Virus record (IMG/VR): IMGVR_UViG_3300008448_000002
Location: 1-64,000 of that record
Length of the DNA stretch: 64,000 nt
DNA from: a virus
Direction: 5' to 3' (one strand)
In this document: positions 1 to 64,000 of the stretch, in pieces
Layout of the letters: each line of letters begins with the position of its first letter
How positions within the stretch are numbered: position 1 is the first letter of the stretch
Program-made: the position numbers and the translations under genes
Notes under the pieces: model-generated
Database searches by the model: none
Seen by the model: the letters and a program-made list of their open reading frames with translations, nothing else
What the model was told of the DNA's origin: nothing

Positions 1-62
1 TATATAAATCAATAAATATAATTATAGAAACATTAATTAAAAGATAGAATAATTATTACCAC

Positions 63-794
63 ATGACAGAAAAATCTTCAATAAAAAATATATTATCAAC
101 CTCACTAGATAAATCCGATACAAAGAGTTTGATTGATGCTGCCGATTTTTTAAGAGGAAGTATTAAACTTAGAGCTTTAAAAGAAGGAAATAATATTACG
201 TTTACGTTAGAAGATGCCGATGGTATAAACGGTACAGATGACAAAGTATTGGTTATTTCGTCTACTGGGGGCGGCGGTTCGAGTATTACTAACGAAATCT
301 CTAATGGTACTACATCTATTGTTATTCCAAATGAAGATTCGGATGTGTTAATTACTGTAAATAACGAGTATTATTGGAACTTTGATACGAATGGACATTT
401 AAGGCTTCCAGGAAAATTATATTACTCAAATCAAGTATCCAACAATGGTTCAAATAGCACTTATTGTCCTTCAAGTCAAGATACTGTTATATATACAAGT
501 ACAAATAGGTACAATCACACGATAAAAGTTTTAGTACAACTAGAAGGTAATGCTGACGGCGGAGGGTGGGATACTCAGAGTTGCGAAATTATAGTAGCAA
601 AGAGTTTTTTAAATAACAACGTAGCATATAGCGTATATGGTATAACACATACAAGTGTCAACCCAATGGCGACATTTACAGCCAGTTGGAATAGTGACAT
701 CAACAGAGTTGAAATAACCTGTTCTCCAACTCAATCAATCAACAGTGGTGTTTACGCTGTTGTATTTGCTACAGAGATAATAACATCAGACTAA
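63..794 (+). CDS. Virion structural / fibre-associated protein
   Basis: 243 aa. First ~70 aa closely match the N-terminus of 3562..4932, followed by a Gly linker and a Thr/Ser/Asn-rich beta-type C-terminus; lies in the fibre cluster. Confidence 0.6.
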   Translation: MTEKSSIKNILSTSLDKSDTKSLIDAADFLRGSIKLRALKEGNNITFTLEDADGINGTDDKVLVISSTGGGGSSITNEISNGTTSIVIPNEDSDVLITVNNEYYWNFDTNGHLRLPGKLYYSNQVSNNGSNSTYCPSSQDTVIYTSTNRYNHTIKVLVQLEGNADGGGWDTQSCEIIVAKSFLNNNVAYSVYGITHTSVNPMATFTASWNSDINRVEITCSPTQSINSGVYAVVFATEIITSD

Positions 795-804
795 GGAATT
801 AATA

Positions 805-3498
805 ATGACACAAGCCCCATTTACTGTACCAAATACAGGATTAAAAATTGATAATACAACAATAGTATCAGACAATAACGAAATTATCATTAATACTGTT
901 AATGGAAATCAACAACCTGATACTACATGGGAATTAAGAAATAATGGGTCAATAGTATTTCCTGATTCAACAGTACAACTAACGGCATATCCTGGTTTAA
1001 GAAGTTCAGGATGGGCATTACAGTATGGAAGTAATACCCTAAGTAATGAAATTACAACCAATACATTTGATTCTACATTTAAGGACGAATCAAATAATAT
1101 TTACTTTTTTGGAAGTACAAAAGATGAATTAGATGGAACAACGCGCCCCTTAATTGTTAAAGTAGATAACGATGGTTCAGTTTTATGGTCTACTATTATT
1201 ACAGATTATGTTGGTATTGCGTGTGGTGGACATATAGTAAACGGTGAAGGAAGTTATATTGTATTATATGTTTCCGATGTAACAGATAACCAAAAAACGA
1301 GATTATTGAATTACTTAATTGATATAGATTCGGGGCAATCACTCAACTCTGCTTCTTCTTTTACATCAACTAATTCCGCAGTTGGTATTAATATACAGGA
1401 TACATGGGCGTTTAGTCCTTCTGGGACTGTTGCTATTGGTTGGTCGGGATTTACTACTAATGATAGTAGAACAGTCAATTTAATAATAATGTCTGACCCT
1501 GCTCCAAGTATTGATACATTTAGTGTATTAAAAACTGATGTTCCAGGATTAAACTTGGATAGTTATCAATCATCTTATATTGATACAACAAATGTTATAA
1601 CGGGGTTTACAGACAACGAAACATACTGGACTATTACCACAGAAAATGCCTTGATAGATTTTACAACTGGTTCACATACTGTAACGATATCACAAAGTAG
1701 TAATGCCACAATTTCTATACAATCTTTTGGCGGAAATATATGGAAATCAATAGGAAGAGCAGGAAACACTTTTGAATATTATAGAAGTACGGCATTAGAT
1801 ACATTGAATGGTTATGTATATGCGGTTGGATATGACAATGATGGGGGTAGTATTGTTTCATCATTTAACACTGATTTAACTGTAAATTGGCACAAAAATA
1901 TAAACTTTGGTTTAAGTTCGTTATTATTAACGGGTGTAGTTACGGACTATTTGGGAAATATATATGTTGTTGGAGATAACGATAGCGGCGGAGGAGTAAT
2001 AACTAAATTAACCAGTGCTGGAAACGTAGTATGGCAAACAAAATTAGACAGTACATCGCAACCGTGGGGGTCATCATATTATAATATAGCAATAAATTCC
2101 AATAATGATATAATAGTGGCGGCGGGAAACTATGGGAGTATTAGTTCACAGGGAGGTGATATATTTCTCGTTAAACTTAATATTGATGGTTCTATTATTT
2201 GGCAAAGAAGTATCGGCACAACATTTGATGATGTGGCAGGGGGTCAATCAAATATTCTTGGATTAAATAATACTGCCACGAGATTTTTAAGTATTGATAG
2301 TGATAATTTTTACTTGGCACTTGCCACAAATTTTAATGGTTCTATATCTAATGCCACTGCTATTAAATTGCCTATTAATGGGAATGGATTGGGATATTGG
2401 GGTGATACTTATAATTTATGGTTATATAAGGTAGAATCATGGCAAGTTACTACAGTTGATGTAAGTGCGGATGCCACCGCAATAACAAATTTAATTGTAT
2501 CCGATTTAAATTATACCGTTGATAGTATAACACCAACTATACAGCAACCAACAATCCCAACAAAATTATCAATCCTCGGTGATAGTAATATTAATACAGG
2601 AAACGTAACCTTCAATGGTGATTTAATAAGTGTAGATGGAAATAATGGAAATTATCCGATACTAATTAATAAAGCGGGAACTAATGGTGGTGGACCAGAA
2701 TTAGATTTTGAATCGGAAACACTTAGTCATGCTGCTTGGTTAAATGGAGTAGATGGATTTAGAATAAGCCTAAACAAACAAGATTCAAATATATTAAAAG
2801 ACTGGGCATTTACACCAGATGGTACGTTGACGCTACCATCGGGCGGCATAATATCAGAGGGCACAGCTACAGGTGCGCTTGGTAGCCAATTACAAACAGT
2901 TGAAATAACACCCAATGGGGGAGGAAGCGCAACTCAAAAATTAGTAATTTACCCAACAGCGGCAGAAGGAAATCATATACATTTAACTTCTGGTGATTTA
3001 ACAGCAACGGATATTTTCTTAGGAAATGATGCCCAATATATAAGAACTACAACAGATGGTGGAATGGTAATTGGCACTAATGTCATTGACCCAACAAGTT
3101 CATCAAGTGGTAATCAATGGGATTTTTCTGTTAATGGAAGTACAAAATTACCAGGTTCTTTAATAAAAAGCACTATAACCAATACTAATAGTAGTGGCGA
3201 CCCTGTATATCCAACACCGATTGATTTAACTAAAAGTGTAAATAAACTATCAACTGGTTATTATACATTAGCAGATGGAGTAGAGGGGCAGATACTATAT
3301 CTAGTACCACAAACTTTAACTACATACAATTCAACTATAATTACAGTTGCCAATGCCAGAATATTGAACAATAGCGGAGCAACAACGGCAACTGTTTATA
3401 CAAACATCGTTTATGTACCATTTGATTCAGTACACAATATAACAACGATGATATTCACTGATGGAGCATGGCAATCAAATAGTGGAGTATGGGATTAA
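805..3498 (+). CDS. Large tail-fibre/adhesin-like protein with beta-propeller repeats
   Basis: 897 aa. Propeller-type repeats (TDYLGNIYVVG, KLTSAGNVVWQ, KLNIDGSIIWQR) and recurring W-x-F-x3-G-x-L-x-LP motifs. Confidence 0.6.
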   Translation: MTQAPFTVPNTGLKIDNTTIVSDNNEIIINTVNGNQQPDTTWELRNNGSIVFPDSTVQLTAYPGLRSSGWALQYGSNTLSNEITTNTFDSTFKDESNNIYFFGSTKDELDGTTRPLIVKVDNDGSVLWSTIITDYVGIACGGHIVNGEGSYIVLYVSDVTDNQKTRLLNYLIDIDSGQSLNSASSFTSTNSAVGINIQDTWAFSPSGTVAIGWSGFTTNDSRTVNLIIMSDPAPSIDTFSVLKTDVPGLNLDSYQSSYIDTTNVITGFTDNETYWTITTENALIDFTTGSHTVTISQSSNATISIQSFGGNIWKSIGRAGNTFEYYRSTALDTLNGYVYAVGYDNDGGSIVSSFNTDLTVNWHKNINFGLSSLLLTGVVTDYLGNIYVVGDNDSGGGVITKLTSAGNVVWQTKLDSTSQPWGSSYYNIAINSNNDIIVAAGNYGSISSQGGDIFLVKLNIDGSIIWQRSIGTTFDDVAGGQSNILGLNNTATRFLSIDSDNFYLALATNFNGSISNATAIKLPINGNGLGYWGDTYNLWLYKVESWQVTTVDVSADATAITNLIVSDLNYTVDSITPTIQQPTIPTKLSILGDSNINTGNVTFNGDLISVDGNNGNYPILINKAGTNGGGPELDFESETLSHAAWLNGVDGFRISLNKQDSNILKDWAFTPDGTLTLPSGGIISEGTATGALGSQLQTVEITPNGGGSATQKLVIYPTAAEGNHIHLTSGDLTATDIFLGNDAQYIRTTTDGGMVIGTNVIDPTSSSSGNQWDFSVNGSTKLPGSLIKSTITNTNSSGDPVYPTPIDLTKSVNKLSTGYYTLADGVEGQILYLVPQTLTTYNSTIITVANARILNNSGATTATVYTNIVYVPFDSVHNITTMIFTDGAWQSNSGVWD

Positions 3499-3530
3499 TT
3501 AAATATATTCTTATTTTTAATAAATAACTA

Positions 3531-3538
3531 TATAAATA
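3531..3538 (+). promoter_or_regulatory. T4-type late promoter TATAAATA
   Basis: Exact T4 gp55 late consensus, followed by CAGGA and the ATG at 3562. Confidence 0.75.
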
Positions 3539-3561
3539 TAGTTTACAGGAAATAATTAAAA

Positions 3562-4932
3562 ATGGTCGAAAAATCATCTATTAAAAACGTATTAACCACA
3601 TCACCAGATAGAAGTGATAGAAAAAGTTTGATTGATGATGCCGATTTCCTTCGGGGAATTATTAAACTCCGTGCCTTAAGAGCTGGCACTAATATAACTT
3701 TGGCACTAGAAGATGCCGATGGCATCGGTGGAACAGATGGCAATGTATTAGTAATTTCTTCATCAGGAAGCGGTGGTGGAGGCGGAGGAAGTACATCTCT
3801 GGGCGGTGATTTATCTGGTACAACAGATGCGGCAACTGTTATAAAAATTAACGGTGTTACCCCTGCTGCTGTTGCTACAACAGGTAGCTATGCTGATTTG
3901 ACTAATAAACCAACAACAAGTACATTAACTAACGATGCTAATTTTATCACAAGTGCCCAAGCCCCTGTACAATCTGTTGCTGGAAGAGTTGGGGTTATCG
4001 TTCTTGCCAAAGCCGATGTTGGATTAGGAAACGTAGATAATACAGCCGATACAGCAAAGCCAATTAGTACGGCTGTCTCTACTGCTTTATCAGGTAAAGA
4101 AAACTCTATCACTGCTGGGTCAACTAGTCAATATTGGAGAGGTGATAAAACTTGGCAAACATTGGCAACTGTAGGCACAACAGGTAGTTACAATGATTTG
4201 ACCAATAAACCAACAACAAGTACATTAACTAATGATGCCAACTTTATTACAAGTGCTGGAGCACCTGTACAGTCTGTTGCTGGAAGAACGGGGGCAATTA
4301 CACTAGTAAAAGCGGATGTTGGCTTAGGAAACGTAGACAATACAAGTGATGCGAATAAACCTGTTAGTACTGCGACTGCGACTGCTTTATCTGGTAAAGA
4401 AAATACGATTACTCCTGGTACAACAGGTCAATATTTCAGAGGAGATAAAACCTTTCAAACTTTGGCAACCGTTGGTACAACAGGAAGTTACACGGATTTA
4501 ACCAATAAACCAACACCCGTAAGTTCAACCAATACTGCCATAGCAAAATATAGTGGTACAGGTGGAAACCTACAAGATAGTGGTGTATTAATTGATTCCA
4601 ACAATGCTATTTCTGGTTTTAGAGGAAACTTCAATGACCAAACTGGTACAATATACACTATTGCCGCTAATGATTGCGGTAAAATGGTTACATTGTCAAA
4701 TGCCTCGGCAATAACGGTAACTGTTCCTAATAGTTTACCAAAAGGATTTAACTGTCTTTTATTACAACTAGGAGTTGGTCAGGTTACATTTACTCAAGAA
4801 GTTGGTGGAACACTCGTAAATAGACAATCACAATTCAAAACAACAGGTCAATACTCTGTTGTTAGTTTACTAACAGTATCAAACTCAGGTACTAATGGCG
4901 TAAATTTGATACAAGGCGATACAACAACATAA
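3562..4932 (+). CDS. Tail fibre protein with internal 100-aa repeats
   Basis: 456 aa. VGLGNVDNT and SYxDLTNKP fibre motifs; C-terminal TIAANDCGKMVTLSN...QLGVGQVTF domain typical of fibre tips. Confidence 0.75.
   Translation: MVEKSSIKNVLTTSPDRSDRKSLIDDADFLRGIIKLRALRAGTNITLALEDADGIGGTDGNVLVISSSGSGGGGGGSTSLGGDLSGTTDAATVIKINGVTPAAVATTGSYADLTNKPTTSTLTNDANFITSAQAPVQSVAGRVGVIVLAKADVGLGNVDNTADTAKPISTAVSTALSGKENSITAGSTSQYWRGDKTWQTLATVGTTGSYNDLTNKPTTSTLTNDANFITSAGAPVQSVAGRTGAITLVKADVGLGNVDNTSDANKPVSTATATALSGKENTITPGTTGQYFRGDKTFQTLATVGTTGSYTDLTNKPTPVSSTNTAIAKYSGTGGNLQDSGVLIDSNNAISGFRGNFNDQTGTIYTIAANDCGKMVTLSNASAITVTVPNSLPKGFNCLLLQLGVGQVTFTQEVGGTLVNRQSQFKTTGQYSVVSLLTVSNSGTNGVNLIQGDTTT
3871..4517 (+). 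repeat. 300-bp tandem repeat (2 full units plus a partial third)
   Basis: Units start at 3871, 4171 and 4471 (...acaacaggtag/aag...aataaaccaaca); synonymous divergence with conserved protein. Confidence 0.9.
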
Positions 4933-4947
4933 TAAAGGTTAATAATA

Positions 4948-7524
4948 ATGATTCCCCTAATATCATCTGGATTTATCAATACATTATCCGCACCAATACC
5001 AAATGGTTCTTCGACAGTAGTTGCTAGAGGTTCTAATTATTTTAATGGTACAACGGATTATTATTCCGTTGCTGATGCCGCAAATCTTGATTATCCTAAT
5101 GCTGATTGGGCTGTTTGTGCTCTTGTTAAAATTACTAGACTACATGCTTCCTTAACGCAACACATTTTCAACCACGGCAACACAGGGGGCGCACAAAACG
5201 CACGGCTATATTTAGCGAATGGTGTTTTAACAGGTGTTCATCGGAATGCCACTGGTTCAACAACAGTCACAGGGGCAACACTTGTGGCAAACAACGTGAA
5301 CGGCTGGTTTATCGTGGGTATGCGGCGAAATGGGACAAACTTAGAAGCCTTCTCGTGTCCTGTTGGTGGTTCTGTAACTGTTGGGACACCTGTTGCTATC
5401 AATACCCCTGCCGCCGTCACTCCTTCGGGTAACTTTTTCATCGGTTGTAGATATGACCAAGCTGTTAATAACTTCTTTAATAACCACATGAGTTATTTGT
5501 TTAAACTTGATGCGACTTTGACTAATGCCGATATTAACAACTTAGCTGCTGGTCAAGATATTATAACGGATTTAGCAAAATCTCCGACTCTTTATTCTAA
5601 ATTTGATATATCTGCTTCTACAATTACCGATAGCGGAACAGGTTCAAATACAATTACACGCTTTGGTACACCACAAGCAAGAGGCGGTTATGCTTTCACT
5701 GGTGTTCCTATTGCTATTAATACTTCCACCCATGGCGTTGATACCGTTTACGCAAAAGTATTCCAACGTGCGGCTGGTACAACAAGCAAAACAGTATCTT
5801 TTACAGGTACTTATACTGGTTCACCAACAGGTATAGAAGCAAGAGTTATTAACAGCACTGGTTCACAGGTTGTTGGATGGACAAGAGGTTCAACACCAAC
5901 AATGGGTACATGGAGCGTAACACTTCCTAATATCGCACAAGGTGGACAATATGCGCTAGAAGTAAGACATGTCAATAATACTGCCAATATACAGCGTACA
6001 CAATTGCCGTGGGGTGTGGGGATTATCTTTATCAGTGCTGGGGAAAGTTTGGAAGACCAACGAAGTGTTGGGGCTTCTGGTACTGCTGGCACAGATTTTA
6101 CAGCAACAAATGATACGATTAGTGCTTGGCAACAATCATCTGGAACATATAAAGATTTAAGAGCACCATCTCCTTCGTGTCTAGTTTTACACAGTTTAAC
6201 ACGACTATCAATAGCACTGGGTTTACCAATTGCCCACTATAACGGAGCAACTAGCGGCACAACCTTATTGCCCAATAGCGGTAATACATGGAGTGTTTCT
6301 GGTTCTACTGTTCATACTACTTTCGCAAGCGCATTGAATAATGCTGGAGGTGATGCGGAAATTATATCTATAAGATTAGGGACTAACGATAGCAATAACG
6401 CTACAAAAAGAACAGAATCAGAATGGGCTACTCAATTTCCTACAATGATTTCTTTATTGAGAGCAAATTTCTCAAGAACAGCGGGACAGCTTCCTGTATT
6501 TGCTTCTGAAACATGTACTAATGATGTTGCTTCATCACCTAATGATAGTAACTATAGAGATGTTAGAAACGCACAACAGAATACTATTCCTACTATAACA
6601 AACTGTTATACACAGGGTGCTTCACATTCATTAACACACGATGATGATTTACACCCTTCTAGTTCCGTAACAGGTTACTGGAGGTTTGAGAAGATGTTTG
6701 CTCAAACTGTACTAAATTATATAGATAATACAACCTACCCAACGGGATTAAAAGGGGCAGAACCCACGGGCGCAGTAATCAACGGAAGTACAATTGATAT
6801 TAGTTATACTCTTAACAATGGTACTACATTACAAGGATTAACTGGTGCGACAGGACTAACAGGATTTGTTGTGTATGGTGCTGCCCAAAGTATGACGGCT
6901 GTTAAAACAACAGTAACAATATCCTCAATAACTCGCTCTGGAAGCGTTGCCACAGTAACTACAAGTGGTTCACATGGATTAGTTGTTGGTCAACCCGTAT
7001 TCATCACAGGCGCGGGAGGAAGCTATTACAACGGTCAAAAAATTGTTGCTAGTACCCCTACGGCAACTACCTTCACATACGCTATAAGCACACTGGCAAC
7101 AACACCTGCTACTGGTGCTACATTAAGGGCGGCATATGCTACTGTAACTTCTACATCACACGGATTAACTACTAATGATAAGATAGGTATTTTCGGGGCA
7201 ACTACAAATGAATATAATATGGTAGATGCCACTGTTTACGTTGTTGATGCGAATACATTTATTTATGGAGTACATAATCAGGCGGCAACTCCCGCCACAG
7301 GAACTATTACTTTCAAAAAACATATACCAATTACAACAACTGCTATACCTGCGGAAACTATGGTGAGATTAACCCCATCTAGTACACCACAAACAGGTTG
7401 GCAAGTTGATTATGTTGGTGGACAAAATCCTGTTATCACAAACATGTTGTATACAAATGCTTCTGTTATTGGTGATACTGCTGGAGTACCTGCTAGAGCA
7501 TGGCAAGCACCGTATACATTATAA
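4948..7524 (+). CDS. Receptor-binding/tailspike-like protein: LamG-like domain + SGNH esterase + C-terminal beta repeats
   Basis: 858 aa. N-terminal concanavalin/LamG-like region; SGNH blocks GES, GTND and DDLHP; two HGL-x-x-x-x-x-x-x-I-x-G repeats at the C-terminus. Confidence 0.65.
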   Translation: MIPLISSGFINTLSAPIPNGSSTVVARGSNYFNGTTDYYSVADAANLDYPNADWAVCALVKITRLHASLTQHIFNHGNTGGAQNARLYLANGVLTGVHRNATGSTTVTGATLVANNVNGWFIVGMRRNGTNLEAFSCPVGGSVTVGTPVAINTPAAVTPSGNFFIGCRYDQAVNNFFNNHMSYLFKLDATLTNADINNLAAGQDIITDLAKSPTLYSKFDISASTITDSGTGSNTITRFGTPQARGGYAFTGVPIAINTSTHGVDTVYAKVFQRAAGTTSKTVSFTGTYTGSPTGIEARVINSTGSQVVGWTRGSTPTMGTWSVTLPNIAQGGQYALEVRHVNNTANIQRTQLPWGVGIIFISAGESLEDQRSVGASGTAGTDFTATNDTISAWQQSSGTYKDLRAPSPSCLVLHSLTRLSIALGLPIAHYNGATSGTTLLPNSGNTWSVSGSTVHTTFASALNNAGGDAEIISIRLGTNDSNNATKRTESEWATQFPTMISLLRANFSRTAGQLPVFASETCTNDVASSPNDSNYRDVRNAQQNTIPTITNCYTQGASHSLTHDDDLHPSSSVTGYWRFEKMFAQTVLNYIDNTTYPTGLKGAEPTGAVINGSTIDISYTLNNGTTLQGLTGATGLTGFVVYGAAQSMTAVKTTVTISSITRSGSVATVTTSGSHGLVVGQPVFITGAGGSYYNGQKIVASTPTATTFTYAISTLATTPATGATLRAAYATVTSTSHGLTTNDKIGIFGATTNEYNMVDATVYVVDANTFIYGVHNQAATPATGTITFKKHIPITTTAIPAETMVRLTPSSTPQTGWQVDYVGGQNPVITNMLYTNASVIGDTAGVPARAWQAPYTL

Positions 7525-7941
7525 TTTACTTTTTAGTAATCCGTCTGTTTCAAGATAACCTTGAATGCGTGAACAAATATCTGTAACATTAGTCATACCT
7601 ACTCCGTCACAACCATCAAATGCTATCAAGAGTGCTGCCCGAATCATGCTAAACAAATTGTCATCTAAATGTCTGTCCGAATCTCTATCACCACTAAAGT
7701 TATAATCGGTAAGAAAATGATGACTATGATAAATAAAAGCCTCAATTTTCTTATATTCTTCATCATTGAGTTTGGGAACTTTACAATAATAGTTTGGAAC
7801 TTCGCAATTATGTTTGATAATATTTCTCGGAGAAATAGCCTTATTATACTTTTCTTCCAAGATATTATAGTCTTTTGACAATTTATCGAGTTGGTTTGTC
7901 AAGTTTTTTACTACTTCCAACATGTTATTATCTATCGTCAT
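7519..7941 (-). CDS. Hypothetical protein, N-terminal coiled coil
   Basis: 140-aa ORF with phage-like composition. Confidence 0.6.
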   Translation of the reverse strand: MTIDNNMLEVVKNLTNQLDKLSKDYNILEEKYNKAISPRNIIKHNCEVPNYYCKVPKLNDEEYKKIEAFIYHSHHFLTDYNFSGDRDSDRHLDDNLFSMIRAALLIAFDGCDGVGMTNVTDICSRIQGYLETDGLLKSKL

Positions 7942-7957
7942 ATAAAATCTTTCTTTA

Positions 7958-8143
7958 TTACTTTTTTGTATTAGAAGGATGTTTACCCTCTTCTTTTGTC
8001 TGTAAATCGGGTAATATCGTTCCCGTAATATACGAGTTTACATCATTAATATTTTTACAGTAAAACTCATTATCACTACCATATTGCCCATCACTAACAA
8101 TATATCCATTTTTTATTTGTTTTATTGTGATACTGAACTTCAT
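7958..8143 (-). CDS. Hypothetical protein (start revised to MKFSIT)
   Basis: ATG at 8143 is preceded by AGGAAG. Confidence 0.55.
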   Translation of the reverse strand: MKFSITIKQIKNGYIVSDGQYGSDNEFYCKNINDVNSYITGTILPDLQTKEEGKHPSNTKK

Positions 8144-8460
8144 GTTACTTCTTCCTATACTATTCGTTGATAATAGCATTATTCTTTTTCTCTACATCTT
8201 CAACGGTAGTATGTTTTTGTTTGTTTTTATTGAACCAAGATAATTTCTTATATTGGTCGCCAGTTGCCTCAAATGCTTTTAGAAAAGCATTATAAGCGGC
8301 TTGATATAATTTTTCGTAATTCATGGTATTATTCCTTTATTAAATAAATAGTTTGAAAATGTTGGCAGTAAACATAAGAGTACAAATAATTATAATAACA
8401 GCCAATAACGTACCGTTTACTTCTGAACCGTCATCAAGATTGTCATTCATAATATTCTCC

Positions 8461-8676
8461 TCATTTATTATAGTTATTAAACACTTTTATTGGATTAAAG
8501 ACATCAAAAATAGCAGTAGAAGGCGATTCAACTTGTGTTAAGTTTAAACCAGAAAACATCGCCTTCTGTATTTGTATAAACTCTTCCGCCGATACCTCTG
8601 TTGAGATTTCAATATAATCTTTTGTAAGATATGGTTCTAAAGTTTTCAAAACTGGTACTTTTACTGTATAAATCAT
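8461..8676 (-). CDS. Hypothetical protein
   Basis: 71-aa ORF with AGGAA upstream. Confidence 0.55.
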   Translation of the reverse strand: MIYTVKVPVLKTLEPYLTKDYIEISTEVSAEEFIQIQKAMFSGLNLTQVESPSTAIFDVFNPIKVFNNYNK

Positions 8677-8686
8677 TTTATTTTTC

Positions 8687-9118
8687 CTATTTACTATGTT
8701 CTTTTACTAAAGTATCCATTCCACCTCTTGTAGCGTCATCATATCCTTCTGGTGATTCTGGTTCGTCATATTCTTTAATTTCTGGTGTATTATTTGTTCC
8801 TTGTACAATAACAGTAGGTAGTTTTTCTTTCTGTACAATATTAGGAGAAAAATATTCTACTACTTTGTCAAATTGTTCAGTACCTTTGCTAATAACAGTT
8901 ATTCCTTTATTGTATAAATTCTTGCTTCCTACCGAAATCCAACCCATCAATACCGTTCCAATAACTAAAACGGATAATAGTGTCATCAATGATGTGGAAA
9001 CCAACATTAGAACTCTTGTTCCCCATGACCACTTGTGTTTTACAACAACTCGTGTGTCAAAAGAATCACGATTCTTTCTAAAAATATTCTGTAGTTTTTC
9101 TTTTACGTTATCAAACAT
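8687..9118 (-). CDS. Single-pass membrane protein
   Basis: Hydrophobic stretch VLMLVSTSLMTLLSVLVIGTVLMGWI; has its own sigma70-like promoter. Confidence 0.65.
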   Translation of the reverse strand: MFDNVKEKLQNIFRKNRDSFDTRVVVKHKWSWGTRVLMLVSTSLMTLLSVLVIGTVLMGWISVGSKNLYNKGITVISKGTEQFDKVVEYFSPNIVQKEKLPTVIVQGTNNTPEIKEYDEPESPEGYDDATRGGMDTLVKEHSK

Positions 9119-9154
9119 TGTATTATCCCTTTATAGATAATTGTTAATAACTAC

Positions 9155-9182
9155 ACAATACACGAAAAAATACGTTTGTCAA
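9155..9182 (-). promoter_or_regulatory. Sigma70-type promoter
   Basis: TTGACA-N16-TATTGT on the minus strand upstream of 9118. Confidence 0.6.
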
Positions 9183-9197
9183 TAGTTATTTTTTATT

Positions 9198-10043
9198 TTA
9201 TTGACTATATTTCAACATTATCTCTACTGTGTTCATATTCTGTATATTTTTAATGCCCAATGTTATAAGACTGAAATCCATATTTTTAACAAAATCATTA
9301 CTGATATTAAGACCATGATGGCAACAATCTGCTTTAATAAAGTCTACTCCTGTTGCCAACTGTTTTAAAATATTTTTAACATATGGTGGATTGTCAATGT
9401 CCATACAAGTATGCCCACCGATAGAATTAATTTCTTTGGCACATTCAATCGCACTGTATATTTTAGAGTATCTAATATCTTCGTTTCTATTCCCTCTATT
9501 CGCGCCAAATCCTATTTTAACAATATCTGCTCCAGTATCTAGAACTTCTTTGGCAAATACAGAGTCAATAGTATTTCCCGCCATAATAGTTGTATTCGGA
9601 TATTTACTTCTTATATGTTGTATATATTTTAGTATTGTATCACTATAACTACTACTGATGATTTCTAGGAAACTAGATGCTTCCGCTGGCATATTCGTTC
9701 GGAATAAGTCGTAATTATCAGTTGGCTCATTTACATGTAATGGATAAAATACACTATCTCCTTGATTTTGTTTATATATCTTATCCTTGTACATAATTGA
9801 TATGTTATTAATAGAAACCAGTGAATTAATCCGATTATCTTTTAAAACCTTATAGGCGGCAGAGAGTCTTCTATCTTCTACCAATCCATCATATAAAATA
9901 AACGGACTACCAGTATATACTTGTTTACTGTTTTTAAAACTATAAGAATTATTAAACTGTATAGTAGTATCAATTGGTAGTCTTAAAACTTTTTGTATTA
10001 AAACAATATCATCATAATCAATTAATTTGTTTAAACCGTTCAT
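9198..10043 (-). CDS. Degenerate GMP reductase/IMPDH-family protein
   Basis: IMAGN...GADIVKIGFG and SAIECA match GuaC, but the GPGSVCTTR catalytic loop is replaced by GANRGNRNE. Confidence 0.7.
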   Translation of the reverse strand: MNGLNKLIDYDDIVLIQKVLRLPIDTTIQFNNSYSFKNSKQVYTGSPFILYDGLVEDRRLSAAYKVLKDNRINSLVSINNISIMYKDKIYKQNQGDSVFYPLHVNEPTDNYDLFRTNMPAEASSFLEIISSSYSDTILKYIQHIRSKYPNTTIMAGNTIDSVFAKEVLDTGADIVKIGFGANRGNRNEDIRYSKIYSAIECAKEINSIGGHTCMDIDNPPYVKNILKQLATGVDFIKADCCHHGLNISNDFVKNMDFSLITLGIKNIQNMNTVEIMLKYSQ

Positions 10044-10252
10044 TGGGAATCCTTTAATAATGTAAATCGGGGCACAGTAACTTCGTTATATATTACCATA
10101 GATGTAAATTCTTGTAAAGTTCTAACCCATAATTGTTCTTCATTTATATTTCTATAAATTACAACATCTTCATTATCAGAGTTTTTGGCAAAGTCAACAA
10201 CTATGTAAATATTTCCTTTGAAATGCCTATATAGTTGATTTTTCTGTATCAT
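10040..10252 (-). CDS. DUF1653-family protein
   Basis: YRHFKGNIYIV...VVIYRN...LWVRTLQEF...RF signature. Confidence 0.8.
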   Translation of the reverse strand: MIQKNQLYRHFKGNIYIVVDFAKNSDNEDVVIYRNINEEQLWVRTLQEFTSMVIYNEVTVPRFTLLKDSQ

Positions 10253-10299
10253 AAGAATTAGAGTTTATATGATTAATAATATTACTGTCAATATAAAAC

Positions 10300-10581
10300 T
10301 TATCCAAAAACAGTGTTACAACCTGTCATTACTCTGCTACCACAAGAAACAGGGTCGCCTATTCTTCCTACTTGTAAACCATTGGCAAATACAGTTGAGC
10401 TTCCTGCCGATAAATTACCAGCGTGACAATCACTCGATGAACAATGTACTGCCCATAAATCACCTTGACGATGTACTGCCCTACCTTCTACAAAAACATC
10501 GGGTGAACCTTGTATATTCTGCCTAGATGGATAAGAAGGATGTCCCGTACATAAATCCCCAAATCTCGTAATAGCGGTCAT
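10300..10581 (-). CDS. PAAR spike-tip protein (T4 gp5.4-like); start revised to 10581
   Basis: AITRFGDLCTGH, HRQGD...HC and GRIGDPVSCGS motifs; ATGA overlap with the upstream stop. Confidence 0.85.
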   Translation of the reverse strand: MTAITRFGDLCTGHPSYPSRQNIQGSPDVFVEGRAVHRQGDLWAVHCSSSDCHAGNLSAGSSTVFANGLQVGRIGDPVSCGSRVMTGCNTVFG

Positions 10582-11429
10582 ATGTTTAAGACTTTTCTTA
10601 ATGCTGGTGTAGCAATTTCTGCCAATAAACTTGCGGCGCAAGGGTCAGATGGTAAGAAACATAATAAATTACTCAGTCCCAATCTTCCCGCTTCTAGTAA
10701 GGCGGCGGCAAGTTTATCAACTTCATCTAATACCAAAGTCAATAGTTTTCCAACAGAGGCGGCAATAGCATCAATCTTATCAAACAACTCTCCGAGTAAT
10801 TCATCTTTTACTGTACTTGCTATTAACAATATAAGACTTTCTATTTGATTTTGTATCTTGGCAATAAAATTAGCACCTTTTCCTAGAATACTACCAAAAA
10901 AATCACCAAAGTTCAAACAAGGGTCAACTAAGTTGAATAATTTCGCCTGTAGTCCAGCACTTGCCTGTGCCAGTCCTATACATCCCGCCAAGTTTGCTAT
11001 TAGCATATTAGTATGAGTTTTAAAATTATTCAATACTTGTTCTGCCTGTGATAATTTTCCTAATATTTCTGGAAACTTTGCCGCCCATTCTTCAAAAAGA
11101 TTCTTATCATCATTACTTGGTGTATACGTTGGTATGCCACCAGCAGATACTTTTGGTCTACCTGCCGCTGCGATTTCATCAAATGTCTTTTGTAGAGAAC
11201 CCTTGGCGTTGTTAATACCTGTTATAGCATCATCAGTGGCACATTCTCTTGGATTATATATAGCACCTTCTGCCATATTTTTAGTAGGAAAGTTTCTAAC
11301 AATATTTCTATAATCTTCTAAAATATCATCTGATGGGTCAATCATAGATTTTCTGGTGTTCAATGAACAATCTGATAAACCTGGATTATATATTGCCGAT
11401 GCTAATGCGGCTAGATTTGGTCTTGCCAT
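10578..11429 (-). CDS. Hypothetical alpha-helical protein, probably structural
   Basis: 283 aa, translationally coupled to the PAAR gene. Confidence 0.6.
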   Translation of the reverse strand: MARPNLAALASAIYNPGLSDCSLNTRKSMIDPSDDILEDYRNIVRNFPTKNMAEGAIYNPRECATDDAITGINNAKGSLQKTFDEIAAAGRPKVSAGGIPTYTPSNDDKNLFEEWAAKFPEILGKLSQAEQVLNNFKTHTNMLIANLAGCIGLAQASAGLQAKLFNLVDPCLNFGDFFGSILGKGANFIAKIQNQIESLILLIASTVKDELLGELFDKIDAIAASVGKLLTLVLDEVDKLAAALLEAGRLGLSNLLCFLPSDPCAASLLAEIATPALRKVLNI

Positions 11430-11731
11430 TCTTTCTTCTCCACAAAGGTCACTTCATTGTTAAACACAAACTCGTCTTTTAAAGGATTTCCCTCTTCATC
11501 TTTTTTGCTATTCATCCAAATAGAATAATAGTATCCTTTTCTTGATTCTGGCAATTTACTAGTATCAAGCATAATGTGTTTTTCGCTTCTTATTGTAAGA
11601 TTTTCGTTAGATATAATAGTAAAGTTATCCTTTAAAATCAACTGATTAGTATTTAAATCAACACTGAATGTTGATGTTTCTATTTTACCAGTATATAATA
11701 GTTTAATTAGTTTTACAATTCTTTTAATCAT
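11411..11731 (-). CDS. Hypothetical protein (probable start 11731)
   Basis: Second Met overlaps the stop of the upstream ORF. Confidence 0.5.
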   Translation of the reverse strand: MIKRIVKLIKLLYTGKIETSTFSVDLNTNQLILKDNFTIISNENLTIRSEKHIMLDTSKLPESRKGYYYSIWMNSKKDEEGNPLKDEFVFNNEVTFVEKKEWQDQI

Positions 11732-12005
11732 TATCAAATACTTTTTTATTATATAATTCAACTACCTCATTAGAGGGTACTGTTGGTACAATAACTCTGT
11801 CAACTGGTATATTAATCGTGGTTGTTGGTAGAGCACCCTTTAACCAAGGAATTAAAATTGTATGGTCATCAACTATATTAACCATGAACGTATTTTTAAG
11901 TTGATAAAAATACTCTACCGTATCAATTGATTGACCAATAATTTCTTCGCCTGTTACTAGTTTAAGCAATATGATAGCATTGCTTTTTGGTTTTAAAACT
12001 AACAT
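11724..12005 (-). CDS. Small conserved phage protein, possible Sm-like fold
   Basis: LLKLVTGEEIIG motif resembles small T4-superfamily Sm-like ORFs (recalled). Confidence 0.45.
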   Translation of the reverse strand: MLVLKPKSNAIILLKLVTGEEIIGQSIDTVEYFYQLKNTFMVNIVDDHTILIPWLKGALPTTTINIPVDRVIVPTVPSNEVVELYNKKVFDND

Positions 12006-13010
12006 TTAAAAATCCTCATCAAACTTAACTTCACCAGAAACGCCTTTTTGATAGGCAACAACTGTTCTTTCAAAGAAGTTGGTGTTTTCCGCCATATCTT
12101 GTAGAATCATGAAGGGAAAAGGATTATTAGAATTGTATTTTTTATCCATACCCAATCTTACCAATCGTAAATCGGCAACATATTCAAGGTATTCCTTCAT
12201 TTCTGTCTTTGATAATCCAGCAATACCAAGTTCTAATACGTCTTCAGAAAATTGTAATTCTGCTTGTATGGCATCTTCTAACATGTCTAATATTTGTTGT
12301 TTAATGTCATCATCCCACAAATGAGGGTACTCTTGTTTAATCACATCAACTAATTCAAAGGCAAAGTTCATATGTCCCGTTTCATCGCGGAAAATCCAAT
12401 TTGTTATTGAACCAAGTCCATGAAGTAATCCTTTGCTTCTCAAATAATAAACATATGAAAATGCTCCAAAAAAGAACAATCCCTCGATGGCCGCCGCAAA
12501 AGTCACAACATTCATCAAAAATACCTTCTTTTGTTCATCGGTATCACATTTTTTAATTTTTGACATGGTTGCTATCCATTTAAAACAAAAGTCTGCCTTT
12601 GTTTTAATACTTGGAATAGTTTCAATAGCCTTAAACATTTCATTTTTTTCATTGTCATCGGATACATAATTATCTAGTAACAATAGATATGCTTCAATAT
12701 GCTGCATCTCTTCAAACAACTGTCTGCCATAATACATTCTTGCTTCTGGAGAATTAACATGTTTGTATAGAGATAATACGAGATTATTACCAACAATAGT
12801 ATCACCTGTGGCAAAAAATGCCACTAAGCGACTAATTACATGCTTTTCTGCTGGTGTTAATTTATCTCTTAAGTCTGCTATATCAGTAACAAAAGATACT
12901 TCGTCTACTGTCCATGTATTCTTAATGGCATCTTTGTAATGTTGAAAAAATGAAGGGTATTTCATTGGTCTTAGTGTTAATTCAAATCCTGGTTCTAAAA
13001 TGCCTGTCAT
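12006..13010 (-). CDS. nrdB: Ribonucleotide reductase class Ia beta subunit
   Basis: FFATGD, EEMQHIEAY (radical Tyr), IEGLFF and RDETGH di-iron motifs. Confidence 0.95.
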   Translation of the reverse strand: MTGILEPGFELTLRPMKYPSFFQHYKDAIKNTWTVDEVSFVTDIADLRDKLTPAEKHVISRLVAFFATGDTIVGNNLVLSLYKHVNSPEARMYYGRQLFEEMQHIEAYLLLLDNYVSDDNEKNEMFKAIETIPSIKTKADFCFKWIATMSKIKKCDTDEQKKVFLMNVVTFAAAIEGLFFFGAFSYVYYLRSKGLLHGLGSITNWIFRDETGHMNFAFELVDVIKQEYPHLWDDDIKQQILDMLEDAIQAELQFSEDVLELGIAGLSKTEMKEYLEYVADLRLVRLGMDKKYNSNNPFPFMILQDMAENTNFFERTVVAYQKGVSGEVKFDEDF

Positions 13011-13088
13011 TATTATTTCCTTTTTATATGTAAGTATATTTATTCTTTATATAATCCTATAATAACCCATTTTTATATAAAAATCTAT

Positions 13089-13520
13089 TTAAAAATATTG
13101 TATTTTATGTCTGAGGGGACGATTAATCATATTGTCCCATAAATTATCCCGCATATCTTTACTACAAAATATTTCATTACAAACTAAATCATCGGGAAAT
13201 GATTCTATATTAAAACAATGATTCATGACTAATTTGTCTATTTTATTATTTTTTCCAAAATTACTAATTTCCCCATAGTAAAATAAAGCAGATTGGGCAG
13301 AAAATCCATCAGGTGTCTTTCTTGCGCTAAAAATGGATATATTATTACAAGTAAAATTAGAATAATTTTCAAATATACTGTGGTATATGTATGAATTATC
13401 AAACTTTATATATCCATCTCGTATTAGCTCTGAATGTACACTTTTTCCATGCCAACCATAATCAAGATAGTTTTTTTTAAATATTTTATAATTTTTTTTC
13501 GACATTGTTATTGTATTCAT
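13089..13520 (-). CDS. Hypothetical protein with one FPDDL-V repeat-like motif
   Basis: 143 aa; C-terminal SFPDDLVCNEIFC resembles the LPDxLxV motif family. Confidence 0.55.
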   Translation of the reverse strand: MNTITMSKKNYKIFKKNYLDYGWHGKSVHSELIRDGYIKFDNSYIYHSIFENYSNFTCNNISIFSARKTPDGFSAQSALFYYGEISNFGKNNKIDKLVMNHCFNIESFPDDLVCNEIFCSKDMRDNLWDNMINRPLRHKIQYF

Positions 13521-13533
13521 AATTTTTCCTACA

Positions 13534-13716
13534 TTATTCTATTACTAACAAAGGTGTTGACAAAGGTCTGCCGCGACTATCACGAAGTCGGTCACTAAAA
13601 GCATACATTTTACTGCGCTCGCTCCATTTGAATAAATGTAATGTATCTTTGGTGTGTGATAAATCAACACTTTTAAATATATCATAGATAGATTGTTCGA
13701 GTATAGTAGTTTTCAT
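13534..13716 (-). CDS. Small hypothetical protein
   Basis: 60 aa, in a tightly packed ORF run. Confidence 0.5.
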   Translation of the reverse strand: MKTTILEQSIYDIFKSVDLSHTKDTLHLFKWSERSKMYAFSDRLRDSRGRPLSTPLLVIE

Positions 13717-13874
13717 AATACTTTTCCGTTAAGTATTACCTCGATAGAAAGTTTTTTATGTTTATGTGAAATTATTATTGTAAACCATCCCTCTTTTATA
13801 GAATGATTAAAGATAGTAACATCCTTTCTAAGTAAGGTTTTATAACATCTTGATTTAATACATAATTTTTTCAT
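13713..13874 (-). CDS. Small hypothetical protein (53 aa, below track cutoff)
   Basis: MKKLCIKSRCY...VILNGKVL; ATGA overlaps at both ends. Confidence 0.5.
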   Translation of the reverse strand: MKKLCIKSRCYKTLLRKDVTIFNHSIKEGWFTIIISHKHKKLSIEVILNGKVL

Positions 13875-14053
13875 AAGATTTTATATGGTATATCGAACGA
13901 AAAACACTTTTCCATTGTTTGATATTCCCAAATATCAAGATATCCTTCCTTCAAAAATAATTTTGGAAACCTTGGATATGTTTGAACACTCCTTAACCTT
14001 TGATATCGTTTATTTGTAATGCCAATTATTATCATAAATATAAACCGTTTCAA
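13871..14053 (-). CDS. Small hypothetical protein
   Basis: 60 aa; start uncertain. Confidence 0.4.
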   Translation of the reverse strand: MKRFIFMIIIGITNKRYQRLRSVQTYPRFPKLFLKEGYLDIWEYQTMEKCFSFDIPYKIL

Positions 14054-14170
14054 AATGGCGACAAGAAATCTTTAAAAATGTACTCTTCTCGTTATGTATA
14101 GATAAAATATAACAATTATCTGGGTTATACCCTCCAATAGAAAGTTTATTATAGTTGATAAATGATAAAT

Positions 14171-14353
14171 TTAAAGTGACCATAAAATCCTACTGCGAAT
14201 GAGAACTGGCATAGAATAACTAAATATAACCTCAAAGAAAATATTATCGTTTAAAGAGTTTAGAGAAGATTTACATGGATTTAAACAATCATTAAAGTAG
14301 TTCGTATCTAATAATATAGTATATTCTTCCTCTGTCATTCCAAATACTATCAT
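14171..14353 (-). CDS. Small hypothetical protein
   Basis: MIVFGMTEEEY; similar N-terminus to the short ORF starting at 14677 (MKIFGITKEDY). Confidence 0.5.
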   Translation of the reverse strand: MIVFGMTEEEYTILLDTNYFNDCLNPCKSSLNSLNDNIFFEVIFSYSMPVLIRSRILWSL

Positions 14354-14683
14354 AGAATATGTCCATAAATAAGTCCTTGATGGCTGTATGCCGAATCAAT
14401 ATAAGAATATGTCATGGTAAAGTTTAATTTTCCATATGATATTCTAAAAACATAAATATTCTCATATTTCAATAATTTATAATTTTCATTATTTATTCCC
14501 AAGGTTTTCATAGAAGAATCGTGCTACCAGTTGTTACTGGCCACTTACAATATTTACAACTAACTAGTAAATAAATACTATGATTTGATGATTTTAACTG
14601 TGAATAACAACTATCTTTACAATTTTCATCACATTGTCGCTTTGATAAGTCATAATAATCTTCTTTTGTTATTCCAAATATTT

Positions 14684-14884
14684 TCATATTATATTATAAT
14701 ACCAAAATGATATTTCCTTTCCTTCTTTACTTATCGCCATCAAATCCAATGAATAATTGCGTTTAACCGCCTTACGAATATAATATCTCATTCTTGTCAT
14801 GTCAACTGTTTTCAGTTGTTCATAAACTTGAATGGGCGTTGCTTTAGTATCGGGGCTGCTATCATCAATCATCAAAGTTTTCAT
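14684..14884 (-). CDS. Small hypothetical protein
   Basis: 66 aa, overlapping its neighbour. Confidence 0.5.
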   Translation of the reverse strand: MKTLMIDDSSPDTKATPIQVYEQLKTVDMTRMRYYIRKAVKRNYSLDLMAISKEGKEISFWYYNII

Positions 14885-15107
14885 AATCTTCTAGTACCTC
14901 ATCAATGGTAATAATTTCTTTCAGCCCCACTCCGTTTTGATTAAAACAATGTATTGTGATACCATCTGTTGTAAAAACTCGTATTACATCATTACCATCA
15001 GGAATTATTCTTTTTAGATTTTCAAAAGTATCACCTATATAAGTATGAGTATTTTTCCCAACATCATTCCAAAGGTCACATGTTTTATTAATGATTAAAG
15101 TTTTCAT
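14865..15107 (-). CDS. Small hypothetical protein
   Basis: 80 aa, ATGA coupling. Confidence 0.55.
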   Translation of the reverse strand: MKTLIINKTCDLWNDVGKNTHTYIGDTFENLKRIIPDGNDVIRVFTTDGITIHCFNQNGVGLKEIITIDEVLEDYENFDD

Positions 15108-15313
15108 ATTAGTTTTCCCTTAATATAAACAGTATCAAAGTCTATAAAAGTATCGTTTCCCCATGTACATTTAAATAGCATATATGTATTGTCCTTATCA
15201 GCAAATGTATGTACATCCGAAGTATACAAGGAATACATGACCGCATAACAATAGTCAATATCCATTTCAATTAACTTGTTATATTCATCAACGGTTGTAG
15301 TAAAACATCTCAT
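15104..15313 (-). CDS. Small hypothetical protein, paralog of 15329..15550
   Basis: FTTTVDEYNKL...DTVYIKGKLI versus FTTTIDEFNRL...DTIFVDGKLL. Confidence 0.6.
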   Translation of the reverse strand: MRCFTTTVDEYNKLIEMDIDYCYAVMYSLYTSDVHTFADKDNTYMLFKCTWGNDTFIDFDTVYIKGKLI

Positions 15314-15328
15314 TTTAAATCACTGTTT

Positions 15329-15550
15329 TCATAATAATTTTCCGTCAACAAATATTGTATCGTGGTCCATCCAAACCCCATCAGAAATAAATTTGTAACG
15401 CATTACCATAAATGTGTCATTTTTATTTTCGGACTGTATTTCATAGTCTCTCCAGTCTTTCTTCATTAAATAACAAGAAACCCGATGATGTATCATGTTT
15501 ATTTCTTTTAAACGATTAAATTCATCAATAGTTGTAGTAAATATCTTCAT
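15329..15550 (-). CDS. Small hypothetical protein (start revised to MKIFTTT)
   Basis: ATG immediately after the polymerase stop; paralog of the next gene. Confidence 0.6.
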   Translation of the reverse strand: MKIFTTTIDEFNRLKEINMIHHRVSCYLMKKDWRDYEIQSENKNDTFMVMRYKFISDGVWMDHDTIFVDGKLL

Positions 15551-15551
15551 T

Positions 15552-16601
15552 TTAAAACTCAAATAAACTTTCAAAAATAGCAGTTTCTTTAGTAAGGTTT
15601 AAATCCCAATTTAATACACCTATCATATTTTCTAGTTTATCGTCAATGACTTTTTCCTCCATTGTAGAATCATCAAACGGCATATCTTTAAACCATTCTG
15701 GCAAATGCGGTTCATCAATAGGATACGCAATACTATTGATGCCATATGTATTGGGTTTCAATTTACAAACAATAATCTTCTGTCCATCACCGATATCCAT
15801 TGAATAGTTATCATGAAATACTTTTTTCATCATATTCCAATTAATACTTGCTTGTACCTGCCATGGTATTGTAAATCCCTTCGGTTTAAATCCTTTTTTT
15901 GTATTTTCTTCTATTTTTTGTGCGTAGACAGTCAACCCATTAACTTTTTTCGGTGAGCCTTTTTCCCATCCTGGTCTGCTTTTAAACTCTCTTCTAAAAT
16001 GTTTAATATAATCAATAATATCTTCAATGGGAGAATCCTTCAATACTTCCATTAAAACATGCTTAAGAAAGTCTTGTATAACTTTAGGAGTGTCGCTGCG
16101 CTTTAAATCAATACCCATTGCTTTTAATGAGCCAACCCCATTAGAATCTTGTCTGATGCCTTCCTTATCATATACAAGCATGGCATATCGCTTCTTCTTA
16201 ATGAATAATGCTCTACTTGCTATATTTTCTCTTGAACATTTAATAATTGATGCCTCTTGTTCGGAGCAGTTAAATGTTTTAATCATGAAGTCTTTAAAAC
16301 TATCACTTACTCTATTGGCAACACCATCATATAATTCAATGATTGTTTCTTTATCATCTAGCAAATGTTTATCTTCTTCACTTAATGCTGGTGCTATTGA
16401 GAAAATACAACTATCAGTATCAGAATAAATATTAACCTTTGAATTATGATTATATTCTCCGATTAATTCGTAAGATAGTTGGCTATTCATATGTTTGGCA
16501 ATGCTTCTACCTGTCAATGTAACTGATTGTCCTATTCTTTGGTCAAAGAATCTACAAAACTCATTGAGTAGAGCACCATAAAGGCTGTTAAGTAAGATTT
16601 T
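15552..16601 (-). CDS. gp43: Family B DNA polymerase C-terminal subunit (gp43B), exon 2
   Basis: KILLNSLYGA (motif B), YSDTDS (motif C), KKRYA, LKAMG; the first 11 aa of the track ORF are intron sequence. Confidence 0.9.
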   Translation of the reverse strand, partial: KILLNSLYGALLNEFCRFFDQRIGQSVTLTGRSIAKHMNSQLSYELIGEYNHNSKVNIYSDTDSCIFSIAPALSEEDKHLLDDKETIIELYDGVANRVSDSFKDFMIKTFNCSEQEASIIKCSRENIASRALFIKKKRYAMLVYDKEGIRQDSNGVGSLKAMGIDLKRSDTPKVIQDFLKHVLMEVLKDSPIEDIIDYIKHFRREFKSRPGWEKGSPKKVNGLTVYAQKIEENTKKGFKPKGFTIPWQVQASINWNMMKKVFHDNYSMDIGDGQKIIVCKLKPNTYGINSIAYPIDEPHLPEWFKDMPFDDSTMEEKVIDDKLENMIGVLNWDLNLTKETAIFESLFEF

Positions 16602-16870
16602 CGTTTTTTGTTCGCATGAGGTCGTTAATCTCATACCGTTCTTTAAAAGAACTGCTTATATTTACATATAAGACCAGACTATATCACAATCCTTTTTTTT
16701 AAAGGATTCCACCCATTTCGCCTCACTTGAGGCTACGAGATTTCTCTCTAGTCGTTGAACCTTCCTTGAATATCAAGGCTTGGCTGCTGATTGTCCTTTT
16801 TTGAGGAGTTTCCAGCAATTAAAGTGGTTATTCAGTGAACATTGCTATTCAAGGTCGCTGCTAATTCTTA
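16602..16870 (-). ncRNA. Group I intron (IA2-like), 269 nt, no internal ORF
   Basis: Core elements AAUUGCUGG, AAUCAGCAG, GUUCAACGACUA and GAUAUAGUC; 5' exon ends in U pairing with GCGA (P1); terminal G; intron UAAGAAUU pairs with the 3' exon (P10); splicing restores FWDGRQHTR|KILLNSLYG. Confidence 0.93.
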
Positions 16871-17047
16871 ACGAGTGTGTTGTCTTCCATCCCAGAATGA
16901 TGCCTCTTTGTAATACGTTTCTGTATTACTTGGAACAATTTTATCATCCTTTAATATGAGATTGTGTTCTTTCATATATACAGATAAACCAGAAGCATCA
17001 CTATTAGAGACAAATTCTTGTATTTTATCTCTTGAGTATATTGTCAT
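16871..17047 (-). CDS. gp43: gp43B exon 1 (59 codons; not in ORF track)
   Basis: MTIYSRDKIQ...YYKEASFWDGRQHTR with AAGGAG 9 nt upstream; spliced product is 408 aa. Confidence 0.85.
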
Positions 17048-17062
17048 TCATTTAAACTCCTT

Positions 17063-17070
17063 TATAAATA
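17063..17070 (+). promoter_or_regulatory. T4-type late promoter for the endonuclease gene
   Basis: TATAAATA followed by AGGAG and ATG at 17088. Confidence 0.75.
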
Positions 17071-17087
17071 CAATACAGGAGAATGAT

Positions 17088-18095
17088 ATGAGTAGTCAAG
17101 TAGAAAATATAGATTTTGTAAAATGTAAGATATGTAATAAAGAATTAAAAGAATTAAATTATCATATGAAAAAATGCCATTCAATATCATGTGATGAATA
17201 CATCATACGGTATCCAAATTCTCTAATTATATGTAAGGCTAGTTCAGAAAGTAAATCAAAAAAAGTAAAAGAAAACTATGATTACAAAAGAGAAAACAAT
17301 ATTTCTTTAAGCCCATCAACCGAAACGCGACTTAAAATAGCAGAAAAATCAAGAGAACTCCATCAGAGAAAAAAAGCGGAAGATTATGATGGATATATGC
17401 GGAGACAGGCAACCAATGCTGAAAAAGCGAGGCTCGCAAAAGGTGATAATTTCAAGCATTCCCAAGAGACACTTGAAAAAATGAAGGGACCCAGATTACA
17501 GTGTAGAGGCATTCCCAAAAGCGAAGAGACTAAAGAAAAATTGTCTAATAGTAAGAAAGGTAAAAAAACACGCCCACATACAGAAGAAACTATCGGCAAA
17601 ATGAAAGAGAGTTGGTTAAGAAGAAAAGAAAATAAAGAAGAATATGCCATATATACAAAAACTTTGTCCGATAATATGAGTAAAAATATAAAAAACGGAA
17701 AGATAACAAGACCCAATTCACATATCCCCACCAGATGGGAAACTTGGTATATGGATTTTTGTAATAAAAACAGAATACAGTACAAGTATCACTATATACT
17801 GGAGGGTAAAGAGTTTGATTTTTATTTACCAGAATACAATACCTTAATAGAGTTAGACAATGAATACTATCATTCATTAACAGTATCCATTAAAAACGAT
17901 GAAACAAAAAACAAAATAGCAGAAAACAATGATATTAAATTAATAAGAATATCATCAGATGATTGTAAATCTAAGAGTAAATCTTTTGAACATTTTGAAC
18001 AAATGTTGAAATTGGGTAAGGATGATGCCGCAATGTTGTGTGAACATCTAGTAGAAAAAAGAAAAATAGTTAATAAAGAAAAAAATCTAAAGTAA
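17088..18095 (+). mobile_element. Free-standing homing-endonuclease-like gene (Zn-binding N-terminus, NUMOD3 repeats, Vsr/DUF559-like nuclease); start revised to 17088
   Basis: CKIC..H..KCH; HSQETLEKMK, KSEETKEKLS and HTEETIGKMK; DFYLPEYNTLIELDNEYYH. Antisense between gp43A and gp43B. Confidence 0.8.
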
Positions 18096-19730
18096 ACCTT
18101 TAAGTTTATTTAAAAAATCATTATTCTCAATCTTTACTCCACTTGCCAATTTATAATACTCTTCACTTTTCGCCTTCATAATCTTTCGTTCGCTATACCA
18201 TTTTTCTAATAGTCCTGGTATAATGGCTTTTTTATCTTTTCTGAATATTGTTCCATTTGCGCTAATGAGATATTTACTATCTTCTTTAAATATCATGACA
18301 TATAACTCTTTGGCAGTACACATAGATGCCGTGCCATCTTCAAAATCAATAGTTATGTTTTCATCACTTTGTTTTAATAACTCTTCAAACTCAAGAGTAC
18401 AAAACAATCCTTCCCATGTATCGGTCTTTTTCCAACCTTCTCTTAACCGTTTGCTTAATAGACTATCGGTTTTCTCTGGTCTAATATGTCCAAAAAGGGT
18501 TTCTGGTCCCATATTCAATGCCCTAATGACACTTGGATATAGTGAGTTAATATCAATGCTTCCTACTTGTTGATGTATTCCAACTTTAGGATTAGCGACA
18601 TATGCTCCAACGGCGGGAGTGATTTCTATGTCTTCATTTTCTTCGAGTTGTTTTTTCCTATCAGGTACTTTTAAACCTTTGTCATGCGCCTCTTGGATGA
18701 TTGCCTGTTCAACTAATAATACACTGCCCATTGTTGTAGGTAATAATACCCCGTTATAATGGGCAATCTGATTAGCCAATTCAATAAACTTCTTTTTCTT
18801 ATCAATTTTATATAATAGTAACGTATCTTGTCTGTTATAATCTATAAACTTTTTAAAATCATTTTTATATAATTGGTCAAGTGTTCCTTCGTATGGTGTT
18901 TTATTGTCACCTACTTCAATCTCCGCCACATAATCTAATTTATAGCTTTGTAATTCTTGCCCATTATGTTTCTTATATAGTTGTAGATAATCGAGATGTA
19001 TTCTACCCATGAGTTCATATGTTTTTCTTATCTTTCCAAACTCATTATATTCCTTTTCCTTTGGGTTCATGTTCCATAGACATAATCTTTTTGCGAATGA
19101 ATCACCTAATAGTAACTTTATTCGGTTAATGATATAGGGAATATCGAAGCCTTTACTGTTCCATCCTGATAATACATCAATATCATAGATTAATTTTAAA
19201 AACTTTTTTAATAATTCTTTTTCATCCGAGTAAACTATTGTATTTTGGAAATCAGAACACAAGTTGACTGCCTCATCCTTTGTTAAGGTTGGCGGAACTA
19301 ATGCCAATGTATGTAAAATGTTGGTTGATGAATCATACAGACTTATTGCCGTGATAGGAGCAAAAGTATCCCACGGGTCGGCATACCCCTTCTCAGGGTC
19401 AAAGTCTGTCTCAATATCGAAAAATCCAATATTTAGTGTTGGAGTGTCGCACCCCCTGTAGTTTTCTTCTAAACATTTGAAAATAGGATTAATATCACTT
19501 TCAAATATTCTTTCATTTTCAAAGTCTTGTAGCTTTTCCTTAAAGTCAAAATTGTCTTTTGCTATGTATTTGTCTAGCTTATCACCGAAAATAGATGTAA
19601 ACTTACCATTTTTTGCTGGATGATAGAATGAATACTCTAGCGGATACTCAACGTATTTTCTATCCTTGTTAATTCGTTCAACAACTTTTACTAATGATTC
19701 TTTTCTGTCTAGGATAGCGTCTACGAACAT
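18087..19730 (-). CDS. gp43: Family B DNA polymerase N-terminal subunit (gp43A): 3'-5' exonuclease + motif A
   Basis: FFDIETD (ExoI), GWNSKGFDIPY (ExoII), YNRQD (ExoIII), SIDINSLYPS (motif A); ends in the fingers region. Confidence 0.92.
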   Translation of the reverse strand: MFVDAILDRKESLVKVVERINKDRKYVEYPLEYSFYHPAKNGKFTSIFGDKLDKYIAKDNFDFKEKLQDFENERIFESDINPIFKCLEENYRGCDTPTLNIGFFDIETDFDPEKGYADPWDTFAPITAISLYDSSTNILHTLALVPPTLTKDEAVNLCSDFQNTIVYSDEKELLKKFLKLIYDIDVLSGWNSKGFDIPYIINRIKLLLGDSFAKRLCLWNMNPKEKEYNEFGKIRKTYELMGRIHLDYLQLYKKHNGQELQSYKLDYVAEIEVGDNKTPYEGTLDQLYKNDFKKFIDYNRQDTLLLYKIDKKKKFIELANQIAHYNGVLLPTTMGSVLLVEQAIIQEAHDKGLKVPDRKKQLEENEDIEITPAVGAYVANPKVGIHQQVGSIDINSLYPSVIRALNMGPETLFGHIRPEKTDSLLSKRLREGWKKTDTWEGLFCTLEFEELLKQSDENITIDFEDGTASMCTAKELYVMIFKEDSKYLISANGTIFRKDKKAIIPGLLEKWYSERKIMKAKSEEYYKLASGVKIENNDFLNKLKGLL

Positions 19731-20111
19731 TTAAATCGCCTCTCTAGGTAAGCTGTCTAATGGTTTTACAATAAGATGTTTTGGATAGTAATCAAGATTA
19801 TCTGCCCATACTATCCAATTAACAATTAGTGTATCTGGAAGTTTTTTTATAGTTGACTTATAAATGAATAAATCCGATGTAAATGTTACATTTTGTAAAT
19901 TTTGTTCAGTAATATCCATATCATCTTTTATAAAAAATACAACATCGCATACCCTTCTGTCTATGGACTGATTAATTATATACTTTATTGGTACGAGATG
20001 GGCAGTATTATATAGTGACATAAAAAAATCATTTATTTCTAAATCATGTTCTATAATTGGGCAACTATTAAGAATATCATAATCAGATTGTTTAACATAA
20101 AAGTTTTTCAT
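19731..20111 (-). CDS. Hypothetical protein, paralog 1 of 3
   Basis: LQNVTF...IKKLPDTLIV...VWADNLDYYPKHL. Confidence 0.7.
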   Translation of the reverse strand: MKNFYVKQSDYDILNSCPIIEHDLEINDFFMSLYNTAHLVPIKYIINQSIDRRVCDVVFFIKDDMDITEQNLQNVTFTSDLFIYKSTIKKLPDTLIVNWIVWADNLDYYPKHLIVKPLDSLPREAI

Positions 20112-20485
20112 CTTGTGCGCCGATGTTCCACTACGAGGTGGTTTGGATAATATTCTAATTTTGTATCATTTTCAACATATACTGTCCCATGTACTATTAA
20201 TGAATCTGGTAACTTTGTTATAGTTGATTTATCTATAGATACACAGCCAAAAAATGTAACATTTTGTAAATCGCGCTCTTCAACATCGTCACCATCATAT
20301 ATATGAATACCATATTGCGATATTCGCTCTTCTGTTGTTTGGTTCACAATAGTAAGTAATTTATCACTAGATTCAGTTTCATTTATCCATAATAATATAC
20401 AAAAATCACTATAACTATACACATGACAATTTGACAGTTTAAGTATATCTTCAAATATTGTCTGTTTAACATAAAATGTTTTCAT
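20108..20485 (-). CDS. Hypothetical protein, paralog 2 of 3
   Basis: LQNVTF...ITKLPDSLIVHG...YYPNHL. Confidence 0.7.
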   Translation of the reverse strand: MKTFYVKQTIFEDILKLSNCHVYSYSDFCILLWINETESSDKLLTIVNQTTEERISQYGIHIYDGDDVEERDLQNVTFFGCVSIDKSTITKLPDSLIVHGTVYVENDTKLEYYPNHLVVEHRRTR

Positions 20486-20486
20486 T

Positions 20487-20870
20487 TTATAACTCTGTAT
20501 TGAATGATTTTACGGTAAGATGCTTTGGATAGTAATCAAGATTATCTGCCCATACTGTGCCTCTAACCTTTAATGAATCTGGTAGTTTTTTTATACTAAT
20601 ATCATAAATATAAAGGTCTTCGGCACATATCACATTATTTAAATGAGATGAAGTATTGTGATGGGTAAAACAAATATTATATGTAAATGGCACAGTTTTT
20701 TCTTCGGTTGAAAGATTGAATACTCTATATGTGTCTCGCACTTTTGTGAAATCACTTATAAATGAGATAAACATATTATATGTCCCAATTACCTTAACAT
20801 CAATTATTTTAAAAGCATTAAATCGTTGTAATACGTTATAATCAGTTTGAGATATTGAAAACGATAGCAT
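20487..20870 (-). CDS. Hypothetical protein, paralog 3 of 3
   Basis: IKKLPDSLKVRGTVWADNLDYYPKHL; ~40 bp near-identical to paralog 1. Confidence 0.7.
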   Translation of the reverse strand: MLSFSISQTDYNVLQRFNAFKIIDVKVIGTYNMFISFISDFTKVRDTYRVFNLSTEEKTVPFTYNICFTHHNTSSHLNNVICAEDLYIYDISIKKLPDSLKVRGTVWADNLDYYPKHLTVKSFNTEL

Positions 20871-20909
20871 TGTTAAAGTATACTATAATGTTAGATTATT
20901 TACAACAAT

Positions 20910-21488
20910 TTATTCATCAGAAAAATCAATTTCCTTCATATTCAAAACATCATTGGGATTGAACAATATAAGATGATAAACTCCACCTTTTCTATCAACT
21001 AAGTATCCATAATATCCAAAATCAGAAATTGTTTCAAGATATTCTGTGTTGGCATTTCTATAAAAATCATTTGAAACAAAATCAATAGCATCTTTTAAAT
21101 CCTTTGAGTTCATGAAGGTTTTTAATGCTTCTTGAAATGCCTGAGATTTATTTTCTCCCCAATTTTCAAGAGTATCTTCTAAATTGGGAGATTTTTTCAT
21201 TAATTTGCTAATAACTTCTTTATTGACTCTCATTCCAGTTCTAATGATTTTCTTACTGGACTTTTTTAGTCTTATTTCATATATATGACCACTTAATGAA
21301 TTATTTCCACCTGTATATCTTGCGGCATCTTCTTTACTCGATGTTAAATAAAATCCAACGCCTTCTTGATAGTAGGCATTATTACTACCAACTTGAGAGT
21401 ATTCAAATCCATTAAACTTTTTTGGTGAACCGTGATACCATGTCATTTCAAAAATATTAACAGTAGATTTTATCTCATCAAGTCTCAT
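20910..21488 (-). CDS. ADP-ribosyltransferase-like protein (ART-PolyVal-like)
   Basis: WYHGS..F..F...G.GFYLTSS...AARY pattern, also found twice in 50707..53220. Confidence 0.6.
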   Translation of the reverse strand: MRLDEIKSTVNIFEMTWYHGSPKKFNGFEYSQVGSNNAYYQEGVGFYLTSSKEDAARYTGGNNSLSGHIYEIRLKKSSKKIIRTGMRVNKEVISKLMKKSPNLEDTLENWGENKSQAFQEALKTFMNSKDLKDAIDFVSNDFYRNANTEYLETISDFGYYGYLVDRKGGVYHLILFNPNDVLNMKEIDFSDE

Positions 21489-21489
21489 T

Positions 21490-21750
21490 TTAATTTATTT
21501 CTTTCCATCTAAGTAGTTGATAACCAGAATTAACGGATGTCATCTGTTTAGTATATTTATGACCTTTGGTTTTGTTAAGAATATCATGAACGCAATAGCC
21601 AGTTGTATCGACAACTTTAAGAGATAACATGTAGTTACCATTTAATCGTATCGCTTTGATGCTATTATCTTTCATCAATTTATACTCATGAACAGTAACT
21701 ACAAACTCATTCAATTTAAGTACAACTTTCACAAGTTTCTGGATTTTCAA
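21490..21750 (-). CDS. Hypothetical protein
   Basis: 86 aa overlapping the nrdA 3' end. Confidence 0.5.
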   Translation of the reverse strand: MKIQKLVKVVLKLNEFVVTVHEYKLMKDNSIKAIRLNGNYMLSLKVVDTTGYCVHDILNKTKGHKYTKQMTSVNSGYQLLRWKEIN

Positions 21751-23500
21751 GGTTTTTTACTTCTTGTGTATCACTTGTCATTGACTTGTTTATTTTAGTT
21801 GCCGCTTTACTACGCAAGTAATAAGATGTCTTTAAATCCTGTTCATAAAGGTACATGTACATACTTGATAATGTTTCAAGTTTAGGATTTTCCACAAACA
21901 AGTTTAAACTTTGGCTCTGGTCAATAAAATACGAACGAACAGTAGCATGATTGATTAACCATCGTTGTTTAATTTCCCATACGGTTTTATATAGGTCTTT
22001 AAGGCTTTGTGGGATTTCAGAAATATTTTGTATACTGCCTTCCGCCATAATAATCTTATCGGCAATAGTTTTATTCCATAATCCAATTTCTTTTAAATCT
22101 TCAACCAAGTATCTGTTTGTGCGAATGAACTCACCACTCAATGTTTCTGTTTTAAAGATATTTGATATTTGTGGTTCAATACATTCTTGACTCGCAGTAA
22201 TAGCGGCAATCGTCACAGTAGGGGCAATGGCAATCAAAAGACTGTTTCTCAATCCATTTTCCTTGATATCTTCTTTAAGGGCATTCCATCGCGCCATATC
22301 TTCAATAATAGTGCCATTAGGGAATATTTCAACCATAGAATCTTTTAATTGAGACAAAGGTTTTGCCAAGTCAAATTGTAGTAAACCATTTGCGGCATGG
22401 GATTTTTCAAAATCAGCATGTTTGCCCAATTCTTTTGCCAATTTACAGCTTGTTTTTAAGGCAGCATAATAAATCTCTTCTTGTATCTTGGCACTCCATT
22501 TAATTGCCTCATTACTATCAAAAGGAATTTTCATCTTGAAGAAAAAGTCTTGTAGTCCCATGATTCCTAAACCAACAGGTCTATGTCTACTATTACTCGC
22601 TTTTGCTTCATATGTTGGGTAAAAATTTCTATCAATAACTTTGTCAAGAAACTTTACTGCCAAGGCAACATTCTTATGTAATTTCTTAACATCTAACGTA
22701 CCATCTTTGAAATATTTACCAATATTAATACTACCAAGATTACAAACAGCAGTTTCGCCATTATGAATAGCAGTAAACTCTTCTTTCTCGGCATCATAAG
22801 AAATGATATTAAGATTAGTTTTATCAATACTGTCTAATTCGTCTTTCTTAAATGTAACATATTGCCCTGATGCTGTCGGCTCCAAAATTTCAGTACACAA
22901 ATTTGAGCTATGTAGGACATCTCCACCTGTAGCAGTATTACAACGAATGTTTGATGAATCTCTAAAACACATCCACCCGTTGCCAGTTTCAGATAATGTT
23001 TTCATCATTCTGTGAAATACTGTTTTTGCTGGAATCTGTTTAACAAATAAGCCTTTTTCTTCTAATTCAAAATATTTTTTATTGTATTCTTCTCCGAATA
23101 AATCATTCAACTCTTTACATGTAGTTGGGTCAAATAAACTCCACATTTCATTATTTTTAACTCGTTCCATGAATAAACTAGGAATCCAGTTGGCAATGTT
23201 AATGTTATGTCCTCTGCGCTCTTTTTCACCCGTATTATCTTTCAACTCCAAAAAAGAAAGAATATCGGGATGATGCGTATCTAAGTATACACAGGCAGCA
23301 CCTTTTCTCTTTCCACCATTGTGTACAAAGCCAATAGCAGTATTATAGTTTTTTGTATTATTTACTTTTAAATCATATACTTTTCCCGTGTATTCTTTTT
23401 TTACAATAGAGGTAATCTTTTTAAACTGTAGTTTCTTATGTTCGTTTAAGAAAAGTTCTTCTTTATTTAACTCTTGTAGTTGGTCTTCGTTATTATACAT
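21716..23500 (-). CDS. nrdA: NrdA C-terminal part, preceded by a 61-aa split-intein C-fragment
   Basis: ...VYDLKV...GFVHN|GGKRKGA; SSNLCTEI, AVCNLGSINI, GLGIMG, AIAPT, KTSYYLR and C-terminal CESC. Confidence 0.92.
   Translation of the reverse strand: MYNNEDQLQELNKEELFLNEHKKLQFKKITSIVKKEYTGKVYDLKVNNTKNYNTAIGFVHNGGKRKGAACVYLDTHHPDILSFLELKDNTGEKERRGHNINIANWIPSLFMERVKNNEMWSLFDPTTCKELNDLFGEEYNKKYFELEEKGLFVKQIPAKTVFHRMMKTLSETGNGWMCFRDSSNIRCNTATGGDVLHSSNLCTEILEPTASGQYVTFKKDELDSIDKTNLNIISYDAEKEEFTAIHNGETAVCNLGSINIGKYFKDGTLDVKKLHKNVALAVKFLDKVIDRNFYPTYEAKASNSRHRPVGLGIMGLQDFFFKMKIPFDSNEAIKWSAKIQEEIYYAALKTSCKLAKELGKHADFEKSHAANGLLQFDLAKPLSQLKDSMVEIFPNGTIIEDMARWNALKEDIKENGLRNSLLIAIAPTVTIAAITASQECIEPQISNIFKTETLSGEFIRTNRYLVEDLKEIGLWNKTIADKIIMAEGSIQNISEIPQSLKDLYKTVWEIKQRWLINHATVRSYFIDQSQSLNLFVENPKLETLSSMYMYLYEQDLKTSYYLRSKAATKINKSMTSDTQEVKNLENPETCESCT
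23318..23500 (-). mobile_element. Split intein C-fragment (IntC), followed by Gly+1
   Basis: Block F YTGKVYDLKV and block G GFVHN; Lys-rich in its C-terminal half. Confidence 0.9.
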
Positions 23501-23508
23501 ATCAATCC

Positions 23509-24684
23509 TTAATATTCTGTAGTCAATAAAATGTCTGTTTCTCTAATATCTTTGGCATCAAGCCATTCCGCCTTTAACAATCCCTCATTAAAAAGTCTTT
23601 CAACTTCTTCAATAGGATGATTAGCGGCATTTTTAATAATCAATAAGGGATGTTCAGGTGTTAGTGTGATTGATTTACCATTAGAAATGATTTCAAATAC
23701 TTCTCCTTCATACTCTCCCTCCATTACTTCGGCAATCTCTTGTAATCCAGAAGTTGTATTAACAAGATTTCCTTCAATCAATTCTTCTATTTCAACTAAT
23801 CCGCCCGATGTTTCAACTTTTGAATCTGGTAATAAACATTGATTGACGGCGGCGATGTTGGCATCTAATGAATGTAGGAATGGAATAATACCGTTGCTTT
23901 TACCATTCGTCCCTTTAATCAATGAACCAGTACCTCGAACATTTGAATAGGATAACCCAATGCCACCAGCCCATTTACTGAGCATGGCAATGTCTTTATG
24001 CTTTTTTTCAATATCCAATAAATCATCAATAGGACTAGCCAAGAGATAGCAACTACTCATTTGACTATGTGTTGTGCCACTATTAAACAATGTCGGGGTA
24101 CTTGTCATGTAATCCAATGAGGATAATAATTCGTAAAACTCAATAACATCTTTAACATCATCGGATAGTCCACACGCAACTCGTAGTAACCAATATTGCG
24201 GTGTTTCAAATACAAATCTTTTTGTGGGATGTTTCAGTAAATATCTATCATAGACAACCTTTAATCCGTAGTATTCAAAAAGATTGGTATTTTCTTCTTT
24301 GATGGCACTATTAAGTTTTCTTTTGTTTTTATTGACGAAATCAAGTGTTGATTGTGAAATTAGTCCGTTATCGTATCCCAATTGAATACTTTGACTGAAT
24401 GAATGAATTTCTTGACCTGTTACCTCTTTATTAATGAGAGAGTTTAATAGTCTACTCGCAACTTTTGAATAAATCGGGTCATCCTTAACAAATCCTACCG
24501 CTGTTTGTATGGAAAGTTCATCGAGTTCTTTCGTAGATACACCATCATATAATCCACCAACTGTTTTTGTGGCAATAGTAAAATGGTCTACATTTTCTAA
24601 CCCTTCGCAAACTTTTTTAACACTGTTGATGATTTTTTCGATATTTACAGGTTCTTGAGAACCATTTCTTTTTGTTACTTTCAT
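23509..24684 (-). CDS. nrdA: NrdA N-terminal part (ATP cone) followed by a 109-aa split-intein N-fragment
   Basis: VTKRNG ATP cone, TPTLFNSG, SSCYL, GGIG; AAVNQ|CLLPDSKV. Confidence 0.92.
   Translation of the reverse strand: MKVTKRNGSQEPVNIEKIINSVKKVCEGLENVDHFTIATKTVGGLYDGVSTKELDELSIQTAVGFVKDDPIYSKVASRLLNSLINKEVTGQEIHSFSQSIQLGYDNGLISQSTLDFVNKNKRKLNSAIKEENTNLFEYYGLKVVYDRYLLKHPTKRFVFETPQYWLLRVACGLSDDVKDVIEFYELLSSLDYMTSTPTLFNSGTTHSQMSSCYLLASPIDDLLDIEKKHKDIAMLSKWAGGIGLSYSNVRGTGSLIKGTNGKSNGIIPFLHSLDANIAAVNQCLLPDSKVETSGGLVEIEELIEGNLVNTTSGLQEIAEVMEGEYEGEVFEIISNGKSITLTPEHPLLIIKNAANHPIEEVERLFNEGLLKAEWLDAKDIRETDILLTTEY
23512..23838 (-). mobile_element. Split intein N-fragment (IntN)
   Basis: Block A CLLPDSKV and block B TLTPEHPLL; strongly acidic; no endonuclease domain. 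Confidence 0.9.
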
Positions 24685-24742
24685 TAATTATTCCTAAAAT
24701 TATTTATTGTTTGATTTTATCATAAATTGTACTGTATGTCAA

Positions 24743-25399
24743 TTATGATGTTGGAGTTGATAACCATTTTTTACCACTCCAATTTAATCTATATGTAGCG
24801 ACATCATTGTTTACCAGTAATAAATCAAGATAAGATGTTCCGCCGTCATCTGCCACTCTTGCGGCAAATTGTACGTCTACAATACCGTTTAATTCCGAAT
24901 AACTATCATTAATCAAAATGTTAGTATCATTATCAATAGTAGAACCATTAGTCGTATCGTGTACTATGGAAATAGTTCCAATTCTTTTTTGAAATGGTCC
25001 AACGCCAGATTGGTCGTCAAGTACTAAACTATAATCAATAATATAATTATCGAATGCCAGTGCGACATCTAATCTAATTACTACAGGGGATATTGTGGTA
25101 GATTGTGGTACTGAATTACTGAATAGTGGACCATTCTGATAAATGTTGCCATCTAAATCATAAGCCATATCAAATTCAGTTAATATTTTTATGTTTGAAT
25201 AGGGAAATGTACCCGTGGCATTAGTAGATTCATTAGATGTTGCCAGTGACCTGCGCCATTGTATTTTTTCTAAATCAGGAGCACCGATGAATAATTCACC
25301 TGTATCTGTTGTAAATCCTGGTTCTGATTGTGCCAATGCCTCTGGTAGTGTATCTTTTTTACCTGTTCTTAATTGTATTCTTGAAATCTGCTCAATCAT
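24743..25399 (-). CDS. Virion structural protein
   Basis: N-terminal RIQLRTG...L...EPGFTTDTGELFIG motif common in phage structural/fibre proteins. Confidence 0.6.
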   Translation of the reverse strand: MIEQISRIQLRTGKKDTLPEALAQSEPGFTTDTGELFIGAPDLEKIQWRRSLATSNESTNATGTFPYSNIKILTEFDMAYDLDGNIYQNGPLFSNSVPQSTTISPVVIRLDVALAFDNYIIDYSLVLDDQSGVGPFQKRIGTISIVHDTTNGSTIDNDTNILINDSYSELNGIVDVQFAARVADDGGTSYLDLLLVNNDVATYRLNWSGKKWLSTPTS

Positions 25400-25412
25400 G
25401 CTATAATTTTTC

Positions 25413-26102
25413 CTAATCTGTATTAGTATTTATCAGGAAATCCTCCAGTCGGTTCAACCAAATATCATAATATTTTTTATATTTTTCCCCGTTTAATTCA
25501 AAGGCATTGAAATCTCCATCTCTTGATGCCATTAAAATAATACCAGATTTTATGTTTGTATTGAACATTTCATTGTGTGCTATGCTGTATGCTACAAGTT
25601 GACAGTAATAATTTTCTAAATATTCTTCTTTTTTAATCTTTTTTGAGTTTTTATAATCAATTATTGTGGGGATACCATCATATACGGCAATTAAATCTAC
25701 TGTTCCCGCATACAATTCCTCATAGAATAAGGTTTTTTCCATACACCAATATTCAGATACTTTAGATAACCCTTTATTGATTATCTGGTTTGCCATCTTA
25801 TTGACTAATTTATGAATATGATTAGTACCTGTTTTGGTCGGAATACCTTGTATCCAATTTTCAAGATACTTATGTAGGAGATTTCCTATAGCACAGGCAT
25901 CCTTTGTTTCTTGTGCCGCCTTTTTTTCACCAATTCTTTTTTTCCACTCTTCTAAAGCGGTTTTATCGCTTGTGGCAGATAAAATTGTTGTAACACTATG
26001 GAGTTTATTATTTTCTGGTGATATGTAATATCTTTTACCATCTTCAAGAGTTATTTTTTGTAGTGTTGGATAAGTATATAAATCATTGTGATGTACTGCC
26101 AT
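25413..26102 (-). CDS. PD-(D/E)XK exonuclease (Cas4/RecB-like)
   Basis: SVTTIL, GNLLHKYLE, YAGTVDLI, IIDYKNS and QLVAY motifs. Confidence 0.85.
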   Translation of the reverse strand: MAVHHNDLYTYPTLQKITLEDGKRYYISPENNKLHSVTTILSATSDKTALEEWKKRIGEKKAAQETKDACAIGNLLHKYLENWIQGIPTKTGTNHIHKLVNKMANQIINKGLSKVSEYWCMEKTLFYEELYAGTVDLIAVYDGIPTIIDYKNSKKIKKEEYLENYYCQLVAYSIAHNEMFNTNIKSGIILMASRDGDFNAFELNGEKYKKYYDIWLNRLEDFLINTNTD

Positions 26103-26175
26103 CTAAACATAATAACATAGTAATGAAAAAATAATCAATTTAAAAAGGTAAATAATCCAAAGAATAGTAACCATT

Positions 26176-29100
26176 TTACTTGTTTTTATATTGCTCCCAT
26201 GCCAATGCGAACGCTAATCCCTTAGTTTTAACTTTACTCGGATATAAATCGTCAACTCTCTTTTTAACCCAATCATGTGCCTTCTTAGAAAACTTTTCGG
26301 TGAGTTTTTGTTCTTTTAACAATTTTGTATATTCTTGTAATGATAACCCTGTATTACTCTCTATAATATTTTTTAAATCATCACTAACTATTTGTGAATA
26401 CTTTTCATTTTCTGTTAAAAGGTTGGTTGCTTTGATGAAATGAGAATCGGATAATTCTTTCTCGAAACCCATTATGTCATTAATTTCTTTAACTGGCATT
26501 TCTGGTTGTCTATAAGAGGTATAATTTTGAACATTTTTAAAAATATCATCTTTATTTAGATTCATTTTATTAAATAAACTTCTCAAAGCGTTTTTAACCG
26601 TGGGGGTGAGGTATTCTTCGTTCTTCTTGGAAACTATAATAATTTCATTAAGAATGCTATTGAAAATCCCCGATGCGTCTTTTCTATCATTGCTGGTTAA
26701 AAACGGAACTATATTAAATAAGTGCGCCTTGCCAATAAACTTGTTCAATACAGACAATTCTTTATAATATGGTATTTTATCTTTATTTTTTTCTATATAC
26801 TTTTTATAATCACTATCTGTCCAATCGCTACTAACAGTTGGTTTATTAACAATACCATCAACAAGTTTAAATAATTTAGTATAGTATTCTTTTTTAAGAT
26901 ATTCAGGATTACATGCTGCTTCCATTGCTCCAGCAAACATTTCGGTATTTCTTTTTACTTCAGAAAACTTAGTATGATAACCACTACCTCCTGCTGCTCG
27001 CCATTCAATATATCCATCATTCTTTAGTCTTGAAAGATTAATAGACTGATACTTGGCGTTGGTTAAAGATTCGTCAATTAGAGGATTTAATGTATTTTCA
27101 ATAAACTGTATATCACCAACCGATTGTACGTTTGATGAAATTACCCTTTTTAATTTATCTACTACACTTGCCGCCCAATTAGATTTTTCTCTATTAAAGC
27201 TACTCAATACATGTGAATCGTTAGATAATACCAAAAGTTTCAATAAATTGAAGTCTTTGTATGATTTACCTTTAATGCTTAAATTAATATGTAATCCACA
27301 AGCATCATTAGTATCACCCTTCTCTTCAATATATTTAAATATCTTACTTATTTGTTCTAACCCCGTCTTCAATTCAAATGGTGGGCTGATTATTTCTACT
27401 GGAATCATCTCATTGTAATCACTATCTAATGACGAATCAGGCTCTAAAATATAAGTGTCTGGTTGTCTTTCTGTATTATGATAGCCATCACTTACTATTG
27501 TTTTGTATCCTGTTAGTTTTTGTATTACAGGCGCGTGTTCATGGTAATGAATAGAGGTTGATTCTTCGTCATTGTCACTATATATATCGTCCCAATATTG
27601 TAGTATGTCATCTGTTATTGATATGTATAACTTGTGTTCGCCATTTATTTTTTCATACTCATATTGATTTCCCATTCTTTTAAGAATAAATATAAAAAAA
27701 TCTTTCATAGTATCAAATTGTTCAGGCATGTTAGTAGAAAAATATTCTTCAAACAATTCATCAATTTTTCCTCCAACATCCGTATAATTTTCATTAGTGA
27801 AAGATAGCATCTCTATTACTATATCAATCATCTCACTATTATCATTAGTCATTGTAGACAAATTTAGTAAGTATTTTTTATCATGAAGACTAATCACATA
27901 ATTTTCATCGCCTAAAAGATAATCCGTTGATTTCAAAAAAGTATTTTTAATAATACTATCATAATCTTTTATAAAAGAATGTATTCTTTTTCTATCAAAC
28001 ATCCATGATAATTTTATTTCAGAAAATGCCTCATAATAGTTGTCAAAATCATCAACATTCTCAAAAAGACCTTGAATATCATCAACCAAGTGTGACTCAC
28101 ACGAAATATCAGACAGCACCCATTCTTTTTGTGGGTTGGGAGCATTTGGTTCATAATCATCTGGTAGTTCCCCCGTTGATGATACATAACACTCTGCTTC
28201 AAATCCCATGACAATATCTGTTAAATTGTCCTTCTTAAACATTTTTTCATTAAGTTGTTGTTCTTTTAACAATTTTGTATAATCTTCTAACGATAGACCA
28301 GATTTACGTTCGATTAATTTTTTTAAATCTCCCGTAATAACTTTTGAATATTTTTCATTTTCTATTAAAAGATTAGTTACCTTAATGAAATGAGAGTCGG
28401 ACAACTCTTTAATACCTAGTATTTTCTGTATAATATCAAATGATAATACCATAGATGAATATCTTTCAATCATCTCAAAGTCATCTTTTGTTATGTCAAG
28501 TTTTTTAGCTATAGTACGGATAGCCAATAAATCCTTTGGTGGTATTTTATTTCCCCTTTTAATCGTATATTTATAAACATCATATAATAGCCTAGAAAAT
28601 TGTAATATAGTCTGCTCTCTACTCATATTACCAAGGTGAGCATACCTACTATCCAAATCTACCCCATTGATATATGAAGATAATGTGTATAATTCCTTAT
28701 AAAATGGAATATTAGATGAAAACTTCTTTAAATATTTTATAACATCATTGTTTGTCGTTGGTGTATCTTGATTATTAACAATACCATCAACAAGTTTGAA
28801 TAATTTTGTATAATATTCTTTTTTCATATAATCTGGATTACATGCTGCTTCCATTGCTCCAGCAAATTGTTCAATGTTGCGTTTTACTTCGGAAAACTTA
28901 GTATGATAGCCACTTCCTCCCGCCGCTCGCCACTCAATATATCCACTATTCTTTAATCTGGATAGGTTAATAGACTGATATTTTTCATTAGTGAAATAAT
29001 TATCAATGAGTGGATTTAAAATAATTTCAATTCGCTCTAAATCAATCACCTTATTTAATGTTGTTGATATCGTTTTTCTTAATTTTTCTACTGTGCTCCC

Positions 29101-31110
29101 TGCCCATCTTGATTTTTCTCTATCGAAACTACTCAATACATGTGAGTCATTTGATAAAACTAATAATTTCAATAAGTTAAAGTCTTTATAACCTTTTCCT
29201 CTAATGCTTAAATTGATATGTAGACCTGTTGCCTCGTTTGTGTTGCCATTCTTTTGTATGTAATTAAATATTTTATTGATTTGTTCTAAACCAGTTTTTA
29301 ATTCAAATGGTGGACTAATGATTTCTACGGGTACTAAACCATCATAACTACTGTCTAAAGACGAATCTGGTTCTAAAATATAAGTATCTGGTCTTCTTTC
29401 GGTATGATGGTAGCCATCACTTACTATTGTTTCATACCCTGTTAATTTTTCTATTTTTGGGGCATGTTGATGATAGTGTTCTGATTGTTCTTCTTCCTCG
29501 TCTTCATCATATTGTGTTATGTCGTCCCAATATTCTAATGTTCCCTGTGAAGTATCAATAACTAATTTATATTCACCTCTTTCGTTAGTGTATACTGAAC
29601 CACTACCATCCAATTCTGTAATTACATCTATCATCACTTGATTTAATGATTTATAATACTCTTTGTAAAATGTTTCTTTATCATACATAGTATCAAACAT
29701 ACGTTGTATATGATACTGAATATCCATATGTGAATCATTTTGTTTTTTAAGTAACAGGTAGATTATTTCTATCATATTACTATCATTGTCAGTAATATTA
29801 TCGAAATCCAATGGATAATAAGTCCCGCCATATGCTCTAAAATAACGATTATTGTCATTTTCTTTAAAAGCGGCTGTTCTTGATTCTTTAAATATTCTTA
29901 TTATATCTTTTTCATCTTTTTTAATAAAGTTTTTTATATGTTCATCTTCGCCGTCTAATTGCCATTCTTTATACTTTTCATCTATTATTCCTCTATAAGA
30001 ATAAGTGTGCTCACCAACATTGTCTAAATAATCTTGTATAGTATAAACCCATTCTTCAATATCACTAGGAGAAGTAACAGATTTTAAATCAATAGTCGTA
30101 CTTGGTGTCCCATCACCTTCTTCTCTGGCACTTTGCTTGGCATACGCGCTATATGAAGCAGTAACATAACACTCTGCTTCAAATCCCATGACAATATCGT
30201 TGAGATTGTCTTTCTTAAACATTTTTTCATTTAACATTTCAAAATGTTCTGTGAGGTTTTCTATCTCGGTAACATCAATAATACCATCATCAACAAATTC
30301 ATCATATGTTTCATCATCGGTATAGATAACATCGGGATTTTTATTAGTAAATATCAAGGTTTTTAAATCATCAATACTATATTCTGTACAACCGCCAAAC
30401 TTGTTTTTAAAATCATGGCAAGATTCTTTATAGGCGTTAATCGCCGCCTGTTTGTTTTTAAAGCCTATCATGAACTTATCTTCATCAAACTTCATTCCAA
30501 CTTTATCTAGTTGATGTATGACGAATATAGGGGCATTCTTAACGGGTTTCGTATTCAAAAAGAAATCTAATTCTTCACCATCGGGAGAAATAGTATTAAC
30601 TATACTACCATAATGATAAACTTGTTCTCTTGACCATTCTTCACCATCATCATTAACCCCTTTACGAATATCTCCAGCAAGGGTTTCAATGTTAAGTTTA
30701 ATTCCATGATAGTTTACAACTTTTTTTGGTTTGATAGAATCTCGTAATTCTTTACTATTAACCCAAAAATATTCAAAAATATCATTATATTGTTCAGTAA
30801 ATACATCTTTAATAAAATTAGAAAATCTTAAAACCTTTGAACCGTCTTCAAATACATTATTATTCTTAATGAAATCATTTACTAACAAGGATAATTCGTT
30901 ATTATCTGATTCTAATTTTGGTAGTTTTGGAAAATATACATCATTATATTGTTGCTCCGCAGTCATCAAGTACTTGATACATACCGTTTTAAGAGTTTCC
31001 TTAATAGTATATTCATCTTTAAAATCAATATCTTTTTTTGTTTCGGGATGATTCAATATTAAATCTAAATATTGTTTCCATGTTGCCAGTTCTACCATTT
31101 TAACTCCCAA
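26176..31110 (-). CDS. Polyvalent-type protein: inorganic pyrophosphatase-like domain + two tandem amidoligase (COOH-NH2 ligase) domains
   Basis: YGSIVNTISPDGEELDFF...FDEDKFMIGF; two copies of GFEAEC / EPDSSL / EIISPP / GLHINLS / KYQSINL / YIEWRAAGG. Confidence 0.75.
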   Translation of the reverse strand: MGVKMVELATWKQYLDLILNHPETKKDIDFKDEYTIKETLKTVCIKYLMTAEQQYNDVYFPKLPKLESDNNELSLLVNDFIKNNNVFEDGSKVLRFSNFIKDVFTEQYNDIFEYFWVNSKELRDSIKPKKVVNYHGIKLNIETLAGDIRKGVNDDGEEWSREQVYHYGSIVNTISPDGEELDFFLNTKPVKNAPIFVIHQLDKVGMKFDEDKFMIGFKNKQAAINAYKESCHDFKNKFGGCTEYSIDDLKTLIFTNKNPDVIYTDDETYDEFVDDGIIDVTEIENLTEHFEMLNEKMFKKDNLNDIVMGFEAECYVTASYSAYAKQSAREEGDGTPSTTIDLKSVTSPSDIEEWVYTIQDYLDNVGEHTYSYRGIIDEKYKEWQLDGEDEHIKNFIKKDEKDIIRIFKESRTAAFKENDNNRYFRAYGGTYYPLDFDNITDNDSNMIEIIYLLLKKQNDSHMDIQYHIQRMFDTMYDKETFYKEYYKSLNQVMIDVITELDGSGSVYTNERGEYKLVIDTSQGTLEYWDDITQYDEDEEEEQSEHYHQHAPKIEKLTGYETIVSDGYHHTERRPDTYILEPDSSLDSSYDGLVPVEIISPPFELKTGLEQINKIFNYIQKNGNTNEATGLHINLSIRGKGYKDFNLLKLLVLSNDSHVLSSFDREKSRWAGSTVEKLRKTISTTLNKVIDLERIEIILNPLIDNYFTNEKYQSINLSRLKNSGYIEWRAAGGSGYHTKFSEVKRNIEQFAGAMEAACNPDYMKKEYYTKLFKLVDGIVNNQDTPTTNNDVIKYLKKFSSNIPFYKELYTLSSYINGVDLDSRYAHLGNMSREQTILQFSRLLYDVYKYTIKRGNKIPPKDLLAIRTIAKKLDITKDDFEMIERYSSMVLSFDIIQKILGIKELSDSHFIKVTNLLIENEKYSKVITGDLKKLIERKSGLSLEDYTKLLKEQQLNEKMFKKDNLTDIVMGFEAECYVSSTGELPDDYEPNAPNPQKEWVLSDISCESHLVDDIQGLFENVDDFDNYYEAFSEIKLSWMFDRKRIHSFIKDYDSIIKNTFLKSTDYLLGDENYVISLHDKKYLLNLSTMTNDNSEMIDIVIEMLSFTNENYTDVGGKIDELFEEYFSTNMPEQFDTMKDFFIFILKRMGNQYEYEKINGEHKLYISITDDILQYWDDIYSDNDEESTSIHYHEHAPVIQKLTGYKTIVSDGYHNTERQPDTYILEPDSSLDSDYNEMIPVEIISPPFELKTGLEQISKIFKYIEEKGDTNDACGLHINLSIKGKSYKDFNLLKLLVLSNDSHVLSSFNREKSNWAASVVDKLKRVISSNVQSVGDIQFIENTLNPLIDESLTNAKYQSINLSRLKNDGYIEWRAAGGSGYHTKFSEVKRNTEMFAGAMEAACNPEYLKKEYYTKLFKLVDGIVNKPTVSSDWTDSDYKKYIEKNKDKIPYYKELSVLNKFIGKAHLFNIVPFLTSNDRKDASGIFNSILNEIIIVSKKNEEYLTPTVKNALRSLFNKMNLNKDDIFKNVQNYTSYRQPEMPVKEINDIMGFEKELSDSHFIKATNLLTENEKYSQIVSDDLKNIIESNTGLSLQEYTKLLKEQKLTEKFSKKAHDWVKKRVDDLYPSKVKTKGLAFALAWEQYKNK
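26296..30225 (-). repeat. Internal tandem duplication (1980-bp and 1950-bp units)
   Basis: Both units begin KMFKKDNL.DIVMGFEAECYV and end KELSDSHFIK...YTKLLKEQ.L(N/T)E; DNA similarity is visible at 28191 versus 30171. Confidence 0.9.
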
Positions 31111-31418
31111 AAGAATGTATTGTTTGTGTTTGTATTAAGTTTTCTTACTATTGAATATCCCAAGTCTTGAAAATATTTAATGACCGTATTCATCTGGTCG
31201 TCTAAAACTTTATTTACAGAGGTTGCTTTCCATGAATTATAATATGCCTGTCCCGTGTCACTTGCCGTCATTACTGTACCTGTATTAACAGTTGCCGTAA
31301 ATAATTGTAAAGCTATTTGGTCAAGTACTTTTCTCTCTAATGTTCTAATTTCATTAAAAACCAATGATGTATTAAAGGATAACATATTGGCATTACTCGC
31401 AGTTGGAAATATACTCAT
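31092..31418 (-). CDS. Conserved hypothetical protein, probably structural
   Basis: 108 aa in a coupled late cluster. Confidence 0.6.
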   Translation of the reverse strand: MSIFPTASNANMLSFNTSLVFNEIRTLERKVLDQIALQLFTATVNTGTVMTASDTGQAYYNSWKATSVNKVLDDQMNTVIKYFQDLGYSIVRKLNTNTNNTFFWELKW

Positions 31419-31753
31419 TTAATAGACCTCTTCGCTGTTTTGGTTGCCATTTTCTCGATAGTTCCTTGAAAGTTTTTCTGTTTATTTTTAGTTTCTGAAT
31501 TACCTTTAAAGTAAACAATATCTCCAACTTTTGGAAATGAACTGTCTGATTCTACTTTTTCCACTACAGGAATAGTAATCAAGGTATTTTTAATGACATC
31601 ATTATCTAAAACCATGTTCAAAGATGATTTATTAAGAATGCCTTTAAGTTGTTTAAAGGTTATGAACCCAACACCTTTTTGGCTAATAGGAAGAAGGATG
31701 TTCAAAAGAACATCCCTCAATTCAAAATCATCATTATCTTCAAAGATTTTCAT
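31415..31753 (-). CDS. Hypothetical protein
   Basis: 112 aa, coupled. Confidence 0.6.
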   Translation of the reverse strand: MKIFEDNDDFELRDVLLNILLPISQKGVGFITFKQLKGILNKSSLNMVLDNDVIKNTLITIPVVEKVESDSSFPKVGDIVYFKGNSETKNKQKNFQGTIEKMATKTAKRSIK

Positions 31754-31754
31754 A

Positions 31755-32618
31755 CTATTTCTTCTTACTTTTAATCCACTCTGCCAATTTCTTAGGGTCT
31801 TCTTTTTTCTTATTTAGAATTTTACTTTTGAAGTCAAAATACTGTTCTTTGTTCATCTTTTGGGCAGATTCAGTTAAAATCCATCTTACCAAAGTATCAA
31901 TGGATTCATTAACACCTTCGAGTTTTTTATACGCCATTGCTGGAATAAACATAGTTGTTTGTTTATTGCCTTTTTTTAACACAACAGTAATACCATCTTT
32001 TTTAATATCAACAACAGTAGTAACTAAATCAGGAAAATTATATTTCAGTTCTTCAAAATATTTCTTTTCGATGGGATTCAAAGGAGATTTACTATTTTTT
32101 TCCAAATAATCCGCCATTGCCGTCTTTAATACTTTTACTTTATCACCTTTTTTAACATCATCGGCGGATTCTTTAAGTTTTCTACCAACTGGTTCATCTT
32201 CTTCGCCAGCAGCAGTAGGCACAGCTCCAAATCCATCATCCATTTCTTCTTCTTGAGGGGCAACTTCAACAGCATCATTGGAATCATCATATGCCATGTC
32301 ACTAAAGTTTCCTTCGCTAGAAACATCAAAATTACCTTCTAAACCAGTGATGAAATCACTAATTTTATCTTTTGATACTCTTAACTGTTCAATAGATGAA
32401 TCAAGCTCGGATTTTACAAGTTGTTCAAAATCATCAGACAACTTTTCACCAAATACAGTTCTCATTGTATCGGCAAGAGGCATGGTATCTTCGATTTCGA
32501 TTTCTGCCAATCGCTCGATTGCTTTTTGTATGTTATTGATTAAGTCTTTTGCCGCAAGAATAACTTCTGCTTTTTGTAGACCATCTTCTAATAGTAATGA
32601 TATTTTATTGTGTCTCAT
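31755..32618 (-). CDS. Probable prohead core/scaffold-like protein
   Basis: Acidic helical protein with LLE, LKES, VNES and LTES motifs. Confidence 0.5.
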   Translation of the reverse strand: MRHNKISLLLEDGLQKAEVILAAKDLINNIQKAIERLAEIEIEDTMPLADTMRTVFGEKLSDDFEQLVKSELDSSIEQLRVSKDKISDFITGLEGNFDVSSEGNFSDMAYDDSNDAVEVAPQEEEMDDGFGAVPTAAGEEDEPVGRKLKESADDVKKGDKVKVLKTAMADYLEKNSKSPLNPIEKKYFEELKYNFPDLVTTVVDIKKDGITVVLKKGNKQTTMFIPAMAYKKLEGVNESIDTLVRWILTESAQKMNKEQYFDFKSKILNKKKEDPKKLAEWIKSKKK

Positions 32619-32925
32619 ATTTTCCTCTTTTTGATTTTGAGCGTTTTGGGGCGACTTCTCTAAGAATAATTCTCATTGATTCCATGATAAGTGTATTTTT
32701 TCTATAAACTTTATCTTCTATTGATATGGATGGATTAATATAAGACAAATGTTTATTTTTATCTTCATATAATTTAAATATTCTCTTTGCCTCATTAATG
32801 TCATCTACCGACAATGACAAATCAAACTCTTCTCTAAGCATGGAGTTGAATTGTTTCAATGTATTATCAGTTGTATGAATATCGTCAATGAGCATCAGGG
32901 AATTGTTCCAAATAACTAGTTTCAC
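32605..32925 (-). CDS. Hypothetical late protein
   Basis: GTG start; TATAAATA at 32929-32936 on the minus strand. Confidence 0.55.
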   Translation of the reverse strand: MKLVIWNNSLMLIDDIHTTDNTLKQFNSMLREEFDLSLSVDDINEAKRIFKLYEDKNKHLSYINPSISIEDKVYRKNTLIMESMRIILREVAPKRSKSKRGKYETQ

Positions 32926-32942
32926 ATATATTTATAAAAAAA

Positions 32943-33152
32943 CTAATCTTTGGGTGCTCGAATGTAAACTAAACAGTTATTATACTTTTTCTTCAATAAA
33001 ATATCATTAATATATAATTTTTGGGCAAGAATTTTCTCTCTGTCTGTTAAATCCTTTGAGTAGACAAACTTATTTTGTTCTATTTTTTCTAACAATTCAG
33101 CTTGTTCATTATCAATAATGACTTGTTTATCTTTTATTATTGCGATTCGCAT
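32943..33152 (-). CDS. Hypothetical protein
   Basis: 69 aa. Confidence 0.55.
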   Translation of the reverse strand: MRIAIIKDKQVIIDNEQAELLEKIEQNKFVYSKDLTDREKILAQKLYINDILLKKKYNNCLVYIRAPKD

Positions 33153-33657
33153 TTTTCAAGTTCTCTATATCATTTTGTAACTGTATAATTCTCTTGTCGA
33201 TTATACCTTCGGATATTAGTGTTTTTACAGCATTTTCTAATGTGTGGAGATTTTGGGCAACTTTATATGATTTTGAATTATTTGTACCTGCGAGCTTCAA
33301 TACACTATCAATCTCATAGATAGTGTTACAATCATTTAATGATTCTTCAATTTCTTTAATCTTATCATTTCTATTATAATCTTTTTTAGACGTATGACTT
33401 CCAGCACCCGATTTAAACTTAGATGCCATCACTAAATGATTTCTTGGTTGTCTTGTGTCCTTTTTCATAATTCTATATTTCTTTAACATTTTCTCGAAAT
33501 TACTATAGCTATTATATATATCATTATCTCCAATAATATCAAGTAATTTCATGTAATCATCACCATCTAACATATAAAGAAACTTTTTAGCTGTCATTTC
33601 ATCTAAGCCATATTTTCCTAAAATTGAGATAAAAGATAATGTCATTATTTTTTCCAT
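33127..33657 (-). CDS. Hypothetical protein with basic GAGSH segment
   Basis: KFKSGAGSHTSKKDYNR motif; CATAAATA upstream at 33675-33682. Confidence 0.6.
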   Translation of the reverse strand: MEKIMTLSFISILGKYGLDEMTAKKFLYMLDGDDYMKLLDIIGDNDIYNSYSNFEKMLKKYRIMKKDTRQPRNHLVMASKFKSGAGSHTSKKDYNRNDKIKEIEESLNDCNTIYEIDSVLKLAGTNNSKSYKVAQNLHTLENAVKTLISEGIIDKRIIQLQNDIENLKNANRNNKR

Positions 33658-33722
33658 TAAGTTGTACTATCAACTATTTATGTAAAAATCATAAATAATA
33701 ATATAATGCGGAGGGCTTAGTC

Positions 33723-33971
33723 ATAGATACTGTTGTCACATATATTTTAAAGTCTTTATCCACTGGTGGAGTAGAAGCTATTATAGCTTTGCTAGTTGCC
33801 ATCATTGCCTTCCTCATTTGGGATAGAATGGGACTTAATAAAAAATTAACTAAAAAAGAAGAAAAACTAGAAAAATTAATAGAAGATTATTATGAAAGTA
33901 ATGAATCAGTAATAACGGCATTAAGCGGTATTAAATTGGCATTAACAAAATTGGGAAATAAAATCAAATGA
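33723..33971 (+). CDS. Small membrane protein (holin-like?), probable ATA start
   Basis: GGAGG 8 nt before an in-frame ATA at 33723; TM segment IIALLVAIIAFLIW followed by a coiled coil. Confidence 0.5.
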   Translation: MDTVVTYILKSLSTGGVEAIIALLVAIIAFLIWDRMGLNKKLTKKEEKLEKLIEDYYESNESVITALSGIKLALTKLGNKIK

Positions 33972-34957
33972 AGTTTGGCTTTAACAGAAAAGATACAGAT
34001 ACAGATAAGGATATTGAAAACATGGAAAGACTAAAAAAAACAAAATTGAGCCTGTTGGAGATTGTTAAATCTACCTGTGAAATCGCAGATGAAGTATCAT
34101 GTAAATTAGATAAAGATGAAACACTTTTTGGAAGAAATGTAGATATCGAAATAATTAATAGTATACAAGAACCAGTTTTAATACTAGATGTTAGTGGATA
34201 TATTACTTACTGTAACATAAAAGCCGAAGAGCTTTTATCACTTACAAAAGATGAACTTTCAAAATATCACATTTTGAAACTTTTATCAGAATATTCTAGT
34301 GATTTTGAAAGAAATATTGATTTTGAAAAAATATTAACAAATTACTCTGAAAATACAGTAGAAAATAAACACATTACACTTGATAAACACCCATCAAAAA
34401 TAAAACACATTACGCTATCTAGTACCCTATATAAAACAACTGATGGAGAATTGTGGTTTGTTTTTATAAAAGACAAATCAGAGTTAATTAAAAAAGAACA
34501 AGAAAACACATTAATAAAAAATAAAGTAAAAATATATGAAGAAGTTTTAGAAAGTTTCACAGTGAGTAACAATGAGATGTTAGTTGCCGTAGATAAAGAA
34601 TGGAATGTAGTATATTACAATACCTCCTATAAAGAAAAATTAAAAAAAATATTTAACATCAATATAAAAGTTGGAGAAAATATTAAAAATTATATTACTT
34701 CTATAAAAGAAATGATGAATGATAACCTATATCCAATTGATAATTGGAAAAAATGCTTATTAGGAAAGCCATGTTCTGATGAAAGTACATTTAAAATAAA
34801 AAATAATGAATATTCATTTTTAAATACATTCATACCAATTTATGATGAAAATAAAAGTATCATTGGAGCTATACAAACAATGAAAGAATTATCTCCCACT
34901 ATTTCTATCAATGTACAAAAGAAACAAAAAGAAAAAATAAGTTCAGAAAAAATATAA
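33968..34957 (+). CDS. Tandem PAS-domain protein without an output domain
   Basis: IINSIQEPVLILDVSGYITYCNIKAEELL and MLVAVDKEWNVVYYN...IYDENKSIIGAI. Confidence 0.7.
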   Translation: MKFGFNRKDTDTDKDIENMERLKKTKLSLLEIVKSTCEIADEVSCKLDKDETLFGRNVDIEIINSIQEPVLILDVSGYITYCNIKAEELLSLTKDELSKYHILKLLSEYSSDFERNIDFEKILTNYSENTVENKHITLDKHPSKIKHITLSSTLYKTTDGELWFVFIKDKSELIKKEQENTLIKNKVKIYEEVLESFTVSNNEMLVAVDKEWNVVYYNTSYKEKLKKIFNINIKVGENIKNYITSIKEMMNDNLYPIDNWKKCLLGKPCSDESTFKIKNNEYSFLNTFIPIYDENKSIIGAIQTMKELSPTISINVQKKQKEKISSEKI

Positions 34958-34961
34958 AAAC

Positions 34962-34990
34962 AAAAAAGCCCCCAAATCGGGGGCTTTTTT
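34962..34990. terminator. Bidirectional rho-independent terminator
   Basis: AAAAAAGCCCCC-AAATC-GGGGGCTTTTTT between convergent genes. Confidence 0.9.
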
Positions 34991-35005
34991 AATCTTAAAA
35001 CAATC

Positions 35006-35422
35006 TTAGAGACTGTTTGTGTTAGAGAACGTAACCGCGAGGTTGTTGTTCGTTGTTGGCGAAGTGAATACAAAATCACCCACACCATTCAAGCTAGAAG
35101 CGAGAGAAGGTGTAGCACCTTCCCAAGCATCATGCTCAATAGCGAACTTCAACACATATACAGTGTTGTTACCAGAAGGAAGAGCAGAAGCCGCAGGAAT
35201 ATCAGTGATAGCTGCTTTATCTTCTACGCTGGTAGAAAAATCCAAAACTACTGGTTGTGCTCTGAGGCTAATGGTTTCAACAAGTTTGTCGATGTTAATT
35301 TGGTTAGCATCTGTTGGGCTTGTAGAAGCAGTTAGGTTTACAAGTGTACGAATCTTGTAGTAGTTGAGGTTCTTAGTAAGAAACTCACCACCTTTTGACG
35401 TACCGTTTACTTTATCTGACAT
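35006..35422 (-). CDS. Virion structural protein
   Basis: 138 aa with TATAAATA at 35461-35468, a good RBS and a terminator. Confidence 0.6.
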   Translation of the reverse strand: MSDKVNGTSKGGEFLTKNLNYYKIRTLVNLTASTSPTDANQINIDKLVETISLRAQPVVLDFSTSVEDKAAITDIPAASALPSGNNTVYVLKFAIEHDAWEGATPSLASSLNGVGDFVFTSPTTNNNLAVTFSNTNSL

Positions 35423-35480
35423 ATTTTAAATCTCCTAATTATGTGCGATAGTTATACAACTATTTATACAAAAACTATTT

Positions 35481-35657
35481 TTAGCGTCTAATCATGGTTG
35501 GTTTAGATTGTTTTTTCTTTTTTTGTTTTTCATAGATGCCTTGATGTCCATTTATATCAAAACCATCACTTGTTAATGGCATAGCTACACAAGCCACATT
35601 TCCCGATGATGTAGAACCAGCGGTTGCGTTTTCTTTTAATAATTCATCTAATAACAT
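35481..35657 (-). CDS. 58-aa protein (below track cutoff)
   Basis: MLLDELLKENATAGSTSSGNVA...KKKKQSKPTMIRR; TAATG coupling to the upstream gene. Confidence 0.65.
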   Translation of the reverse strand: MLLDELLKENATAGSTSSGNVACVAMPLTSDGFDINGHQGIYEKQKKKKQSKPTMIRR

Positions 35658-36370
35658 TATTTGCTCCCTACTGTGCCACCTAATAATGCGCCAATTAATG
35701 TTGATACAAATGTACTAGGTTTTTTACACTTTCCTGTTTCCGCATTACATGGTACATCTAATTCCATTTTTTCTTTTGATGCCCATTCTTCAAAGTTTTT
35801 TCTGATTTCGTCTTGTACTGGCAATCTATGTCTTAATGCTTGTAATAATCTTGTTACAGCTATCTTTTTTCTATTGTGTTGGTCTATATCCCAGTCAACA
35901 ATTAATCTTCTAAGATTTTTATAGCTTGATTCTTCAATGCCCAATCTTTTTTCCATGATGTAGATAAATGTAAAATCTAAGTGATTATCGTGTTCTCCGC
36001 TATGGAGTCGAGCGAAGTACCCTCTTAACAATGTTTTATCAATAGTTACAGAATTAATGAATACTCTGCTTTCTTCTTTATCTTTGAGCATCTTTATGAT
36101 AGATTCATTATCGTGCGTCATGAATACATATAACAATAGGGAAAAGTCATTCTTAATGTTATTATAACCTCTAAAGTTAGTTGTTAATACTTGCTCGGCA
36201 TAATTCATAGTGAAGCGTTTTTTAAGAAATGTTTTACGCATGATTTGTATTGCCAGTAGATACAAATATACCATATTTGCTAAATCTCTGGCATTATATC
36301 GCTTAAAGTCAGAAATAGACTTGATTGTCTTACCTTCTGTTAAATCTTGTAAAAAATCAAAGCTCATCAT
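35657..36370 (-). CDS. Conserved hypothetical, probably head-associated
   Basis: Starts MMSFDFLQDLTEG. Confidence 0.55.
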   Translation of the reverse strand: MMSFDFLQDLTEGKTIKSISDFKRYNARDLANMVYLYLLAIQIMRKTFLKKRFTMNYAEQVLTTNFRGYNNIKNDFSLLLYVFMTHDNESIIKMLKDKEESRVFINSVTIDKTLLRGYFARLHSGEHDNHLDFTFIYIMEKRLGIEESSYKNLRRLIVDWDIDQHNRKKIAVTRLLQALRHRLPVQDEIRKNFEEWASKEKMELDVPCNAETGKCKKPSTFVSTLIGALLGGTVGSK

Positions 36371-37172
36371 AAAGTCCTTCTGGAATAGTAATCCCCAAGG
36401 TATTTATCTTATTTTTGAATATTTTAGTAACGGTGTCAAGTCTTTGTTGATTATGGTTGTTCATCTCCTTAAAAATAGTGGCAACCCCCTCTATAGTCAT
36501 TAATTGTTCTTGGTCTATTGTATTGTCAAAATAACAATCAATGAAGCAATCCACCGTATTTATATAAGGTATTTTAATCAGGGATTTATATCCAAAATTC
36601 TCTTCAAAGTCAATAGAAGACATTTCTTTTAATGTTTTCAATCGTTTTCCATTTTTTAAAGATTTTCCTCTATACCTCCAAAACACACCCTCATTAAAGA
36701 GTAGCGTTGGACCATAACGGGCAATCATATCATCACCGTTAAATAATGTAAACAATGATTGTTCGGCAACTATAGAAGAGAGATAGATATTTCTAAACAA
36801 TCCCTTGTACTTAGAATTTGGCGATGAATAATAGATAAACTTCTGCCACTCATAGTTTCCGAGGACAAAATCTATTTGCGTATATTGTTCTTTGTTATAA
36901 GGATGCGGATAAGAAACACTAAACATATTCTTTTTATAAACATGTTTAAATACGGATAATTTTTTATGTATATTTGATAAATCAAACGATTCTTTATCGA
37001 AGTTTATATCAATATCATTTGATACATCTTTTTTAGTGGCAGAACCAAGAATACTATCAAGGAGATATGAACAAGTAATGTCGTCCCCTAAAAAATTAGC
37101 AAGGTCATTTAAAACAATAAAAACATCGTTTTTTAATATAGGAGATGTATTGTCAAATATCTTGCCGCCCAT
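36357..37172 (-). CDS. Putative nucleotidyltransferase (pol-beta fold)
   Basis: LGSATKKDVSNDIDI (GS...DxD) and QIDF third acidic residue. Confidence 0.55.
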   Translation of the reverse strand: MGGKIFDNTSPILKNDVFIVLNDLANFLGDDITCSYLLDSILGSATKKDVSNDIDINFDKESFDLSNIHKKLSVFKHVYKKNMFSVSYPHPYNKEQYTQIDFVLGNYEWQKFIYYSSPNSKYKGLFRNIYLSSIVAEQSLFTLFNGDDMIARYGPTLLFNEGVFWRYRGKSLKNGKRLKTLKEMSSIDFEENFGYKSLIKIPYINTVDCFIDCYFDNTIDQEQLMTIEGVATIFKEMNNHNQQRLDTVTKIFKNKINTLGITIPEGLYDEL

Positions 37173-37173
37173 A

Positions 37174-38100
37174 TTACAATTCCTGTTTTAAGCTATAGAA
37201 ATACAATCTTGTTTTTTGGTCGAGAAATCCCTTATAGGAAATATAAGAGCCATTAACTTCTATTGTTGATTCTTTACTAAATTGTAGATATTTTTTGAAT
37301 GCTTCATCCAATTCTGTCTTTGGAACAGTGCCCGATTTTATCAAATAGTTTAATCCCTCTGTTTTGGTTCTTCCAAAGAGATAATTTCGCCAAATGTGAG
37401 TATAATTATTACAAAGATGGAAATTATCACCATCCATGATTTTAAATGTTATATTACCATCGGTATATACACCGCCTTCAATAAAATTAAAGTCAAATTG
37501 CGAAGGTATATATGGATAATAGGAAATTATATTACCATTATAAACAATCTTCTTATCATCAATATCTTTTTTGGGGATTTTATCTATAATCATCGCCTGT
37601 ATTTCTTCAATATACTGCGATAATAATGTCAATATTGGAGTGTCATTAAATACCTTATTCTTTACTACAGTAAATATTTCTATTTTATTAACAAGAGTTA
37701 ATTGTAAATTATCATCTACTACAGGTATCTGCGCCGCGATTTGTATTTCATTTTTAAGTATGTCTATATTTGAATTGGTTATTACTAGAGTATTGGTAGG
37801 GGATTTCCTCGGAATACTATTGGGTAAATATCCATACAATATTTCAAAATCAATAAAATCTCCATTCTTAAACTCATTACTGTAGGAGGAAAAGTACCAG
37901 AAAAATTGCTTATACATCCAAAGAGATATATTTTCTATTTCATAGACATTTCTAAATGTTCTTGTCTTTGTTTTTAAATAGAATCCAGAATCATCTTTTC
38001 CAACAGACATAAAACTGCCGTCAATCTTTTCAGATACGGATAGATTACCTGTATTAATTTTTAAAAACTGTCTGTTGCTGATTTGATAAAAATGTTTCAT
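37174..38100 (-). CDS. RNA-ligase-like / ATP-grasp protein
   Basis: VSEKIDGS (KxDG motif I), FEIL, EGGVY...FKI. Confidence 0.45.
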   Translation of the reverse strand: MKHFYQISNRQFLKINTGNLSVSEKIDGSFMSVGKDDSGFYLKTKTRTFRNVYEIENISLWMYKQFFWYFSSYSNEFKNGDFIDFEILYGYLPNSIPRKSPTNTLVITNSNIDILKNEIQIAAQIPVVDDNLQLTLVNKIEIFTVVKNKVFNDTPILTLLSQYIEEIQAMIIDKIPKKDIDDKKIVYNGNIISYYPYIPSQFDFNFIEGGVYTDGNITFKIMDGDNFHLCNNYTHIWRNYLFGRTKTEGLNYLIKSGTVPKTELDEAFKKYLQFSKESTIEVNGSYISYKGFLDQKTRLYFYSLKQEL

Positions 38101-38138
38101 AGTAAAGATTTATCATTTACTATGAGTGTTGTCAACTA

Positions 38139-38591
38139 TTATCCATCGTCTATTAAATCATTTTCATAGGCATATTGTCCCATGAGGTAGAATATATCTT
38201 TAACTACTTTATCGGAATAAGGTACAGGTGATTTTACTGTTATTTTGGCGTTTTTTATGTTTTGTTTATATTGAGCAAACGGAACTCTTATATTTTTTGA
38301 TAGTAAATAGGTAGATATTTCATGACTATCGTCATTAAATTTAACTATATTTGTCAAAAAAGCATATAGGTCTTTATATGAACCATCAGAACCAATTTTC
38401 CCAAGATATATTCCGTAGTTTTTTGTTATTTGTTTAACAAATTTGTCTAGTTCTAATCTTCCTGCCGCCTTTGCTCCAACTTTACCATTAGGGTCAATTT
38501 TCGATAAAGCCTTATCATAAACTTTACTAAGAAAGCCTCTCTCTGATAGTTCATCTTCCATTAAAATCTCATCTAGTAACATCTTTTTCAA
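38139..38591 (-). CDS. Hypothetical protein
   Basis: 150 aa, starts MKKMLLDEILMED. Confidence 0.55.
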   Translation of the reverse strand: MKKMLLDEILMEDELSERGFLSKVYDKALSKIDPNGKVGAKAAGRLELDKFVKQITKNYGIYLGKIGSDGSYKDLYAFLTNIVKFNDDSHEISTYLLSKNIRVPFAQYKQNIKNAKITVKSPVPYSDKVVKDIFYLMGQYAYENDLIDDG

Positions 38592-38826
38592 TCTCTCTTA
38601 GTTTATGTATGAACTTATTTGTATTTCCTGTTTTTACTGCCAGAAAAAACTTTTTTAATAAATCTTCATACTGTTCATCGGTATAATTACTTTTTATAAA
38701 ACTCATTAAATTAATACTAGTTGCCAATGCTGTCATTGAGCGAGCATGTACAACATCATATTTTGTCTTCTTTGGTATAAAGTTTCCCAATTCATCCAAT
38801 AAATCTTGAGAACGCTTTTCTGACAT
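38569..38826 (-). CDS. Hypothetical protein
   Basis: 85 aa, coupled. Confidence 0.6.
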   Translation of the reverse strand: MSEKRSQDLLDELGNFIPKKTKYDVVHARSMTALATSINLMSFIKSNYTDEQYEDLLKKFFLAVKTGNTNKFIHKLREIEKDVTR

Positions 38827-39095
38827 TATTGACTGATTCCATTTAATTGTTGTGGTACATATTTTTCAATATTTTCAATAGCTTTGTATATTCCAGTATA
38901 ATATCCCGCTGTGTACTCTTCGGAAAATTCACCTTGTAGTAGATGACTTTTTAATGTTTCAATAATACTTTCTAAAATAGGTGTAACAGTATCTACGACA
39001 ATTTCTTCTTCTGGTTCATCAATAATGATTTCAACAGGGTTTTCTTCCATTGATTCTATTAAAAAAGTAGTTAATTGTTTGTAGTATCCAGCCAT
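38826..39095 (-). CDS. Acidic hypothetical protein
   Basis: 89 aa. Confidence 0.55.
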   Translation of the reverse strand: MAGYYKQLTTFLIESMEENPVEIIIDEPEEEIVVDTVTPILESIIETLKSHLLQGEFSEEYTAGYYTGIYKAIENIEKYVPQQLNGISQ

Positions 39096-39135
39096 GTAAA
39101 ATTATTCCAATATATTATACTATTATTTATGATTT

Positions 39136-40551
39136 TTACGAGGAAAACTTTGAGGATAAACTTAATAGAGCTTCTTTATTGGTATAATTGGAATTATCCA
39201 TTCTAGTAACTACAGGATTTTTCTTCATACTATCCAATTCTTTAACTAAATTATCAGTATGTTGTTTATTTGTGTATGATGTCAAACCATTGGCATCAGT
39301 TACGCGCATTGATTCGGGATTATACGCTAAGTCTATTTTCTTACCGATTCCCGATGAACTTCTTGTTTTCATCATTTGTAATTGATATTCTCCCCGTTCT
39401 TTCATAGTAGCAGTAGCATAGATACCTATGATATTATCGGCAGTGTTGATTTTAGATATGCCCCCAGAAATGTGACTATAATTGTACTCCGATTGTTGTG
39501 AACCCTCTCTATTAATTTGACAGGCACTGACACATAACATTTTAAACTCCTGAGCAAATCCTCTTATTTCTTCACTTACAACTTTATCTTTGATAAATTG
39601 GTCGCTAATATCAATACTTTTGATGCTCGGATATAATAAATCAAGATAGTCAATTACTATAGCGTCTGGTCTATAACCATTTTGTATTTCAAACTCTTTA
39701 ATATAGGCTTTAATGTCATTAACAGTTGTAGCGGCAGTGGGCATGTACTTAATGAAGATATTTCCTTTATTTTTAACTGATTTATCTTTTTGATTCTTAA
39801 TGATGCTTGAGGCATACGAAGGGTCTTTGATAATAGACCTTGTATCTAATCCGGTATTCATAGCATCCATACGCAAGGCAATTAAATCTTCGCTCATCTC
39901 AAGTGTTAGATAAACAACATTCAAACCCATGTTTTTCCAGTTTACAGTAATGTTTTGTAGAAATATACTTTTACCTACGTTTGATGGGGCAATGAATAAT
40001 GATAATTCACCCCTGTTAAATCCACCAAACAACACATCATCTAATTCTCGCCATCCTGTTGATGTCATGTCTGTTTTGTCGCGCATCCGCAAAAGTCTTG
40101 CCTCTGGGTCTTCAAAGTAATCTGTTCCTAAATTTCTTGTGAGACTAATAAGCATTGCCTCTTTACATCTACTTTCAATGGCAGCGTAATCACCTTCTTT
40201 TAGCAAATCCAGTCCAGAAATTATCACCAATTCCAATGCTTTGTGTCTACAAAACTGTTCTATTTCAATAAGAAAATCATCAATGTGTTGTGGTTTAATC
40301 TCTTGTATTTTTTCAATATTTTTCTTAGTCTTTGATAATACTTGTTCTGGTGTAGGCAATATATTGTTTTTTGTTGTATAATCAATAATATATTGACAGG
40401 CAGGTTTTAAAGTTCTGTCCCAATATTCTGGATTGAGAATATTTGAACAGCGTATATATGCCTCAGAACTTGATAGTAAAAACCGTAGGAATAACACCTC
40501 ATCATCTAATGTATAGTCAATCTTTTTATTATTGTCTTTTTTATAATTCAT
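39136..40551 (-). CDS. gp41: Replicative DnaB-like helicase (T4 gp41-like)
   Basis: Walker A APSNVGKS, YLTLEMSE, VIDYLDL, SACQINR, SGGISKINTAD. Confidence 0.92.
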   Translation of the reverse strand: MNYKKDNNKKIDYTLDDEVLFLRFLLSSSEAYIRCSNILNPEYWDRTLKPACQYIIDYTTKNNILPTPEQVLSKTKKNIEKIQEIKPQHIDDFLIEIEQFCRHKALELVIISGLDLLKEGDYAAIESRCKEAMLISLTRNLGTDYFEDPEARLLRMRDKTDMTSTGWRELDDVLFGGFNRGELSLFIAPSNVGKSIFLQNITVNWKNMGLNVVYLTLEMSEDLIALRMDAMNTGLDTRSIIKDPSYASSIIKNQKDKSVKNKGNIFIKYMPTAATTVNDIKAYIKEFEIQNGYRPDAIVIDYLDLLYPSIKSIDISDQFIKDKVVSEEIRGFAQEFKMLCVSACQINREGSQQSEYNYSHISGGISKINTADNIIGIYATATMKERGEYQLQMMKTRSSSGIGKKIDLAYNPESMRVTDANGLTSYTNKQHTDNLVKELDSMKKNPVVTRMDNSNYTNKEALLSLSSKFSS

Positions 40552-41553
40552 TTATGTTTTGCCTTCCAGCCAATGATTCCATCTTAGGGTTATATCTTTG
40601 TCGTAATATATGTTCTTTAATATATCATAAATTGTATAAAACTTTCCATATCTTTTTGCGGCTTCGGCGGCATCTTTACAATCTTTTTCCCAAATAGGAT
40701 ATGAAACGCCCCATTTATTGTTTTTTGCCACCTCTATTAATTTCTTTCCTGCTTCGTCCCTATCAGGAACTACAATAATATTTTTATTTGATGATTTAAT
40801 CCATTTAATATGTGTTTCATTCATATTATTACCTAAAACAGATATACCATTTATTGCTAGCGCATCGAGACATCCTTCTACTAGTATCACTGTTTTATAA
40901 TCCGATGTTAGTAAGTGATTATTGTAAATATAATTCTGTCCTACATCTTTTTTATATTTAAGGAATGCCGAATCATCTATTGCCCGTGTTATATGTCCAA
41001 CTATCTTGTCATCAAAATAAAAGGGTATTATAATTTTTCTAGGGTCTTTCTTACAAAAATAAAACTTAGATAAATCATTTAAAAATCCTCTATTATCAAG
41101 ATATTCCACACAATTTACAAAATTGATTTCATGATAACCTGTTTCTAATAATAATAGTATATTATATGTATCTTCTGGCAACGGTCTTTCTTTAAAGTCA
41201 ATGATGTCTTCTTTTTTATTCTCGATTATTAATTCTGAATTATGTTTACTTCTCCATAAATCAAAGGCAATCTTTGCTATTTCTGACTTATCATATCCGT
41301 ACCATTCTAATAATCTTCTGTTGTTCTTATTTAATTCTGTTCCTGTTGTCCATCTAGTACCAAAGGAACAATTAAAACAATGATAACCAAAAGTTTCATC
41401 TGTTAGAGTTATCCCCGCTCTTTTCTTGATATCCTTTTTTCTGTGTCCATTATTAATACAACATTCACCATTAAAACAATTCCATCCATTAATTGCTTTT
41501 TTCTTTTCGCCAGTTATTCGTGGATATATTAAGTCATATAAGGTATTGTTCAC
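40552..41553 (-). CDS. gp61: DNA primase (T4 gp61-like)
   Basis: Zn-ribbon C..C...YHCFNC; TOPRIM LVEGCLD and PDRDEAG. Confidence 0.88.
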   Translation of the reverse strand: MNNTLYDLIYPRITGEKKKAINGWNCFNGECCINNGHRKKDIKKRAGITLTDETFGYHCFNCSFGTRWTTGTELNKNNRRLLEWYGYDKSEIAKIAFDLWRSKHNSELIIENKKEDIIDFKERPLPEDTYNILLLLETGYHEINFVNCVEYLDNRGFLNDLSKFYFCKKDPRKIIIPFYFDDKIVGHITRAIDDSAFLKYKKDVGQNYIYNNHLLTSDYKTVILVEGCLDALAINGISVLGNNMNETHIKWIKSSNKNIIVVPDRDEAGKKLIEVAKNNKWGVSYPIWEKDCKDAAEAAKRYGKFYTIYDILKNIYYDKDITLRWNHWLEGKT

Positions 41554-41589
41554 AGATTTATTATAGAGGAAAAATGAGATTAAATCAAT

Positions 41590-42429
41590 TTAATTTCTGA
41601 ATAATACCTTATCAAGTGTTCCTGTATTGAGTGGGTCTGGGAAATATTTAAATCTAATCCACTGTAGATTCATTTCTATTGTATATGAATCATTTCCTGT
41701 AGAATCTTGATATTGTTTATACTCATTACCATTTAAAGGTATGTTAAACCAATCCTCGTTTTCTGTAGAAGGTGAATTATCAAGATTTCCCTCAACCCAT
41801 AGTTTTCCTGTAAAATCAGTTGTATATATGACAAAAGTTTGTATGCCAGTTAAATTGTACGTTTGTTGATTACCTGCGTAAGCACCCGTTACATAATACA
41901 CTTCGTTAAATTCGTTATATTCTTGAGGGACAAAATCACCACTGTAATCTTCGGCGGTGGGGTCGCCACCTTTGATTAAAATTGATTCTCTCGGATTTGG
42001 ATACGAATCCGCCAAAAACTCAAAATATCCCTTAATTCTTTGATTATGGTCTATATAAAGAGGTCTTTCGATATCTTCTTCATCTTTTAATAGCAAACTA
42101 TAGCTGGTAAATCCAGTATTCCAGTTTTGTGTTTCGGTAGGTGTTAGAATGAGTTTATAGAATCCTTTGCTGGCATCAATCAACTGTAGTGATTTCTTTA
42201 ATAATAACGTATTTGAATTATATTCTGTAATAATAATTGATACATTTTTGCCAATAGAATTAACCGATTTTCTATCTACATTTTTAATATAAATGTCTAT
42301 CGAATTGGTAAGCTGCTTGTAAATCTTAAAATCGGATTGATTAAGAGGAAAATTCATATTTTGTACACCCATGTCTCCCAAAGTGGCAATAATTTTTCTG
42401 GGAATTAAAAAGACTGATAATTTGCTCAT
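41590..42429 (-). CDS. Conserved hypothetical, probably structural
   Basis: 279-aa beta-rich ORF. Confidence 0.55.
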   Translation of the reverse strand: MSKLSVFLIPRKIIATLGDMGVQNMNFPLNQSDFKIYKQLTNSIDIYIKNVDRKSVNSIGKNVSIIITEYNSNTLLLKKSLQLIDASKGFYKLILTPTETQNWNTGFTSYSLLLKDEEDIERPLYIDHNQRIKGYFEFLADSYPNPRESILIKGGDPTAEDYSGDFVPQEYNEFNEVYYVTGAYAGNQQTYNLTGIQTFVIYTTDFTGKLWVEGNLDNSPSTENEDWFNIPLNGNEYKQYQDSTGNDSYTIEMNLQWIRFKYFPDPLNTGTLDKVLFRN

Positions 42430-42483
42430 TTAATTTTTTTCTAAATAATAGTAATAATTACATTATTATTTATCGAAAAAAAC

Positions 42484-42864
42484 ATGAATGAACAAACACA
42501 AGAAATATTAAAAAACTTCCCCTTTCTTAGTATGGCAACATACAGTGCCACCGAGGAAGAATATATAGGAATAATTAACAATAGGGATACAGAAATTACG
42601 AGTATGTATTTATATAACAGATTACACGATTTAGATGAAAAAAAATTATTTCTTGAACTCGGTGAAAAATGGTGGTGGGAAACAAATAGACAAATACCCA
42701 TTAATATATCATTAAGGAGTGAATGGTCAATTTTTAGAAAATGCCTTTGTTCATTCATTACAAAAGATTTAACAATAAAAGATGGTCATATTGTTAGTCT
42801 CTGTGAGATTTCAGGTAAGCGAATAAGAAGAAAACAAGTTGAACTAGTCAAAGTTATTAATTGA
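42484..42864 (+). CDS. Conserved hypothetical protein
   Basis: FPFLS...LGEKWWWETNRQIPIN motif. Confidence 0.65.
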   Translation: MNEQTQEILKNFPFLSMATYSATEEEYIGIINNRDTEITSMYLYNRLHDLDEKKLFLELGEKWWWETNRQIPINISLRSEWSIFRKCLCSFITKDLTIKDGHIVSLCEISGKRIRRKQVELVKVIN

Positions 42865-43425
42865 TTCCTCCAAAAGATTTAATTGGGCTACAATTACAAC
42901 AGCATATGAAATACTATGCGATTTCTTAAAAAAGTAACCTTTGTCATTAACATCAGGTATCCAAACCTTTTTAAAGATGGTATCCCATCCTAAGTTAAGT
43001 AAATGACGTTTTCCTGGTCTAATGATACATAATGTAGCTGCGAGTTTTTCAATGCTGTCTGGCTTTAACTTTTTAACAATATCATGATGTCCATTTAGAT
43101 GAAAAATATTATCCAATAATTCTTTATCTTGTAACAATGTCCAATCTGGTTCTTTATTTATTAATTTCTTTAAGTGATTTCTATCACTTATTTGTTTGTA
43201 AAATCCAAGGTTTAAAAAGTCTAATTTCATCCATCCGATGTTTTCCGCCTCTTTATATTCAATAGTTGATGTATTAGTTAATATGTCTTTTGGGATTTCT
43301 TGTAGATAAATCCCAGTGGCATGTTTTATTGATTTATTTTTTTCATTAATACGCATGGCATTGACATGTTTAATCACCGTCAATGCCTCATCCCTATCAC
43401 CAAAATCAATGTCAATGTCAGGCAT
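42844..43425 (-). CDS. Miniature DnaE (Pol III alpha)-like protein
   Basis: MPDIDIDF, KHATGIY, KLDFLNL, LAATLCIIRPG and FKKSHSISYA align with DnaE palm/fingers motifs. Confidence 0.8.
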   Translation of the reverse strand: MPDIDIDFGDRDEALTVIKHVNAMRINEKNKSIKHATGIYLQEIPKDILTNTSTIEYKEAENIGWMKLDFLNLGFYKQISDRNHLKKLINKEPDWTLLQDKELLDNIFHLNGHHDIVKKLKPDSIEKLAATLCIIRPGKRHLLNLGWDTIFKKVWIPDVNDKGYFFKKSHSISYAVVIVAQLNLLEESINNFD

Positions 43426-43432
43426 CTATTAA

Positions 43433-43642
43433 TTATTTTCGTTTAAGTTTTCTAACCTCATCAAGAATACTTCTAATATCATTCTTGGCATTCTGTAATT
43501 CTTTATTGAGTTTATTAACATCATTCTTTAACATAATGATTTCGCTGTTTAATTTATTTAACTTGTTAATATCATTCGGGTTTATGACATCAGGAGTTGT
43601 TCTTTTATACTCTTTACCATAAATATCACTTAAATCACTCAT
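43433..43642 (-). CDS. Small coiled-coil protein
   Basis: Heptad pattern. Confidence 0.55.
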   Translation of the reverse strand: MSDLSDIYGKEYKRTTPDVINPNDINKLNKLNSEIIMLKNDVNKLNKELQNAKNDIRSILDEVRKLKRK

Positions 43643-44349
43643 ATTTTCAATTCTTTCAACATTTCTTTTATTATTGGAACTATATCTTTATTTAATTCAA
43701 ACTTCTTTTCCCATAAATAAACATCCAAATAATCTTCCAATATTCCAATTTGTTCTTCATCTAATCTACTTAAAAGTTTATTGCCTGTTTTTGATAGATA
43801 AATCACCCAAGGTGTTAATTGTCCCCTCTTAATCATATCGGTTGCTATGTTTGTATTTACAACTTCAAAAAAGTCTTCAAAGAGTGTATTTTTATCCTTT
43901 GAGTAATCGGAGATAGTAAATAAACTTCTTTCTGTTGATTTCATGCTATCTTCATATTTTAAATATTCTTTCAACCATTCATCATAAGTTGAATCTACAA
44001 TCCATTTCTTTAAAGGTACTGAACTTTTCAATAAGTAATCACAGTATTTATGTGGTTCAATAATTGACCGCATTATCAAGTATTTTCCGAAGTCAACAAA
44101 TCCCGTGTAAAAAGAGGATTCGGCGAATTGTTCATAAGTTTTTTGTTTCTGCGAGGGGTAATTCATTTTATAAAACTTATGAAACATCGCAAGTCCTAGT
44201 TGTACATGTCTTTCATCTTTGGTAATATGCCGTTTTTTCTTTTCACACATATGCCGAAAGAGAGTTGACTCTTTATAAAATGTCTTTCCACAGAAGGAAC
44301 ATAGTGCCTCTTCCTGTTCAATGTCTTCTACCTTCTTTGCTGTCATCAT
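43639..44349 (-). CDS. Zn-finger-containing conserved protein
   Basis: CSFCGKTF...LFRHMC. Confidence 0.6.
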   Translation of the reverse strand: MMTAKKVEDIEQEEALCSFCGKTFYKESTLFRHMCEKKKRHITKDERHVQLGLAMFHKFYKMNYPSQKQKTYEQFAESSFYTGFVDFGKYLIMRSIIEPHKYCDYLLKSSVPLKKWIVDSTYDEWLKEYLKYEDSMKSTERSLFTISDYSKDKNTLFEDFFEVVNTNIATDMIKRGQLTPWVIYLSKTGNKLLSRLDEEQIGILEDYLDVYLWEKKFELNKDIVPIIKEMLKELKI

Positions 44350-44885
44350 TTTAAAGCCTTAAAATCCTTTAATAGTAATGTACATTCTTTATCTGATAAC
44401 TCTGTATAATTGAGCATATCTTGAAAATTGTCAAGTGATGTTTTCTTTATGCTAATATCAATCTCATTAGTTGAAAGATGCGGATAAAAATCTAAAAATA
44501 ACTTTTGTAGTTTTGTAAGGTTATTATTAGTAGACGATACCTTAATCCATCCATGTTTTACGTTTTTCTTTGTTCCCATACAACAAAGTAGCTTCCATAG
44601 TAATTCGGTATCCTTACCCAACTCAAATACAAACTCATTTATAAAATTGGCGGCAGATATATAGTATTCTTGATTATCTCTATTAGAATATGATACAGAC
44701 ATCCATTTATTTAGAATGTAGGGAGACAGTGCTTTCTTTTGTTCATCATCAAGTGTACTATAGAAATTAAAGTCTCTATTTTCTATTTTAGATAATACAT
44801 AGAAAATATCTAATTTCTTAGATTTTGGTAAAGATGGTTCTATTTCTTCTATGGTATTTTCAAAATATAAATCTATGATGTTCAT
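44346..44885 (-). CDS. Possible clamp-loader small subunit (gp62-like)
   Basis: SPYILNKWMS and LLWKLLC; replication-cluster context. Confidence 0.4.
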   Translation of the reverse strand: MNIIDLYFENTIEEIEPSLPKSKKLDIFYVLSKIENRDFNFYSTLDDEQKKALSPYILNKWMSVSYSNRDNQEYYISAANFINEFVFELGKDTELLWKLLCCMGTKKNVKHGWIKVSSTNNNLTKLQKLFLDFYPHLSTNEIDISIKKTSLDNFQDMLNYTELSDKECTLLLKDFKALK

Positions 44886-44894
44886 TTTTAGATA

Positions 44895-45422
44895 TTATAC
44901 TAAAATCGAGTTCAAGTCAAGCGTGTCTGGTATCTTTACTGTATCTTTTACAAAGAAACAACAAGAAGGGGGATGAATCCTATCCTGTGATTTAAAACCG
45001 TTATTAATAGGAACTGTTAGAATATAACCATATTTTAACTTTGGAATATTCCATATTACATCGGGCGCATAATCAACTACTTGAATATCGTGAAATGCTG
45101 GCATATACCCGTTAATTGGATTCATGACAAATGCCTGAAAATCTCTGTCATTTAATTGACTTAGCTGTATTATTTCTAATTCACTTCTGTCAATATCACC
45201 AACAACAATACTCCAATCCATCGGCATTTGTATATGATATTGTCCTATTTTTAAAGTTATAGAAGGTTTATTGAATGTTTCCATAAATATCAAGGGAACG
45301 AAAAAGAAATCAGGATTTTTTGTATCAGTATAATCTAATACACAAAAATCTACTTTATTATTCAGTTGTTTTCCTACGTCATCCATTGAATACGGTTTAT
45401 TATCACTTGTCAAAATGTTCAT
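44895..45422 (-). CDS. Conserved hypothetical protein
   Basis: 175 aa directly downstream of uvsW. Confidence 0.6.
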   Translation of the reverse strand: MNILTSDNKPYSMDDVGKQLNNKVDFCVLDYTDTKNPDFFFVPLIFMETFNKPSITLKIGQYHIQMPMDWSIVVGDIDRSELEIIQLSQLNDRDFQAFVMNPINGYMPAFHDIQVVDYAPDVIWNIPKLKYGYILTVPINNGFKSQDRIHPPSCCFFVKDTVKIPDTLDLNSILV

Positions 45423-45425
45423 TGT

Positions 45426-46898
45426 TTATTCCTGTTCATCATATGTTATTTTTTTCTCCGTAAAGGGGTATTTTGCTTCTTTATAAAACTTTTTTCTTTG
45501 TATTAAATGTACTTTTGAAAACTTTGCCGTTGAACAAATATCGTATATAGTGACATGATTTTTATCCTTGGCTTTGCGTAATCCCCTACCAATGCTCTGT
45601 ATTACTCGTACAAAGCTCTTTCCTGATTCTAATAATACTATATTAAACAGTCTCGGAATGTTGATACCAGTGCTGGCAACACCATATGTAGCAATCAGAA
45701 CCTTATTATCTTCTGTATTAATATCATTGTATTCGGTTTTTCTATCAGTAGACTTCGTTTTTCCTTGTATGAATATTGAGTTGGGTATTAATTGAGTCAA
45801 TTTATTACCAATATCAATTTTTGATACTAGAATCAATGTGTTACCATTTGTTGATATATTCTGTATTGTTTTCGCCAACCACTCTACTCTTTCTTTATTC
45901 TTCAACAGATAGCTATTTTCATCAGAATATTCTTTATATTTTACTAAATCAATAGTTTGTATAATATTTATAGTACAATTAGATAGTACACCAATATCTT
46001 GTAATTCTGTTGCCGTGATTCCTTCCCCTGTGTTTCCAATAGCAGCTTGTAGAGACATCCTATTGTGTTCTTCTTTTGGAATAGTACCTGTTAATCCCCA
46101 CCGTATAGGAATATGTCTAAAAGTATCAGTTAATAAATCTCTTACCTCATTGCCTTTTAGTACATGACATTCGTCAACCATAACACCAACGACACCATCA
46201 AGTAATTTATCTAGTATTTCTTTTGATTCTTCATCTTTACTTCTTTTCAATACCATTAAACTCTGCCAAGTACAAATTGTATGAGTTTTGTCTATTTCTT
46301 TTCTCTTGCCATAATATGCGCCAACATCTAAACCAATATTCTTGTAATCATCTTCTGTTTGTGTTACTAAATCTGTACTAGGAACAATAACAATTGACCT
46401 ACCATATTTCTCTAATTTATGGGATAATACAGCAGTCATGATTGTCTTTCCGGCACCCGTGGCGATTGGTTTAATCCATTGATGATTGGTTAGATAATCG
46501 TTGATGGCATTAACTTGTTTATCTCTGATGATGATGTATTCACCTTCATTTGGATGTCCTACTGGCCATATTGGGTTTTTACAATTATCTATAATGTAAT
46601 TTTCGTCTATGAGGTCAAACTTAAATGATTGTTGTTTTCTATAATCTTCAATTATTATTTCGTGATTATTTTCAATAAGATAAGGTAAAATCTTGTCAAG
46701 ACAGTTTAAGTATGTTGTACCAGATAATCCAAAGAAACTTACTGTTCCGTCCCATCTACCTAGTTTGTATGCTGGTGTATGTCTGGCAGAATGTATGAAA
46801 TACTTCAGTTTATGGTTACACTCTCTCCTGTATTTCGCATCTAGGTCTTCAAACTTAACATTAACTTCATCTTGTATAATTAATTTTATTGTTTTCAT
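45426..46898 (-). CDS. uvsW: SF2 helicase UvsW
   Basis: ATGAGKT, VDECH, GLTGT, QSIGRGLR. Confidence 0.92.
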   Translation of the reverse strand: MKTIKLIIQDEVNVKFEDLDAKYRRECNHKLKYFIHSARHTPAYKLGRWDGTVSFFGLSGTTYLNCLDKILPYLIENNHEIIIEDYRKQQSFKFDLIDENYIIDNCKNPIWPVGHPNEGEYIIIRDKQVNAINDYLTNHQWIKPIATGAGKTIMTAVLSHKLEKYGRSIVIVPSTDLVTQTEDDYKNIGLDVGAYYGKRKEIDKTHTICTWQSLMVLKRSKDEESKEILDKLLDGVVGVMVDECHVLKGNEVRDLLTDTFRHIPIRWGLTGTIPKEEHNRMSLQAAIGNTGEGITATELQDIGVLSNCTINIIQTIDLVKYKEYSDENSYLLKNKERVEWLAKTIQNISTNGNTLILVSKIDIGNKLTQLIPNSIFIQGKTKSTDRKTEYNDINTEDNKVLIATYGVASTGINIPRLFNIVLLESGKSFVRVIQSIGRGLRKAKDKNHVTIYDICSTAKFSKVHLIQRKKFYKEAKYPFTEKKITYDEQE

Positions 46899-46945
46899 AT
46901 CATACTATAATATCATTTATCTACAATTTTATCAATATTAAAATA

Positions 46946-47713
46946 TTAAAGAATCTGTACTTTATGCTGTAGATGTTCAGGGATATATAACGTATCCTTC
47001 ATGTTTTTGTAGATTATTATATTTCCTCCCACGTTAAGTGTTTCTGGTAACTTTGTTAAACTAATACAACCTGATAAACACAAATCTCCTTTAACAATTA
47101 AATTATCGGGTAATTGTTTTAAACTTGTACATTCATATAACTTCATATAACTATTAACCGTTAAATTATCGGGTAATTGTTTTAAACTTGTACATCGGTT
47201 CATCTCCAACCAACCATTAACTGTTAAGTTATTGGGCATTTTTTCTAAATTAGAACATTCATTTAAGTTTAAATGAACAACATTTATTAAATTATCAGGT
47301 AATTCTTTTAGATTTGTACACCCATATAAGTATACACTACCATTTACAGATAAATTATCAGGTAATTCTTTTAGATTTGAACAAAAATTGAGTTGTAAGT
47401 CTCGACCAACTGTTAAATTATCAGGCAATTTAAATAAACCTTCAACATTATTTAAATTTAAATCCCCAGAAATAGTTAAATTATTTGGCAATTTTTCTAA
47501 AATTTTACTATTATTTAAATTTAAATTACCATAAACAGTTATTCCTTCAGGTATCCGATTGATTTTATACACCGCATCATTAATTTTAATCAATCCAATA
47601 AATTTATAAGGACCGTGGATATAGAAATCGTGTAAATCATATAAATCATCTATATTATCTATATCATTCCTCAATTTATCATGTACTTCTCTTGTAATTT
47701 TTACTGTTTTCAT
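46946..47713 (-). CDS. Leucine-rich-repeat protein (22-aa units)
   Basis: About 8-9 repeats of L..LPDNL.V.G.L.L..C..; 66-bp DNA repeats at 47091 and 47157. Confidence 0.85.
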   Translation of the reverse strand: MKTVKITREVHDKLRNDIDNIDDLYDLHDFYIHGPYKFIGLIKINDAVYKINRIPEGITVYGNLNLNNSKILEKLPNNLTISGDLNLNNVEGLFKLPDNLTVGRDLQLNFCSNLKELPDNLSVNGSVYLYGCTNLKELPDNLINVVHLNLNECSNLEKMPNNLTVNGWLEMNRCTSLKQLPDNLTVNSYMKLYECTSLKQLPDNLIVKGDLCLSGCISLTKLPETLNVGGNIIIYKNMKDTLYIPEHLQHKVQIL

Positions 47714-48180
47714 CTACTTATCTCATAGTCTTCCATACCAGCAGTCTTTAACTTTGTTAAATGTCCTAGTTGATAGTGTTTATATTCAAATGCTTTTAAT
47801 ATTGATAAAAATTGATTTCTTACAAATGAGACAGAATTGATGATGTTACTTATTTCAATAACATCATCATCGCATTCTGTATATTTTTCAGCATCTCTAC
47901 TTGATAATTGTCTGGGATGTTTTTCTAAGAAGTGCCTATATTTTTTTCCATGTACACTTGTCAATGTATTCTCAAGGTATTTTAATATTGCCTCGATTTC
48001 TTGTAATTGACTAAATCTGGTTTCCAATTGTCCTGGAAGTCTTGATGACATTTTTTCAATACTTCCTTTAATAATCACCTCTTCTTTAGCTTTATCAATT
48101 TCACTTTGAAAGTATTTCATGGCATCATTTACATGAATTAAGCCATCGGTTGATGTAATCTTAGAAAACCACATGGACAT
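47710..48180 (-). CDS. uvsY: Recombination mediator UvsY
   Basis: LSSRDAEKY...KAFEYKHYQLGHLTKLKTAG; located between uvsX and uvsW. Confidence 0.75.
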   Translation of the reverse strand: MSMWFSKITSTDGLIHVNDAMKYFQSEIDKAKEEVIIKGSIEKMSSRLPGQLETRFSQLQEIEAILKYLENTLTSVHGKKYRHFLEKHPRQLSSRDAEKYTECDDDVIEISNIINSVSFVRNQFLSILKAFEYKHYQLGHLTKLKTAGMEDYEISR

Positions 48181-48404
48181 TATTCAAATATATCCTCTTC
48201 AATTTCATCTGATGCGTTTCTGATAGTATCTACGGCGTATGCCATAAAATTATCATAATCCTCTAATACCTCATAATCCAAATCAATCTCAGATGATTTG
48301 AACACCGTTAAAAGGTCTAATGCGGCATCTTTTTTATTCTTCGTTGGAAGATAAGTATTCATTACCTCCCAAACCTTTAGTACTAATTCTTCGTATTCTT
48401 CCAT
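48180..48404 (-). CDS. Small acidic protein
   Basis: 74 aa. Confidence 0.6.
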   Translation of the reverse strand: MEEYEELVLKVWEVMNTYLPTKNKKDAALDLLTVFKSSEIDLDYEVLEDYDNFMAYAVDTIRNASDEIEEDIFE

Positions 48405-48406
48405 GA

Positions 48407-49471
48407 TTATTCCTCTGTATCTTGTTCTTCAGTCTCTACAACTGATTCTTTTAATAATAATTTTTCTGTAAACTCGGACATTACTAAATCCATTATATTG
48501 TTTTCATTTTTATTCCATTGTTTACGGAAGTATTTATGCTCAACACCTTTTAGGTCAACATAGGAATATCTATTACCTTGTTTTTCAATTAGTTTTCTTT
48601 TTTCAAACAAATCAAATAAACCACTGTAAATATCCATACCCGTATCATAAGGTATTTTAATCTCAACATCCTCAAATGGTTTACTGTAACGAGTTTTCAT
48701 AATTTTACAGCCAGCTCTAATACCAGCAACTTCTGTAATTTTATTACCATCCTCATCTTCTTTGAGTTTTAGTTTTTTCATGGCAACAACAATACTTGCG
48801 GCATAAATGTTTTTATCGCCACCAGAAATCTTAGGGTCTGGATTATAAGGGTCTTGACTGGCATATGTATGGTTAGTTGCCAAAAGTCCAATATCAAGAC
48901 TACCAAACATATTAACACAATTTGTAACAAGTGCTCCAAGTGCCTTTGGTTTTCTACCCATGTCACCTTTCATATCACCCGATTGAAACTGGTTTACATC
49001 TGTCGGTGTCATTAACATACCAAGACTATCAATCACAAATAATACTTTTGGTTTTTCTTCCATAGCCTTATATTGTAATACAAACTCACTAATTGTTTTT
49101 GCCACATCATCAACCATTGCCATATTTAATTTAAGCAATTTTTCTTCTGACGTATCTACACCAAGTGCCTTAAGCCATGACTCATCCAGAGCATTTTCTG
49201 TATCAATCAATACAACAAATATATCTTGTTGTTGTGCGTACTTTACAACATTACCAGAACAAAGGTAGCTTTTTCCAGCTCCACTATCTCCAGCGAACAC
49301 AGTCACCTTACCTAATGGAATACCTTTTTTGAAATCGCCACTAATCATATAATTTAGGGCATAATTTCCAGTTGAAATCCATGTAGAGGGGTCATTAAAA
49401 CCAGCAGAGATGTTTGGTATACTTTTTGTAATATCTTTTCTAAACTTAGAAAAATCTACAGGTCTTTTCAT
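48407..49471 (-). CDS. uvsX: RecA-like recombinase UvsX
   Basis: ISTGNYALN, GDSGAGKS, IDTENA, IDSLGML, NHTY. Confidence 0.93.
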   Translation of the reverse strand: MKRPVDFSKFRKDITKSIPNISAGFNDPSTWISTGNYALNYMISGDFKKGIPLGKVTVFAGDSGAGKSYLCSGNVVKYAQQQDIFVVLIDTENALDESWLKALGVDTSEEKLLKLNMAMVDDVAKTISEFVLQYKAMEEKPKVLFVIDSLGMLMTPTDVNQFQSGDMKGDMGRKPKALGALVTNCVNMFGSLDIGLLATNHTYASQDPYNPDPKISGGDKNIYAASIVVAMKKLKLKEDEDGNKITEVAGIRAGCKIMKTRYSKPFEDVEIKIPYDTGMDIYSGLFDLFEKRKLIEKQGNRYSYVDLKGVEHKYFRKQWNKNENNIMDLVMSEFTEKLLLKESVVETEEQDTEE

Positions 49472-49496
49472 AATAATAAATCCTTAATATAATTGT

Positions 49497-49533
49497 TAAA
49501 AAATGGGGAGGAGGAATAAGTAACTCCTCCCCT
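49497..49533 (-). terminator. Rho-independent terminator after gene 32
   Basis: GGGGAGGAG/CTCCTCCCC stem followed by a U-tract on the minus strand. Confidence 0.85.
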
Positions 49534-49549
49534 AGTTGCGTTTATATAA

Positions 49550-50539
49550 TTAAGAATTATTTTTACGAAGTTTTGCCAGAATATCCGCCGCTTTTGATTT
49601 TGATTCATCAACAGAAGTTTCTACTTGTGGTTGTTCATCACTTTGTACTGGTGTAACAGGTACTACAGATACCTTTTTCGCTGGAGCTGGAGCAACAGTT
49701 GTTTCTGCTGTTTCTTCAGAAGAGTTAAATCCCCAAGGTTTATAGTATTGTTCATACTTGGCGGGGTCATATGGCAAACCATTAACACTATCATGGAACA
49801 TTTCTACGATAATGTTCAATTCATTTGTCGTTGGTTTTTTTGGTATAAAACTCGACAAATCAAACAAACCATATTGTTCAATAGCATCAAGTTCAGCCTT
49901 AGACAAATCTCTTGAGGACATCGCCCAGCTTGATGAAGACCAGTCAGCATATTCACCTTTTTTTGTTTTCTTGATTTTGAAATCTCTACCACCAACATAA
50001 TCAGTAGGTAGATTTTCCATGTCGGGGTCTAACAATGATGTTTTGATTGGATTGAATACTTGTGGGGTGATTGAAAATCTACGAATAGGATTTTCTGGTA
50101 CACTTGGTTCTTGGAAAGGACTTTTTACTACGAAACCTTGGAAAATATAAGTATTTTTACGATAATATTTTCTTGCCAATTCATGTAGTTCATCATTATT
50201 GCTATTTGTTTTCCACCAAGGAGCAATTTCTGCCGTGATAGGGCATTTCAAACCTTTATCGCCATACATATCCACACAAGGCACTTGTACGAATACCTCC
50301 TTGTCTGTATCTCCGCCAACAACTCCAATAAATGGTAATTTGATAGTTTGGCGCAATGCCCAGAATGATAAAGTGTTATCAGGATTACCATCAGGTAAAA
50401 AGCGAACTACTGCTTCTTGTCCTTGTGTCATATCCCAAAACTTATAAATTGCGTTGTCTGTTGTTTTTGTGGATTGTTGGTCGGTATTACGCTCTTGTTT
50501 TTGTAGAGCTTCTCGAACTGCGTGTATATTTAGTGCCAT
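49550..50539 (-). CDS. gp32: Single-stranded DNA-binding protein (T4 gp32-like)
   Basis: AVVRFLPD, CP...W, Y+K+ pattern, DFKIKK...YADWSSS. Confidence 0.88.
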   Translation of the reverse strand: MALNIHAVREALQKQERNTDQQSTKTTDNAIYKFWDMTQGQEAVVRFLPDGNPDNTLSFWALRQTIKLPFIGVVGGDTDKEVFVQVPCVDMYGDKGLKCPITAEIAPWWKTNSNNDELHELARKYYRKNTYIFQGFVVKSPFQEPSVPENPIRRFSITPQVFNPIKTSLLDPDMENLPTDYVGGRDFKIKKTKKGEYADWSSSSWAMSSRDLSKAELDAIEQYGLFDLSSFIPKKPTTNELNIIVEMFHDSVNGLPYDPAKYEQYYKPWGFNSSEETAETTVAPAPAKKVSVVPVTPVQSDEQPQVETSVDESKSKAADILAKLRKNNS

Positions 50540-50706
50540 ATAGTTATAATTTCCTTTGAGTTATATATGAGTTAAAAATGAGTTAATGTGACAATTTCAC
50601 TTGTCATATACTATTTATGAAATATTTTAGATATTATTTTCTAAAATCATCATATACTCAATATATCTCTTCTTAAGAAAAAATACAATATAATTTTATC
50701 TATTTT

Positions 50707-53220
50707 TTAAAGTTTTTTTGCTATTTTATCAATGATGTTATCGCTCATGTCTCCGCCGAGTACTATATCAGATTCTTGTGATAGGTTTTGTATAATATTC
50801 AACTTATTAACGGGTATTTTCTTAATTTTGCCACCTTTTGTTTTAACAAAGGCACTATTATCTTTTTGACCCAGATAACAAACTGTGTATAAATTATTGT
50901 TGTATGCTATCTTAATCATGTCGTTGTTTTTTGGTGTGTCATCTGATTCTGTAATTTTTTTAGAATTAGATGAGAAATCACCGTTGTTAGTAACAGCAGA
51001 TTTTATATGTAAAGAATCGAATACCACATATGTATCTGTGTTTACTGTTTTTTTTGAATTATTATAGTCATCAAGAACATTTTTAATAATTACACCATCA
51101 TGTGAACTACTTATTGCTTTTTCGATTACATCAGTTGTTTTTCCAATAGCTTGTACTTCTCTCCAATACTTACCATCTCCTTGAACAATTAATGGATTTT
51201 CAATCTTTAAATAACATTGAATTATAGCCGGTTCTGCGTTTTGATAATCAAAAGCTCTCCTATCATCAGCATAAGTAGAAGCTGTTTTTCGATGTTTCGC
51301 AAACCAAAACGCGCCAACACCTTTTTTCTCTCCATATCTATCTTGTACACTCATGAAGATGGGAGATGCTTTCATAAATCTAGCATCAGGTGAACCATGA
51401 TATAATACCAATGGTCTTGCTTGGTTGTCGATTGCTTTCGATTCTCCAAACCAATTCCAGAAATTAATAATTCCTTCAATTGTAGGATATATTAATTCAT
51501 TTTCACTATTTTTCGTTTGTCTTTGTTTTCCATTAACTTCAATGGTGTAGGGTATTTCAATAACATCTTCATTTAGGTTTTTAATGGATTTAATTTGGTT
51601 TTTATCAAACACACAGTATATTCCAGCATTATCTACTTCAAATCTTCCTAATTTTTCCTTAGAAGGATATTGTATAATTGAATCATACTGTTGTTTATCA
51701 CTAGATTTAATATTGGTTGTAGATTTTACTATTTTAGGCGCATATACTTTTAAATAAGCCGTCTTAATATTTGAGCCATGAAATTTGGCATATTGTTCAT
51801 CATCGGTAAACCAAAAACCAATTTTTGATACTGAACCATGATTTTTTCCAAGATGCGATTCATCAAAATCTTCAAACTCATAATCAGTGCCATGATAAAC
51901 TACTAAAGGTCTACCTTCTTTATCAACCATTTTGCTATCATTAAACCATTTATAAAAGTTTACTATTGCTTGTTCTGTGTTGGCAATATATTCTCCTTTG
52001 CTATTTCTCGTAGGTCTTTGTTTGCCACCAACATTAATAGTTTCTGGTATTTCTTCACTCTCGTTTAATTTATCTACTGTGTAATCACCACTTTTATGCT
52101 GTGTGCCACCCAAAGATTTATATATAGAGGGAACTTGTTTTTTATTACTTCTTTGTTCATTTTCTCCACCAATTCCTTTATATTGCTTAGATATAAATTG
52201 TAGAGCTATTTCGTATAGTTTCTTTCCGAAACCTTTATTTCTGTGTTTCGGGTCAATTTGTACATTATAAACAGTTAAATATCCTCTTGTATCTGATGTT
52301 CTTCCTTCTGTTAGTAATAAATACCCAACTTTTTTATCTTTATACCAGAGTGTCACATACTTACAGTTATCTATTGAATCAACGGCAATATAGTAATCAC
52401 CGCTTTCATATACAATATTTTTTCCATGTTCATCTTGTTTAATCAACTTATAGTTTTCATTAACAATGTATTTTTCATTAAACCAACTCTCAAATATTTG
52501 TTCTTCTTCTAATGGTTTATCTTTTTTTAATACTTCATTGTTATATATTTCTATCAATTTTTCAGAGAATAGTTTTTCAAAATTATTTAATGTTTTGTTA
52601 TTGATTATCTTCGCGGCAATACCTTTTACAAATGTTTTAAATAGAGTATTCTTTATTTGCGCTCTGTCATTAGAGAAATATGTTATATTATCAATCTTAT
52701 TAGGATTTGATGCCGTATGATACTTATTGTACTTTAATTTACCAGATAATACATTTTCAATAAGTTTAGCAAATCCTAATACTTCATCTTTATATACTAT
52801 TTCCTCTTCATCATCTGGTTTACCATATATTTTTTCATAATATTCTTTGGCAAAGTCTATATATTTACTATCTCCAAATGATTCTTTTAAATCGAATAAG
52901 AAGTCCTTCGGTTTTAATTGCTTATTAAACTTTTTTATATCAAATAACATGTTATATTTTACAGCTACTTTTTTCAAGGTATCTATAATATCTTTAAATT
53001 CTTTTAAACTATCATTTCCACTCAGTGATACGTCAACGGATGAATTAATACCATAATCACCTATTGATACCATCATTCCACTATTTTGACAATATATTTT
53101 ACTGGCTTCTCTTGGTTTTGAAACCTTGTCACCCTGTTGATTGAATAAAGTGAGTTTTTCACCATATCCTTTTAAAATGTTAAATACTTCTTCTGTGAGT
53201 TTTTCAATTGTGGTCGCCAT
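50707..53220 (-). CDS. Polyvalent-type protein: head-associated N-terminus + GNAT + two ART-like (DarA/DdrB-type) domains
   Basis: VQIDPKHRNKGFGKKLY (acetyl-CoA motif A); NFYKWFNDSKMVDKEGRPLVVYHGT and NFWNWFGESKAIDNQARPLVLYHGS; late promoter at 53227-53234. Confidence 0.7.
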   Translation of the reverse strand: MATTIEKLTEEVFNILKGYGEKLTLFNQQGDKVSKPREASKIYCQNSGMMVSIGDYGINSSVDVSLSGNDSLKEFKDIIDTLKKVAVKYNMLFDIKKFNKQLKPKDFLFDLKESFGDSKYIDFAKEYYEKIYGKPDDEEEIVYKDEVLGFAKLIENVLSGKLKYNKYHTASNPNKIDNITYFSNDRAQIKNTLFKTFVKGIAAKIINNKTLNNFEKLFSEKLIEIYNNEVLKKDKPLEEEQIFESWFNEKYIVNENYKLIKQDEHGKNIVYESGDYYIAVDSIDNCKYVTLWYKDKKVGYLLLTEGRTSDTRGYLTVYNVQIDPKHRNKGFGKKLYEIALQFISKQYKGIGGENEQRSNKKQVPSIYKSLGGTQHKSGDYTVDKLNESEEIPETINVGGKQRPTRNSKGEYIANTEQAIVNFYKWFNDSKMVDKEGRPLVVYHGTDYEFEDFDESHLGKNHGSVSKIGFWFTDDEQYAKFHGSNIKTAYLKVYAPKIVKSTTNIKSSDKQQYDSIIQYPSKEKLGRFEVDNAGIYCVFDKNQIKSIKNLNEDVIEIPYTIEVNGKQRQTKNSENELIYPTIEGIINFWNWFGESKAIDNQARPLVLYHGSPDARFMKASPIFMSVQDRYGEKKGVGAFWFAKHRKTASTYADDRRAFDYQNAEPAIIQCYLKIENPLIVQGDGKYWREVQAIGKTTDVIEKAISSSHDGVIIKNVLDDYNNSKKTVNTDTYVVFDSLHIKSAVTNNGDFSSNSKKITESDDTPKNNDMIKIAYNNNLYTVCYLGQKDNSAFVKTKGGKIKKIPVNKLNIIQNLSQESDIVLGGDMSDNIIDKIAKKL

Positions 53221-53233
53221 ACATATTATTTAT

Positions 53234-53269
53234 AAAAAAATCCCTGTAAAACTTAATCTACAGGGATTT
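53234..53269 (-). terminator. Rho-independent terminator, copy A
   Basis: AAATCCCTGTA/TACAGGGATTT stem plus U-tract. Confidence 0.85.
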
Positions 53270-53291
53270 CAAGAATGATTAATTATAGATA

Positions 53292-53615
53292 TTATTTAAT
53301 AAACTTTACTATTGATGAGATAGCAACACCAACTACTTCATCAAAGGCATCCTGTAGTTCAACATCCATTTTACGATACTTATCATCACTAATTAATTGA
53401 AGAAGTGCCCCTTTTACTTCTTTTTTAGCAATATTAATATATTCTGAATTATCTACTTTAATGTTCTCGCCTTCTTTTTCAACTAAAGATTGTAATGCCA
53501 TTTTCTTTTCCTCTGATATGTCTTGTTTCTGGATATATTCAGATAATGTCATAGATTTTTTATTTGTCAAGGGATTATTTTCAGATTCATTGATTATATT
53601 AATTAGGTCGCGCAT
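53292..53615 (-). CDS. Putative internal head protein, cassette A
   Basis: MRDLINIINES leader shared with 55903..56301. Confidence 0.55.
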   Translation of the reverse strand: MRDLINIINESENNPLTNKKSMTLSEYIQKQDISEEKKMALQSLVEKEGENIKVDNSEYINIAKKEVKGALLQLISDDKYRKMDVELQDAFDEVVGVAISSIVKFIK

Positions 53616-53654
53616 TTTTATATTTCTCCATATTATACTATTATTTATGAGAAA

Positions 53655-53657
<3 letters not shown>
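53478..53657. repeat. ~180-bp direct repeat, copy A (partner 56161..56343)
   Basis: Near-identical promoter, RBS and first ~45 codons. Confidence 0.9.
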
Positions 53658-55250
<1,593 letters not shown>

Positions 55251-55280
55251 CTATTTAGTATTTTGAATACTAAACATACT

Positions 55281-55802
55281 TTATTTTGTTAAGTAAGCGG
55301 CGTATTCATCCATCAAACTGATTTTTTTATGATTATAGATAGCATGTAGGGCGGCAAACGCATCTGTGTTATCATTTTCAAGCATTTTTACAAATGTTTT
55401 TCCGAGTAAAATCACTTCATCATATGAAATGACATCAAACCCATCGGTTTTTACTTTTTTAAGAATCTCTGCTATATCATCAGAAGATTTTTCATTAGGA
55501 TTTTTTAATAGTTGGATTGAATCTTCGCTAACTTCTCCATCCATTAACGGATTATCACCATAATTATTTGTAATATTATTCTTTAATGTAGTACCTTTAA
55601 CCAACGGCTTAATACTATATTCATCATTATTGCTGTTTTTGTATTCAACCATGCCATAATCAAAATCTGTTTCATCTTCTCCCAACGCTACAACAGACGT
55701 AGGTTGACATGTTGTACAGGCTTTTACACCAGAAAGATTAAGTATTTGACTTAATTCATCGGTGCTGTCAGAAAAAATACTTACGTTAAAATTGGTTGCC
55801 AT
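55281..55802 (-). CDS. Hypothetical late protein
   Basis: TATAAATA at 55829-55836 and GGAGA RBS. Confidence 0.6.
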   Translation of the reverse strand: MATNFNVSIFSDSTDELSQILNLSGVKACTTCQPTSVVALGEDETDFDYGMVEYKNSNNDEYSIKPLVKGTTLKNNITNNYGDNPLMDGEVSEDSIQLLKNPNEKSSDDIAEILKKVKTDGFDVISYDEVILLGKTFVKMLENDNTDAFAALHAIYNHKKISLMDEYAAYLTK

Positions 55803-55844
55803 TTAAATTATTCTCCATATTATATAAGTATTTATACAGAAAAT

Positions 55845-55880
55845 AAAAAATCCCTGTAAAACTTAATTTACAGGGATTTT
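55845..55880 (-). terminator. Rho-independent terminator, copy B
   Basis: Near-identical to 53234..53269. Confidence 0.85.
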
Positions 55881-55902
55881 AAGAATGTATTGTAAAATTA
55901 TT

Positions 55903-56301
55903 TTAAATAATTGTTTCTATTAATTTCAACTCAGGAACATAAATCTCTATTTCTTTGTGTTCATTTCGTAATTTTGAAAATGTATCTATTTTTACTACGT
56001 TATTTCCTTCATTTGTTGCTACCCTTAATACATTTGTACTTTTATACAATATAACAGATTTAGGAATAGAAACGCCTTTTATGTTTAATAGGGTATCGCC
56101 TATTTTTCTATCTTCATTTGTTTCAAAAACACTTTTAATCATTGCTTCGTCAGAAGATGCTTCAACTAAAGATTGTAATTTCATTTTCTTTTCCTCTGAT
56201 AAATTATCTTGTTTGTTAATGTATTCAGATAATGTCATAGATTTTTTATTTGTCAAGGGATTATTTTCAGATTCATTGATTATATTAATTAGGTCACGCA
56301 T
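55903..56301 (-). CDS. Putative internal head protein, cassette B
   Basis: Same 45-aa leader as cassette A, unrelated C-terminus. Confidence 0.55.
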   Translation of the reverse strand: MRDLINIINESENNPLTNKKSMTLSEYINKQDNLSEEKKMKLQSLVEASSDEAMIKSVFETNEDRKIGDTLLNIKGVSIPKSVILYKSTNVLRVATNEGNNVVKIDTFSKLRNEHKEIEIYVPELKLIETII

Positions 56302-56343
56302 TTTTATATTTCTCCATATTATATAAGTATTTATGAGAAATTA
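56161..56343. repeat. ~180-bp direct repeat, copy B
   Basis: See copy A. Confidence 0.9.
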
Positions 56344-58355
56344 AGTCTCGCTGTACCGTACATGTTTGTACCATCGCTTATAAAATCAATTATATCAATG
56401 GCATTGATAGCAGTGCTCAAGGTTGGGGGTGTTCCACCTGCCCATTTATATGCCGTATCAAATGTCAAGAGTCTTGTTCCAACACCATCTTGTTTTACTA
56501 TAATTGTATATTTTCCACCATTTATCATGTTTGTTGGATTATCAAGCGTTCTATCTCCACCAAGAGTAACAGTTGTGACTTGATTACTATCTAAGTTCCA
56601 CGCTATATTAGCTCCATCGGTCAATGTTGATGTTCCAAATACTTGCTGTCTTGTATAAGTTGTTACCGTATTAGAAAAAACAGCATCAGTTGAATATGCT
56701 TGTACGTTTGTTCCGATTTCCAATCCAAGGTTTGTTCTAGCAGAAGATATTGAAGATACATCAGATAAGTTATTTGATGCCAATAATCCAGTAAAAGAAC
56801 CATTCGCTATTGTTGTTATTCTTCCTTTTGAGTCAACTGTTACACTAGGATTGGTATAGCTACCAGCAACACCAGAAATAACAGATAAATCGACTGCTAT
56901 GCTTCCCGATGTTGTTATTGGTCCACCAGAAATTGAAATATCACCAGAGCTTGTTAAATTAACACTTGTAACTGTTCCAACGGTATTTGATGAAATAGCA
57001 GTTATTCTTCCTGTTGAATCAACAGTTAAACTTGGATATGAATAGTTTCCCGCAGTAACCGCCGTGTTATTCAAAGTTACGGTTACTGTACCACTGGATG
57101 TTATGGGACTACCACTGGCAGATAACCCATTACTACCAACAATCGAAATACTAGATACTGTTCCGCCTGTATTTGATGATATTGAAGATATTCTCCCTGT
57201 AGCATCAACTGTTAATGTTGGATAAAAATATGTTCCCGATGTAACGCCCGTTGTTGCCAATGCCAATGTACCAGTAGAAGTAATTGTTCCGCCAGTCAGC
57301 CCACTTCCCGCCGTAATACTTGTAACTGTTCCAACTGTATTTGTAGTAATAGCAGTTATTCTACCTTTAGCATCAACTGTTAATGTAGGATATGAATAAT
57401 TTCCCGCTGTTATTCCCGTGTCAGGTAATGAGATAGTCCCCGCTGTTGTTATTGTTCCTCCGCTTAATCCGCCTCCCGCAGTAATACTTGTAACTGTTCC
57501 TGGTGTGGTAGAAGATATACTTGTAATTCTTCCTGTTGCGTCTACGGTCAATGTAGGAGTGGTGTAACTTCCTGCCGTTACTCCAGTAGTTGATAATGCT
57601 ATTGTGCCACTAGAGGTGATTGTGCCGCCTGTTAGACCTGTTCCTGCTATTAATTGTACAATTACATTTTTGGGTTTCCATAGACTTTGTGTGTTATTCC
57701 ATATTAATGCTTGGTCGTTTGTTGGACTTAAATTATCTACATTACCAAGACTTTGTAATAGAATATTACTTGGAACAACATCAAAATTAATTCTATCATT
57801 CACAGTGTCTAGGGCAATAGATAATTTATTACTATTAGGATTAAGTTTATATAAATTGGCATTTCTAGTGGCAATATTTTTAAATACTCCAACACCAGAA
57901 GTACCGATATTAGTGATTGTATCAACTGAGGATAATTGTGATGTATCAAAATTGAATAAAATATTACCTGAATTTTCAGAAATTGTTAATGATGGTGTTA
58001 CAGATTTTATTGTTTTAAATGTTATTTCATTATTGGTGATTGTCGAAAATATAGAAAATCCATCGCTTGCCAAGTTTCTACCACTTACAACAGCATCCCC
58101 AAGAGTGGGGGCATTTATTGTTAATGTATCGGTTGACCTATTAATGGTGATACCATTACCACCTTTAAGTGTTCTAAATTGGGCATTTCCACTATTATCT
58201 CTACCAATATAAATTGGTTCACCTGTTCCTGTGTTGACTATTTTAAATTGGTCGATTATACCTACGCCAGTTTGGGCAACATTACTCGTATTAGTATCTG
58301 TTTTAATTACTAATGTTCCGCCTTCACTAATTCTAATCTTTGAAGAGTCAGCCAT
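56331..58355 (-). CDS. Fibre-like structural protein with five ~56-aa Thr/Gly repeats
   Basis: TVTSITAG.GL.GGTIT..GT...TGVTAG.Y..PTLTVD..GRIT repeats at 56799..57662. Confidence 0.75.
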   Translation of the reverse strand: MADSSKIRISEGGTLVIKTDTNTSNVAQTGVGIIDQFKIVNTGTGEPIYIGRDNSGNAQFRTLKGGNGITINRSTDTLTINAPTLGDAVVSGRNLASDGFSIFSTITNNEITFKTIKSVTPSLTISENSGNILFNFDTSQLSSVDTITNIGTSGVGVFKNIATRNANLYKLNPNSNKLSIALDTVNDRINFDVVPSNILLQSLGNVDNLSPTNDQALIWNNTQSLWKPKNVIVQLIAGTGLTGGTITSSGTIALSTTGVTAGSYTTPTLTVDATGRITSISSTTPGTVTSITAGGGLSGGTITTAGTISLPDTGITAGNYSYPTLTVDAKGRITAITTNTVGTVTSITAGSGLTGGTITSTGTLALATTGVTSGTYFYPTLTVDATGRISSISSNTGGTVSSISIVGSNGLSASGSPITSSGTVTVTLNNTAVTAGNYSYPSLTVDSTGRITAISSNTVGTVTSVNLTSSGDISISGGPITTSGSIAVDLSVISGVAGSYTNPSVTVDSKGRITTIANGSFTGLLASNNLSDVSSISSARTNLGLEIGTNVQAYSTDAVFSNTVTTYTRQQVFGTSTLTDGANIAWNLDSNQVTTVTLGGDRTLDNPTNMINGGKYTIIVKQDGVGTRLLTFDTAYKWAGGTPPTLSTAINAIDIIDFISDGTNMYGTARLNFS

Positions 58356-59134
58356 TATTTACCTTTTGGTTTCTTTACAACATCAATTTTATTCGTATTA
58401 TAGTCGCTGTATTTTTTTGTAACAATTACTGTATTTCCATCTTCATCTTTAAACTTTCTGGTGACAGCTTTAATTTTATTATCTATAAAGTTTCCATACT
58501 TACCAACCTTGTCATTATATAATTCAACTTTTTTAGACTTTTCTGGAGATACCGCTTTAGGCGTATCAATATCTTTGTTGAAATCTTCACTTTGTTCCGT
58601 TGGTGTATAATTACTTCTTTTTGTTGTGATATAAGATAATTTATTAAGCAATTTCTTATTGTATTCGTTACCATAGTATTCTGAAGTATCGGTTTTTGTT
58701 TCTTCATCATATTCAGGGGTTGTATCCATCAAAGAGGTATCTTTAAGGTTTTTGTCTTTTTTTACCTTTTCAATTTCTTCATTTGCTTTTTTTACAAAAT
58801 TTTCATAATCCAACGGCTCGCTTATATCTCTTACAATCAAATATGACTTTGGTAATTTAAGTAAATTAGTTAATTCTTGTTCAAAAATAGTCGGATTTAA
58901 TGGTAATTGCGTTGTAACATCAATAATTGTTACCTCAACATTCATAAATTGAGTAAAATCAATAGGGTTGTTTTGTATGATTGTTACAGTAGGTGTGCCA
59001 AAAAATACACAATCATATTTTGTTAATGCGGCATCAATTCTGTCAATCATTTTATCTGTTAGATTAGTAACAGTTTTAATGCGATATTTATATGTTCTTA
59101 CATTATCTTTAAGATAGTCTTTTAGTTTTTTCAT
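58355..59134 (-). CDS. Conserved hypothetical, probably structural
   Basis: CATAAATA upstream at 59159-59166. Confidence 0.55.
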   Translation of the reverse strand: MKKLKDYLKDNVRTYKYRIKTVTNLTDKMIDRIDAALTKYDCVFFGTPTVTIIQNNPIDFTQFMNVEVTIIDVTTQLPLNPTIFEQELTNLLKLPKSYLIVRDISEPLDYENFVKKANEEIEKVKKDKNLKDTSLMDTTPEYDEETKTDTSEYYGNEYNKKLLNKLSYITTKRSNYTPTEQSEDFNKDIDTPKAVSPEKSKKVELYNDKVGKYGNFIDNKIKAVTRKFKDEDGNTVIVTKKYSDYNTNKIDVVKKPKGK

Positions 59135-59172
59135 GGGGAATCCTCAACAGTATACTATTATTTATGATTTTA

Positions 59173-59592
59173 TTAAACAAAAATTTGGTCACGAGTCATT
59201 ATTCTAAATACCATGCCTTGTTTGGTACAAAATGCTTTTGCCGCTTTCCATTTAGCCATATTTACAATTAATGCTATTTTATCTTTCTTAGTCTTTGCTT
59301 CTTTTAAGCTCGCCTGTTGTATAGGCTTAATTTCAATCATTTCTGCTTTTTTATTATTATTCTTATCAACATAATAGATGATGAAATCGGGAATATAAAA
59401 ACTCATTTTTAAGGTTACAGGATTGTAATAAGGTATTTGTACAGGTTCGCTTGCCCACTGAATGATATTAGGATGTTGGTCACACACCATACAAAATCTC
59501 AATTCCCAACTACTTCTATAGTAGGGTAATTTTTTCCCTACATATTTATCGGCATTCTTTGGTGTAAAAGTTCCTTGTTGAAATCTTGACAT
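59173..59592 (-). CDS. gp4: Head completion nuclease (T4 gp4-like, TnsA-type)
   Basis: YRSSWE...WASEP..IPY...YIPDF...IEIKP. Confidence 0.88.
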   Translation of the reverse strand: MSRFQQGTFTPKNADKYVGKKLPYYRSSWELRFCMVCDQHPNIIQWASEPVQIPYYNPVTLKMSFYIPDFIIYYVDKNNNKKAEMIEIKPIQQASLKEAKTKKDKIALIVNMAKWKAAKAFCTKQGMVFRIMTRDQIFV

Positions 59593-59600
59593 ATACTTCC

Positions 59601-60953
59601 TTAAACATCAAACAAAATACTACCAATAACATTATTAGTTGATTGATTTTTTGAAAAGCCCAATTGAGAATTGGGAGAGCGAGTATTGTTAATTATATTA
59701 TATCCTGAATTAGTAAAAGTTGTTTGACTACCAGATTTAACTACATAATCAGGAACAGAATTACCATTTCTTTGTGCCGCCGAGGACAATGACGAAGCTA
59801 AAAATCCACCAGAATTACCATTAGATACTCCCAAACCAGTATCAAAAATACTAGGGTCAAATGTAGTTGCCGAAGGTGTTCTACTACCATTTCCAAAAAA
59901 ACTATTAGTTGCCGCATTATTTCTTACGGCATCATTTCCTGTGTATGAACCATTGGTTGTATTGTCGCCAAAATCAAAATTACCAAATGAACTAATTGAC
60001 CCTCTTCTACTGCTATTAATTGAGTTTAAGGGTGTTAAATTATTATTTGTTTCATAAAATCCATTATTAATATCGGGTGTTTCAAAAAGGTCAGTTCCAC
60101 CAAAAATGGCTTTTTTTACATCATTAACATCAGATTTAAACTGATTAAAGAAACTACCTGTAGTTCTTTCATAGTTTTCTGGTTCATAATACTGTCCTAA
60201 ATCAAGTCCTGCCTCTGTTGCTATCCATGAATACTCTGGGTCATTGATGCTTCTACCAGTCTCTTTAAAGACAAGTCCTTCGTAGTTAAAAGTTATATTA
60301 ATTTCAGAGGTTGATGTTCCATCACTATAATCTAAAGAATCGGGATTATACTCGGTTATTTTCGGATTTACAACATCAATTCTATTAAACTTATTTCCAT
60401 AGAATTGATATATTTCTATTCTTGAAAAGAAATAACCAGAACTGGCTGTATCATCATTAGTTTTCTTTGGGTCATATCCCCAATATCCCTGTGGTACTTT
60501 TAATTGTCCACTAATTATATCATTTGCCCAATCCGAGTCACCAGTTGCTCTAGCATCGCCATAATAAAAAGAGTAATAATCAGTGAATAGTGCCTGTACA
60601 CTGTTTTCTATAGTATCATGGAATTTTATTGTTATAGGACTGTATTTTACTTTTGTTTGTACCAATCTTTTTCTATTGTATTGATTTAACTCGTCAACAT
60701 CAAAACTTATTCGGGGTTTATCAATAGATTTTACAAAATATCCAACAATTCTCGACCAATCTACGTTAGTTTCTTTTGCCGCACTACCATTAAAGGTTGT
60801 TCCTCTAAAAAATCTTACATAGAATAAAAAATTGTTTTTTGGAACGGCAACAAATGAGCTACCACCTAAACCAAATAATTTAGATGCCGTTTGTGAATCT
60901 CTAATAATTAGAGGCGTTCCATCACTAGTATTGCTATATGAACCCCGTGCCAT
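59601..60953 (-). CDS. Tail tube initiator / baseplate hub protein (gp48/gp54-like)
   Basis: gp19-like segment DKPRISFD...NQYNRKR...YSPITIKFHD; adjacent to gp19. Confidence 0.65.
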   Translation of the reverse strand: MARGSYSNTSDGTPLIIRDSQTASKLFGLGGSSFVAVPKNNFLFYVRFFRGTTFNGSAAKETNVDWSRIVGYFVKSIDKPRISFDVDELNQYNRKRLVQTKVKYSPITIKFHDTIENSVQALFTDYYSFYYGDARATGDSDWANDIISGQLKVPQGYWGYDPKKTNDDTASSGYFFSRIEIYQFYGNKFNRIDVVNPKITEYNPDSLDYSDGTSTSEINITFNYEGLVFKETGRSINDPEYSWIATEAGLDLGQYYEPENYERTTGSFFNQFKSDVNDVKKAIFGGTDLFETPDINNGFYETNNNLTPLNSINSSRRGSISSFGNFDFGDNTTNGSYTGNDAVRNNAATNSFFGNGSRTPSATTFDPSIFDTGLGVSNGNSGGFLASSLSSAAQRNGNSVPDYVVKSGSQTTFTNSGYNIINNTRSPNSQLGFSKNQSTNNVIGSILFDV

Positions 60954-60964
60954 TTAAACCTTTA

Positions 60965-61552
60965 CTAGCCGACTGTCTGACCACCAATCAATTGTGGTAA
61001 TTGTGTCATCAATCCGTCAGCCTGTGTCGCGTTATCATAACGAATTGTTATATCAATCATTTGTTGGTCACTGGCAGAATAATCCATTGAACCATAACTA
61101 ATAGATGTCAAGAAACATCCTTCGAGAACCCATGATTCCAATACAGCATCATTACCGCCATCTAATACCTCAATAAATGTGGTAAACTTATAGTTAATAC
61201 CAGAAGCAAATGATGTTTGTTCAAAATGGTTTAATTGTTTCTGGTTTTGATGTCCAACCAATCTCGAAATGTTGTTTGTAATATCATCTCTTAAACCAAC
61301 AGAAATTGTATTCCATTCGTGCTTACCTTGAATGTAGGCAGTAGAGTTATAAGAATGTAGAGATATTTCTTGAAAAGAAACGGTTGGTTTATCGCAAGTT
61401 ACAACTTGTTGTGTTAATTCTAATCCGCCAGCTATTGGTCCAAAGTTAATAAATCTTACACGGAAGCGATACTTAAGTTTTGGGGATAACAACCCGCCTC
61501 TTCCGCCGCCATTTTGTAATGGTACTCCAAACTTCGATAATGTATTTGCCAT
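60965..61552 (-). CDS. gp19: Tail tube protein (T4 gp19-like)
   Basis: PKLKYRFRV, GKHEWNTISV.LRDD, W.LEGCF...YG.MDY, ITIRYD; late promoter at 61582-61589. Confidence 0.9.
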   Translation of the reverse strand: MANTLSKFGVPLQNGGGRGGLLSPKLKYRFRVRFINFGPIAGGLELTQQVVTCDKPTVSFQEISLHSYNSTAYIQGKHEWNTISVGLRDDITNNISRLVGHQNQKQLNHFEQTSFASGINYKFTTFIEVLDGGNDAVLESWVLEGCFLTSISYGSMDYSASDQQMIDITIRYDNATQADGLMTQLPQLIGGQTVG

Positions 61553-61620
61553 GTATATAATTCTCCTAAACAGTATACAACTATTTATAAGAATTATATT
61601 ATTTTTCTGTATGAGAAAAT

Positions 61621-61753
61621 AAACTTGCTATTCCTGTCTATTCAGGAACTTCTATCACTTTATGAATGCCCAGTTCACGCCTTTCGTTATGGTCAGACAA
61701 CCTCCTAGTCACCAGCAATAGAATTATAGGTTCAGGATTTCTCCTTCGCAAGC
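61621..61753 (-). ncRNA. Candidate novel structured RNA (~133 nt)
   Basis: About 42% GC island with no ORF; terminal helix GCUUGC/GCAAGU, GAAA tetraloop hairpin, 9-bp UUCUAUUGC/GUGAUAGAA helix; sigma70 promoter starts transcription at its 5' end. Confidence 0.65.
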
Positions 61754-61760
61754 ATAAATA

Positions 61761-61789
61761 ATAATATACTACTTTAACAGGATTGTCAA
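61761..61789 (-). promoter_or_regulatory. Near-consensus sigma70 promoter
   Basis: TTGACA-N17-TATTAT; predicted start ~61753-61754. Confidence 0.75.
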
Positions 61790-61794
61790 TTTAT

Positions 61795-62241
61795 ATGTCA
61801 TCTAAAAAAATCGAAGAAACTTTAAACTTACCATCAATGGAAGATTTATTAAAATCATTAGAAGAAGATAATGAACCATTACAAAAAATAGAAAATGAAC
61901 AAGACATCATTGAGAATCATGATAATGAAATGAACGATATAATGAAAAAAGCCATGACAAGTTATGAATCATTGATGGATTTAGGATTCAATGCTGAGAC
62001 GAGAGTGGCAGGAGAAATATTCGGTGCGGCAGTAAATATGTTAAAGTTATCAACCGATGCTTCAAGAAGTAAAATGGAACAAAAGTTTAAAAAAATAAAA
62101 TTAGAATTAGAAGCTAAGAAAATAGACTATGTTGTTGGTAAGGATAATAAAAGTATAGAAAACAATCAATATCAAGGAAAAGATGTAATAATCATGAATA
62201 GAAATGATTTATTGAAATCTATCAAAGATGATGCTAAATAA
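61795..62241 (+). CDS. Probable terminase small subunit (start revised to 61795)
   Basis: Helical HD.EM...YESLMDLG...KLEL...IMNRNDLLK pattern; CATAAATA at 61753-61760. Confidence 0.55.
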   Translation: MSSKKIEETLNLPSMEDLLKSLEEDNEPLQKIENEQDIIENHDNEMNDIMKKAMTSYESLMDLGFNAETRVAGEIFGAAVNMLKLSTDASRSKMEQKFKKIKLELEAKKIDYVVGKDNKSIENNQYQGKDVIIMNRNDLLKSIKDDAK

Positions 62242-62365
62242 CATTTGGTGATTTCCTGTATCATTGTATACTCATCGTCCGTTAATGACTAAAGGGAATA
62301 TAAACAGTTATTGCGGGGTTTTAGAGTTTTCCTGACACAACAAAAACTCTACTTTAAAATACTTG

Positions 62366-62393
62366 TTGACAAAGTAAAATAATGTGATATTCT
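62366..62393 (+). promoter_or_regulatory. Sigma70-type promoter with extended -10
   Basis: TTGACA-N16-TATTCT with TG upstream of the -10. Confidence 0.55.
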
Positions 62394-62444
62394 CTTATTT
62401 ATCAAAGAGGGGAATATCCTTCTTATTAAAAAAAGGAATACATT

Positions 62445-62720
62445 ATGTTTGCTTTATTTCATGTAGAAGAACAAGAGTTTTTAGGAGTACAATCGGGTAC
62501 TTGTGCTCACGAAGGCACACCAATGTCTGTTTTATCTTTTAAAACTAATAACATATGGTTGTGCGATAACAAAGAAGTGGCGGAGCATCTTTTGACTAAT
62601 AAGGACTTTTCTAATTTTGACGGTTATACATGGGATAGAGCATTTCATAGGCAAGGTATATGGTTAAGAAATTCATTTGTAGGTGAATTAAAAGTAGTAG
62701 AACTGAATCCTGTATTCTAG
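62445..62720 (+). CDS. Hypothetical early protein
   Basis: 91 aa with AGGAA RBS. Confidence 0.6.
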   Translation: MFALFHVEEQEFLGVQSGTCAHEGTPMSVLSFKTNNIWLCDNKEVAEHLLTNKDFSNFDGYTWDRAFHRQGIWLRNSFVGELKVVELNPVF

Positions 62721-62729
62721 GAATATATT

Positions 62730-62939
62730 ATGATTGAATATAAAAACATGAATGAAGATGAATGGTATAACTTTTTGAAAGGTGTCTTCCAAGATGGAGG
62801 ATTTATCGAATCGAACGGTCTTGAAAAATATCCTTTGTCGCAAGTTGCCATAGAAAGTCTTATTAATGATGGTATAGCTAAACACGAGGATAATTTATAT
62901 CTTCCAGTAAATAATAAACCAGAATTACAAGTAATATAA
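62730..62939 (+). CDS. Hypothetical protein
   Basis: 69 aa with AGGAA RBS. Confidence 0.6.
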   Translation: MIEYKNMNEDEWYNFLKGVFQDGGFIESNGLEKYPLSQVAIESLINDGIAKHEDNLYLPVNNKPELQVI

Positions 62940-62993
62940 TTTTAAAAATAGTTCTTGTAATTCATAATAAAATAATGATAATTCTAACAAAAT

Positions 62994-63069
62994 AGGAGTA
63001 TAGCTCAACTGGTAGAGCGTTGGTCTCCAAAACCAAAGGTTGTGGGTTCAATCCCCTCTGCTCCTGCCA
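62994..63069 (+). tRNA. trnW: tRNA-Trp (CCA) with encoded CCA end
   Basis: AGGAGTA/TGCTCCT acceptor, TAGCTCAACTGGTAGAGC D-arm, TTGGT-CTCCAAA-ACCAA anticodon arm, GGTTCAATC T-loop. Confidence 0.95.
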
Positions 63070-64000
63070 TTTTATTAACCATTGTGATGCCGCAATCATA
63101 GATATAGTTTCCATAATCTTTATTTGATAGTTTGTCATTATTTCTATCCAAGAAGTATCTTACTGGAGGTAATTGTATGGTTTCATTTTGGGAAAAATTA
63201 TAATAGTTGAATCTATTATCAATTATAATACTTATAGGTTTATTAAATTGTTTCTGTAAGTACAATACAAATAATTCCATAATTTCATTAAAATTAACGC
63301 AAAATATATAAGAAAAGTGATTTATTGTTTCATTTGTGATATTAACTACAGAAATCAACATATTATCTACGAATAATCCGTAAAATATACCATTATATTT
63401 ATTTTGTGGCAAATCATGGTTTTTTATGAATATGACGGCTTCCTTCTTAGTAATTTTCTTAATTGTATGATTACCTATAGCGATGTATTGACCCAATCCA
63501 AGAGATTCTTTGATTTTATTATGAATTATATCTTTACTGGTTTTATACTCGCAATCAAATATTGTCAATAGAGTAACATTCTTATCCCTACATTTTTTAT
63601 ACTTATTATAATGATAATCTTCTGATTTTCCTGCGTTTGTACTGTGCCAGTATATCCCACAATATTCAATCGCTAGATTCTTACTAGGAATATAGATGTC
63701 CAATTCTTGAGGTGATATTAATTTTCTATCACAAATCATAATATCCTCATCAGGCAATAATTCCTTAATATACTCTACAATGCCAATTTCATTTTTTGAG
63801 CGATAAGTTTCTTCAGGATAACATGTTTTACATATCTTTTCTCTAAATCTTATAGAGAAAAATCTATGAAGTAAGGGTATTTCTGTATTACAATCTATAC
63901 ATTCAAATAATATCATTTTCGGAGATAGTTTCTTTATATATTTGATATTCAATTTTTCTATTAAATGTTTATTCTTTTCGATAAACAGTAAAGTACTTTT
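63005..64000 (-). mobile_element. Homing-endonuclease-like gene (Zn ribbon + Vsr/DUF559-like nuclease), 5'-truncated by the window edge
   Basis: CIDC...CKTC; ELDIYIPSKNLAIEYCGIYWH; the frame stays open to 64000. Confidence 0.7.

Follow-up and report, generated by a model that had tools for sequence, protein, structure and literature searches.

In bacteriophage T4, the prohead protease gp21 cleaves after the motif L/I-X-E (PMC9026906). The first 10 residues of the T4 internal protein IPIII suffice for head targeting, with residues 4 and 7 mattering for targeting and residues 8 and 10 for processing, and Alt is trimmed at both ends (PMC9026906). For polyvalent proteins, autoprocessing by metallopeptidase (MPTase) domains, which are frequent in the family and not obligatory, has been proposed (PMC5512222). 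The window examined here is a 64,000-nucleotide stretch from the genome of a giant T4-like lake phage; its features are collected in Table 1. By sequence comparison, it belongs to a clade of uncultured T4-like jumbo phages with an apparently expanded T4 capsid-targeting and propeptide system, through which cargo would be loaded, trimmed and injected; the probability of this reading is put at roughly 60%.

Table 1. Coordinates of window features bearing on leaders, joints and late expression; a hyphen within a peptide marks the position after the motif.
Feature	Coordinates	Strand	Remarks
192-aa single-domain ART-PolyVal protein	20910-21488	-	Starts MRLDE-I
1644-aa polyvalent protein	26176-31110	-	InPase module (Pfam 129-251), then two tandem 660-aa amidoligase modules, 50% identical
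LTE, residues 1603-1605	26296-26304	-	Right edge of repeat 2 (LTE-KFSKK), before 39-aa tail
LNE, residues 953-955	28246-28254	-	Repeat 1/repeat 2 junction (LNE-KMFKK)
LNE, residues 293-295	30226-30234	-	Left edge of first amidoligase repeat (LNE-KMFKK)
287-aa protein	31755-32618	-	Starts MRHNKISLLLE; phrog_14154 (virion structural protein); same apparent operon as 1644-aa gene
TATAAATA	32929-32936	-	3 nt upstream of 32605-32925, first gene of the run ending with the 1644-aa gene
58-aa ORF	35481-35657	-	Starts MLLDELLKE; resembles xLxE[IL]LxE leader type of relatives
237-aa protein	35657-36370	-	Starts MMSFDFLQDLTE; L(T/C)E kept in 5/7 clade homologues, two of them near-identical
150-aa ORF	38139-38591	-	Starts (MKK)MLLDEILME
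837-aa polyvalent protein	50707-53220	-	Starts MATTIEKLTE; GNAT 280-371; two tandem ART-PolyVal units, ~388-551 and 552-758
ITE, residues 756-758	50947-50955	-	Conserved tail column of ART-PolyVal
LNE, residues 549-551	51568-51576	-	End of ART unit 1, start of unit 2
LNE, residues 385-387	52060-52068	-	Immediately before first ART unit (LNE-SEEIPETI...)
VNE, residues 253-255	52456-52464	-	Present; Pfam GNAT domain begins only at residue 280
Perfect TATAAATA	53227-53234	-	6 nt upstream of 837-aa gene ATG, directly after terminator-like hairpin
107-aa late gene	53292-53615	-	Starts MRDLINIINE; N-terminal 46 aa, ending LVE, common with paralogs; C-terminal part unrelated
Late-promoter-like ATAAATA heptamer	53642-53648	-	26 nt upstream of MRDLINIINE start of 53292-53615
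132-aa late gene	55903-56301	-	Starts MRDLINIINE; paralog of 53292-53615 over first 47 residues only; phrog_17899 (unknown function) on residues 58-128
Late-promoter-like ATAAATA heptamer	56328-56334	-	Upstream of second MRDLINIINE gene

The first-pass annotation of the window presumed a T4-like head protease, and the genome bears this premise out. A prohead protease of the T4 gp21 family (PF03420, Peptidase_S77; E 5e-27) is encoded outside the window at 119490-119957 on the minus strand, in a T4-like head module where Pfam and PHROG matches also place a portal and a gp23-type MCP. The scaffold contains 35 [ILV]xE motifs, where the genome rate predicts 6.4 (p 4e-15) and the scaffold's own composition 14.0, and the propeptide of the MCP holds five within the first 57 residues, before the Pfam Gp23 match starts at residue 65. 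Comparison was made with a sample of 27 related jumbo phages, 25 of which have S77. Scaffold motif density is 6.0-8.5% in all 22 relatives examined, and [ILVM]xE lies directly before the conserved mature N-terminus of the MCP in 19 of 22. Judged from these sequences, [IL]xE is probably the motif that the head protease of the clade cuts. Small head-module proteins in the relatives start with MKLNE, MKIFE, MRLLE and similar peptides.

Every sequence named in the annotation lies where it had been placed, including the MRDLINIINE that begins two window genes. Five genes in this genome are headed by this peptide or a close variant; they are paralogs in which DLINII is invariant and the remainder has diverged, one copy having a 16-aa insert right after the leader. 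The heptamer at 53642-53648 lies in an identical 16-mer, CATAAATAATAGTATA, that also precedes two further late-looking genes (58355-59134 and 64801-68043). Among related jumbo phages, MRxLINhhE or M[RK][IL]xE[IL] heads many unrelated late genes. An expression for the leader, composed after seeing examples of which four came from the relative G059 itself, matches 7 of 236 ORFs in this genome against 0.12 expected and 24 of 758 in G059, where internal positions predict 0.25, an enrichment at N-termini of about 60- to 95-fold in the two genomes. TAAATA occurs within 40 nt upstream of 20 of the 24 leader ORFs in G059 and of 108 of the 734 others (p 6e-13); in this genome, ATAAATA or TAAATA precedes five of the seven leader genes, as a sequence match only. 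A degenerate DNA pattern for MRxxINhhE gave 10 matches in six of the 27 relatives and none when reversed as a control. Since the codons differ between these matches (CGT/CGC/CGA/AGA, CTC/TGG and so on), the leader appears to be conserved at the peptide level.

Stand-alone homologues of the modules that are fused in the window extend the pattern. With starts in relatives set by a first-ATG rule, [ILV]xE ends at residue 5-11 in 13 of 17 ART, amidoligase and InPase homologues, versus a background of 13% (p 5e-9); examples are MEFFKQLNE (InPase) and MRYNEILNE, MKIKELNE and MKIFEILTE (amidoligase). A short N-terminal leader ending in L/I-X-E on otherwise unrelated proteins, the mark of T4-type capsid targeting, is what these genomes present. 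The idea of a targeting leader is strongly backed by this comparison, in which one leader type is shared by many unrelated late genes across the clade and by the stand-alone homologues. The starts of other window ORFs are given in Table 1. For the ORF at 38139-38591, the MKKMLLDEILME start requires TTG and an ATG three codons later gives MLLDEILME; a homologue looked for among the 27 relatives was not found. The generic motif behaves less distinctly than the leader. [ILV]xE ends at residues 8-13 in 42 of 236 ORFs, versus 8-12% at internal offsets, and [IL]xE ends at residues 9-11 in 20 of 236, where two paralog families inflate the number; the genome-wide N-terminal enrichment is marginal once paralogs are collapsed, and association of the generic motif with late promoters in this genome is not significant (p 0.14).

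A rival explanation accepts the shared N-terminal peptide as real and gives it another purpose: it might form a short amphipathic helix through which the proteins oligomerise, be recognised by a phage chaperone or another late factor, or help late mRNAs whose 5' leaders are very short to be translated efficiently. The polyvalent proteins would then act uncut, like the N4 virion RNA polymerase and P1 DarB, and helix composition would account for the [IL]xE endings. The motif is common in amphipathic helices. In many leader genes just 3-15 nt separate TAAATA from the ATG that follows it, and selection on translation could therefore act on the first codons. However, leader codons vary freely between relatives, which points to selection on the peptide, and the leader ends in the motif whose copies are so strongly over-represented in the scaffolds of these phages. 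The same leader is also found on small head-module proteins, whereas it is missing from the starts of late genes adjoining the MRDLINIINE genes (tail-fibre-like 56331-58355, terminase, portal). This explanation is considered unlikely.

Turning to the two polyvalent proteins, each combines distinct effector domains, InPase with two copies of Amidoligase_2 in one and GNAT with two copies of ART-PolyVal in the other, which places both in a class defined by at least two such domains. No peptidase domain is found in either protein among Pfam matches at E<=0.01. The 1644-aa gene likely starts at the ATG at 31098, and its product (MVELATWK...) has no canonical leader at its own N-terminus. Residues 13-108 of the 837-aa protein have a weak PHROG match to the N-terminal portion of a family of virion structural proteins. 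The annotation had placed seven motifs at module edges. LNE, LNE and LTE in the larger protein and LNE, LNE and ITE in the smaller do stand at or near repeat edges or a conserved tail column, while no edge could be demonstrated for VNE at residues 253-255. In the larger protein, the 660-aa repeat begins and ends at L(N/T)E-K(M/F)(F/S)KK, and the three sites lie 2-5 residues from the ends of the tandem repeat. Because they are copies of one repeat, these joints count as about one observation, and by our own arithmetic a motif would fall within 5 residues of any one chosen point with a probability of roughly 0.18.

Boundary position had been offered as the evidence for processing, yet within the window it is not significant by itself and the pattern is not clearly above chance. 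The named sites are 9-47 residues from Pfam domain edges, no closer than a mean motif spacing of about 50 would bring them. Nor did enrichment over background inside the polyvalent proteins hold up: the 1644-aa protein has 30 [ILV]xE motifs, compared with 26.1 expected from the genome rate or 30.0 from its own composition, and the 837-aa protein has 17, compared with 13.3 or 11.7. At such a density most motif copies cannot be used sites, and the sequence data here give no way to separate used from unused ones. That there is no system at all, a three-residue motif having been picked by eye in an I-, L- and E-rich genome and the two MRDLINIINE genes being a recent partial duplication, draws on this chance density, on a motif frequency of about one per 63 residues (980 in 61,540), on motifs near residue 10 in replication proteins such as ORFs that we take by eye to be RecA-like and clamp-loader-like, and on the promoter, ribosome-binding site and 47 codons that the two window copies have in common at high DNA identity, but it is highly improbable given the N-terminal enrichment in two genomes, the recurrence with other codons in six relatives against none for the control, the leaders on 13 of 17 stand-alone homologues and the coincidence of joints with repeat edges.

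The ART units offer a second line of evidence on the joints. [IL]xE flanks four of four ART units in this genome. The tail column is Glu in nine of nine aligned copies from the S77 clade (11 of 11 by a looser tail rule), but phages without S77 (S77 in 0 of 50 records), where the tail reads I-x-Tyr/Phe, have Glu in only 7-8 of their 81 copies. Only three phylogenetically independent contrasts on well-supported branches back this association, all in the expected direction (sign test p 0.25). Where relatives encode stand-alone ARTs, 2-4 residues separate the tail [IL]SE from the stop codon, and a cut there would remove almost nothing. This position favors the view that the peptide has another purpose, as does the chance motif density of the polyproteins; in addition, PMC5512222 describes the N4 virion RNA polymerase as packaged without processing and ArdC and TraC1 as moving full-length during conjugation. 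Cutting of the polyproteins at their junctions is plausible from the repeat edges and the ART-tail Glu, with less support than the leader idea has.

Under the capsid-targeting reading, late genes for host-directed enzymes would start with a leader of 5-11 residues. The predicted cargo includes ART-PolyVal ADP-ribosyltransferases, amidoligases, an InPase-family enzyme, GNAT and many orphan proteins. Two related leader forms, MRxLINhhE and M[RK][IL]xE[IL](hxE), share an [IL]xE ending, which is the kind of site that T4 gp21 cuts. By analogy with the T4 internal proteins and Alt, the leader may dock the protein on the prohead scaffolding core, after which the phage S77 protease would cut it off. 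Modules that are separate and leader-bearing in relatives are fused in the two window polyvalent proteins with L(N/T)E or ITE kept at each joint, and the protease could thus free single enzymes inside the head, to be ejected along with the DNA. Docking, cleavage, release, packaging and injection are steps that we infer. Directly visible in the sequences are the S77 gene, the abundance of motifs in the scaffold and MCP propeptide, the spread of the leader across the clade, a context resembling late promoters, and where the joints lie.

A bolder version, which is possible but has the odds somewhat against it, treats the leader as a plug-in address code. Here, a 9-10-residue MRxLINhhE or M[RK][IL]xE[IL] leader would send any enzyme into the head, and polyvalent genes would be strung cassettes with former leaders left as internal cut sites. 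In at least three lineages independently, the tails of incoming ART-PolyVal modules would have changed from I-x-Tyr/Phe to I-x-Glu to suit the resident S77 protease. Polyvalent cargo in T4-like phages would then be processed in general by the prohead protease rather than by an embedded peptidase. Should the capsid-targeting reading itself be correct, T4 head maturation and its capsid targeting sequence would be joined with polyvalent effector proteins, subjects treated separately in the literature searched, and polyvalent effectors would gain a specific processing enzyme and specific sites, open to testing with peptides. The leader would also become a sequence rule for predicting injected proteins among hundreds of orphan genes in these 200-600-kb phages, and the proteins so predicted would be the first wave of host takeover and anti-defence. 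Finally, foreign proteins could be loaded into large phage heads with the leader as a natural, modular tag, a use to which the T4 capsid targeting sequence is already put in the laboratory.

Among described systems, those of the jumbo phages phiKZ, 201phi2-1 and SPN3US resemble the predicted one in that a T4-like protease processes many proteins inside the head, cutting after the Glu of a short motif; head and ejection proteins there bear propeptides (PMC9026906). Their motif, however, is S/A-X-E and not [IL]xE, and the part of PMC9026906 available describes no shared 9-10-residue leader. Their proteases are diverged gp21 homologues, and these phages are not close relatives. P1 DarB is likewise a very large multi-enzyme protein, active in antirestriction, whose N-terminal head signal also works on a reporter; unlike the leader, that signal takes more than 9 and no more than 30 residues, and the available part of PMC9024508 does not report its removal by a protease (PMC9024508). 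Both the phage lineage and the protease differ from those here. The polyvalent proteins of Iyer, Burroughs, Anand, de Souza and Aravind (2017, PMC5512222) have InPase, Amidoligase_2, GNAT and ART-PolyVal in common with the window, which carries several per polypeptide, as well as a phage context and predicted delivery with DNA. The difference is the proposed cutter, which here would be the head-maturation protease; a word search of PMC5512222 finds 'prohead' in the reference list only.

The closest likeness is to T4 IPI-III and Alt. The protease is of a homologous family (S77), and otherwise unrelated proteins carry a leader of some 10 residues with [IL]xE at its end. MRDLINIINE is hydrophobic at positions 4, 7 and 8 with Glu at 10, matching the T4 requirements (PMC9026906). 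ADP-ribosyltransferases are among the cargo, here predicted, and N- and C-terminal sites recall Alt. The window ARTs were considered for the Alt/ModA/ModB (R-S-E) clade and match PF18760 instead, the ART-PolyVal family that PMC5512222 distinguishes from the Alt family. A 480-aa ORF at 108538-109980 that looks Alt-like by eye has no Pfam or PHROG match. In contrast to T4, the leader sequence differs and takes two consensus forms, dozens of genes per genome are tagged rather than a handful, and modules are fused into polyproteins with internal sites, an arrangement that to our knowledge has not been described for T4 cargo; the system here is predicted from sequence.

From (I/L/V)xE motifs at the starts and internal boundaries of several window genes, the first-pass annotation had proposed that enzymes are packaged as polyproteins, cut at the motifs during head maturation and injected. 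Every peptide and coordinate named there is present; the argument from the window alone does not hold. Genome-wide there are 980 copies of [ILV]xE in 61,540 residues, and the density of the motif in the two polyvalent proteins is that of chance: 30 copies in the 1644-aa protein versus 26.1 at the genome rate and 30.0 from its own composition, and 17 in the 837-aa protein versus 13.3 and 11.7. Most of these copies cannot be sites in use. The sites held to fall at module edges lie 9-47 residues from the Pfam domain edges, no closer than the mean motif spacing. At N-termini, [ILV]xE ends at residues 8-13 in 42 of 236 ORFs versus 8-12% at four internal offsets, and proteins resembling replication proteins also carry the motif near the N-terminus. 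The stricter [IL]xE ends at residues 9-11 in 20 of the 236, seven of them from two paralog families, and its association with an upstream ATAAATA is not significant in this genome (p 0.14). The generic N-terminal motif test and its late-promoter link are thus weak in this genome and were set aside.

The window makes up the first third of an IMG/VR record of 194,657 bp (CheckV completeness 51%), and a T4-like head module is located in the same record outside the window. An IMG/VR search with the major capsid protein (MCP) gave 80 loci with 66-76% identity; many of their records measure 150-600 kb, and the 27 longest records served as the set of relatives. The T4 gp21-family prohead protease, Peptidase_S77 (S77), is found in 25 of these 27 and in all eight that are at least 90% complete. 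Since the MCP matches fall on long records and S77 accompanies them, the phage is a member of a clade of T4-like jumbo phages. The usable clade came from the MCP search; a protease search of IMG/VR for close relatives returned short contigs only, and neither polyvalent gene has a close DNA relative among deposited phages.

Coordinates of the features under discussion, in nucleotides unless residues are stated
Feature	Position	Basis
gp23-type MCP	genome 116907-118121	Pfam/PHROG searches
Scaffold-like protein, 406 aa	genome 118146-119366	
Peptidase_S77 (T4 gp21 family) prohead protease	genome 119367-119990	Pfam/PHROG searches
gp20-type portal	genome 121097-122851	Pfam/PHROG searches
1644-aa polyvalent protein: InPase + Amidoligase_2	window 26176-31110 (-); InPase residues 129-251	Pfam
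837-aa polyvalent protein: GNAT, ART-PolyVal and a second, weaker ART copy	window 50707-53220 (-); GNAT residues 280-371, ART-PolyVal residues 598-749	Pfam
MRDLINIINE-type genes	genome 53292, 55903, 128512, 183925; variant MNYRDLINIIE at 185173	six-frame scan
Close (T)ATAAATA sites	window 53220-53234, 32925-32936; genome 70323, 78551, 136909; loci L197, L198, L203	
Paralogs starting MKIHQIITE	genome 70323-71468, 72562-73689 (outside window)	
480-aa ORF starting MRLVE	genome 108538-109980 (outside window)	
Split DNA-polymerase-like ORFs	window 15552-19730: 15552-16634 (-), 18087-19730 (-)	ORF list only
379-aa ORF between them, opposite strand	window 16956-18095	
Arrays of small paralogous ORFs (60-127 aa)	window 13534-15574, 19731-20870; genome 68734-69509	

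The scaffold is the single extreme motif outlier of the genome, with 35 motifs versus 6.4 expected at the genome rate (p 4e-15) and 14.0 from its own composition (p 2e-6); other long ORFs of high motif rank, 172151-173929 and 91581-93812 among them, show no enrichment beyond their own composition. In the MCP, five motifs fall in residues 1-57, the last of which, LME, abuts QATAGAT, and the Pfam Gp23 profile begins at residue 65. The same arrangement recurs among the relatives, where the ORF immediately upstream of the MCP holds 25-40 motifs (6.0-8.5%) in 22 of 22 examined and [ILVM]xE immediately precedes the conserved xA(T/S)xG(A/S)(T/S) of the MCP in 19 of 22. T4 gp21 is described as cutting after L/I-X-E and shredding gp22, and the same source describes an assay of recombinant phiKZ gp175 on offered substrates (PMC9026906). 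Because the motif pattern of scaffold and MCP matches that of T4, a T4-like cleavage specificity may be inferred for the S77 protease of this phage and is well supported.

A leader, here a 5-11-residue N-terminal peptide ending in the motif, is found well beyond this genome. ART-PolyVal has 12 matches in six of the 27 relatives, with N-termini such as MRIKEILE, MRIIE, MRYRDLLKE, MRHLINLVE and MRQWINIVE, and further MRLSEILLE, MRDLMRLCE, MRWSELLAE and MREWINLFE. A degenerate DNA pattern for M-R-x-x-I-N-h-h-E is found at 10 places in 6 of the 27 records and its reversed control at none. Codons vary freely among the matches, so that conservation is at the peptide level. The tagged proteins are mutually unrelated and include ARTs, a Cys-rich 141-aa protein, orphans of 251 and 215 aa, and an orthologue of a 266-aa ORF of this genome (at 136909; its own start is MRLFE). 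In the relatives, leaders are also borne by the small proteins whose genes stand between portal and protease (MKLNE, MKIFE, MKLSE, MRLLE, MRLNE).

A single expression covering the forms MRxLINhhE and M[RK][IL]xE[IL], composed after examples had been seen, four of them from G059 itself (a complete relative of 543 kb and 49% G+C, analysed piecewise), matches 24 of 758 ORFs in G059 versus 0.25 expected from internal positions, and 7 of 236 in this genome versus 0.12. Of the 24 leader ORFs of G059, 20 have TAAATA in the 40 nt upstream, versus 108 of the 734 others (p 6e-13), and it stands upstream of five of the seven here (p 0.012). Ten of the G059 leader proteins, searched with Pfam, yielded just two matches, both weak, one to ART-PolyVal and one to GNAT. 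In several cargo-type genes the late-promoter-like (T)ATAAATA stands 3-15 nt upstream of the start codon, where a Shine-Dalgarno sequence has no room; this proximity suggests leaderless or very short-leader late mRNAs for such genes.

Turning to MRDLINIINE, the two window copies reported in the first pass are confirmed, but the genome holds five such genes and the family thus exceeds the window. In the alignment D-L-I-N-I-I is invariant and the remainder has diverged; one copy has a 16-residue insert straight after the leader, and four share a region of about 46 residues ending in (L/I)VE, beyond which they are unrelated. Since the two window copies also have promoter-like and ribosome-binding sequence in common, they are partly a recent duplication. 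Against a set of 5.8 billion proteins the N-terminal region matched only one other protein. Adjoining late genes (tail-fibre-like 56331-58355, terminase, portal) start without a leader. Elsewhere in the window, DNA-polymerase-like ORFs are split around an ORF on the opposite strand; arrays of small ORFs, in the window and beyond it, start with MKT(L/F) (for example MKTLMIDD, MKTLIINK, MKTFYVKQ and MKNFYVKQ).

Among the other leaders named in the first pass, that of the protein at 31755-32618 (MRHNKISLLLE) belongs to a protein matching a PHROG labelled virion structural protein, with homologues in 11 of the 27 relatives (ORFs of 238-1057 aa). Ten of these loci were examined; the region is visible in eight, and in each of the eight [ILV]xE stands ahead of the conserved core. 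In this family (loci L251-L261) length varies, the helical N-domain is conserved, and the middle is acidic and of low complexity; in one relative, G055, the gene adjoins an InPase gene, as it does in the window. The protein at 35657 (MMSFDFLQDLTE) has homologues in seven of the 27, five of which, two being near-identical, keep L(T/C)E at the leader position; the protein at 38139 has none among the 27. Residues 1 to about 110 of the 837-aa protein form a domain that heads ORFs of 377-1376 aa in 12 of the 27 relatives (loci L239-L250) and matches phrog_13484, a virion structural protein, with E 3e-29 in a relative and 3e-4 in the window protein. ORFs of such different lengths would suit a carrier domain with varying cargo; the [ILV]xE ending at its residue 10 is kept in only some relatives. 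The MKIHQIITE paralogs are 66% identical, appear by eye to carry a PcfJ-like core and C-terminal leucine-rich repeats, and in one case have TATAAATA 6 nt upstream of the ATG. The 480-aa ORF shows by eye an R-S-E-type ART signature like that of T4 Alt and has no Pfam or PHROG match.

Searches of the relatives with the 1644-aa protein also found stand-alone homologues of its modules. The InPase homologue starts MEFFKQLNE, and the amidoligase homologues start MRYNEILNE, MKIKELNE, MKIFEILTE (after an upstream Met) and MRYQELLMRE. Under a fixed first-ATG rule, [ILV]xE ends at residue 5-11 in 13 of 17 ART, InPase and amidoligase loci (binomial tail 5e-9, against a background of 13.1%, or 99 of 758 ORFs, in G059). 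In one of the four misses, a GC-rich open frame, an internal MSPDLRQLINLVE stands far downstream of the first ATG; two others lack an ATG before the match, and the last has Met in place of I/L/V.

Both large window proteins are polyvalent as Iyer et al. (PMC5512222) use the term. The 1644-aa protein, which has no leader of its own, is built of an InPase part and, after it, two 660-aa copies with 50% identity over 677 aligned residues. This amidoligase module is a tandem duplication with an 8-residue linker, L(N/T)EK(M/F)(F/S)KK, at both flanks: the repeat alignment starts where EMLNE|KMFKK (residue 291) is paired with QQLNE|KMFKK (951) and ends where QQLNE|KMFKK (960) is paired with QKLTE|KFSKK (1610). 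All three sites named in the first pass for this protein thus lie on repeat edges, and, being copies of one element, the three joints amount to about a single case. Four ART units are spread over the 837-aa protein and a 782-aa protein (130065-132413). All have L(N/T)E|SEEIPETI, exact or slightly varied, in front of them and KITE|(S/A) behind, except that the first unit of the 837-aa protein is shortened and has LNE behind it instead. A GC-rich polyprotein of the relative G062 has joints of this kind, LDE|DAS and IHE|(A/G)G, and is an independent example of this architecture. The G062 locus L184 (about 164.5-167.9 kb) encodes a polyprotein of more than 1100 aa with two ART-PolyVal units and MSPDLRQLINLVE as an internal or true start. 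A library of 1.84 billion proteins gave 2122 matches to the 660-aa module, with alignments spanning the catalytic core only (query residues about 240-520) and not the flanks. The 837-aa protein has no full-length orthologue; its matches share single domains only, and junction conservation is therefore not readable from orthologues.

The tail of the ART-PolyVal domain offers a further comparison. The 81 copies of the domain that were parsed, from 71 of the 80 IMG/VR loci, end in I-x-(Y 23, F 18, N 9, E 7, R 6, K 5, others 13), then Q or S. Against a profile of these tails, Glu fills the homologous column in all 9 S77-clade copies that aligned, versus 8 of 81 in other phages (Fisher p 4e-6, with three further S77-clade copies, incomplete in the alignment, scored as misses). 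In a quick tree (12 of 87 branches well supported) the S77-clade ARTs take several positions, and the well-supported branches force at least three changes. All three independent contrasts run in the expected direction (sign test p 0.25), just three pairs leaving the phylogeny-aware test underpowered. Judged on these alignments, the association of a Glu tail with S77 is striking but not established. Stand-alone ARTs have [IL]SE only 2-4 residues before the stop codon, and the C-terminus of T4 Alt is described as trimmed as well (PMC9026906). ART-PolyVal is widespread in phage records of 20-65 kb (loci L012-L091); S77 and S78 were each found in 0 of 50 ART-bearing small-phage records searched, 22 of which are at least 90% complete. 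Since these phages offer no S77 or S78 to track, the broader idea that the tail residue follows the head protease across all phages was dropped. Among deposited phage genomes only five records carry ART-PolyVal at E<=1e-8, none of them T4-like.

Collectively, these patterns are best explained by an enlarged capsid-targeting and propeptide system of the T4 type in which many late enzymes are tagged. The window's polyvalent proteins may then be fusions of leader-tagged cargo that have kept protease-type sites at their joints, and packaging, cleavage and injection of the cargo are predicted. A limited literature search returned no paper linking polyvalent proteins to a prohead protease. In agreement with this reading, phage polyvalent proteins have been predicted to be packaged (PMC5512222); the same source proposes autoprocessing by embedded metallopeptidases, whereas Pfam finds no peptidase domain in either window protein. 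T4 offers a precedent as well. Its Alt is an injected ART, and IPIII needs no more than its first 10 residues to be targeted; of these, positions 4 and 7 are described as important for targeting and positions 8 and 10 for processing (PMC9026906).

Follow-up and report, generated by a model that had tools for sequence, protein, structure and literature searches.

Reviews of protein splicing assign to the first C-extein residue (+1), a Cys, Ser or Thr, the role of nucleophile in steps 2 and 4 of splicing in all inteins, and the absence of this nucleophile is treated as a hallmark of bacterial intein-like (BIL) domains (PMC4031507). Type A BILs splice through cyclisation of Asn followed by attack of the amine on the thioester, also in trans, with cleavage products outweighing the spliced product (Dassa et al. 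2004; Aranko et al. 2013, as summarised in PMC4031507). The intein in the ribonucleotide reductase (RNR) large subunit of Cafeteria roenbergensis virus (CroV), an InBase entry tabulated by Green, Novikova and Belfort 2018 (PMC5784728, supplementary file 3), is contiguous and endonuclease-bearing (LAGLIDADG), and its +1 residue is Ser, so that canonical splicing is possible. The fractured genes NrdA-1 to NrdA-7 are pieces of phage nrdA that end or start with intein halves; their split inteins immediately precede the thiyl-radical Cys and were described as ordinary inteins (Dassa et al. 2009, PMC2677866). In Aeromonas phage Aeh1 an endonuclease gene, mobE, divides NrdA in two, and intein motifs are absent; the two polypeptides reassemble with the help of short tails and are never ligated (Friedrich et al. 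2007; Crona et al. 2010, PMC3045599).

The locus analysed here lies in a 64,000-nt stretch of the virus record IMGVR_UViG_3300008448_000002, referred to below as the window. Comparison with the tabulated CroV junction (...YVNQ / CFTPDT...GIVHN / SGRRKGS) reveals an identical insertion point and the same block pattern, but the window intein is split, lacks an endonuclease and has Gly at +1. The original prediction had left open whether the allele was already catalogued; the insertion site was, through CroV, whereas the Gly+1 form is apparently unreported in the literature that we searched. In that intein and RNR literature, drawn mostly from outside the subscription journals, no mention of Gly+1 inteins was found. 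With the type A BIL of Clostridium thermocellum (PDB 2LWY) the window intein shares the HINT fold, Cys1, a C-terminal His-Asn and the lack of a +1 nucleophile. BILs, however, sit in the variable parts of bacterial proteins that are themselves not conserved, do not act as homing elements and for the most part cleave, whereas the window family occupies one invariant RNR site with exact restoration of the motif, many of its members bear LAGLIDADG domains, and its above-cut-off Pfam matches are to Intein_splicing, neither to PT-HINT nor to Hint_2. The gene pieces ending and starting with intein halves recall the fractured genes, all the more so in one split relative, L004, where, as in the study of those genes, a free-standing ORF separates the halves; the window has no intervening gene, and its intein lies in loop 2 and not beside the thiyl-radical Cys. 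The parallel with Aeh1 that the original prediction drew stands in so far as both are two-chain NrdAs needing reassembly, but it is a loose analogy only, since Aeh1 NrdA is split elsewhere and the window has full intein blocks. The best fold match (see below), BIL2 of Tetrahymena thermophila BUBL1 (PDB 6Y75, 6TMM), comes from a polyubiquitin-like host locus.

The two genes are in different reading frames (Table 1). Gene 1 encodes, in order, an ATP-cone, Ribonuc_red_lgN and the start of the Ribonuc_red_lgC barrel, followed by weak matches to Intein_splicing, Vint and Hint_2. The IntN segment begins CLLPD, ends TTEY before the stop codon and has a net charge of -17; IntC opens with an acidic 20-aa extension, and its last 40 residues, the core, have a net charge of +7. 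An AAGGA Shine-Dalgarno sequence overlaps the gene 1 stop codon, 5 nt upstream of the gene 2 ATG. Open reading frames in the window reveal no gene between the halves and thus no free-standing homing endonuclease gene, and no terminator-like site was found between gene 1 and gene 2 on the minus strand. The promoter 5' of gene 1 is putative, assigned by its consensus match alone. This NrdA is the only one in the 194.7-kb phage record, and its small-subunit partner is intact; the locus had no megablast match among GenBank phages. The original prediction had described a natural split intein in NrdA with an acidic IntN, Cys1, a TPEH block B, a VHN end, an 8-base gap, AAGGA overlapping the stop, Gly at +1 and halves not separated by any endonuclease gene, and direct reading of the minus strand bears out each of these features.

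Table 1. Features of the split nrdA locus and its partner gene; coordinates are those of the window.
Feature	Coordinates	Strand	Remarks
Promoter-like site 5' of gene 1: TTGACA, 17 nt spacer, TAAAAT, with TG	24714..24742	-	11/12 consensus matches
Gene 1: N-extein of NrdA + IntN	23509..24684	-	391 aa, stop TAA
N-extein, ends ...IAAVNQ (Gln -1 of loop 2)	23839..24684	-	282 aa
Cys1 codon TGT	23838-23836	-	Sequence reading
IntN: block A CLLPD, block B TPEH, Cys1 the sole Cys	23512..23838	-	109 aa
Gene 1 TAA stop + 8-nt spacer	23501..23511	-	Direct sequence reading
8-nt spacer between gene 1 and gene 2	23508..23501	-	
Gene 2: IntC + C-extein of NrdA	21716..23500	-	594 aa; Ribonuc_red_lgC E = 3.6e-154
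IntC: block F VYDL, block G GFVHN, without Cys	23318..23500	-	61 aa
Gly+1 codon GGT, first C-extein residue	23315..23317	-	Sequence reading
C-extein, begins GGKRKGAAC; with SNLCTEI, YYLRS, C-terminal CESCT	21716..23317	-	533 aa
nrdB, intact small-subunit partner of window NrdA	12006..13010	-	Ribonuc_red_sm E = 1.4e-83, no internal stops

The identity of the interrupting element is clear. The two halves align in order along Pfam Intein_splicing, IntN with profile positions 27-75 (E = 2e-5 among the own-genome matches) and IntC with 115-155 (E = 2e-6), the latter corresponding to gene 2 residues 21-61 with the last position falling exactly on the Asn. A chance resemblance to an intein is ruled out by this co-linearity and by the exact coincidence of the match end with the Asn. 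HINT blocks A, B, F and G, Cys1, TPEH and the His-Asn end are all features of a class 1 intein; the class 1 feature that is absent is Cys, Ser or Thr at +1. The insertion point, AVNQ / C...VHN / GGKRKGA, lies in RNR loop 2 between Gln (-1) and Gly (+1). Its precise removal restores NQGGKRKGA, as had been proposed, within AVNQGGKRKGAAC, the motif of about 100 uninterrupted NrdA homologues, and yields an NrdA of 815 aa in which SSCYL, SNLCTEI, YYLRS and the C-terminal CESCT are all intact.

Profile searches place the wider family among inteins. The contiguous relatives P0009 and P0148 exceed the curated Pfam cut-off for Intein_splicing; Hint_2 on gene 1 scores 20.1 bits, below its cut-off of 28.4, and a PT-HINT match of P0009 falls outside the intein, in a separate downstream element. 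Searched against the PDB, the family profile matched PI-PkoII (3.7e-13) and the Pho RadA intein (1.4e-8), with 2LWY second-best, and a sequence search with IntN alone returned weak intein matches only. Looking for longer, contiguous IntN relatives with a word index gave no match. The end of IntN and the start of the IntC core flank a low-confidence linker, which is the LAGLIDADG site in relatives. From these sequence features we conclude that the window pair is a genuine, ancient, naturally split intein of class 1 type, lodged in the large subunit of a class I RNR from a phage.

Is the glycine at +1 peculiar to this locus? The homologue survey that the original prediction had called for gave a consistent result. 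The sets used for counting were seeded by the N-terminal junction alone and were hence blind to +1; an earlier viral scan with the pattern HNGGKRK was biased towards Gly+1 and was left out of the counts. Gly occupies +1 in all ten protein-cluster representatives from an all-against-all representative search seeded in this way, in all 12 bacterial loci and in 49 of the 58 viral inteins from N-junction-seeded scans, the other nine viral inteins having Ser; pooled, Gly is found at 71 of 80 junctions. As an internal control, the match list also contains inteins from other host proteins, and these have Cys or Ser at +1. All split relatives have Gly+1, and among four independent split loci its codon is GGT or GGC, a synonymous change. 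This codon variation, together with the recurrence of Gly in searches blind to +1, indicates that the residue is no error and is under selection. We conclude that glycine at +1 is the conserved state in most members of a large family of inteins, and neither a local oddity nor a read error. The Ser+1 viral inteins, which have a CroV-like junction, comprise one clade of eight and one long-branch row and are nested in the tree of the window intein (a quick IQ-TREE reconstruction in which many forks are unresolved). Their presence at the same site shows selection for a nucleophile in some cases, a hint that Gly+1 may be suboptimal.

The remaining catalytic residues are conserved. All 97 distinct inteins end in Asn, preceded by His in 96 of them; Cys1 is likewise found in 97 of 97, a count to be read with the fact that the search patterns demanded it. 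The block B His is invariant in an alignment of 38 sequences; a regular expression for this block missed 9 of the 97, which we ascribe to the search window and not to loss of the motif. The catalytic set is kept in LAGLIDADG-bearing, mini and split forms, and in phages, giant viruses and bacteria, the contiguous Gly+1 form occurring in cultured bacteria, among them Fulvimonas soli DSM 14263 and Arenimonas daejeonensis KACC 14631. An intein that cleaves at the two junctions and does not ligate would be expected to keep Cys1 and His-Asn just as much.

Three split lineages, whose inteins cluster together in the tree, have intein identities of 33-44% and extein identities of 57-66%. The low identity of the inteins set against the higher identity of the exteins implies that the exteins and the catalytic set have long been under selection without endonuclease drive. 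The split recurs in independent assemblies with the same Met start position and a conserved IntC extension, and the spacer varies from 8 nt to 78 nt to a whole ORF. The last of these, in L004, is a 392-aa ORF (phrog_22677), a paralogue of which matches a homing-endonuclease PHROG weakly (E = 4.5e-4). The opposite charge of IntN and IntC core, clear in the window, is less so in L004 (-7 and +1) and L007 (-7 and -6).

The AlphaFold model of P0148 (from L087), a mini-intein relative with Gly+1, has a pLDDT of 86.4 and the HINT fold. The top Foldseek matches to this model are the nucleophile-free BIL domains 6y75 and 2lwy, the best, 6Y75, having E = 1.4e-8, a TM score of 0.62-0.75 and a sequence identity of 16%. 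Classical inteins follow within a factor of ten, and the ranking consequently does not separate a BIL from a classical intein.

We infer the following route for the window pair, each step of it by reasoning from the sequence. Gene 1 and gene 2 are probably co-transcribed, and gene 2 would be translated from its own Shine-Dalgarno sequence. The very acidic IntN and the basic IntC core would then join as one HINT fold, an association that packing of the two halves of the RNR barrel may assist. An N-S acyl shift at Cys1 would create a thioester at Gln -1, and cyclisation of the terminal Asn of IntC would free the C-extein with a Gly-Gly amino terminus. The unhindered α-amine of this glycine, held beside the thioester, could attack it directly, forming the native Gln-Gly bond by aminolysis with no branched intermediate and giving a seamless 815-aa NrdA. 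We give trans-splicing by this route an even chance of being what happens. A little more tentatively, the family may constitute a fourth mechanistic kind of true intein, one able to splice in cis and, in the present case, in trans with no side-chain nucleophile on the C-extein, through attack of the freed glycine amine on the Cys1 thioester. Type A BILs provide the precedent, and the chemistry, demonstrated so far for them, would be new for a true intein. Efficient aminolysis is not guaranteed, because cleavage dominates in those same domains. A class 3 mechanism employing an internal Cys was considered and rejected, since Cys1 is the only Cys of IntN and IntC has none. The argument that NrdA is essential and so must be matured was also dropped. 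In phages and giant viruses RNR genes are accessory, and in each of the three bacterial genomes checked (Fulvimonas, Arenimonas and Rudaea) there is a second RNR barrel gene, both of which weaken it.

The conserved residues are compatible with outcomes other than ligation, two of which, a two-chain enzyme and a zipper, the original prediction had set beside non-canonical aminolysis. The halves may associate, the Cys1 thioester be hydrolysed and the Asn cyclise, so that the intein is lost and NrdA, nicked into two chains (282 aa + 533 aa) that the barrel fold keeps together, functions in that form. The nick would then fall inside loop 2, between Gln and Gly-Gly-Lys-Arg, which counts against this outcome. 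The Gly-Gly-Lys-Arg segment of RNR loop 2 relays specificity. A free amine placed beside a thioester is, moreover, chemically prone to ligation. Excision of this kind nevertheless requires exactly the residues that are conserved and has no need of a +1 nucleophile; cleavage dominates in BIL domains (PMC4031507), and the two-chain NrdA of phage Aeh1 can be fully active (PMC3045599), although assembly in Aeh1 needs special tails, and the break lies at another point of the protein. We consider excision without ligation unlikely, at perhaps half the weight of trans-splicing. Association with no chemistry at all is improbable. In that case the intein halves would merely dock the two chains, a role to which the tight binding of split-intein halves and the opposite charges in the window are well suited and for which Gly+1 would be irrelevant, and a 170-aa HINT domain would stay on loop 2 of the working enzyme. 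The contiguous relatives would correspondingly bear an insert of 170-430 aa in a functional loop, and the charge complementarity is missing in L007. The conservation of Asn and of the penultimate and block B His, while the rest has drifted to the identities given above, also argues against docking, because a docking module has no reason to keep catalytic residues.

Two further explanations would remove the problem of the glycine altogether, and we find each of them highly improbable. Canonical splicing might draw on another nucleophile, for which the window offers a Cys at +9 (GGKRKGAAC), or the GGT codon might be recoded or edited. The split relatives P0001-P0006 have Ala at position +9, however, and formation of the branched intermediate requires a nucleophile adjoining the scissile Asn; as for recoding, the Gly codon is GGT or GGC depending on the locus, and no result suggests it. 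That the locus is a dead gene or an assembly artefact, either a contiguous intein broken by a frameshift or a decaying RNR, deserves mention because the record is a metagenomic contig and because the Arenimonas locus (L090) does carry a frameshift within its endonuclease domain. Against this stand the recurrence of the split in independent assemblies, with its shared start and extension and its varied spacers, the grouping of the three split inteins in the tree, and exteins that retain every catalytic motif. Overall, trans-splicing through the freed glycine amine is the reading that we prefer.

The family described here is a large, mobile and deeply diverged group of true inteins that keeps the other catalytic residues, has Gly at +1 in most cases and is inserted in a functional RNR loop. 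If ligation does take place, nucleophile-free splicing would be a mainstream natural mechanism and no curiosity of BIL domains, and the split pair in the window would offer a natural means of linking proteins at an ordinary glycine, with no Cys, Ser or Thr scar. If there is cleavage only, many viral and bacterial RNRs would be nicked two-chain enzymes cut in the specificity loop, and that would be no less surprising.

Direct reading of the sequence and its Pfam matches bears out, to the base, the original prediction of a split intein in nrdA with glycine at +1, the first C-extein residue. The upstream gene, gene 1, closes its extein with ...AAVNQ and runs on into IntN (CLLPD...TPEH...TTEY, then stop), a 109-residue intein half of net charge -17 in which Cys1 is the sole cysteine. 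Gene 2 is in a different frame and starts beyond an 8-nt spacer that follows the TAA stop, which AAGGA overlaps; it opens with IntC, a 61-residue half ending ...VYDLKV...NY...GFVHN. The +1 codon is GGT (23317-23315), and GKRKGAAC and the remaining barrel follow (E = 3.6e-154). The Intein_splicing profile of Pfam is matched at positions 27-75 by IntN and at 115-155 by IntC, its final position coinciding with the Asn of IntC. The joined exteins comprise 815 residues in which NQGGKRKGA, SSCYL, SNLCTEI, YYLRS and CESCT are all intact; about 100 uninterrupted NrdA homologues read AVNQGGKRKGAAC at the junction. A strong promoter-like sequence lies immediately upstream of gene 1 (24742-24714), and no terminator-like site was found on the minus strand between the genes, which are likely to be co-transcribed, with gene 2 initiating independently at AAGGA.

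Features of the split nrdA, its relatives and the surrounding phage genome
Feature	Location	Strand	Description
Gene 1	23509-24684	minus	391 aa; ATP-cone, all-alpha domain, first 72 RNR barrel positions
Gene 2	21716-23500	minus	594 aa
nrdB	12006-13010		intact; from whole-record RNR survey
DNA polymerase part 1	18087-19730	minus	exonuclease domain, PolB profile positions 12-137
DNA polymerase part 2	15552-16634	minus	PolB profile positions 157-345
ORF between polymerase parts	16956-18095	plus	379 aa; weak NUMOD3 motif
Tandem paralogues	19731-20870	minus	three genes, 125-127 aa; common motif KLPD(S/T)L.V...YYP(K/N)HL
Large protein	26176-31110	minus	1644 aa; N-terminal InPase-like domain PF18823, E = 1e-30
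tRNA-Trp (CCA)	62994-63069	plus	overlaps end of minus-strand ORF running off the window
Second split intein (APTA-C...SHN-T)	L004:5400-7440; L007:5560-6464		makes nrdA three-piece

Glycine at +1 was counted in three sets seeded from the N-terminal side alone; a viral scan with the pattern HNGGKRK, biased to Gly+1, was left out. When 1.84 billion representatives were searched in full by HMMER, with IntN as the sole query, HN-GG (hyphens mark splice junctions) occurred in 10/10 RNR matches at V(N/D)Q-C with a resolvable C-junction, and inteins in other host proteins on the same list show HN-C or HN-S. The pattern ..AAVNQC, scanned over one genome per prokaryotic species, gave Gly+1 at all 12 resolvable loci (Acidobacteriota, Actinomycetota and Pseudomonadota), among them the cultured Fulvimonas soli DSM 14263 and Arenimonas daejeonensis KACC 14631; at one of the 12, in an Acidobacteriota MAG (L101), the intein ends in Lys-Asn in place of His-Asn. 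A viral scan with ..QCF yielded 58 distinct inteins, 49 with Gly+1 and nine with Ser+1. The survey of homologues proposed with the original prediction thus found glycine at 71 of 80 junctions, making it the majority state at this site. The codon at four split loci reads GGT, GGC, GGT and GGC, a synonymous change indicating selection for glycine rather than a read error.

The catalytic residues are well conserved. Gln-1 (the last N-extein residue), Cys1, the block B His, the Tyr before block G and the closing His-Asn are invariant in a 38-sequence alignment, and the block F VYDL is nearly so. All of the 97 distinct inteins compared end in Asn, which follows a His in 96 of them; Cys1 likewise occurs in 97/97, but the search patterns demanded it. 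Identity among three split lineages is 33-44% in the intein halves as against 57-66% in the exteins. Judged from these sequences, the RNR and the intein catalytic set have long been preserved in split lineages without endonuclease drive, which speaks against both a dead gene and halves that act as a purely non-covalent zipper, free of chemistry.

Canonical splicing requires a +1 side-chain nucleophile in steps 2 and 4 (PMC4031507), and none is available in the window's split intein. An internal cysteine is excluded since Cys1 is the only one, the cysteine at +9 since relatives have Ala there, and a class 3 mechanism by the absence of its signature. With no other nucleophile available, the Cys1 thioester and Asn cyclisation remain. 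The thioester would form, the Asn would cyclise, freeing the Gly-Gly amine, and this amine would attack the thioester to ligate the exteins. Such an attack would be chemically akin to that in sortase, where an oligoglycine amine attacks a Cys thioester. Amine attack on a thioester is documented, in trans too, for type A bacterial intein-like domains (BILs) (PMC4031507). Water may attack instead, giving a two-chain enzyme by double cleavage, and conservation alone fits both outcomes equally; a nick in loop 2, the RNR specificity loop, should nevertheless harm specificity control. For this reason, and because the barrel halves should keep the amine beside the thioester and glycine should be the least hindered amine, we favour ligation, to which we give about an even chance. 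The original prediction had left the mechanism open between alternatives, and its reading of a split Gly+1 intein is supported.

The fold was modelled on a Gly+1 mini-intein relative (P0148, L087:3865-4410) with a 25-row family alignment including the window's halves. The model (pLDDT 86.4, pTM 0.84) has a HINT fold according to Foldseek, with the Tetrahymena BIL2 domain (6y75, 6tmm) and a C. thermocellum BIL (2lwy) as best matches, followed within about one order of magnitude by the GyrA, DnaB, CDC21, RadA and gp41-1 inteins and Hedgehog. The family sequence profile matches, in order, PI-PkoII (3.7e-13), 2lwy (7e-9) and the Pho RadA intein (1.4e-8). The window's IntN aligns as far as the strand preceding a low-confidence linker and its IntC core after it, the linker point being the LAGLIDADG position in relatives.

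Searching with the start of gene 2 revealed split-type and contiguous relatives. The former (P0001-P0006) have an IntC of 61-64 residues and the junction VHN-GGKRKGA; the latter include the mini-intein P0008, of 168 residues, and inteins with a LAGLIDADG domain (P0009, P0056 and P0067; 368-378 residues), all with NQ-C...HN-GG. L006 has a C-half with no N-half next to it. The L007 gene pair is separated by 78 nt holding a perfect 12-bp inverted repeat (CTGCTTGTTTGA ... TCAAACAAGCAG; L007:3925-3990) directly upstream of the second gene's ribosome-binding site, GAAGGAG. At L004 a 392-residue ORF, a member of phrog_22677, separates the halves, and a paralogue of it weakly matches a homing-endonuclease PHROG; each nrdA split there holds such a paralogous ORF of about 400 residues. 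The second, downstream split intein of L004 and L007 has a canonical Thr+1, and so offers a useful internal control, another intein in the same genes obeying the +1 rule. The window's nrdA is continuous at that site. In the Arenimonas daejeonensis KACC 14631 chromosome (L090), a frameshift within the LAGLIDADG region of a contiguous Gly+1 nrdA intein gives two ORFs, each keeping one splicing half; either the sequencing is at fault or, in this cultured strain, an intein is on its way to becoming split. The intein-bearing nrdA is not the sole RNR of Fulvimonas soli, Rudaea sp. or Arenimonas daejeonensis, all of which have another RNR barrel gene as well (L184/L186, L183/L185 and L182/L187, respectively).

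The IMG/VR virus record spans 194,657 bp (about 51% complete by CheckV), the window being its first 64 kb; GC content is about 31%. The split gene is the one RNR large-subunit gene of the record. Tailed-phage hallmarks in the window are a large terminase, DnaB-like helicase, tail tube, tail fibre and family B DNA polymerase. The last is spread over two minus-strand genes (15552-19730), where no intein motif was detected, so the split is apparently intein-less and looks like the intein-less gp43 split known in some T4-like phages; the NUMOD3 motif of the intervening ORF occurs in homing endonucleases. The 1644-residue protein has a long internal duplication, seen by eye in translation, and matches a putative amidoligase domain (PF12224) over two stretches. 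No family match was found for the tandem paralogues.

The RNR intein of Cafeteria roenbergensis virus (CroV), which Green, Novikova and Belfort 2018 (PMC5784728) list in their supplement as an InBase entry, has the junctions ...YVNQ, CFTPDT...GIVHN and SGRRKGS. It shares the window's insertion point but has Ser where loop 2 has its first Gly; the original prediction was unsure whether the allele had been catalogued, and its site is known in Ser+1 form. The split inteins that Dassa et al. 2009 (PMC2677866) describe in NrdA lie elsewhere, adjoining the thiyl-radical Cys, and the split NrdA of Aeh1 (PMC3045599) lacks an intein. The intein and RNR literature searched, in which subscription journals are poorly covered and absence is thus unproven, makes no mention of Gly at +1. 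In a quick maximum-likelihood tree of the 97 inteins (N-terminal 100 and C-terminal 45 residues; arbitrary root, many forks open), eight of the Ser+1 inteins group in a single well-supported clade and the ninth is a long-branch row, all placed among Gly+1 lineages; that such a clade exists suggests some cost to Gly+1. The split inteins of the window, L004 and L007 cluster together on long branches (support 82-85), consistent with one old split event. By its sequence, the window's element is a true intein that occupies a catalogued site and has a known kind of split architecture, but the defining +1 nucleophile is absent from it.

What the first reader, a model, noticed from the sequence alone, without database searches (positions are those of the whole stretch)
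61621..61789. Unannotated ~133-nt structured RNA with its own sigma70 promoter, divergent from the small terminase
TTGACA-N17-TATTAT puts the start at the first base of a helix (GCUUGC) that pairs with the 3' end (GCAAGU). Inside are AGGA-GAAA-UCCU, GAAC/GUUC, a 9-bp UUCUAUUGC/GUGAUAGAA stem, a UGGU-GAC/GUC-ACCA hairpin and a CCUG/CAGG hairpin; GC is about 42% against an AT-rich background. One hairpin presents AGGAGGU, the exact complement of the 16S anti-Shine-Dalgarno, with no well-spaced ATG after it. It matches no tRNA, ribozyme or riboswitch I recognise. Hypotheses: ribosome or CsrA-type decoy, anti-defence RNA mimic, or a packaging-related RNA or DNA site.
Basis: partly seen in the sequence, partly recalled or inferred. 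Interest (0 to 1): 0.82.

Follow-up and report, generated by a model that had tools for sequence, protein, structure and literature searches.

The report
Conserved pseudoknotted small RNA of jumbo phages
The flagged stretch is a real, separately transcribed, about 130-nt folded RNA gene that founds a previously unclassified family found only in giant T4-like phages, beside their tRNA, RNase P RNA and Ro60 genes; what it does is still unknown.

Summary
On the minus strand, TTGACA-17-TATTAT (61789..61761) sits directly before a ~130-nt RNA (about 61754..61621).

With a covariance model and one degenerate pattern I found 35 distinct relatives in viral and metagenome contigs. I also found one in the cultured Sinorhizobium phage Phosso. 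None turned up in 185,579 prokaryote genomes.

- **Helices:** 94.6% of cells pair, against 62% when shuffled.
- **Pseudoknot:** a 4-bp pseudoknot (CCYA/URGG) covaries without exception.
- **Strand:** G-U pairs outnumber A-C 56 to 4, so the fold belongs to this strand.
- **Not conserved:** the hairpin said to display AGGAGGU, and the GAAC/GUUC pairing.
- **Neighbour:** the "small terminase" is an unclassified ORF.

Most relatives have a sigma70-like promoter. Many have a terminator. The RNA normally lies between the tail sheath and tail tube genes. Some copies head tRNA clusters or fill a tRNA-tRNA spacer. In eight lineages a longer form lies upstream of a phage Ro60 gene. Two essentially complete genomes have the RNA but no Ro60.

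There is no match to Rfam 15, tRNA or T4 rnaC/rnaD, and YrlA motifs are absent.

Best reading: a stable, trans-acting early RNA that works through a protein partner in tRNA or RNA quality-control metabolism. The mechanism is inferred. The scan noted this same stretch once before.

The parts
61784..61789 (-). -35 hexamer TTGACA of the sigma70-type promoter
   Evidence: Conserved in L005. Analogous -35 hexamers with a 17-nt spacer precede most relatives.
61761..61766 (-). -10 hexamer TATTAT; overlaps the + strand late-type promoter motif
61621..61755 (-). Body of the small RNA (module 1). 5' end inferred at 61755-61753. 3' end not defined (after 61623; U-rich tail 61622-61614).
   Evidence: Model R1 gives 168 bits here. 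Fold z = -2.58. 36 distinct homologues.
61748..61753 (-). P1 5' strand GCUUGC; pairs with 61623-61628
   Evidence: All 6 pairs show double compensatory changes across the family (helix 1).
61623..61628 (-). P1 3' strand GCAAGU
   Evidence: helix 1. The changes in L005 keep pairing through G-U.
61734..61745 (-). P2 hairpin AGGA-GAAA-UCCU
   Evidence: helix 2 (3 of 4 pairs covary). The loop is variable in relatives.
61724..61733 (-). Conserved junction GAA-CCUA-UAA. CCUA (61727-61730) is the 5' strand of the pseudoknot.
   Evidence: The Y of CCYA covaries with the R of URGG: 11 C-G and 10 U-A, no exception (helix 3). Nine further loci also comply. The search pattern allowed all four combinations.
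61714..61723 (-). P3 5' strand UUCUAUUGCU; pairs with 61650-61659
   Evidence: All 10 pairs show compensatory changes (helix 4).
61650..61659 (-). P3 3' strand AGUGAUAGAA
   Evidence: helix 4.
61704..61713 (-). Conserved GGUGAC followed by UAGG (61704-61707), the 3' strand of the pseudoknot
61686..61701 (-). Pa hairpin (GUUGU / loop CUGACC / AUAAC), placed by analogy with relatives
   Evidence: Constraint folds of 35 relatives show a hairpin directly after URGGA-N-N. In the window it is inferred; the window's own minimum-energy fold differs here.
61679..61685 (-). Junction GAAAGGC, the counterpart of the family motif UAARGRUA
   Evidence: by direct reading.
61662..61678 (-). Pb hairpin (GUGAA / loop CUGGGCA / UUCAU), placed by analogy with relatives
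   Evidence: Inferred in the window.
61631..61648 (-). P4 hairpin UUCCUG-AAUAGA-CAGGAA; loop follows the family consensus AAUNRA
   Evidence: helix 5 (4 of 5 pairs covary). Two compensatory changes already against the 93% relative L005.
61753..61767 (+). Late-type promoter motif CATAAATAATAATAT for ORF 61795-62241
   Evidence: The motif recurs about 12 times in the genome, 17-27 nt upstream of start codons.
61575..61589 (-). Late-type promoter TATAAATAGTTGTAT of the tail tube gene, downstream of the RNA
   Evidence: It shows that the tube gene does not depend on the RNA's promoter.
60965..61552 (-). Tail tube gene, the conserved downstream neighbour of the RNA
   Evidence: phrog_4542, 5e-61. 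Downstream and co-oriented in 18 of 35 distinct loci.
61795..62241 (+).
   Evidence: phrog_16202 only. No Pfam family and no credible PDB match.
62994..63069 (+). tRNA-Trp, 1.2 kb from the RNA in the same variable island

Best explanation
The element is a genuine small-RNA gene on the minus strand. Host sigma70 RNA polymerase would start at about 61754 and produce an RNA of about 130 nt.

Shown by comparison: the RNA folds into a four-helix junction (P1 to P4). Its long arm P3 carries two small hairpins. A 4-bp pseudoknot (CCYA of the P2/P3 junction with URGG inside the P3 arm) locks the fold. It is the short, module-1-only form of a phage-specific RNA family. That family normally lies between the tail sheath and tail tube genes of Phosso-like giant myophages, in an island that also collects tRNAs, RNase P RNA and Ro60.

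Inferred: it acts in trans as a stable RNA. It is made early, either from its own promoter or by excision from tRNA precursors during tRNA processing. It presents about 40 near-invariant, mostly unpaired nucleotides to a protein partner in tRNA or RNA quality-control metabolism. In this view it is a Y-RNA-like adaptor or decoy module that can work with or without a phage Ro60. It would not act as an antisense regulator or a Shine-Dalgarno decoy.
For: Real RNA on this strand:
- 94.6% of 708 pair cells are standard pairs, against 62% in shuffles and 33-48% with slid partners. 24 of 29 pairs show double changes.
- G-U pairs 56 against A-C 4.
- Against the 93% relative L005, all 7 substitutions inside helices preserve pairing.
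- Pseudoknot pair: 11 C-G, 10 U-A, no exceptions.

Independent gene:
- sigma70-like -35/-10 pairs with a spacer of about 17 nt precede the window copy and most relatives.
- Intrinsic terminators follow in L026, L035, L021, L034, L040, L012 and L028. Each is followed by a separate late promoter and the tube gene.
- The window's tube gene has its own late promoter downstream of the RNA.

Trans-acting and processed like stable RNAs:
- In L023/L045 the core fills the 103-nt spacer between tRNA-Ser and tRNA-Thr.
- L046 lies between two tRNAs. L058 and L051 head tRNA clusters.

Link to RNA metabolism:
- Ro60 (TROVE plus vWA_Ro60, 1e-57) lies 0.8-2.6 kb downstream on the same strand in L025, L030, L031/33, L057, L006/7, G004 and Phosso, and weakly in L027.
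- A bona fide RNase P RNA lies 1.2 kb upstream in L027.

Phage-specific: no pattern match in 185,579 prokaryote genomes.
Against:
- The window copy has no recognisable terminator. The transcript may run on into the tube gene.
- No partner protein is identified.
- The Ro60 link is not obligatory. Genomes G002 (100% complete) and G003 (97%) have the RNA and no TROVE. The own record has none in its 194 kb. Atu_ph07 has Ro60 but no copy of this RNA.
- The island is an insertion hotspot, so co-location could be incidental.
- The Y-RNA motif GNCGAAN0-1G and tRNA-like T and D loops are absent family-wide.
- The invariance of CCUGAACCYAUAA and GUGACURGG is partly by construction, because 48 loci were collected with that pattern. 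Model-found members that were not selected by the pattern (L008, L011, L012, Phosso) do carry these motifs.
Confidence: 0.55

Rival explanations
1. tRNA mimic or decoy. The four-way junction, with a 6-7 bp closing stem, or the X-helix/pseudoknot/P3 core, imitates the tRNA shape. It would engage a tRNA-recognising enzyme, for example RNase P, a modification enzyme, or a host anticodon nuclease used in defence.
For: Cloverleaf-like topology. Embedded in or next to tRNA genes in L023/L045, L046, L058, L051 and L014. tRNA-Trp lies 1.2 kb away in the window. RNase P RNA genes occur nearby in L027 and L012.
Against: ARAGORN and the Rfam tRNA model do not recognise it. There are no T-loop or D-loop signatures. 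The junction lengths are unlike tRNA: 10 nt between P2 and P3, and 3 nt between P4 and P1. There is no CCA or discriminator context.
Confidence: 0.15
2. Canonical Y RNA. Module 1 would itself be the Ro60-binding RNA of these phages, and the window copy would use a host Ro60.
For: It meets the operational criterion of Chen et al. 2014 (PMC4201824): same strand and within 4 kb of Ro60, in 8 lineages. No other Rfam-recognisable RNA lies near these Ro60 genes. The window copy happens to read GCGAAGG after P1.
Against: CGAA is not conserved at that position in the family. P1 is only 6-9 bp, without a conserved bulge. The RNA persists in complete Ro60-free genomes. Ro60 presence tracks the extra 3' module and further CGAA-headed units, not module 1. 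Atu_ph07 has Ro60 without this RNA.
Confidence: 0.1
3. Self-processing or other catalytic RNA. The many invariant unpaired nucleotides around a pseudoknotted junction would form an active site, for example for self-cleavage that releases neighbouring RNAs.
For: The degree of conservation and the pseudoknot are typical of ribozymes and aptamers. The RNA sits at boundaries of stable-RNA units.
Against: No match to any ribozyme family in Rfam 15. A stand-alone gene with promoter and terminator does not need self-cleavage.
Confidence: 0.1
4. Cis-acting leader. The RNA would regulate or stabilise the downstream transcript, whether tail tube or island genes, through attenuation, antitermination or a processing site.
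For: It is always co-oriented with, and upstream of, the tube gene. The window copy lacks a terminator, and in L005 an ORF follows directly.
Against: Terminators and separate late promoters lie between the RNA and the tube gene in many relatives. The downstream genes vary widely, by 0-3.5 kb. The core also occurs between tRNA genes, with no mRNA downstream.
Confidence: 0.07
5. Shine-Dalgarno/ribosome or CsrA decoy, or a DNA-level packaging or replication site.
For: The window copy contains AGGAGGU.
Against: AGGAGG is not conserved and is engaged in the pseudoknot. G-U against A-C asymmetry shows an RNA-level constraint. GGA motifs are not repeated within module 1.
Confidence: 0.03

Closest known systems
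Phage T4 species 1 and species 2 stable RNAs (rnaC, rnaD)
   Same: Phage-encoded stable RNAs of about 120-140 nt. They are encoded in or beside tRNA clusters of a T4-type phage and matured together with tRNAs. Their function is unknown.
   Different: No sequence or structure relation. Model R1, run with filters off, finds nothing at T4 70908-71171. rnaC ends in a tRNA-like T arm (read), and this family has none. In T4 there is no RNA gene between genes 18 and 19.
Y RNAs / YrlA of Ro60-encoding bacteria and phages (Chen et al. 2014, PMC4201824; Wang et al. 2018, bioRxiv 10.1101/312249; Thermus phage phiLo Yrl1/2, PMC12135203)
   Same: About 100-130 nt. A 5'/3' closing stem with a multi-helix junction. 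Modular. Encoded upstream of or near Ro60 on the same strand, in 8 lineages of this family.
   Different: Lacks GNCGAAN0-1G and the T-loop and D-loop mimicry. It has a pseudoknot instead. It is kept in Ro60-free complete genomes and is absent from Ro60-bearing Atu_ph07.
phi29-type packaging RNA (pRNA, Rfam RF00044)
   Same: A phage RNA of about 120 nt made from an early promoter, next to morphogenesis genes, with a functionally critical 4-bp loop pairing.
   Different: pRNA is a three-way junction whose 4-bp pairing is intermolecular. It belongs to small protein-primed podophages. Rfam gives no hit. T4-type terminases need no RNA (textbook knowledge).
Unnamed candidate structured RNAs mined from IMG/VR (Fremin and Bhatt 2023, PMC10690425)
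   Same: Same data source and same kind of object: an intergenic, covarying phage RNA.
   Different: I could not check whether this family is among their 8495 candidates, because the supplements are not held. Their candidates average 67 nt and carry no functional description.

Membership tests
Any Rfam 15 family | Covariance-model score at or near the gathering threshold | tested here: not met
   Only chance hits (E 4.2 and 9.2) in 61400-61950. Nothing for the homologous RNAs in 16 relative loci.
tRNA | Cloverleaf with T and D loops, recognised by ARAGORN or RF00005 | tested here: not met
   ARAGORN and RF00005 find only tRNA-Trp at 62994-63069.
YrlA / Y RNA | Encoded within 4 kb of a Ro60 (TROVE) gene on the same strand | tested here: inconclusive
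   Not met in the window's own record (no TROVE in 194 kb, 51% complete) or in complete genomes G002 and G003. Met in 8 related lineages.
YrlA / Y RNA | GNCGAAN0-1G (CGAA) motif on the 5' strand of the terminal stem | tested here: not met
   The window reads GCGAAGG, but the position varies across the family (GUGAAGG, GCUAAGG, GUCAAGG, CUGAGG and others).
YrlA / Y RNA | tRNA-like T and D stem-loops around a four-way junction | tested here: not met
   The P2 loop is variable. The P4 loop consensus is AAUNRA. There is no GUUCRANYC or GG loop.
YrlA / Y RNA | Binds Ro60 | not testable with these tools
   This needs a gel-shift or immunoprecipitation experiment.
T4 rnaC / rnaD | Sequence and structure homology | tested here: not met
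   R1 with filters off gives no hit in L062:1909-2172.
Independent sigma70 transcription unit | -35/-10 consensus directly upstream | tested here: met
   11 of 12 positions in the window. Conserved in L005, and analogous sites occur in most relatives. Sequence level only.
Independent sigma70 transcription unit | Intrinsic terminator downstream | tested here: not met
   None in the window. Terminators are present after the RNA in many relatives.
The new family defined here (module 1) | P1-P4 junction, CCYA/URGG pseudoknot, and the motifs UGAACCYAUAA, GGUGACURGGA, UAARGRUA and P4 loop AAUNRA | tested here: met
   The window is the top hit of R1 (168 bits) and carries every element.

The most novel reading that the evidence does not exclude
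Module 1 is a new functional RNA class of giant phages. Its pseudoknotted core would be either catalytic or a high-affinity ligand for a host RNA-decay, RNA-repair or defence protein. That would make it an RNA-based takeover or anti-defence factor that works without any phage-encoded protein partner.
Probability: 0.2. Interest if true: 0.85.

Novelty: new variant of a known kind. Interest (0 to 1): 0.62.

Why it matters
Giant phages carry their own pieces of the translation and RNA-processing apparatus, but their non-coding RNAs are almost unexplored.

This element has about 40 near-invariant nucleotides, a covarying pseudoknot and helices supported by every base-pair type. That level of constraint is usually seen in riboswitches, ribozymes and RNP cores.

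It sits with tRNAs, RNase P RNA and Ro60. The RNA partners and the role of phage Ro60 are largely unknown. In Ro60-bearing relatives this RNA and its 3' modules are the only conserved structured RNAs next to that gene.

The family also occurs in a cultured phage, Sinorhizobium phage Phosso (PV764938.1, 288279-288418, unannotated), so the question can be addressed directly by experiment.

Tried and rejected
- Rfam at gathering and at permissive thresholds, on the window and 16 loci: nothing for this RNA.
- blastn of the region against 50,697 phage records: no match. The Phosso long form finds only itself.
- nhmmer and blastn within the own genome: a single copy. The only repeated piece is the late promoter motif.
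- Exact 20-23-mers from the window RNA in IMG/VR: 0 hits.
- Tail-tube relatives at 52% identity (L002-L004): sheath directly abuts tube, with no RNA.
- T4 rnaC/rnaD: no similarity.
- TROVE and RNase P RNA in the own record: none.
- Small ORFs inside the element: the 37-aa TTG ORF is destroyed in L005, where TTG is followed by TGA, so a coding reading is rejected.
- The 148-aa neighbour against Pfam, PDB and PHROGs: it is not identifiable as a terminase.
- A second, broader covariance model could not be built, because the calibration forecast exceeded the limit.
- The supplements of the IMG/VR structured-RNA catalogue are not held.
- Short-motif resemblances to 5S rRNA, the RNase P L15 loop, 23S rRNA and loop E were considered and dropped. 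They rest on memory only and have no model support.

Full report
**What is at the site.** Read on the minus strand, the region shows TTGACA (61789-61784), 17 nt and TATTAT (61766-61761). About 130 nt of GC-richer sequence follows (0.41 against 0.317 for the 194,657-nt viral record that holds the window).
- The minus strand folds to -37.4 kcal/mol (z = -2.58). The plus strand reaches only -26.3 kcal/mol (z = -1.53).
- Rfam 15 recognises nothing here at any threshold, and ARAGORN finds no tRNA.
- The element lies between two divergent late-type promoters. The 15-mer CATAAATAATA(A/G)TAT recurs about a dozen times in the genome, 17-27 nt before start codons.
- One copy (61753-67, plus strand) serves ORF 61795-62241. 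A variant (61589-75, minus strand) serves the tail tube gene 61552-60965.
- Neither late gene therefore needs the sigma70-like promoter. That promoter has only the structured element to transcribe.
- The -10 hexamer overlaps the plus-strand late motif, which weakens it as independent evidence. The -35 at exactly 17 nt does not overlap it.

**Homologues.** I started from contigs that encode tail tube relatives.
- The 93% relative L005 has the same element, with promoter, at the same place. It differs at 11 of 135 positions.
- All seven substitutions that fall in predicted helices keep pairing. Three are changes to G-U that are valid only on this strand, and there are two double compensatory changes in P4.
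- A covariance model built from these two sequences (R1) then found copies upstream of the tube gene in L008, L011 and L012, where tube identity is 66-69%.
- From their shared motifs I wrote one degenerate pattern. It returned 25 IMG/VR loci and 23 metagenome loci. It returned none from 185,579 bacterial and archaeal genomes.
- In total there are 35 distinct sequences, plus the cultured Sinorhizobium phage Phosso, where R1 scores 42 bits (E 3e-7) in an unannotated gap.
- Among tube-anchored loci that were not selected by the RNA pattern, have at least 64% tube identity and have enough upstream sequence, six of seven carry the RNA. Agrobacterium phage Atu_ph07 is the exception.

**Structure.**
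- On the model-guided alignment, 94.6% of 708 pair cells are standard pairs. Shuffles give 62% and slid partners give 33-48%.
- 24 of 29 pairs show double changes, and P1, P3 and P4 use up to six pair types.
- G-U or U-G occurs 56 times and A-C or C-A 4 times.
- A new feature is a 4-bp pseudoknot. The Y of the junction motif UGAA-CCYA-UAA matches the R of GGUGAC-URGG as C-G (11) or U-A (10), with no exception. Nine further loci comply as well. The search pattern allowed all four combinations.
- Constraint folding of all members gives one common architecture. It reads P1, P2, junction, then P3 enclosing GGUGAC-URGG-A, hairpin Pa, UAARGRUA and hairpin Pb, then P4 with loop AAUNRA, then P1'.
- Caveats: the alignment was fitted to the model. 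The invariance of the two motifs used as the search pattern is partly by construction.

**Context.**
- In 17-18 of the 35 loci (those with enough flanking sequence) the order is tail sheath, RNA, 0-3.5 kb of variable ORFs, tail tube, second tube-like protein, head-closure protein, all on one strand.
- Most copies are preceded by a -35/-10 pair with a spacer of about 17 nt. Many are followed by a clear terminator, then a late promoter and the tube gene.
- Other settings exist. L058 and L051 head tRNA clusters. In L014 a tRNA-like gene abuts the RNA.
- In L023/L045 and L046 a reduced form, in which one closing helix replaces P1, P2 and P4, exactly fills the spacer between two tRNA genes.
- A bona fide RNase P RNA (185 bits) lies 1.2 kb upstream in L027, and a degenerate one lies in L012.
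- In many relatives module 1 is followed by a second domain of about 210 nt. That domain is closed by its own helix and ends in AGAUCGA.
- All eight lineages with a Ro60 gene in the island have this long form 0.8-2.6 kb upstream on the same strand. They are L006/7, L025, L030, L031/33, L057, G004, Phosso and, weakly, L027.
- The short-form loci I examined have no Ro60 in the island.
- Two essentially complete genomes (524 kb and 561 kb) have the RNA but no TROVE protein. The window's own record has neither TROVE nor RNase P RNA in its 194 kb.

**Interpretation.**
- Shown: a phage-specific, strand-specific, pseudoknotted RNA under strong purifying selection. It has the hallmarks of a separate early transcription unit, and it can also sit inside tRNA operons.
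- Inferred: it is a stable trans-acting RNA. Its invariant unpaired core binds a partner, most plausibly a protein of tRNA or RNA quality-control metabolism.
- The Ro60 association is real but not obligatory, and it tracks the 3' module. I therefore read module 1 as an autonomous effector-type module rather than a Ro60-binding Y RNA.
- It fails the defining sequence features of YrlA, of tRNA, of T4 rnaC/rnaD and of every Rfam family.
- A tRNA-shape mimic, a ribozyme and a cis leader remain possible. The Shine-Dalgarno decoy and DNA-site ideas are contradicted by conservation and by the G-U asymmetry.
- I could not obtain expression data. I also could not check the unnamed IMG/VR catalogue of candidate RNAs.

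**Verdict.** The finding is real and richer than described. It is the founding example of an unclassified RNA family of Phosso-like giant myophages. Its function is unknown, but it can now be tested in a cultured phage.

Noticed in passing
window 61753-61767 (+), 61575-61589 (-), and about 10 other sites such as 39117, 53635, 59152 and 68073: A recurrent 15-mer, CATAAATAATA(A/G)TAT, lies 17-27 nt upstream of start codons of structural genes. It is probably this phage's late promoter, an extended form of T4 TATAAATA.
   Followed up: partly
L027:3400-3695 (+); L012:2605-2867 and 2893-3048 (+): Giant-phage contigs carry an RNase P class A RNA gene. In L027 it scores 185 bits, above the gathering score. 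L012 has a shortened or degenerate version (55 and 32 bits). Both lie in the same sheath-tube island.
   Followed up: no
L064:2106-2330 (Phosso), L057, L017, L056, L030, L025, L031, L006:85-300: A second conserved structured domain of about 210 nt follows module 1. It is closed by a 10-12 bp helix and ends in AGAUCGA. It has no Rfam match, and it is present in all Ro60-bearing loci.
   Followed up: partly
L041:5000-5400: Several successive units, each headed by AGATCGAAG, lie between the RNA and the Ro60 gene of G004. They are possible CGAA-motif Y-like RNAs or processing sites.
   Followed up: no
L063 (Atu_ph07 93591-95246), L064 (Phosso 290301-291965), L006:936-2543, L031:2362-4080: Ro60 (TROVE plus vWA) genes sit between the tail sheath and tail tube genes in a whole clade of giant myophages.
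   Followed up: partly
L005:910-1290: In the 93% relative, a 126-aa ORF inserted between the RNA and the tube gene resembles the C-terminal half of a tail tube protein (phrog_4542, 2e-08). It looks like a partial duplication.
   Followed up: no
L014:5460-5541 (-): ARAGORN calls an 82-nt tRNA-Gln with the anticodon at position 38, directly abutting the 3' end of the RNA. It may be an unusual tRNA or a tRNA-like tail.
   Followed up: no
window 16655-16882 (-): Group I intron (RF00028, 82.9 bits).
   Followed up: no
L013:3241-4458 (-): A TnpB-type gene (OrfB_IS605, Cas12f1-like TNB) is inserted just after the tail tube module of a relative.
   Followed up: no
window 61795-62241 compared with relatives (for example L021:3968-4516): In relatives the 148-aa ORF family lies about 2.6-4.7 kb downstream of the RNA on the same strand, after the head-closure gene. 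In the window and in L005 it is inverted and placed upstream of the RNA, which indicates a local rearrangement.
   Followed up: partly
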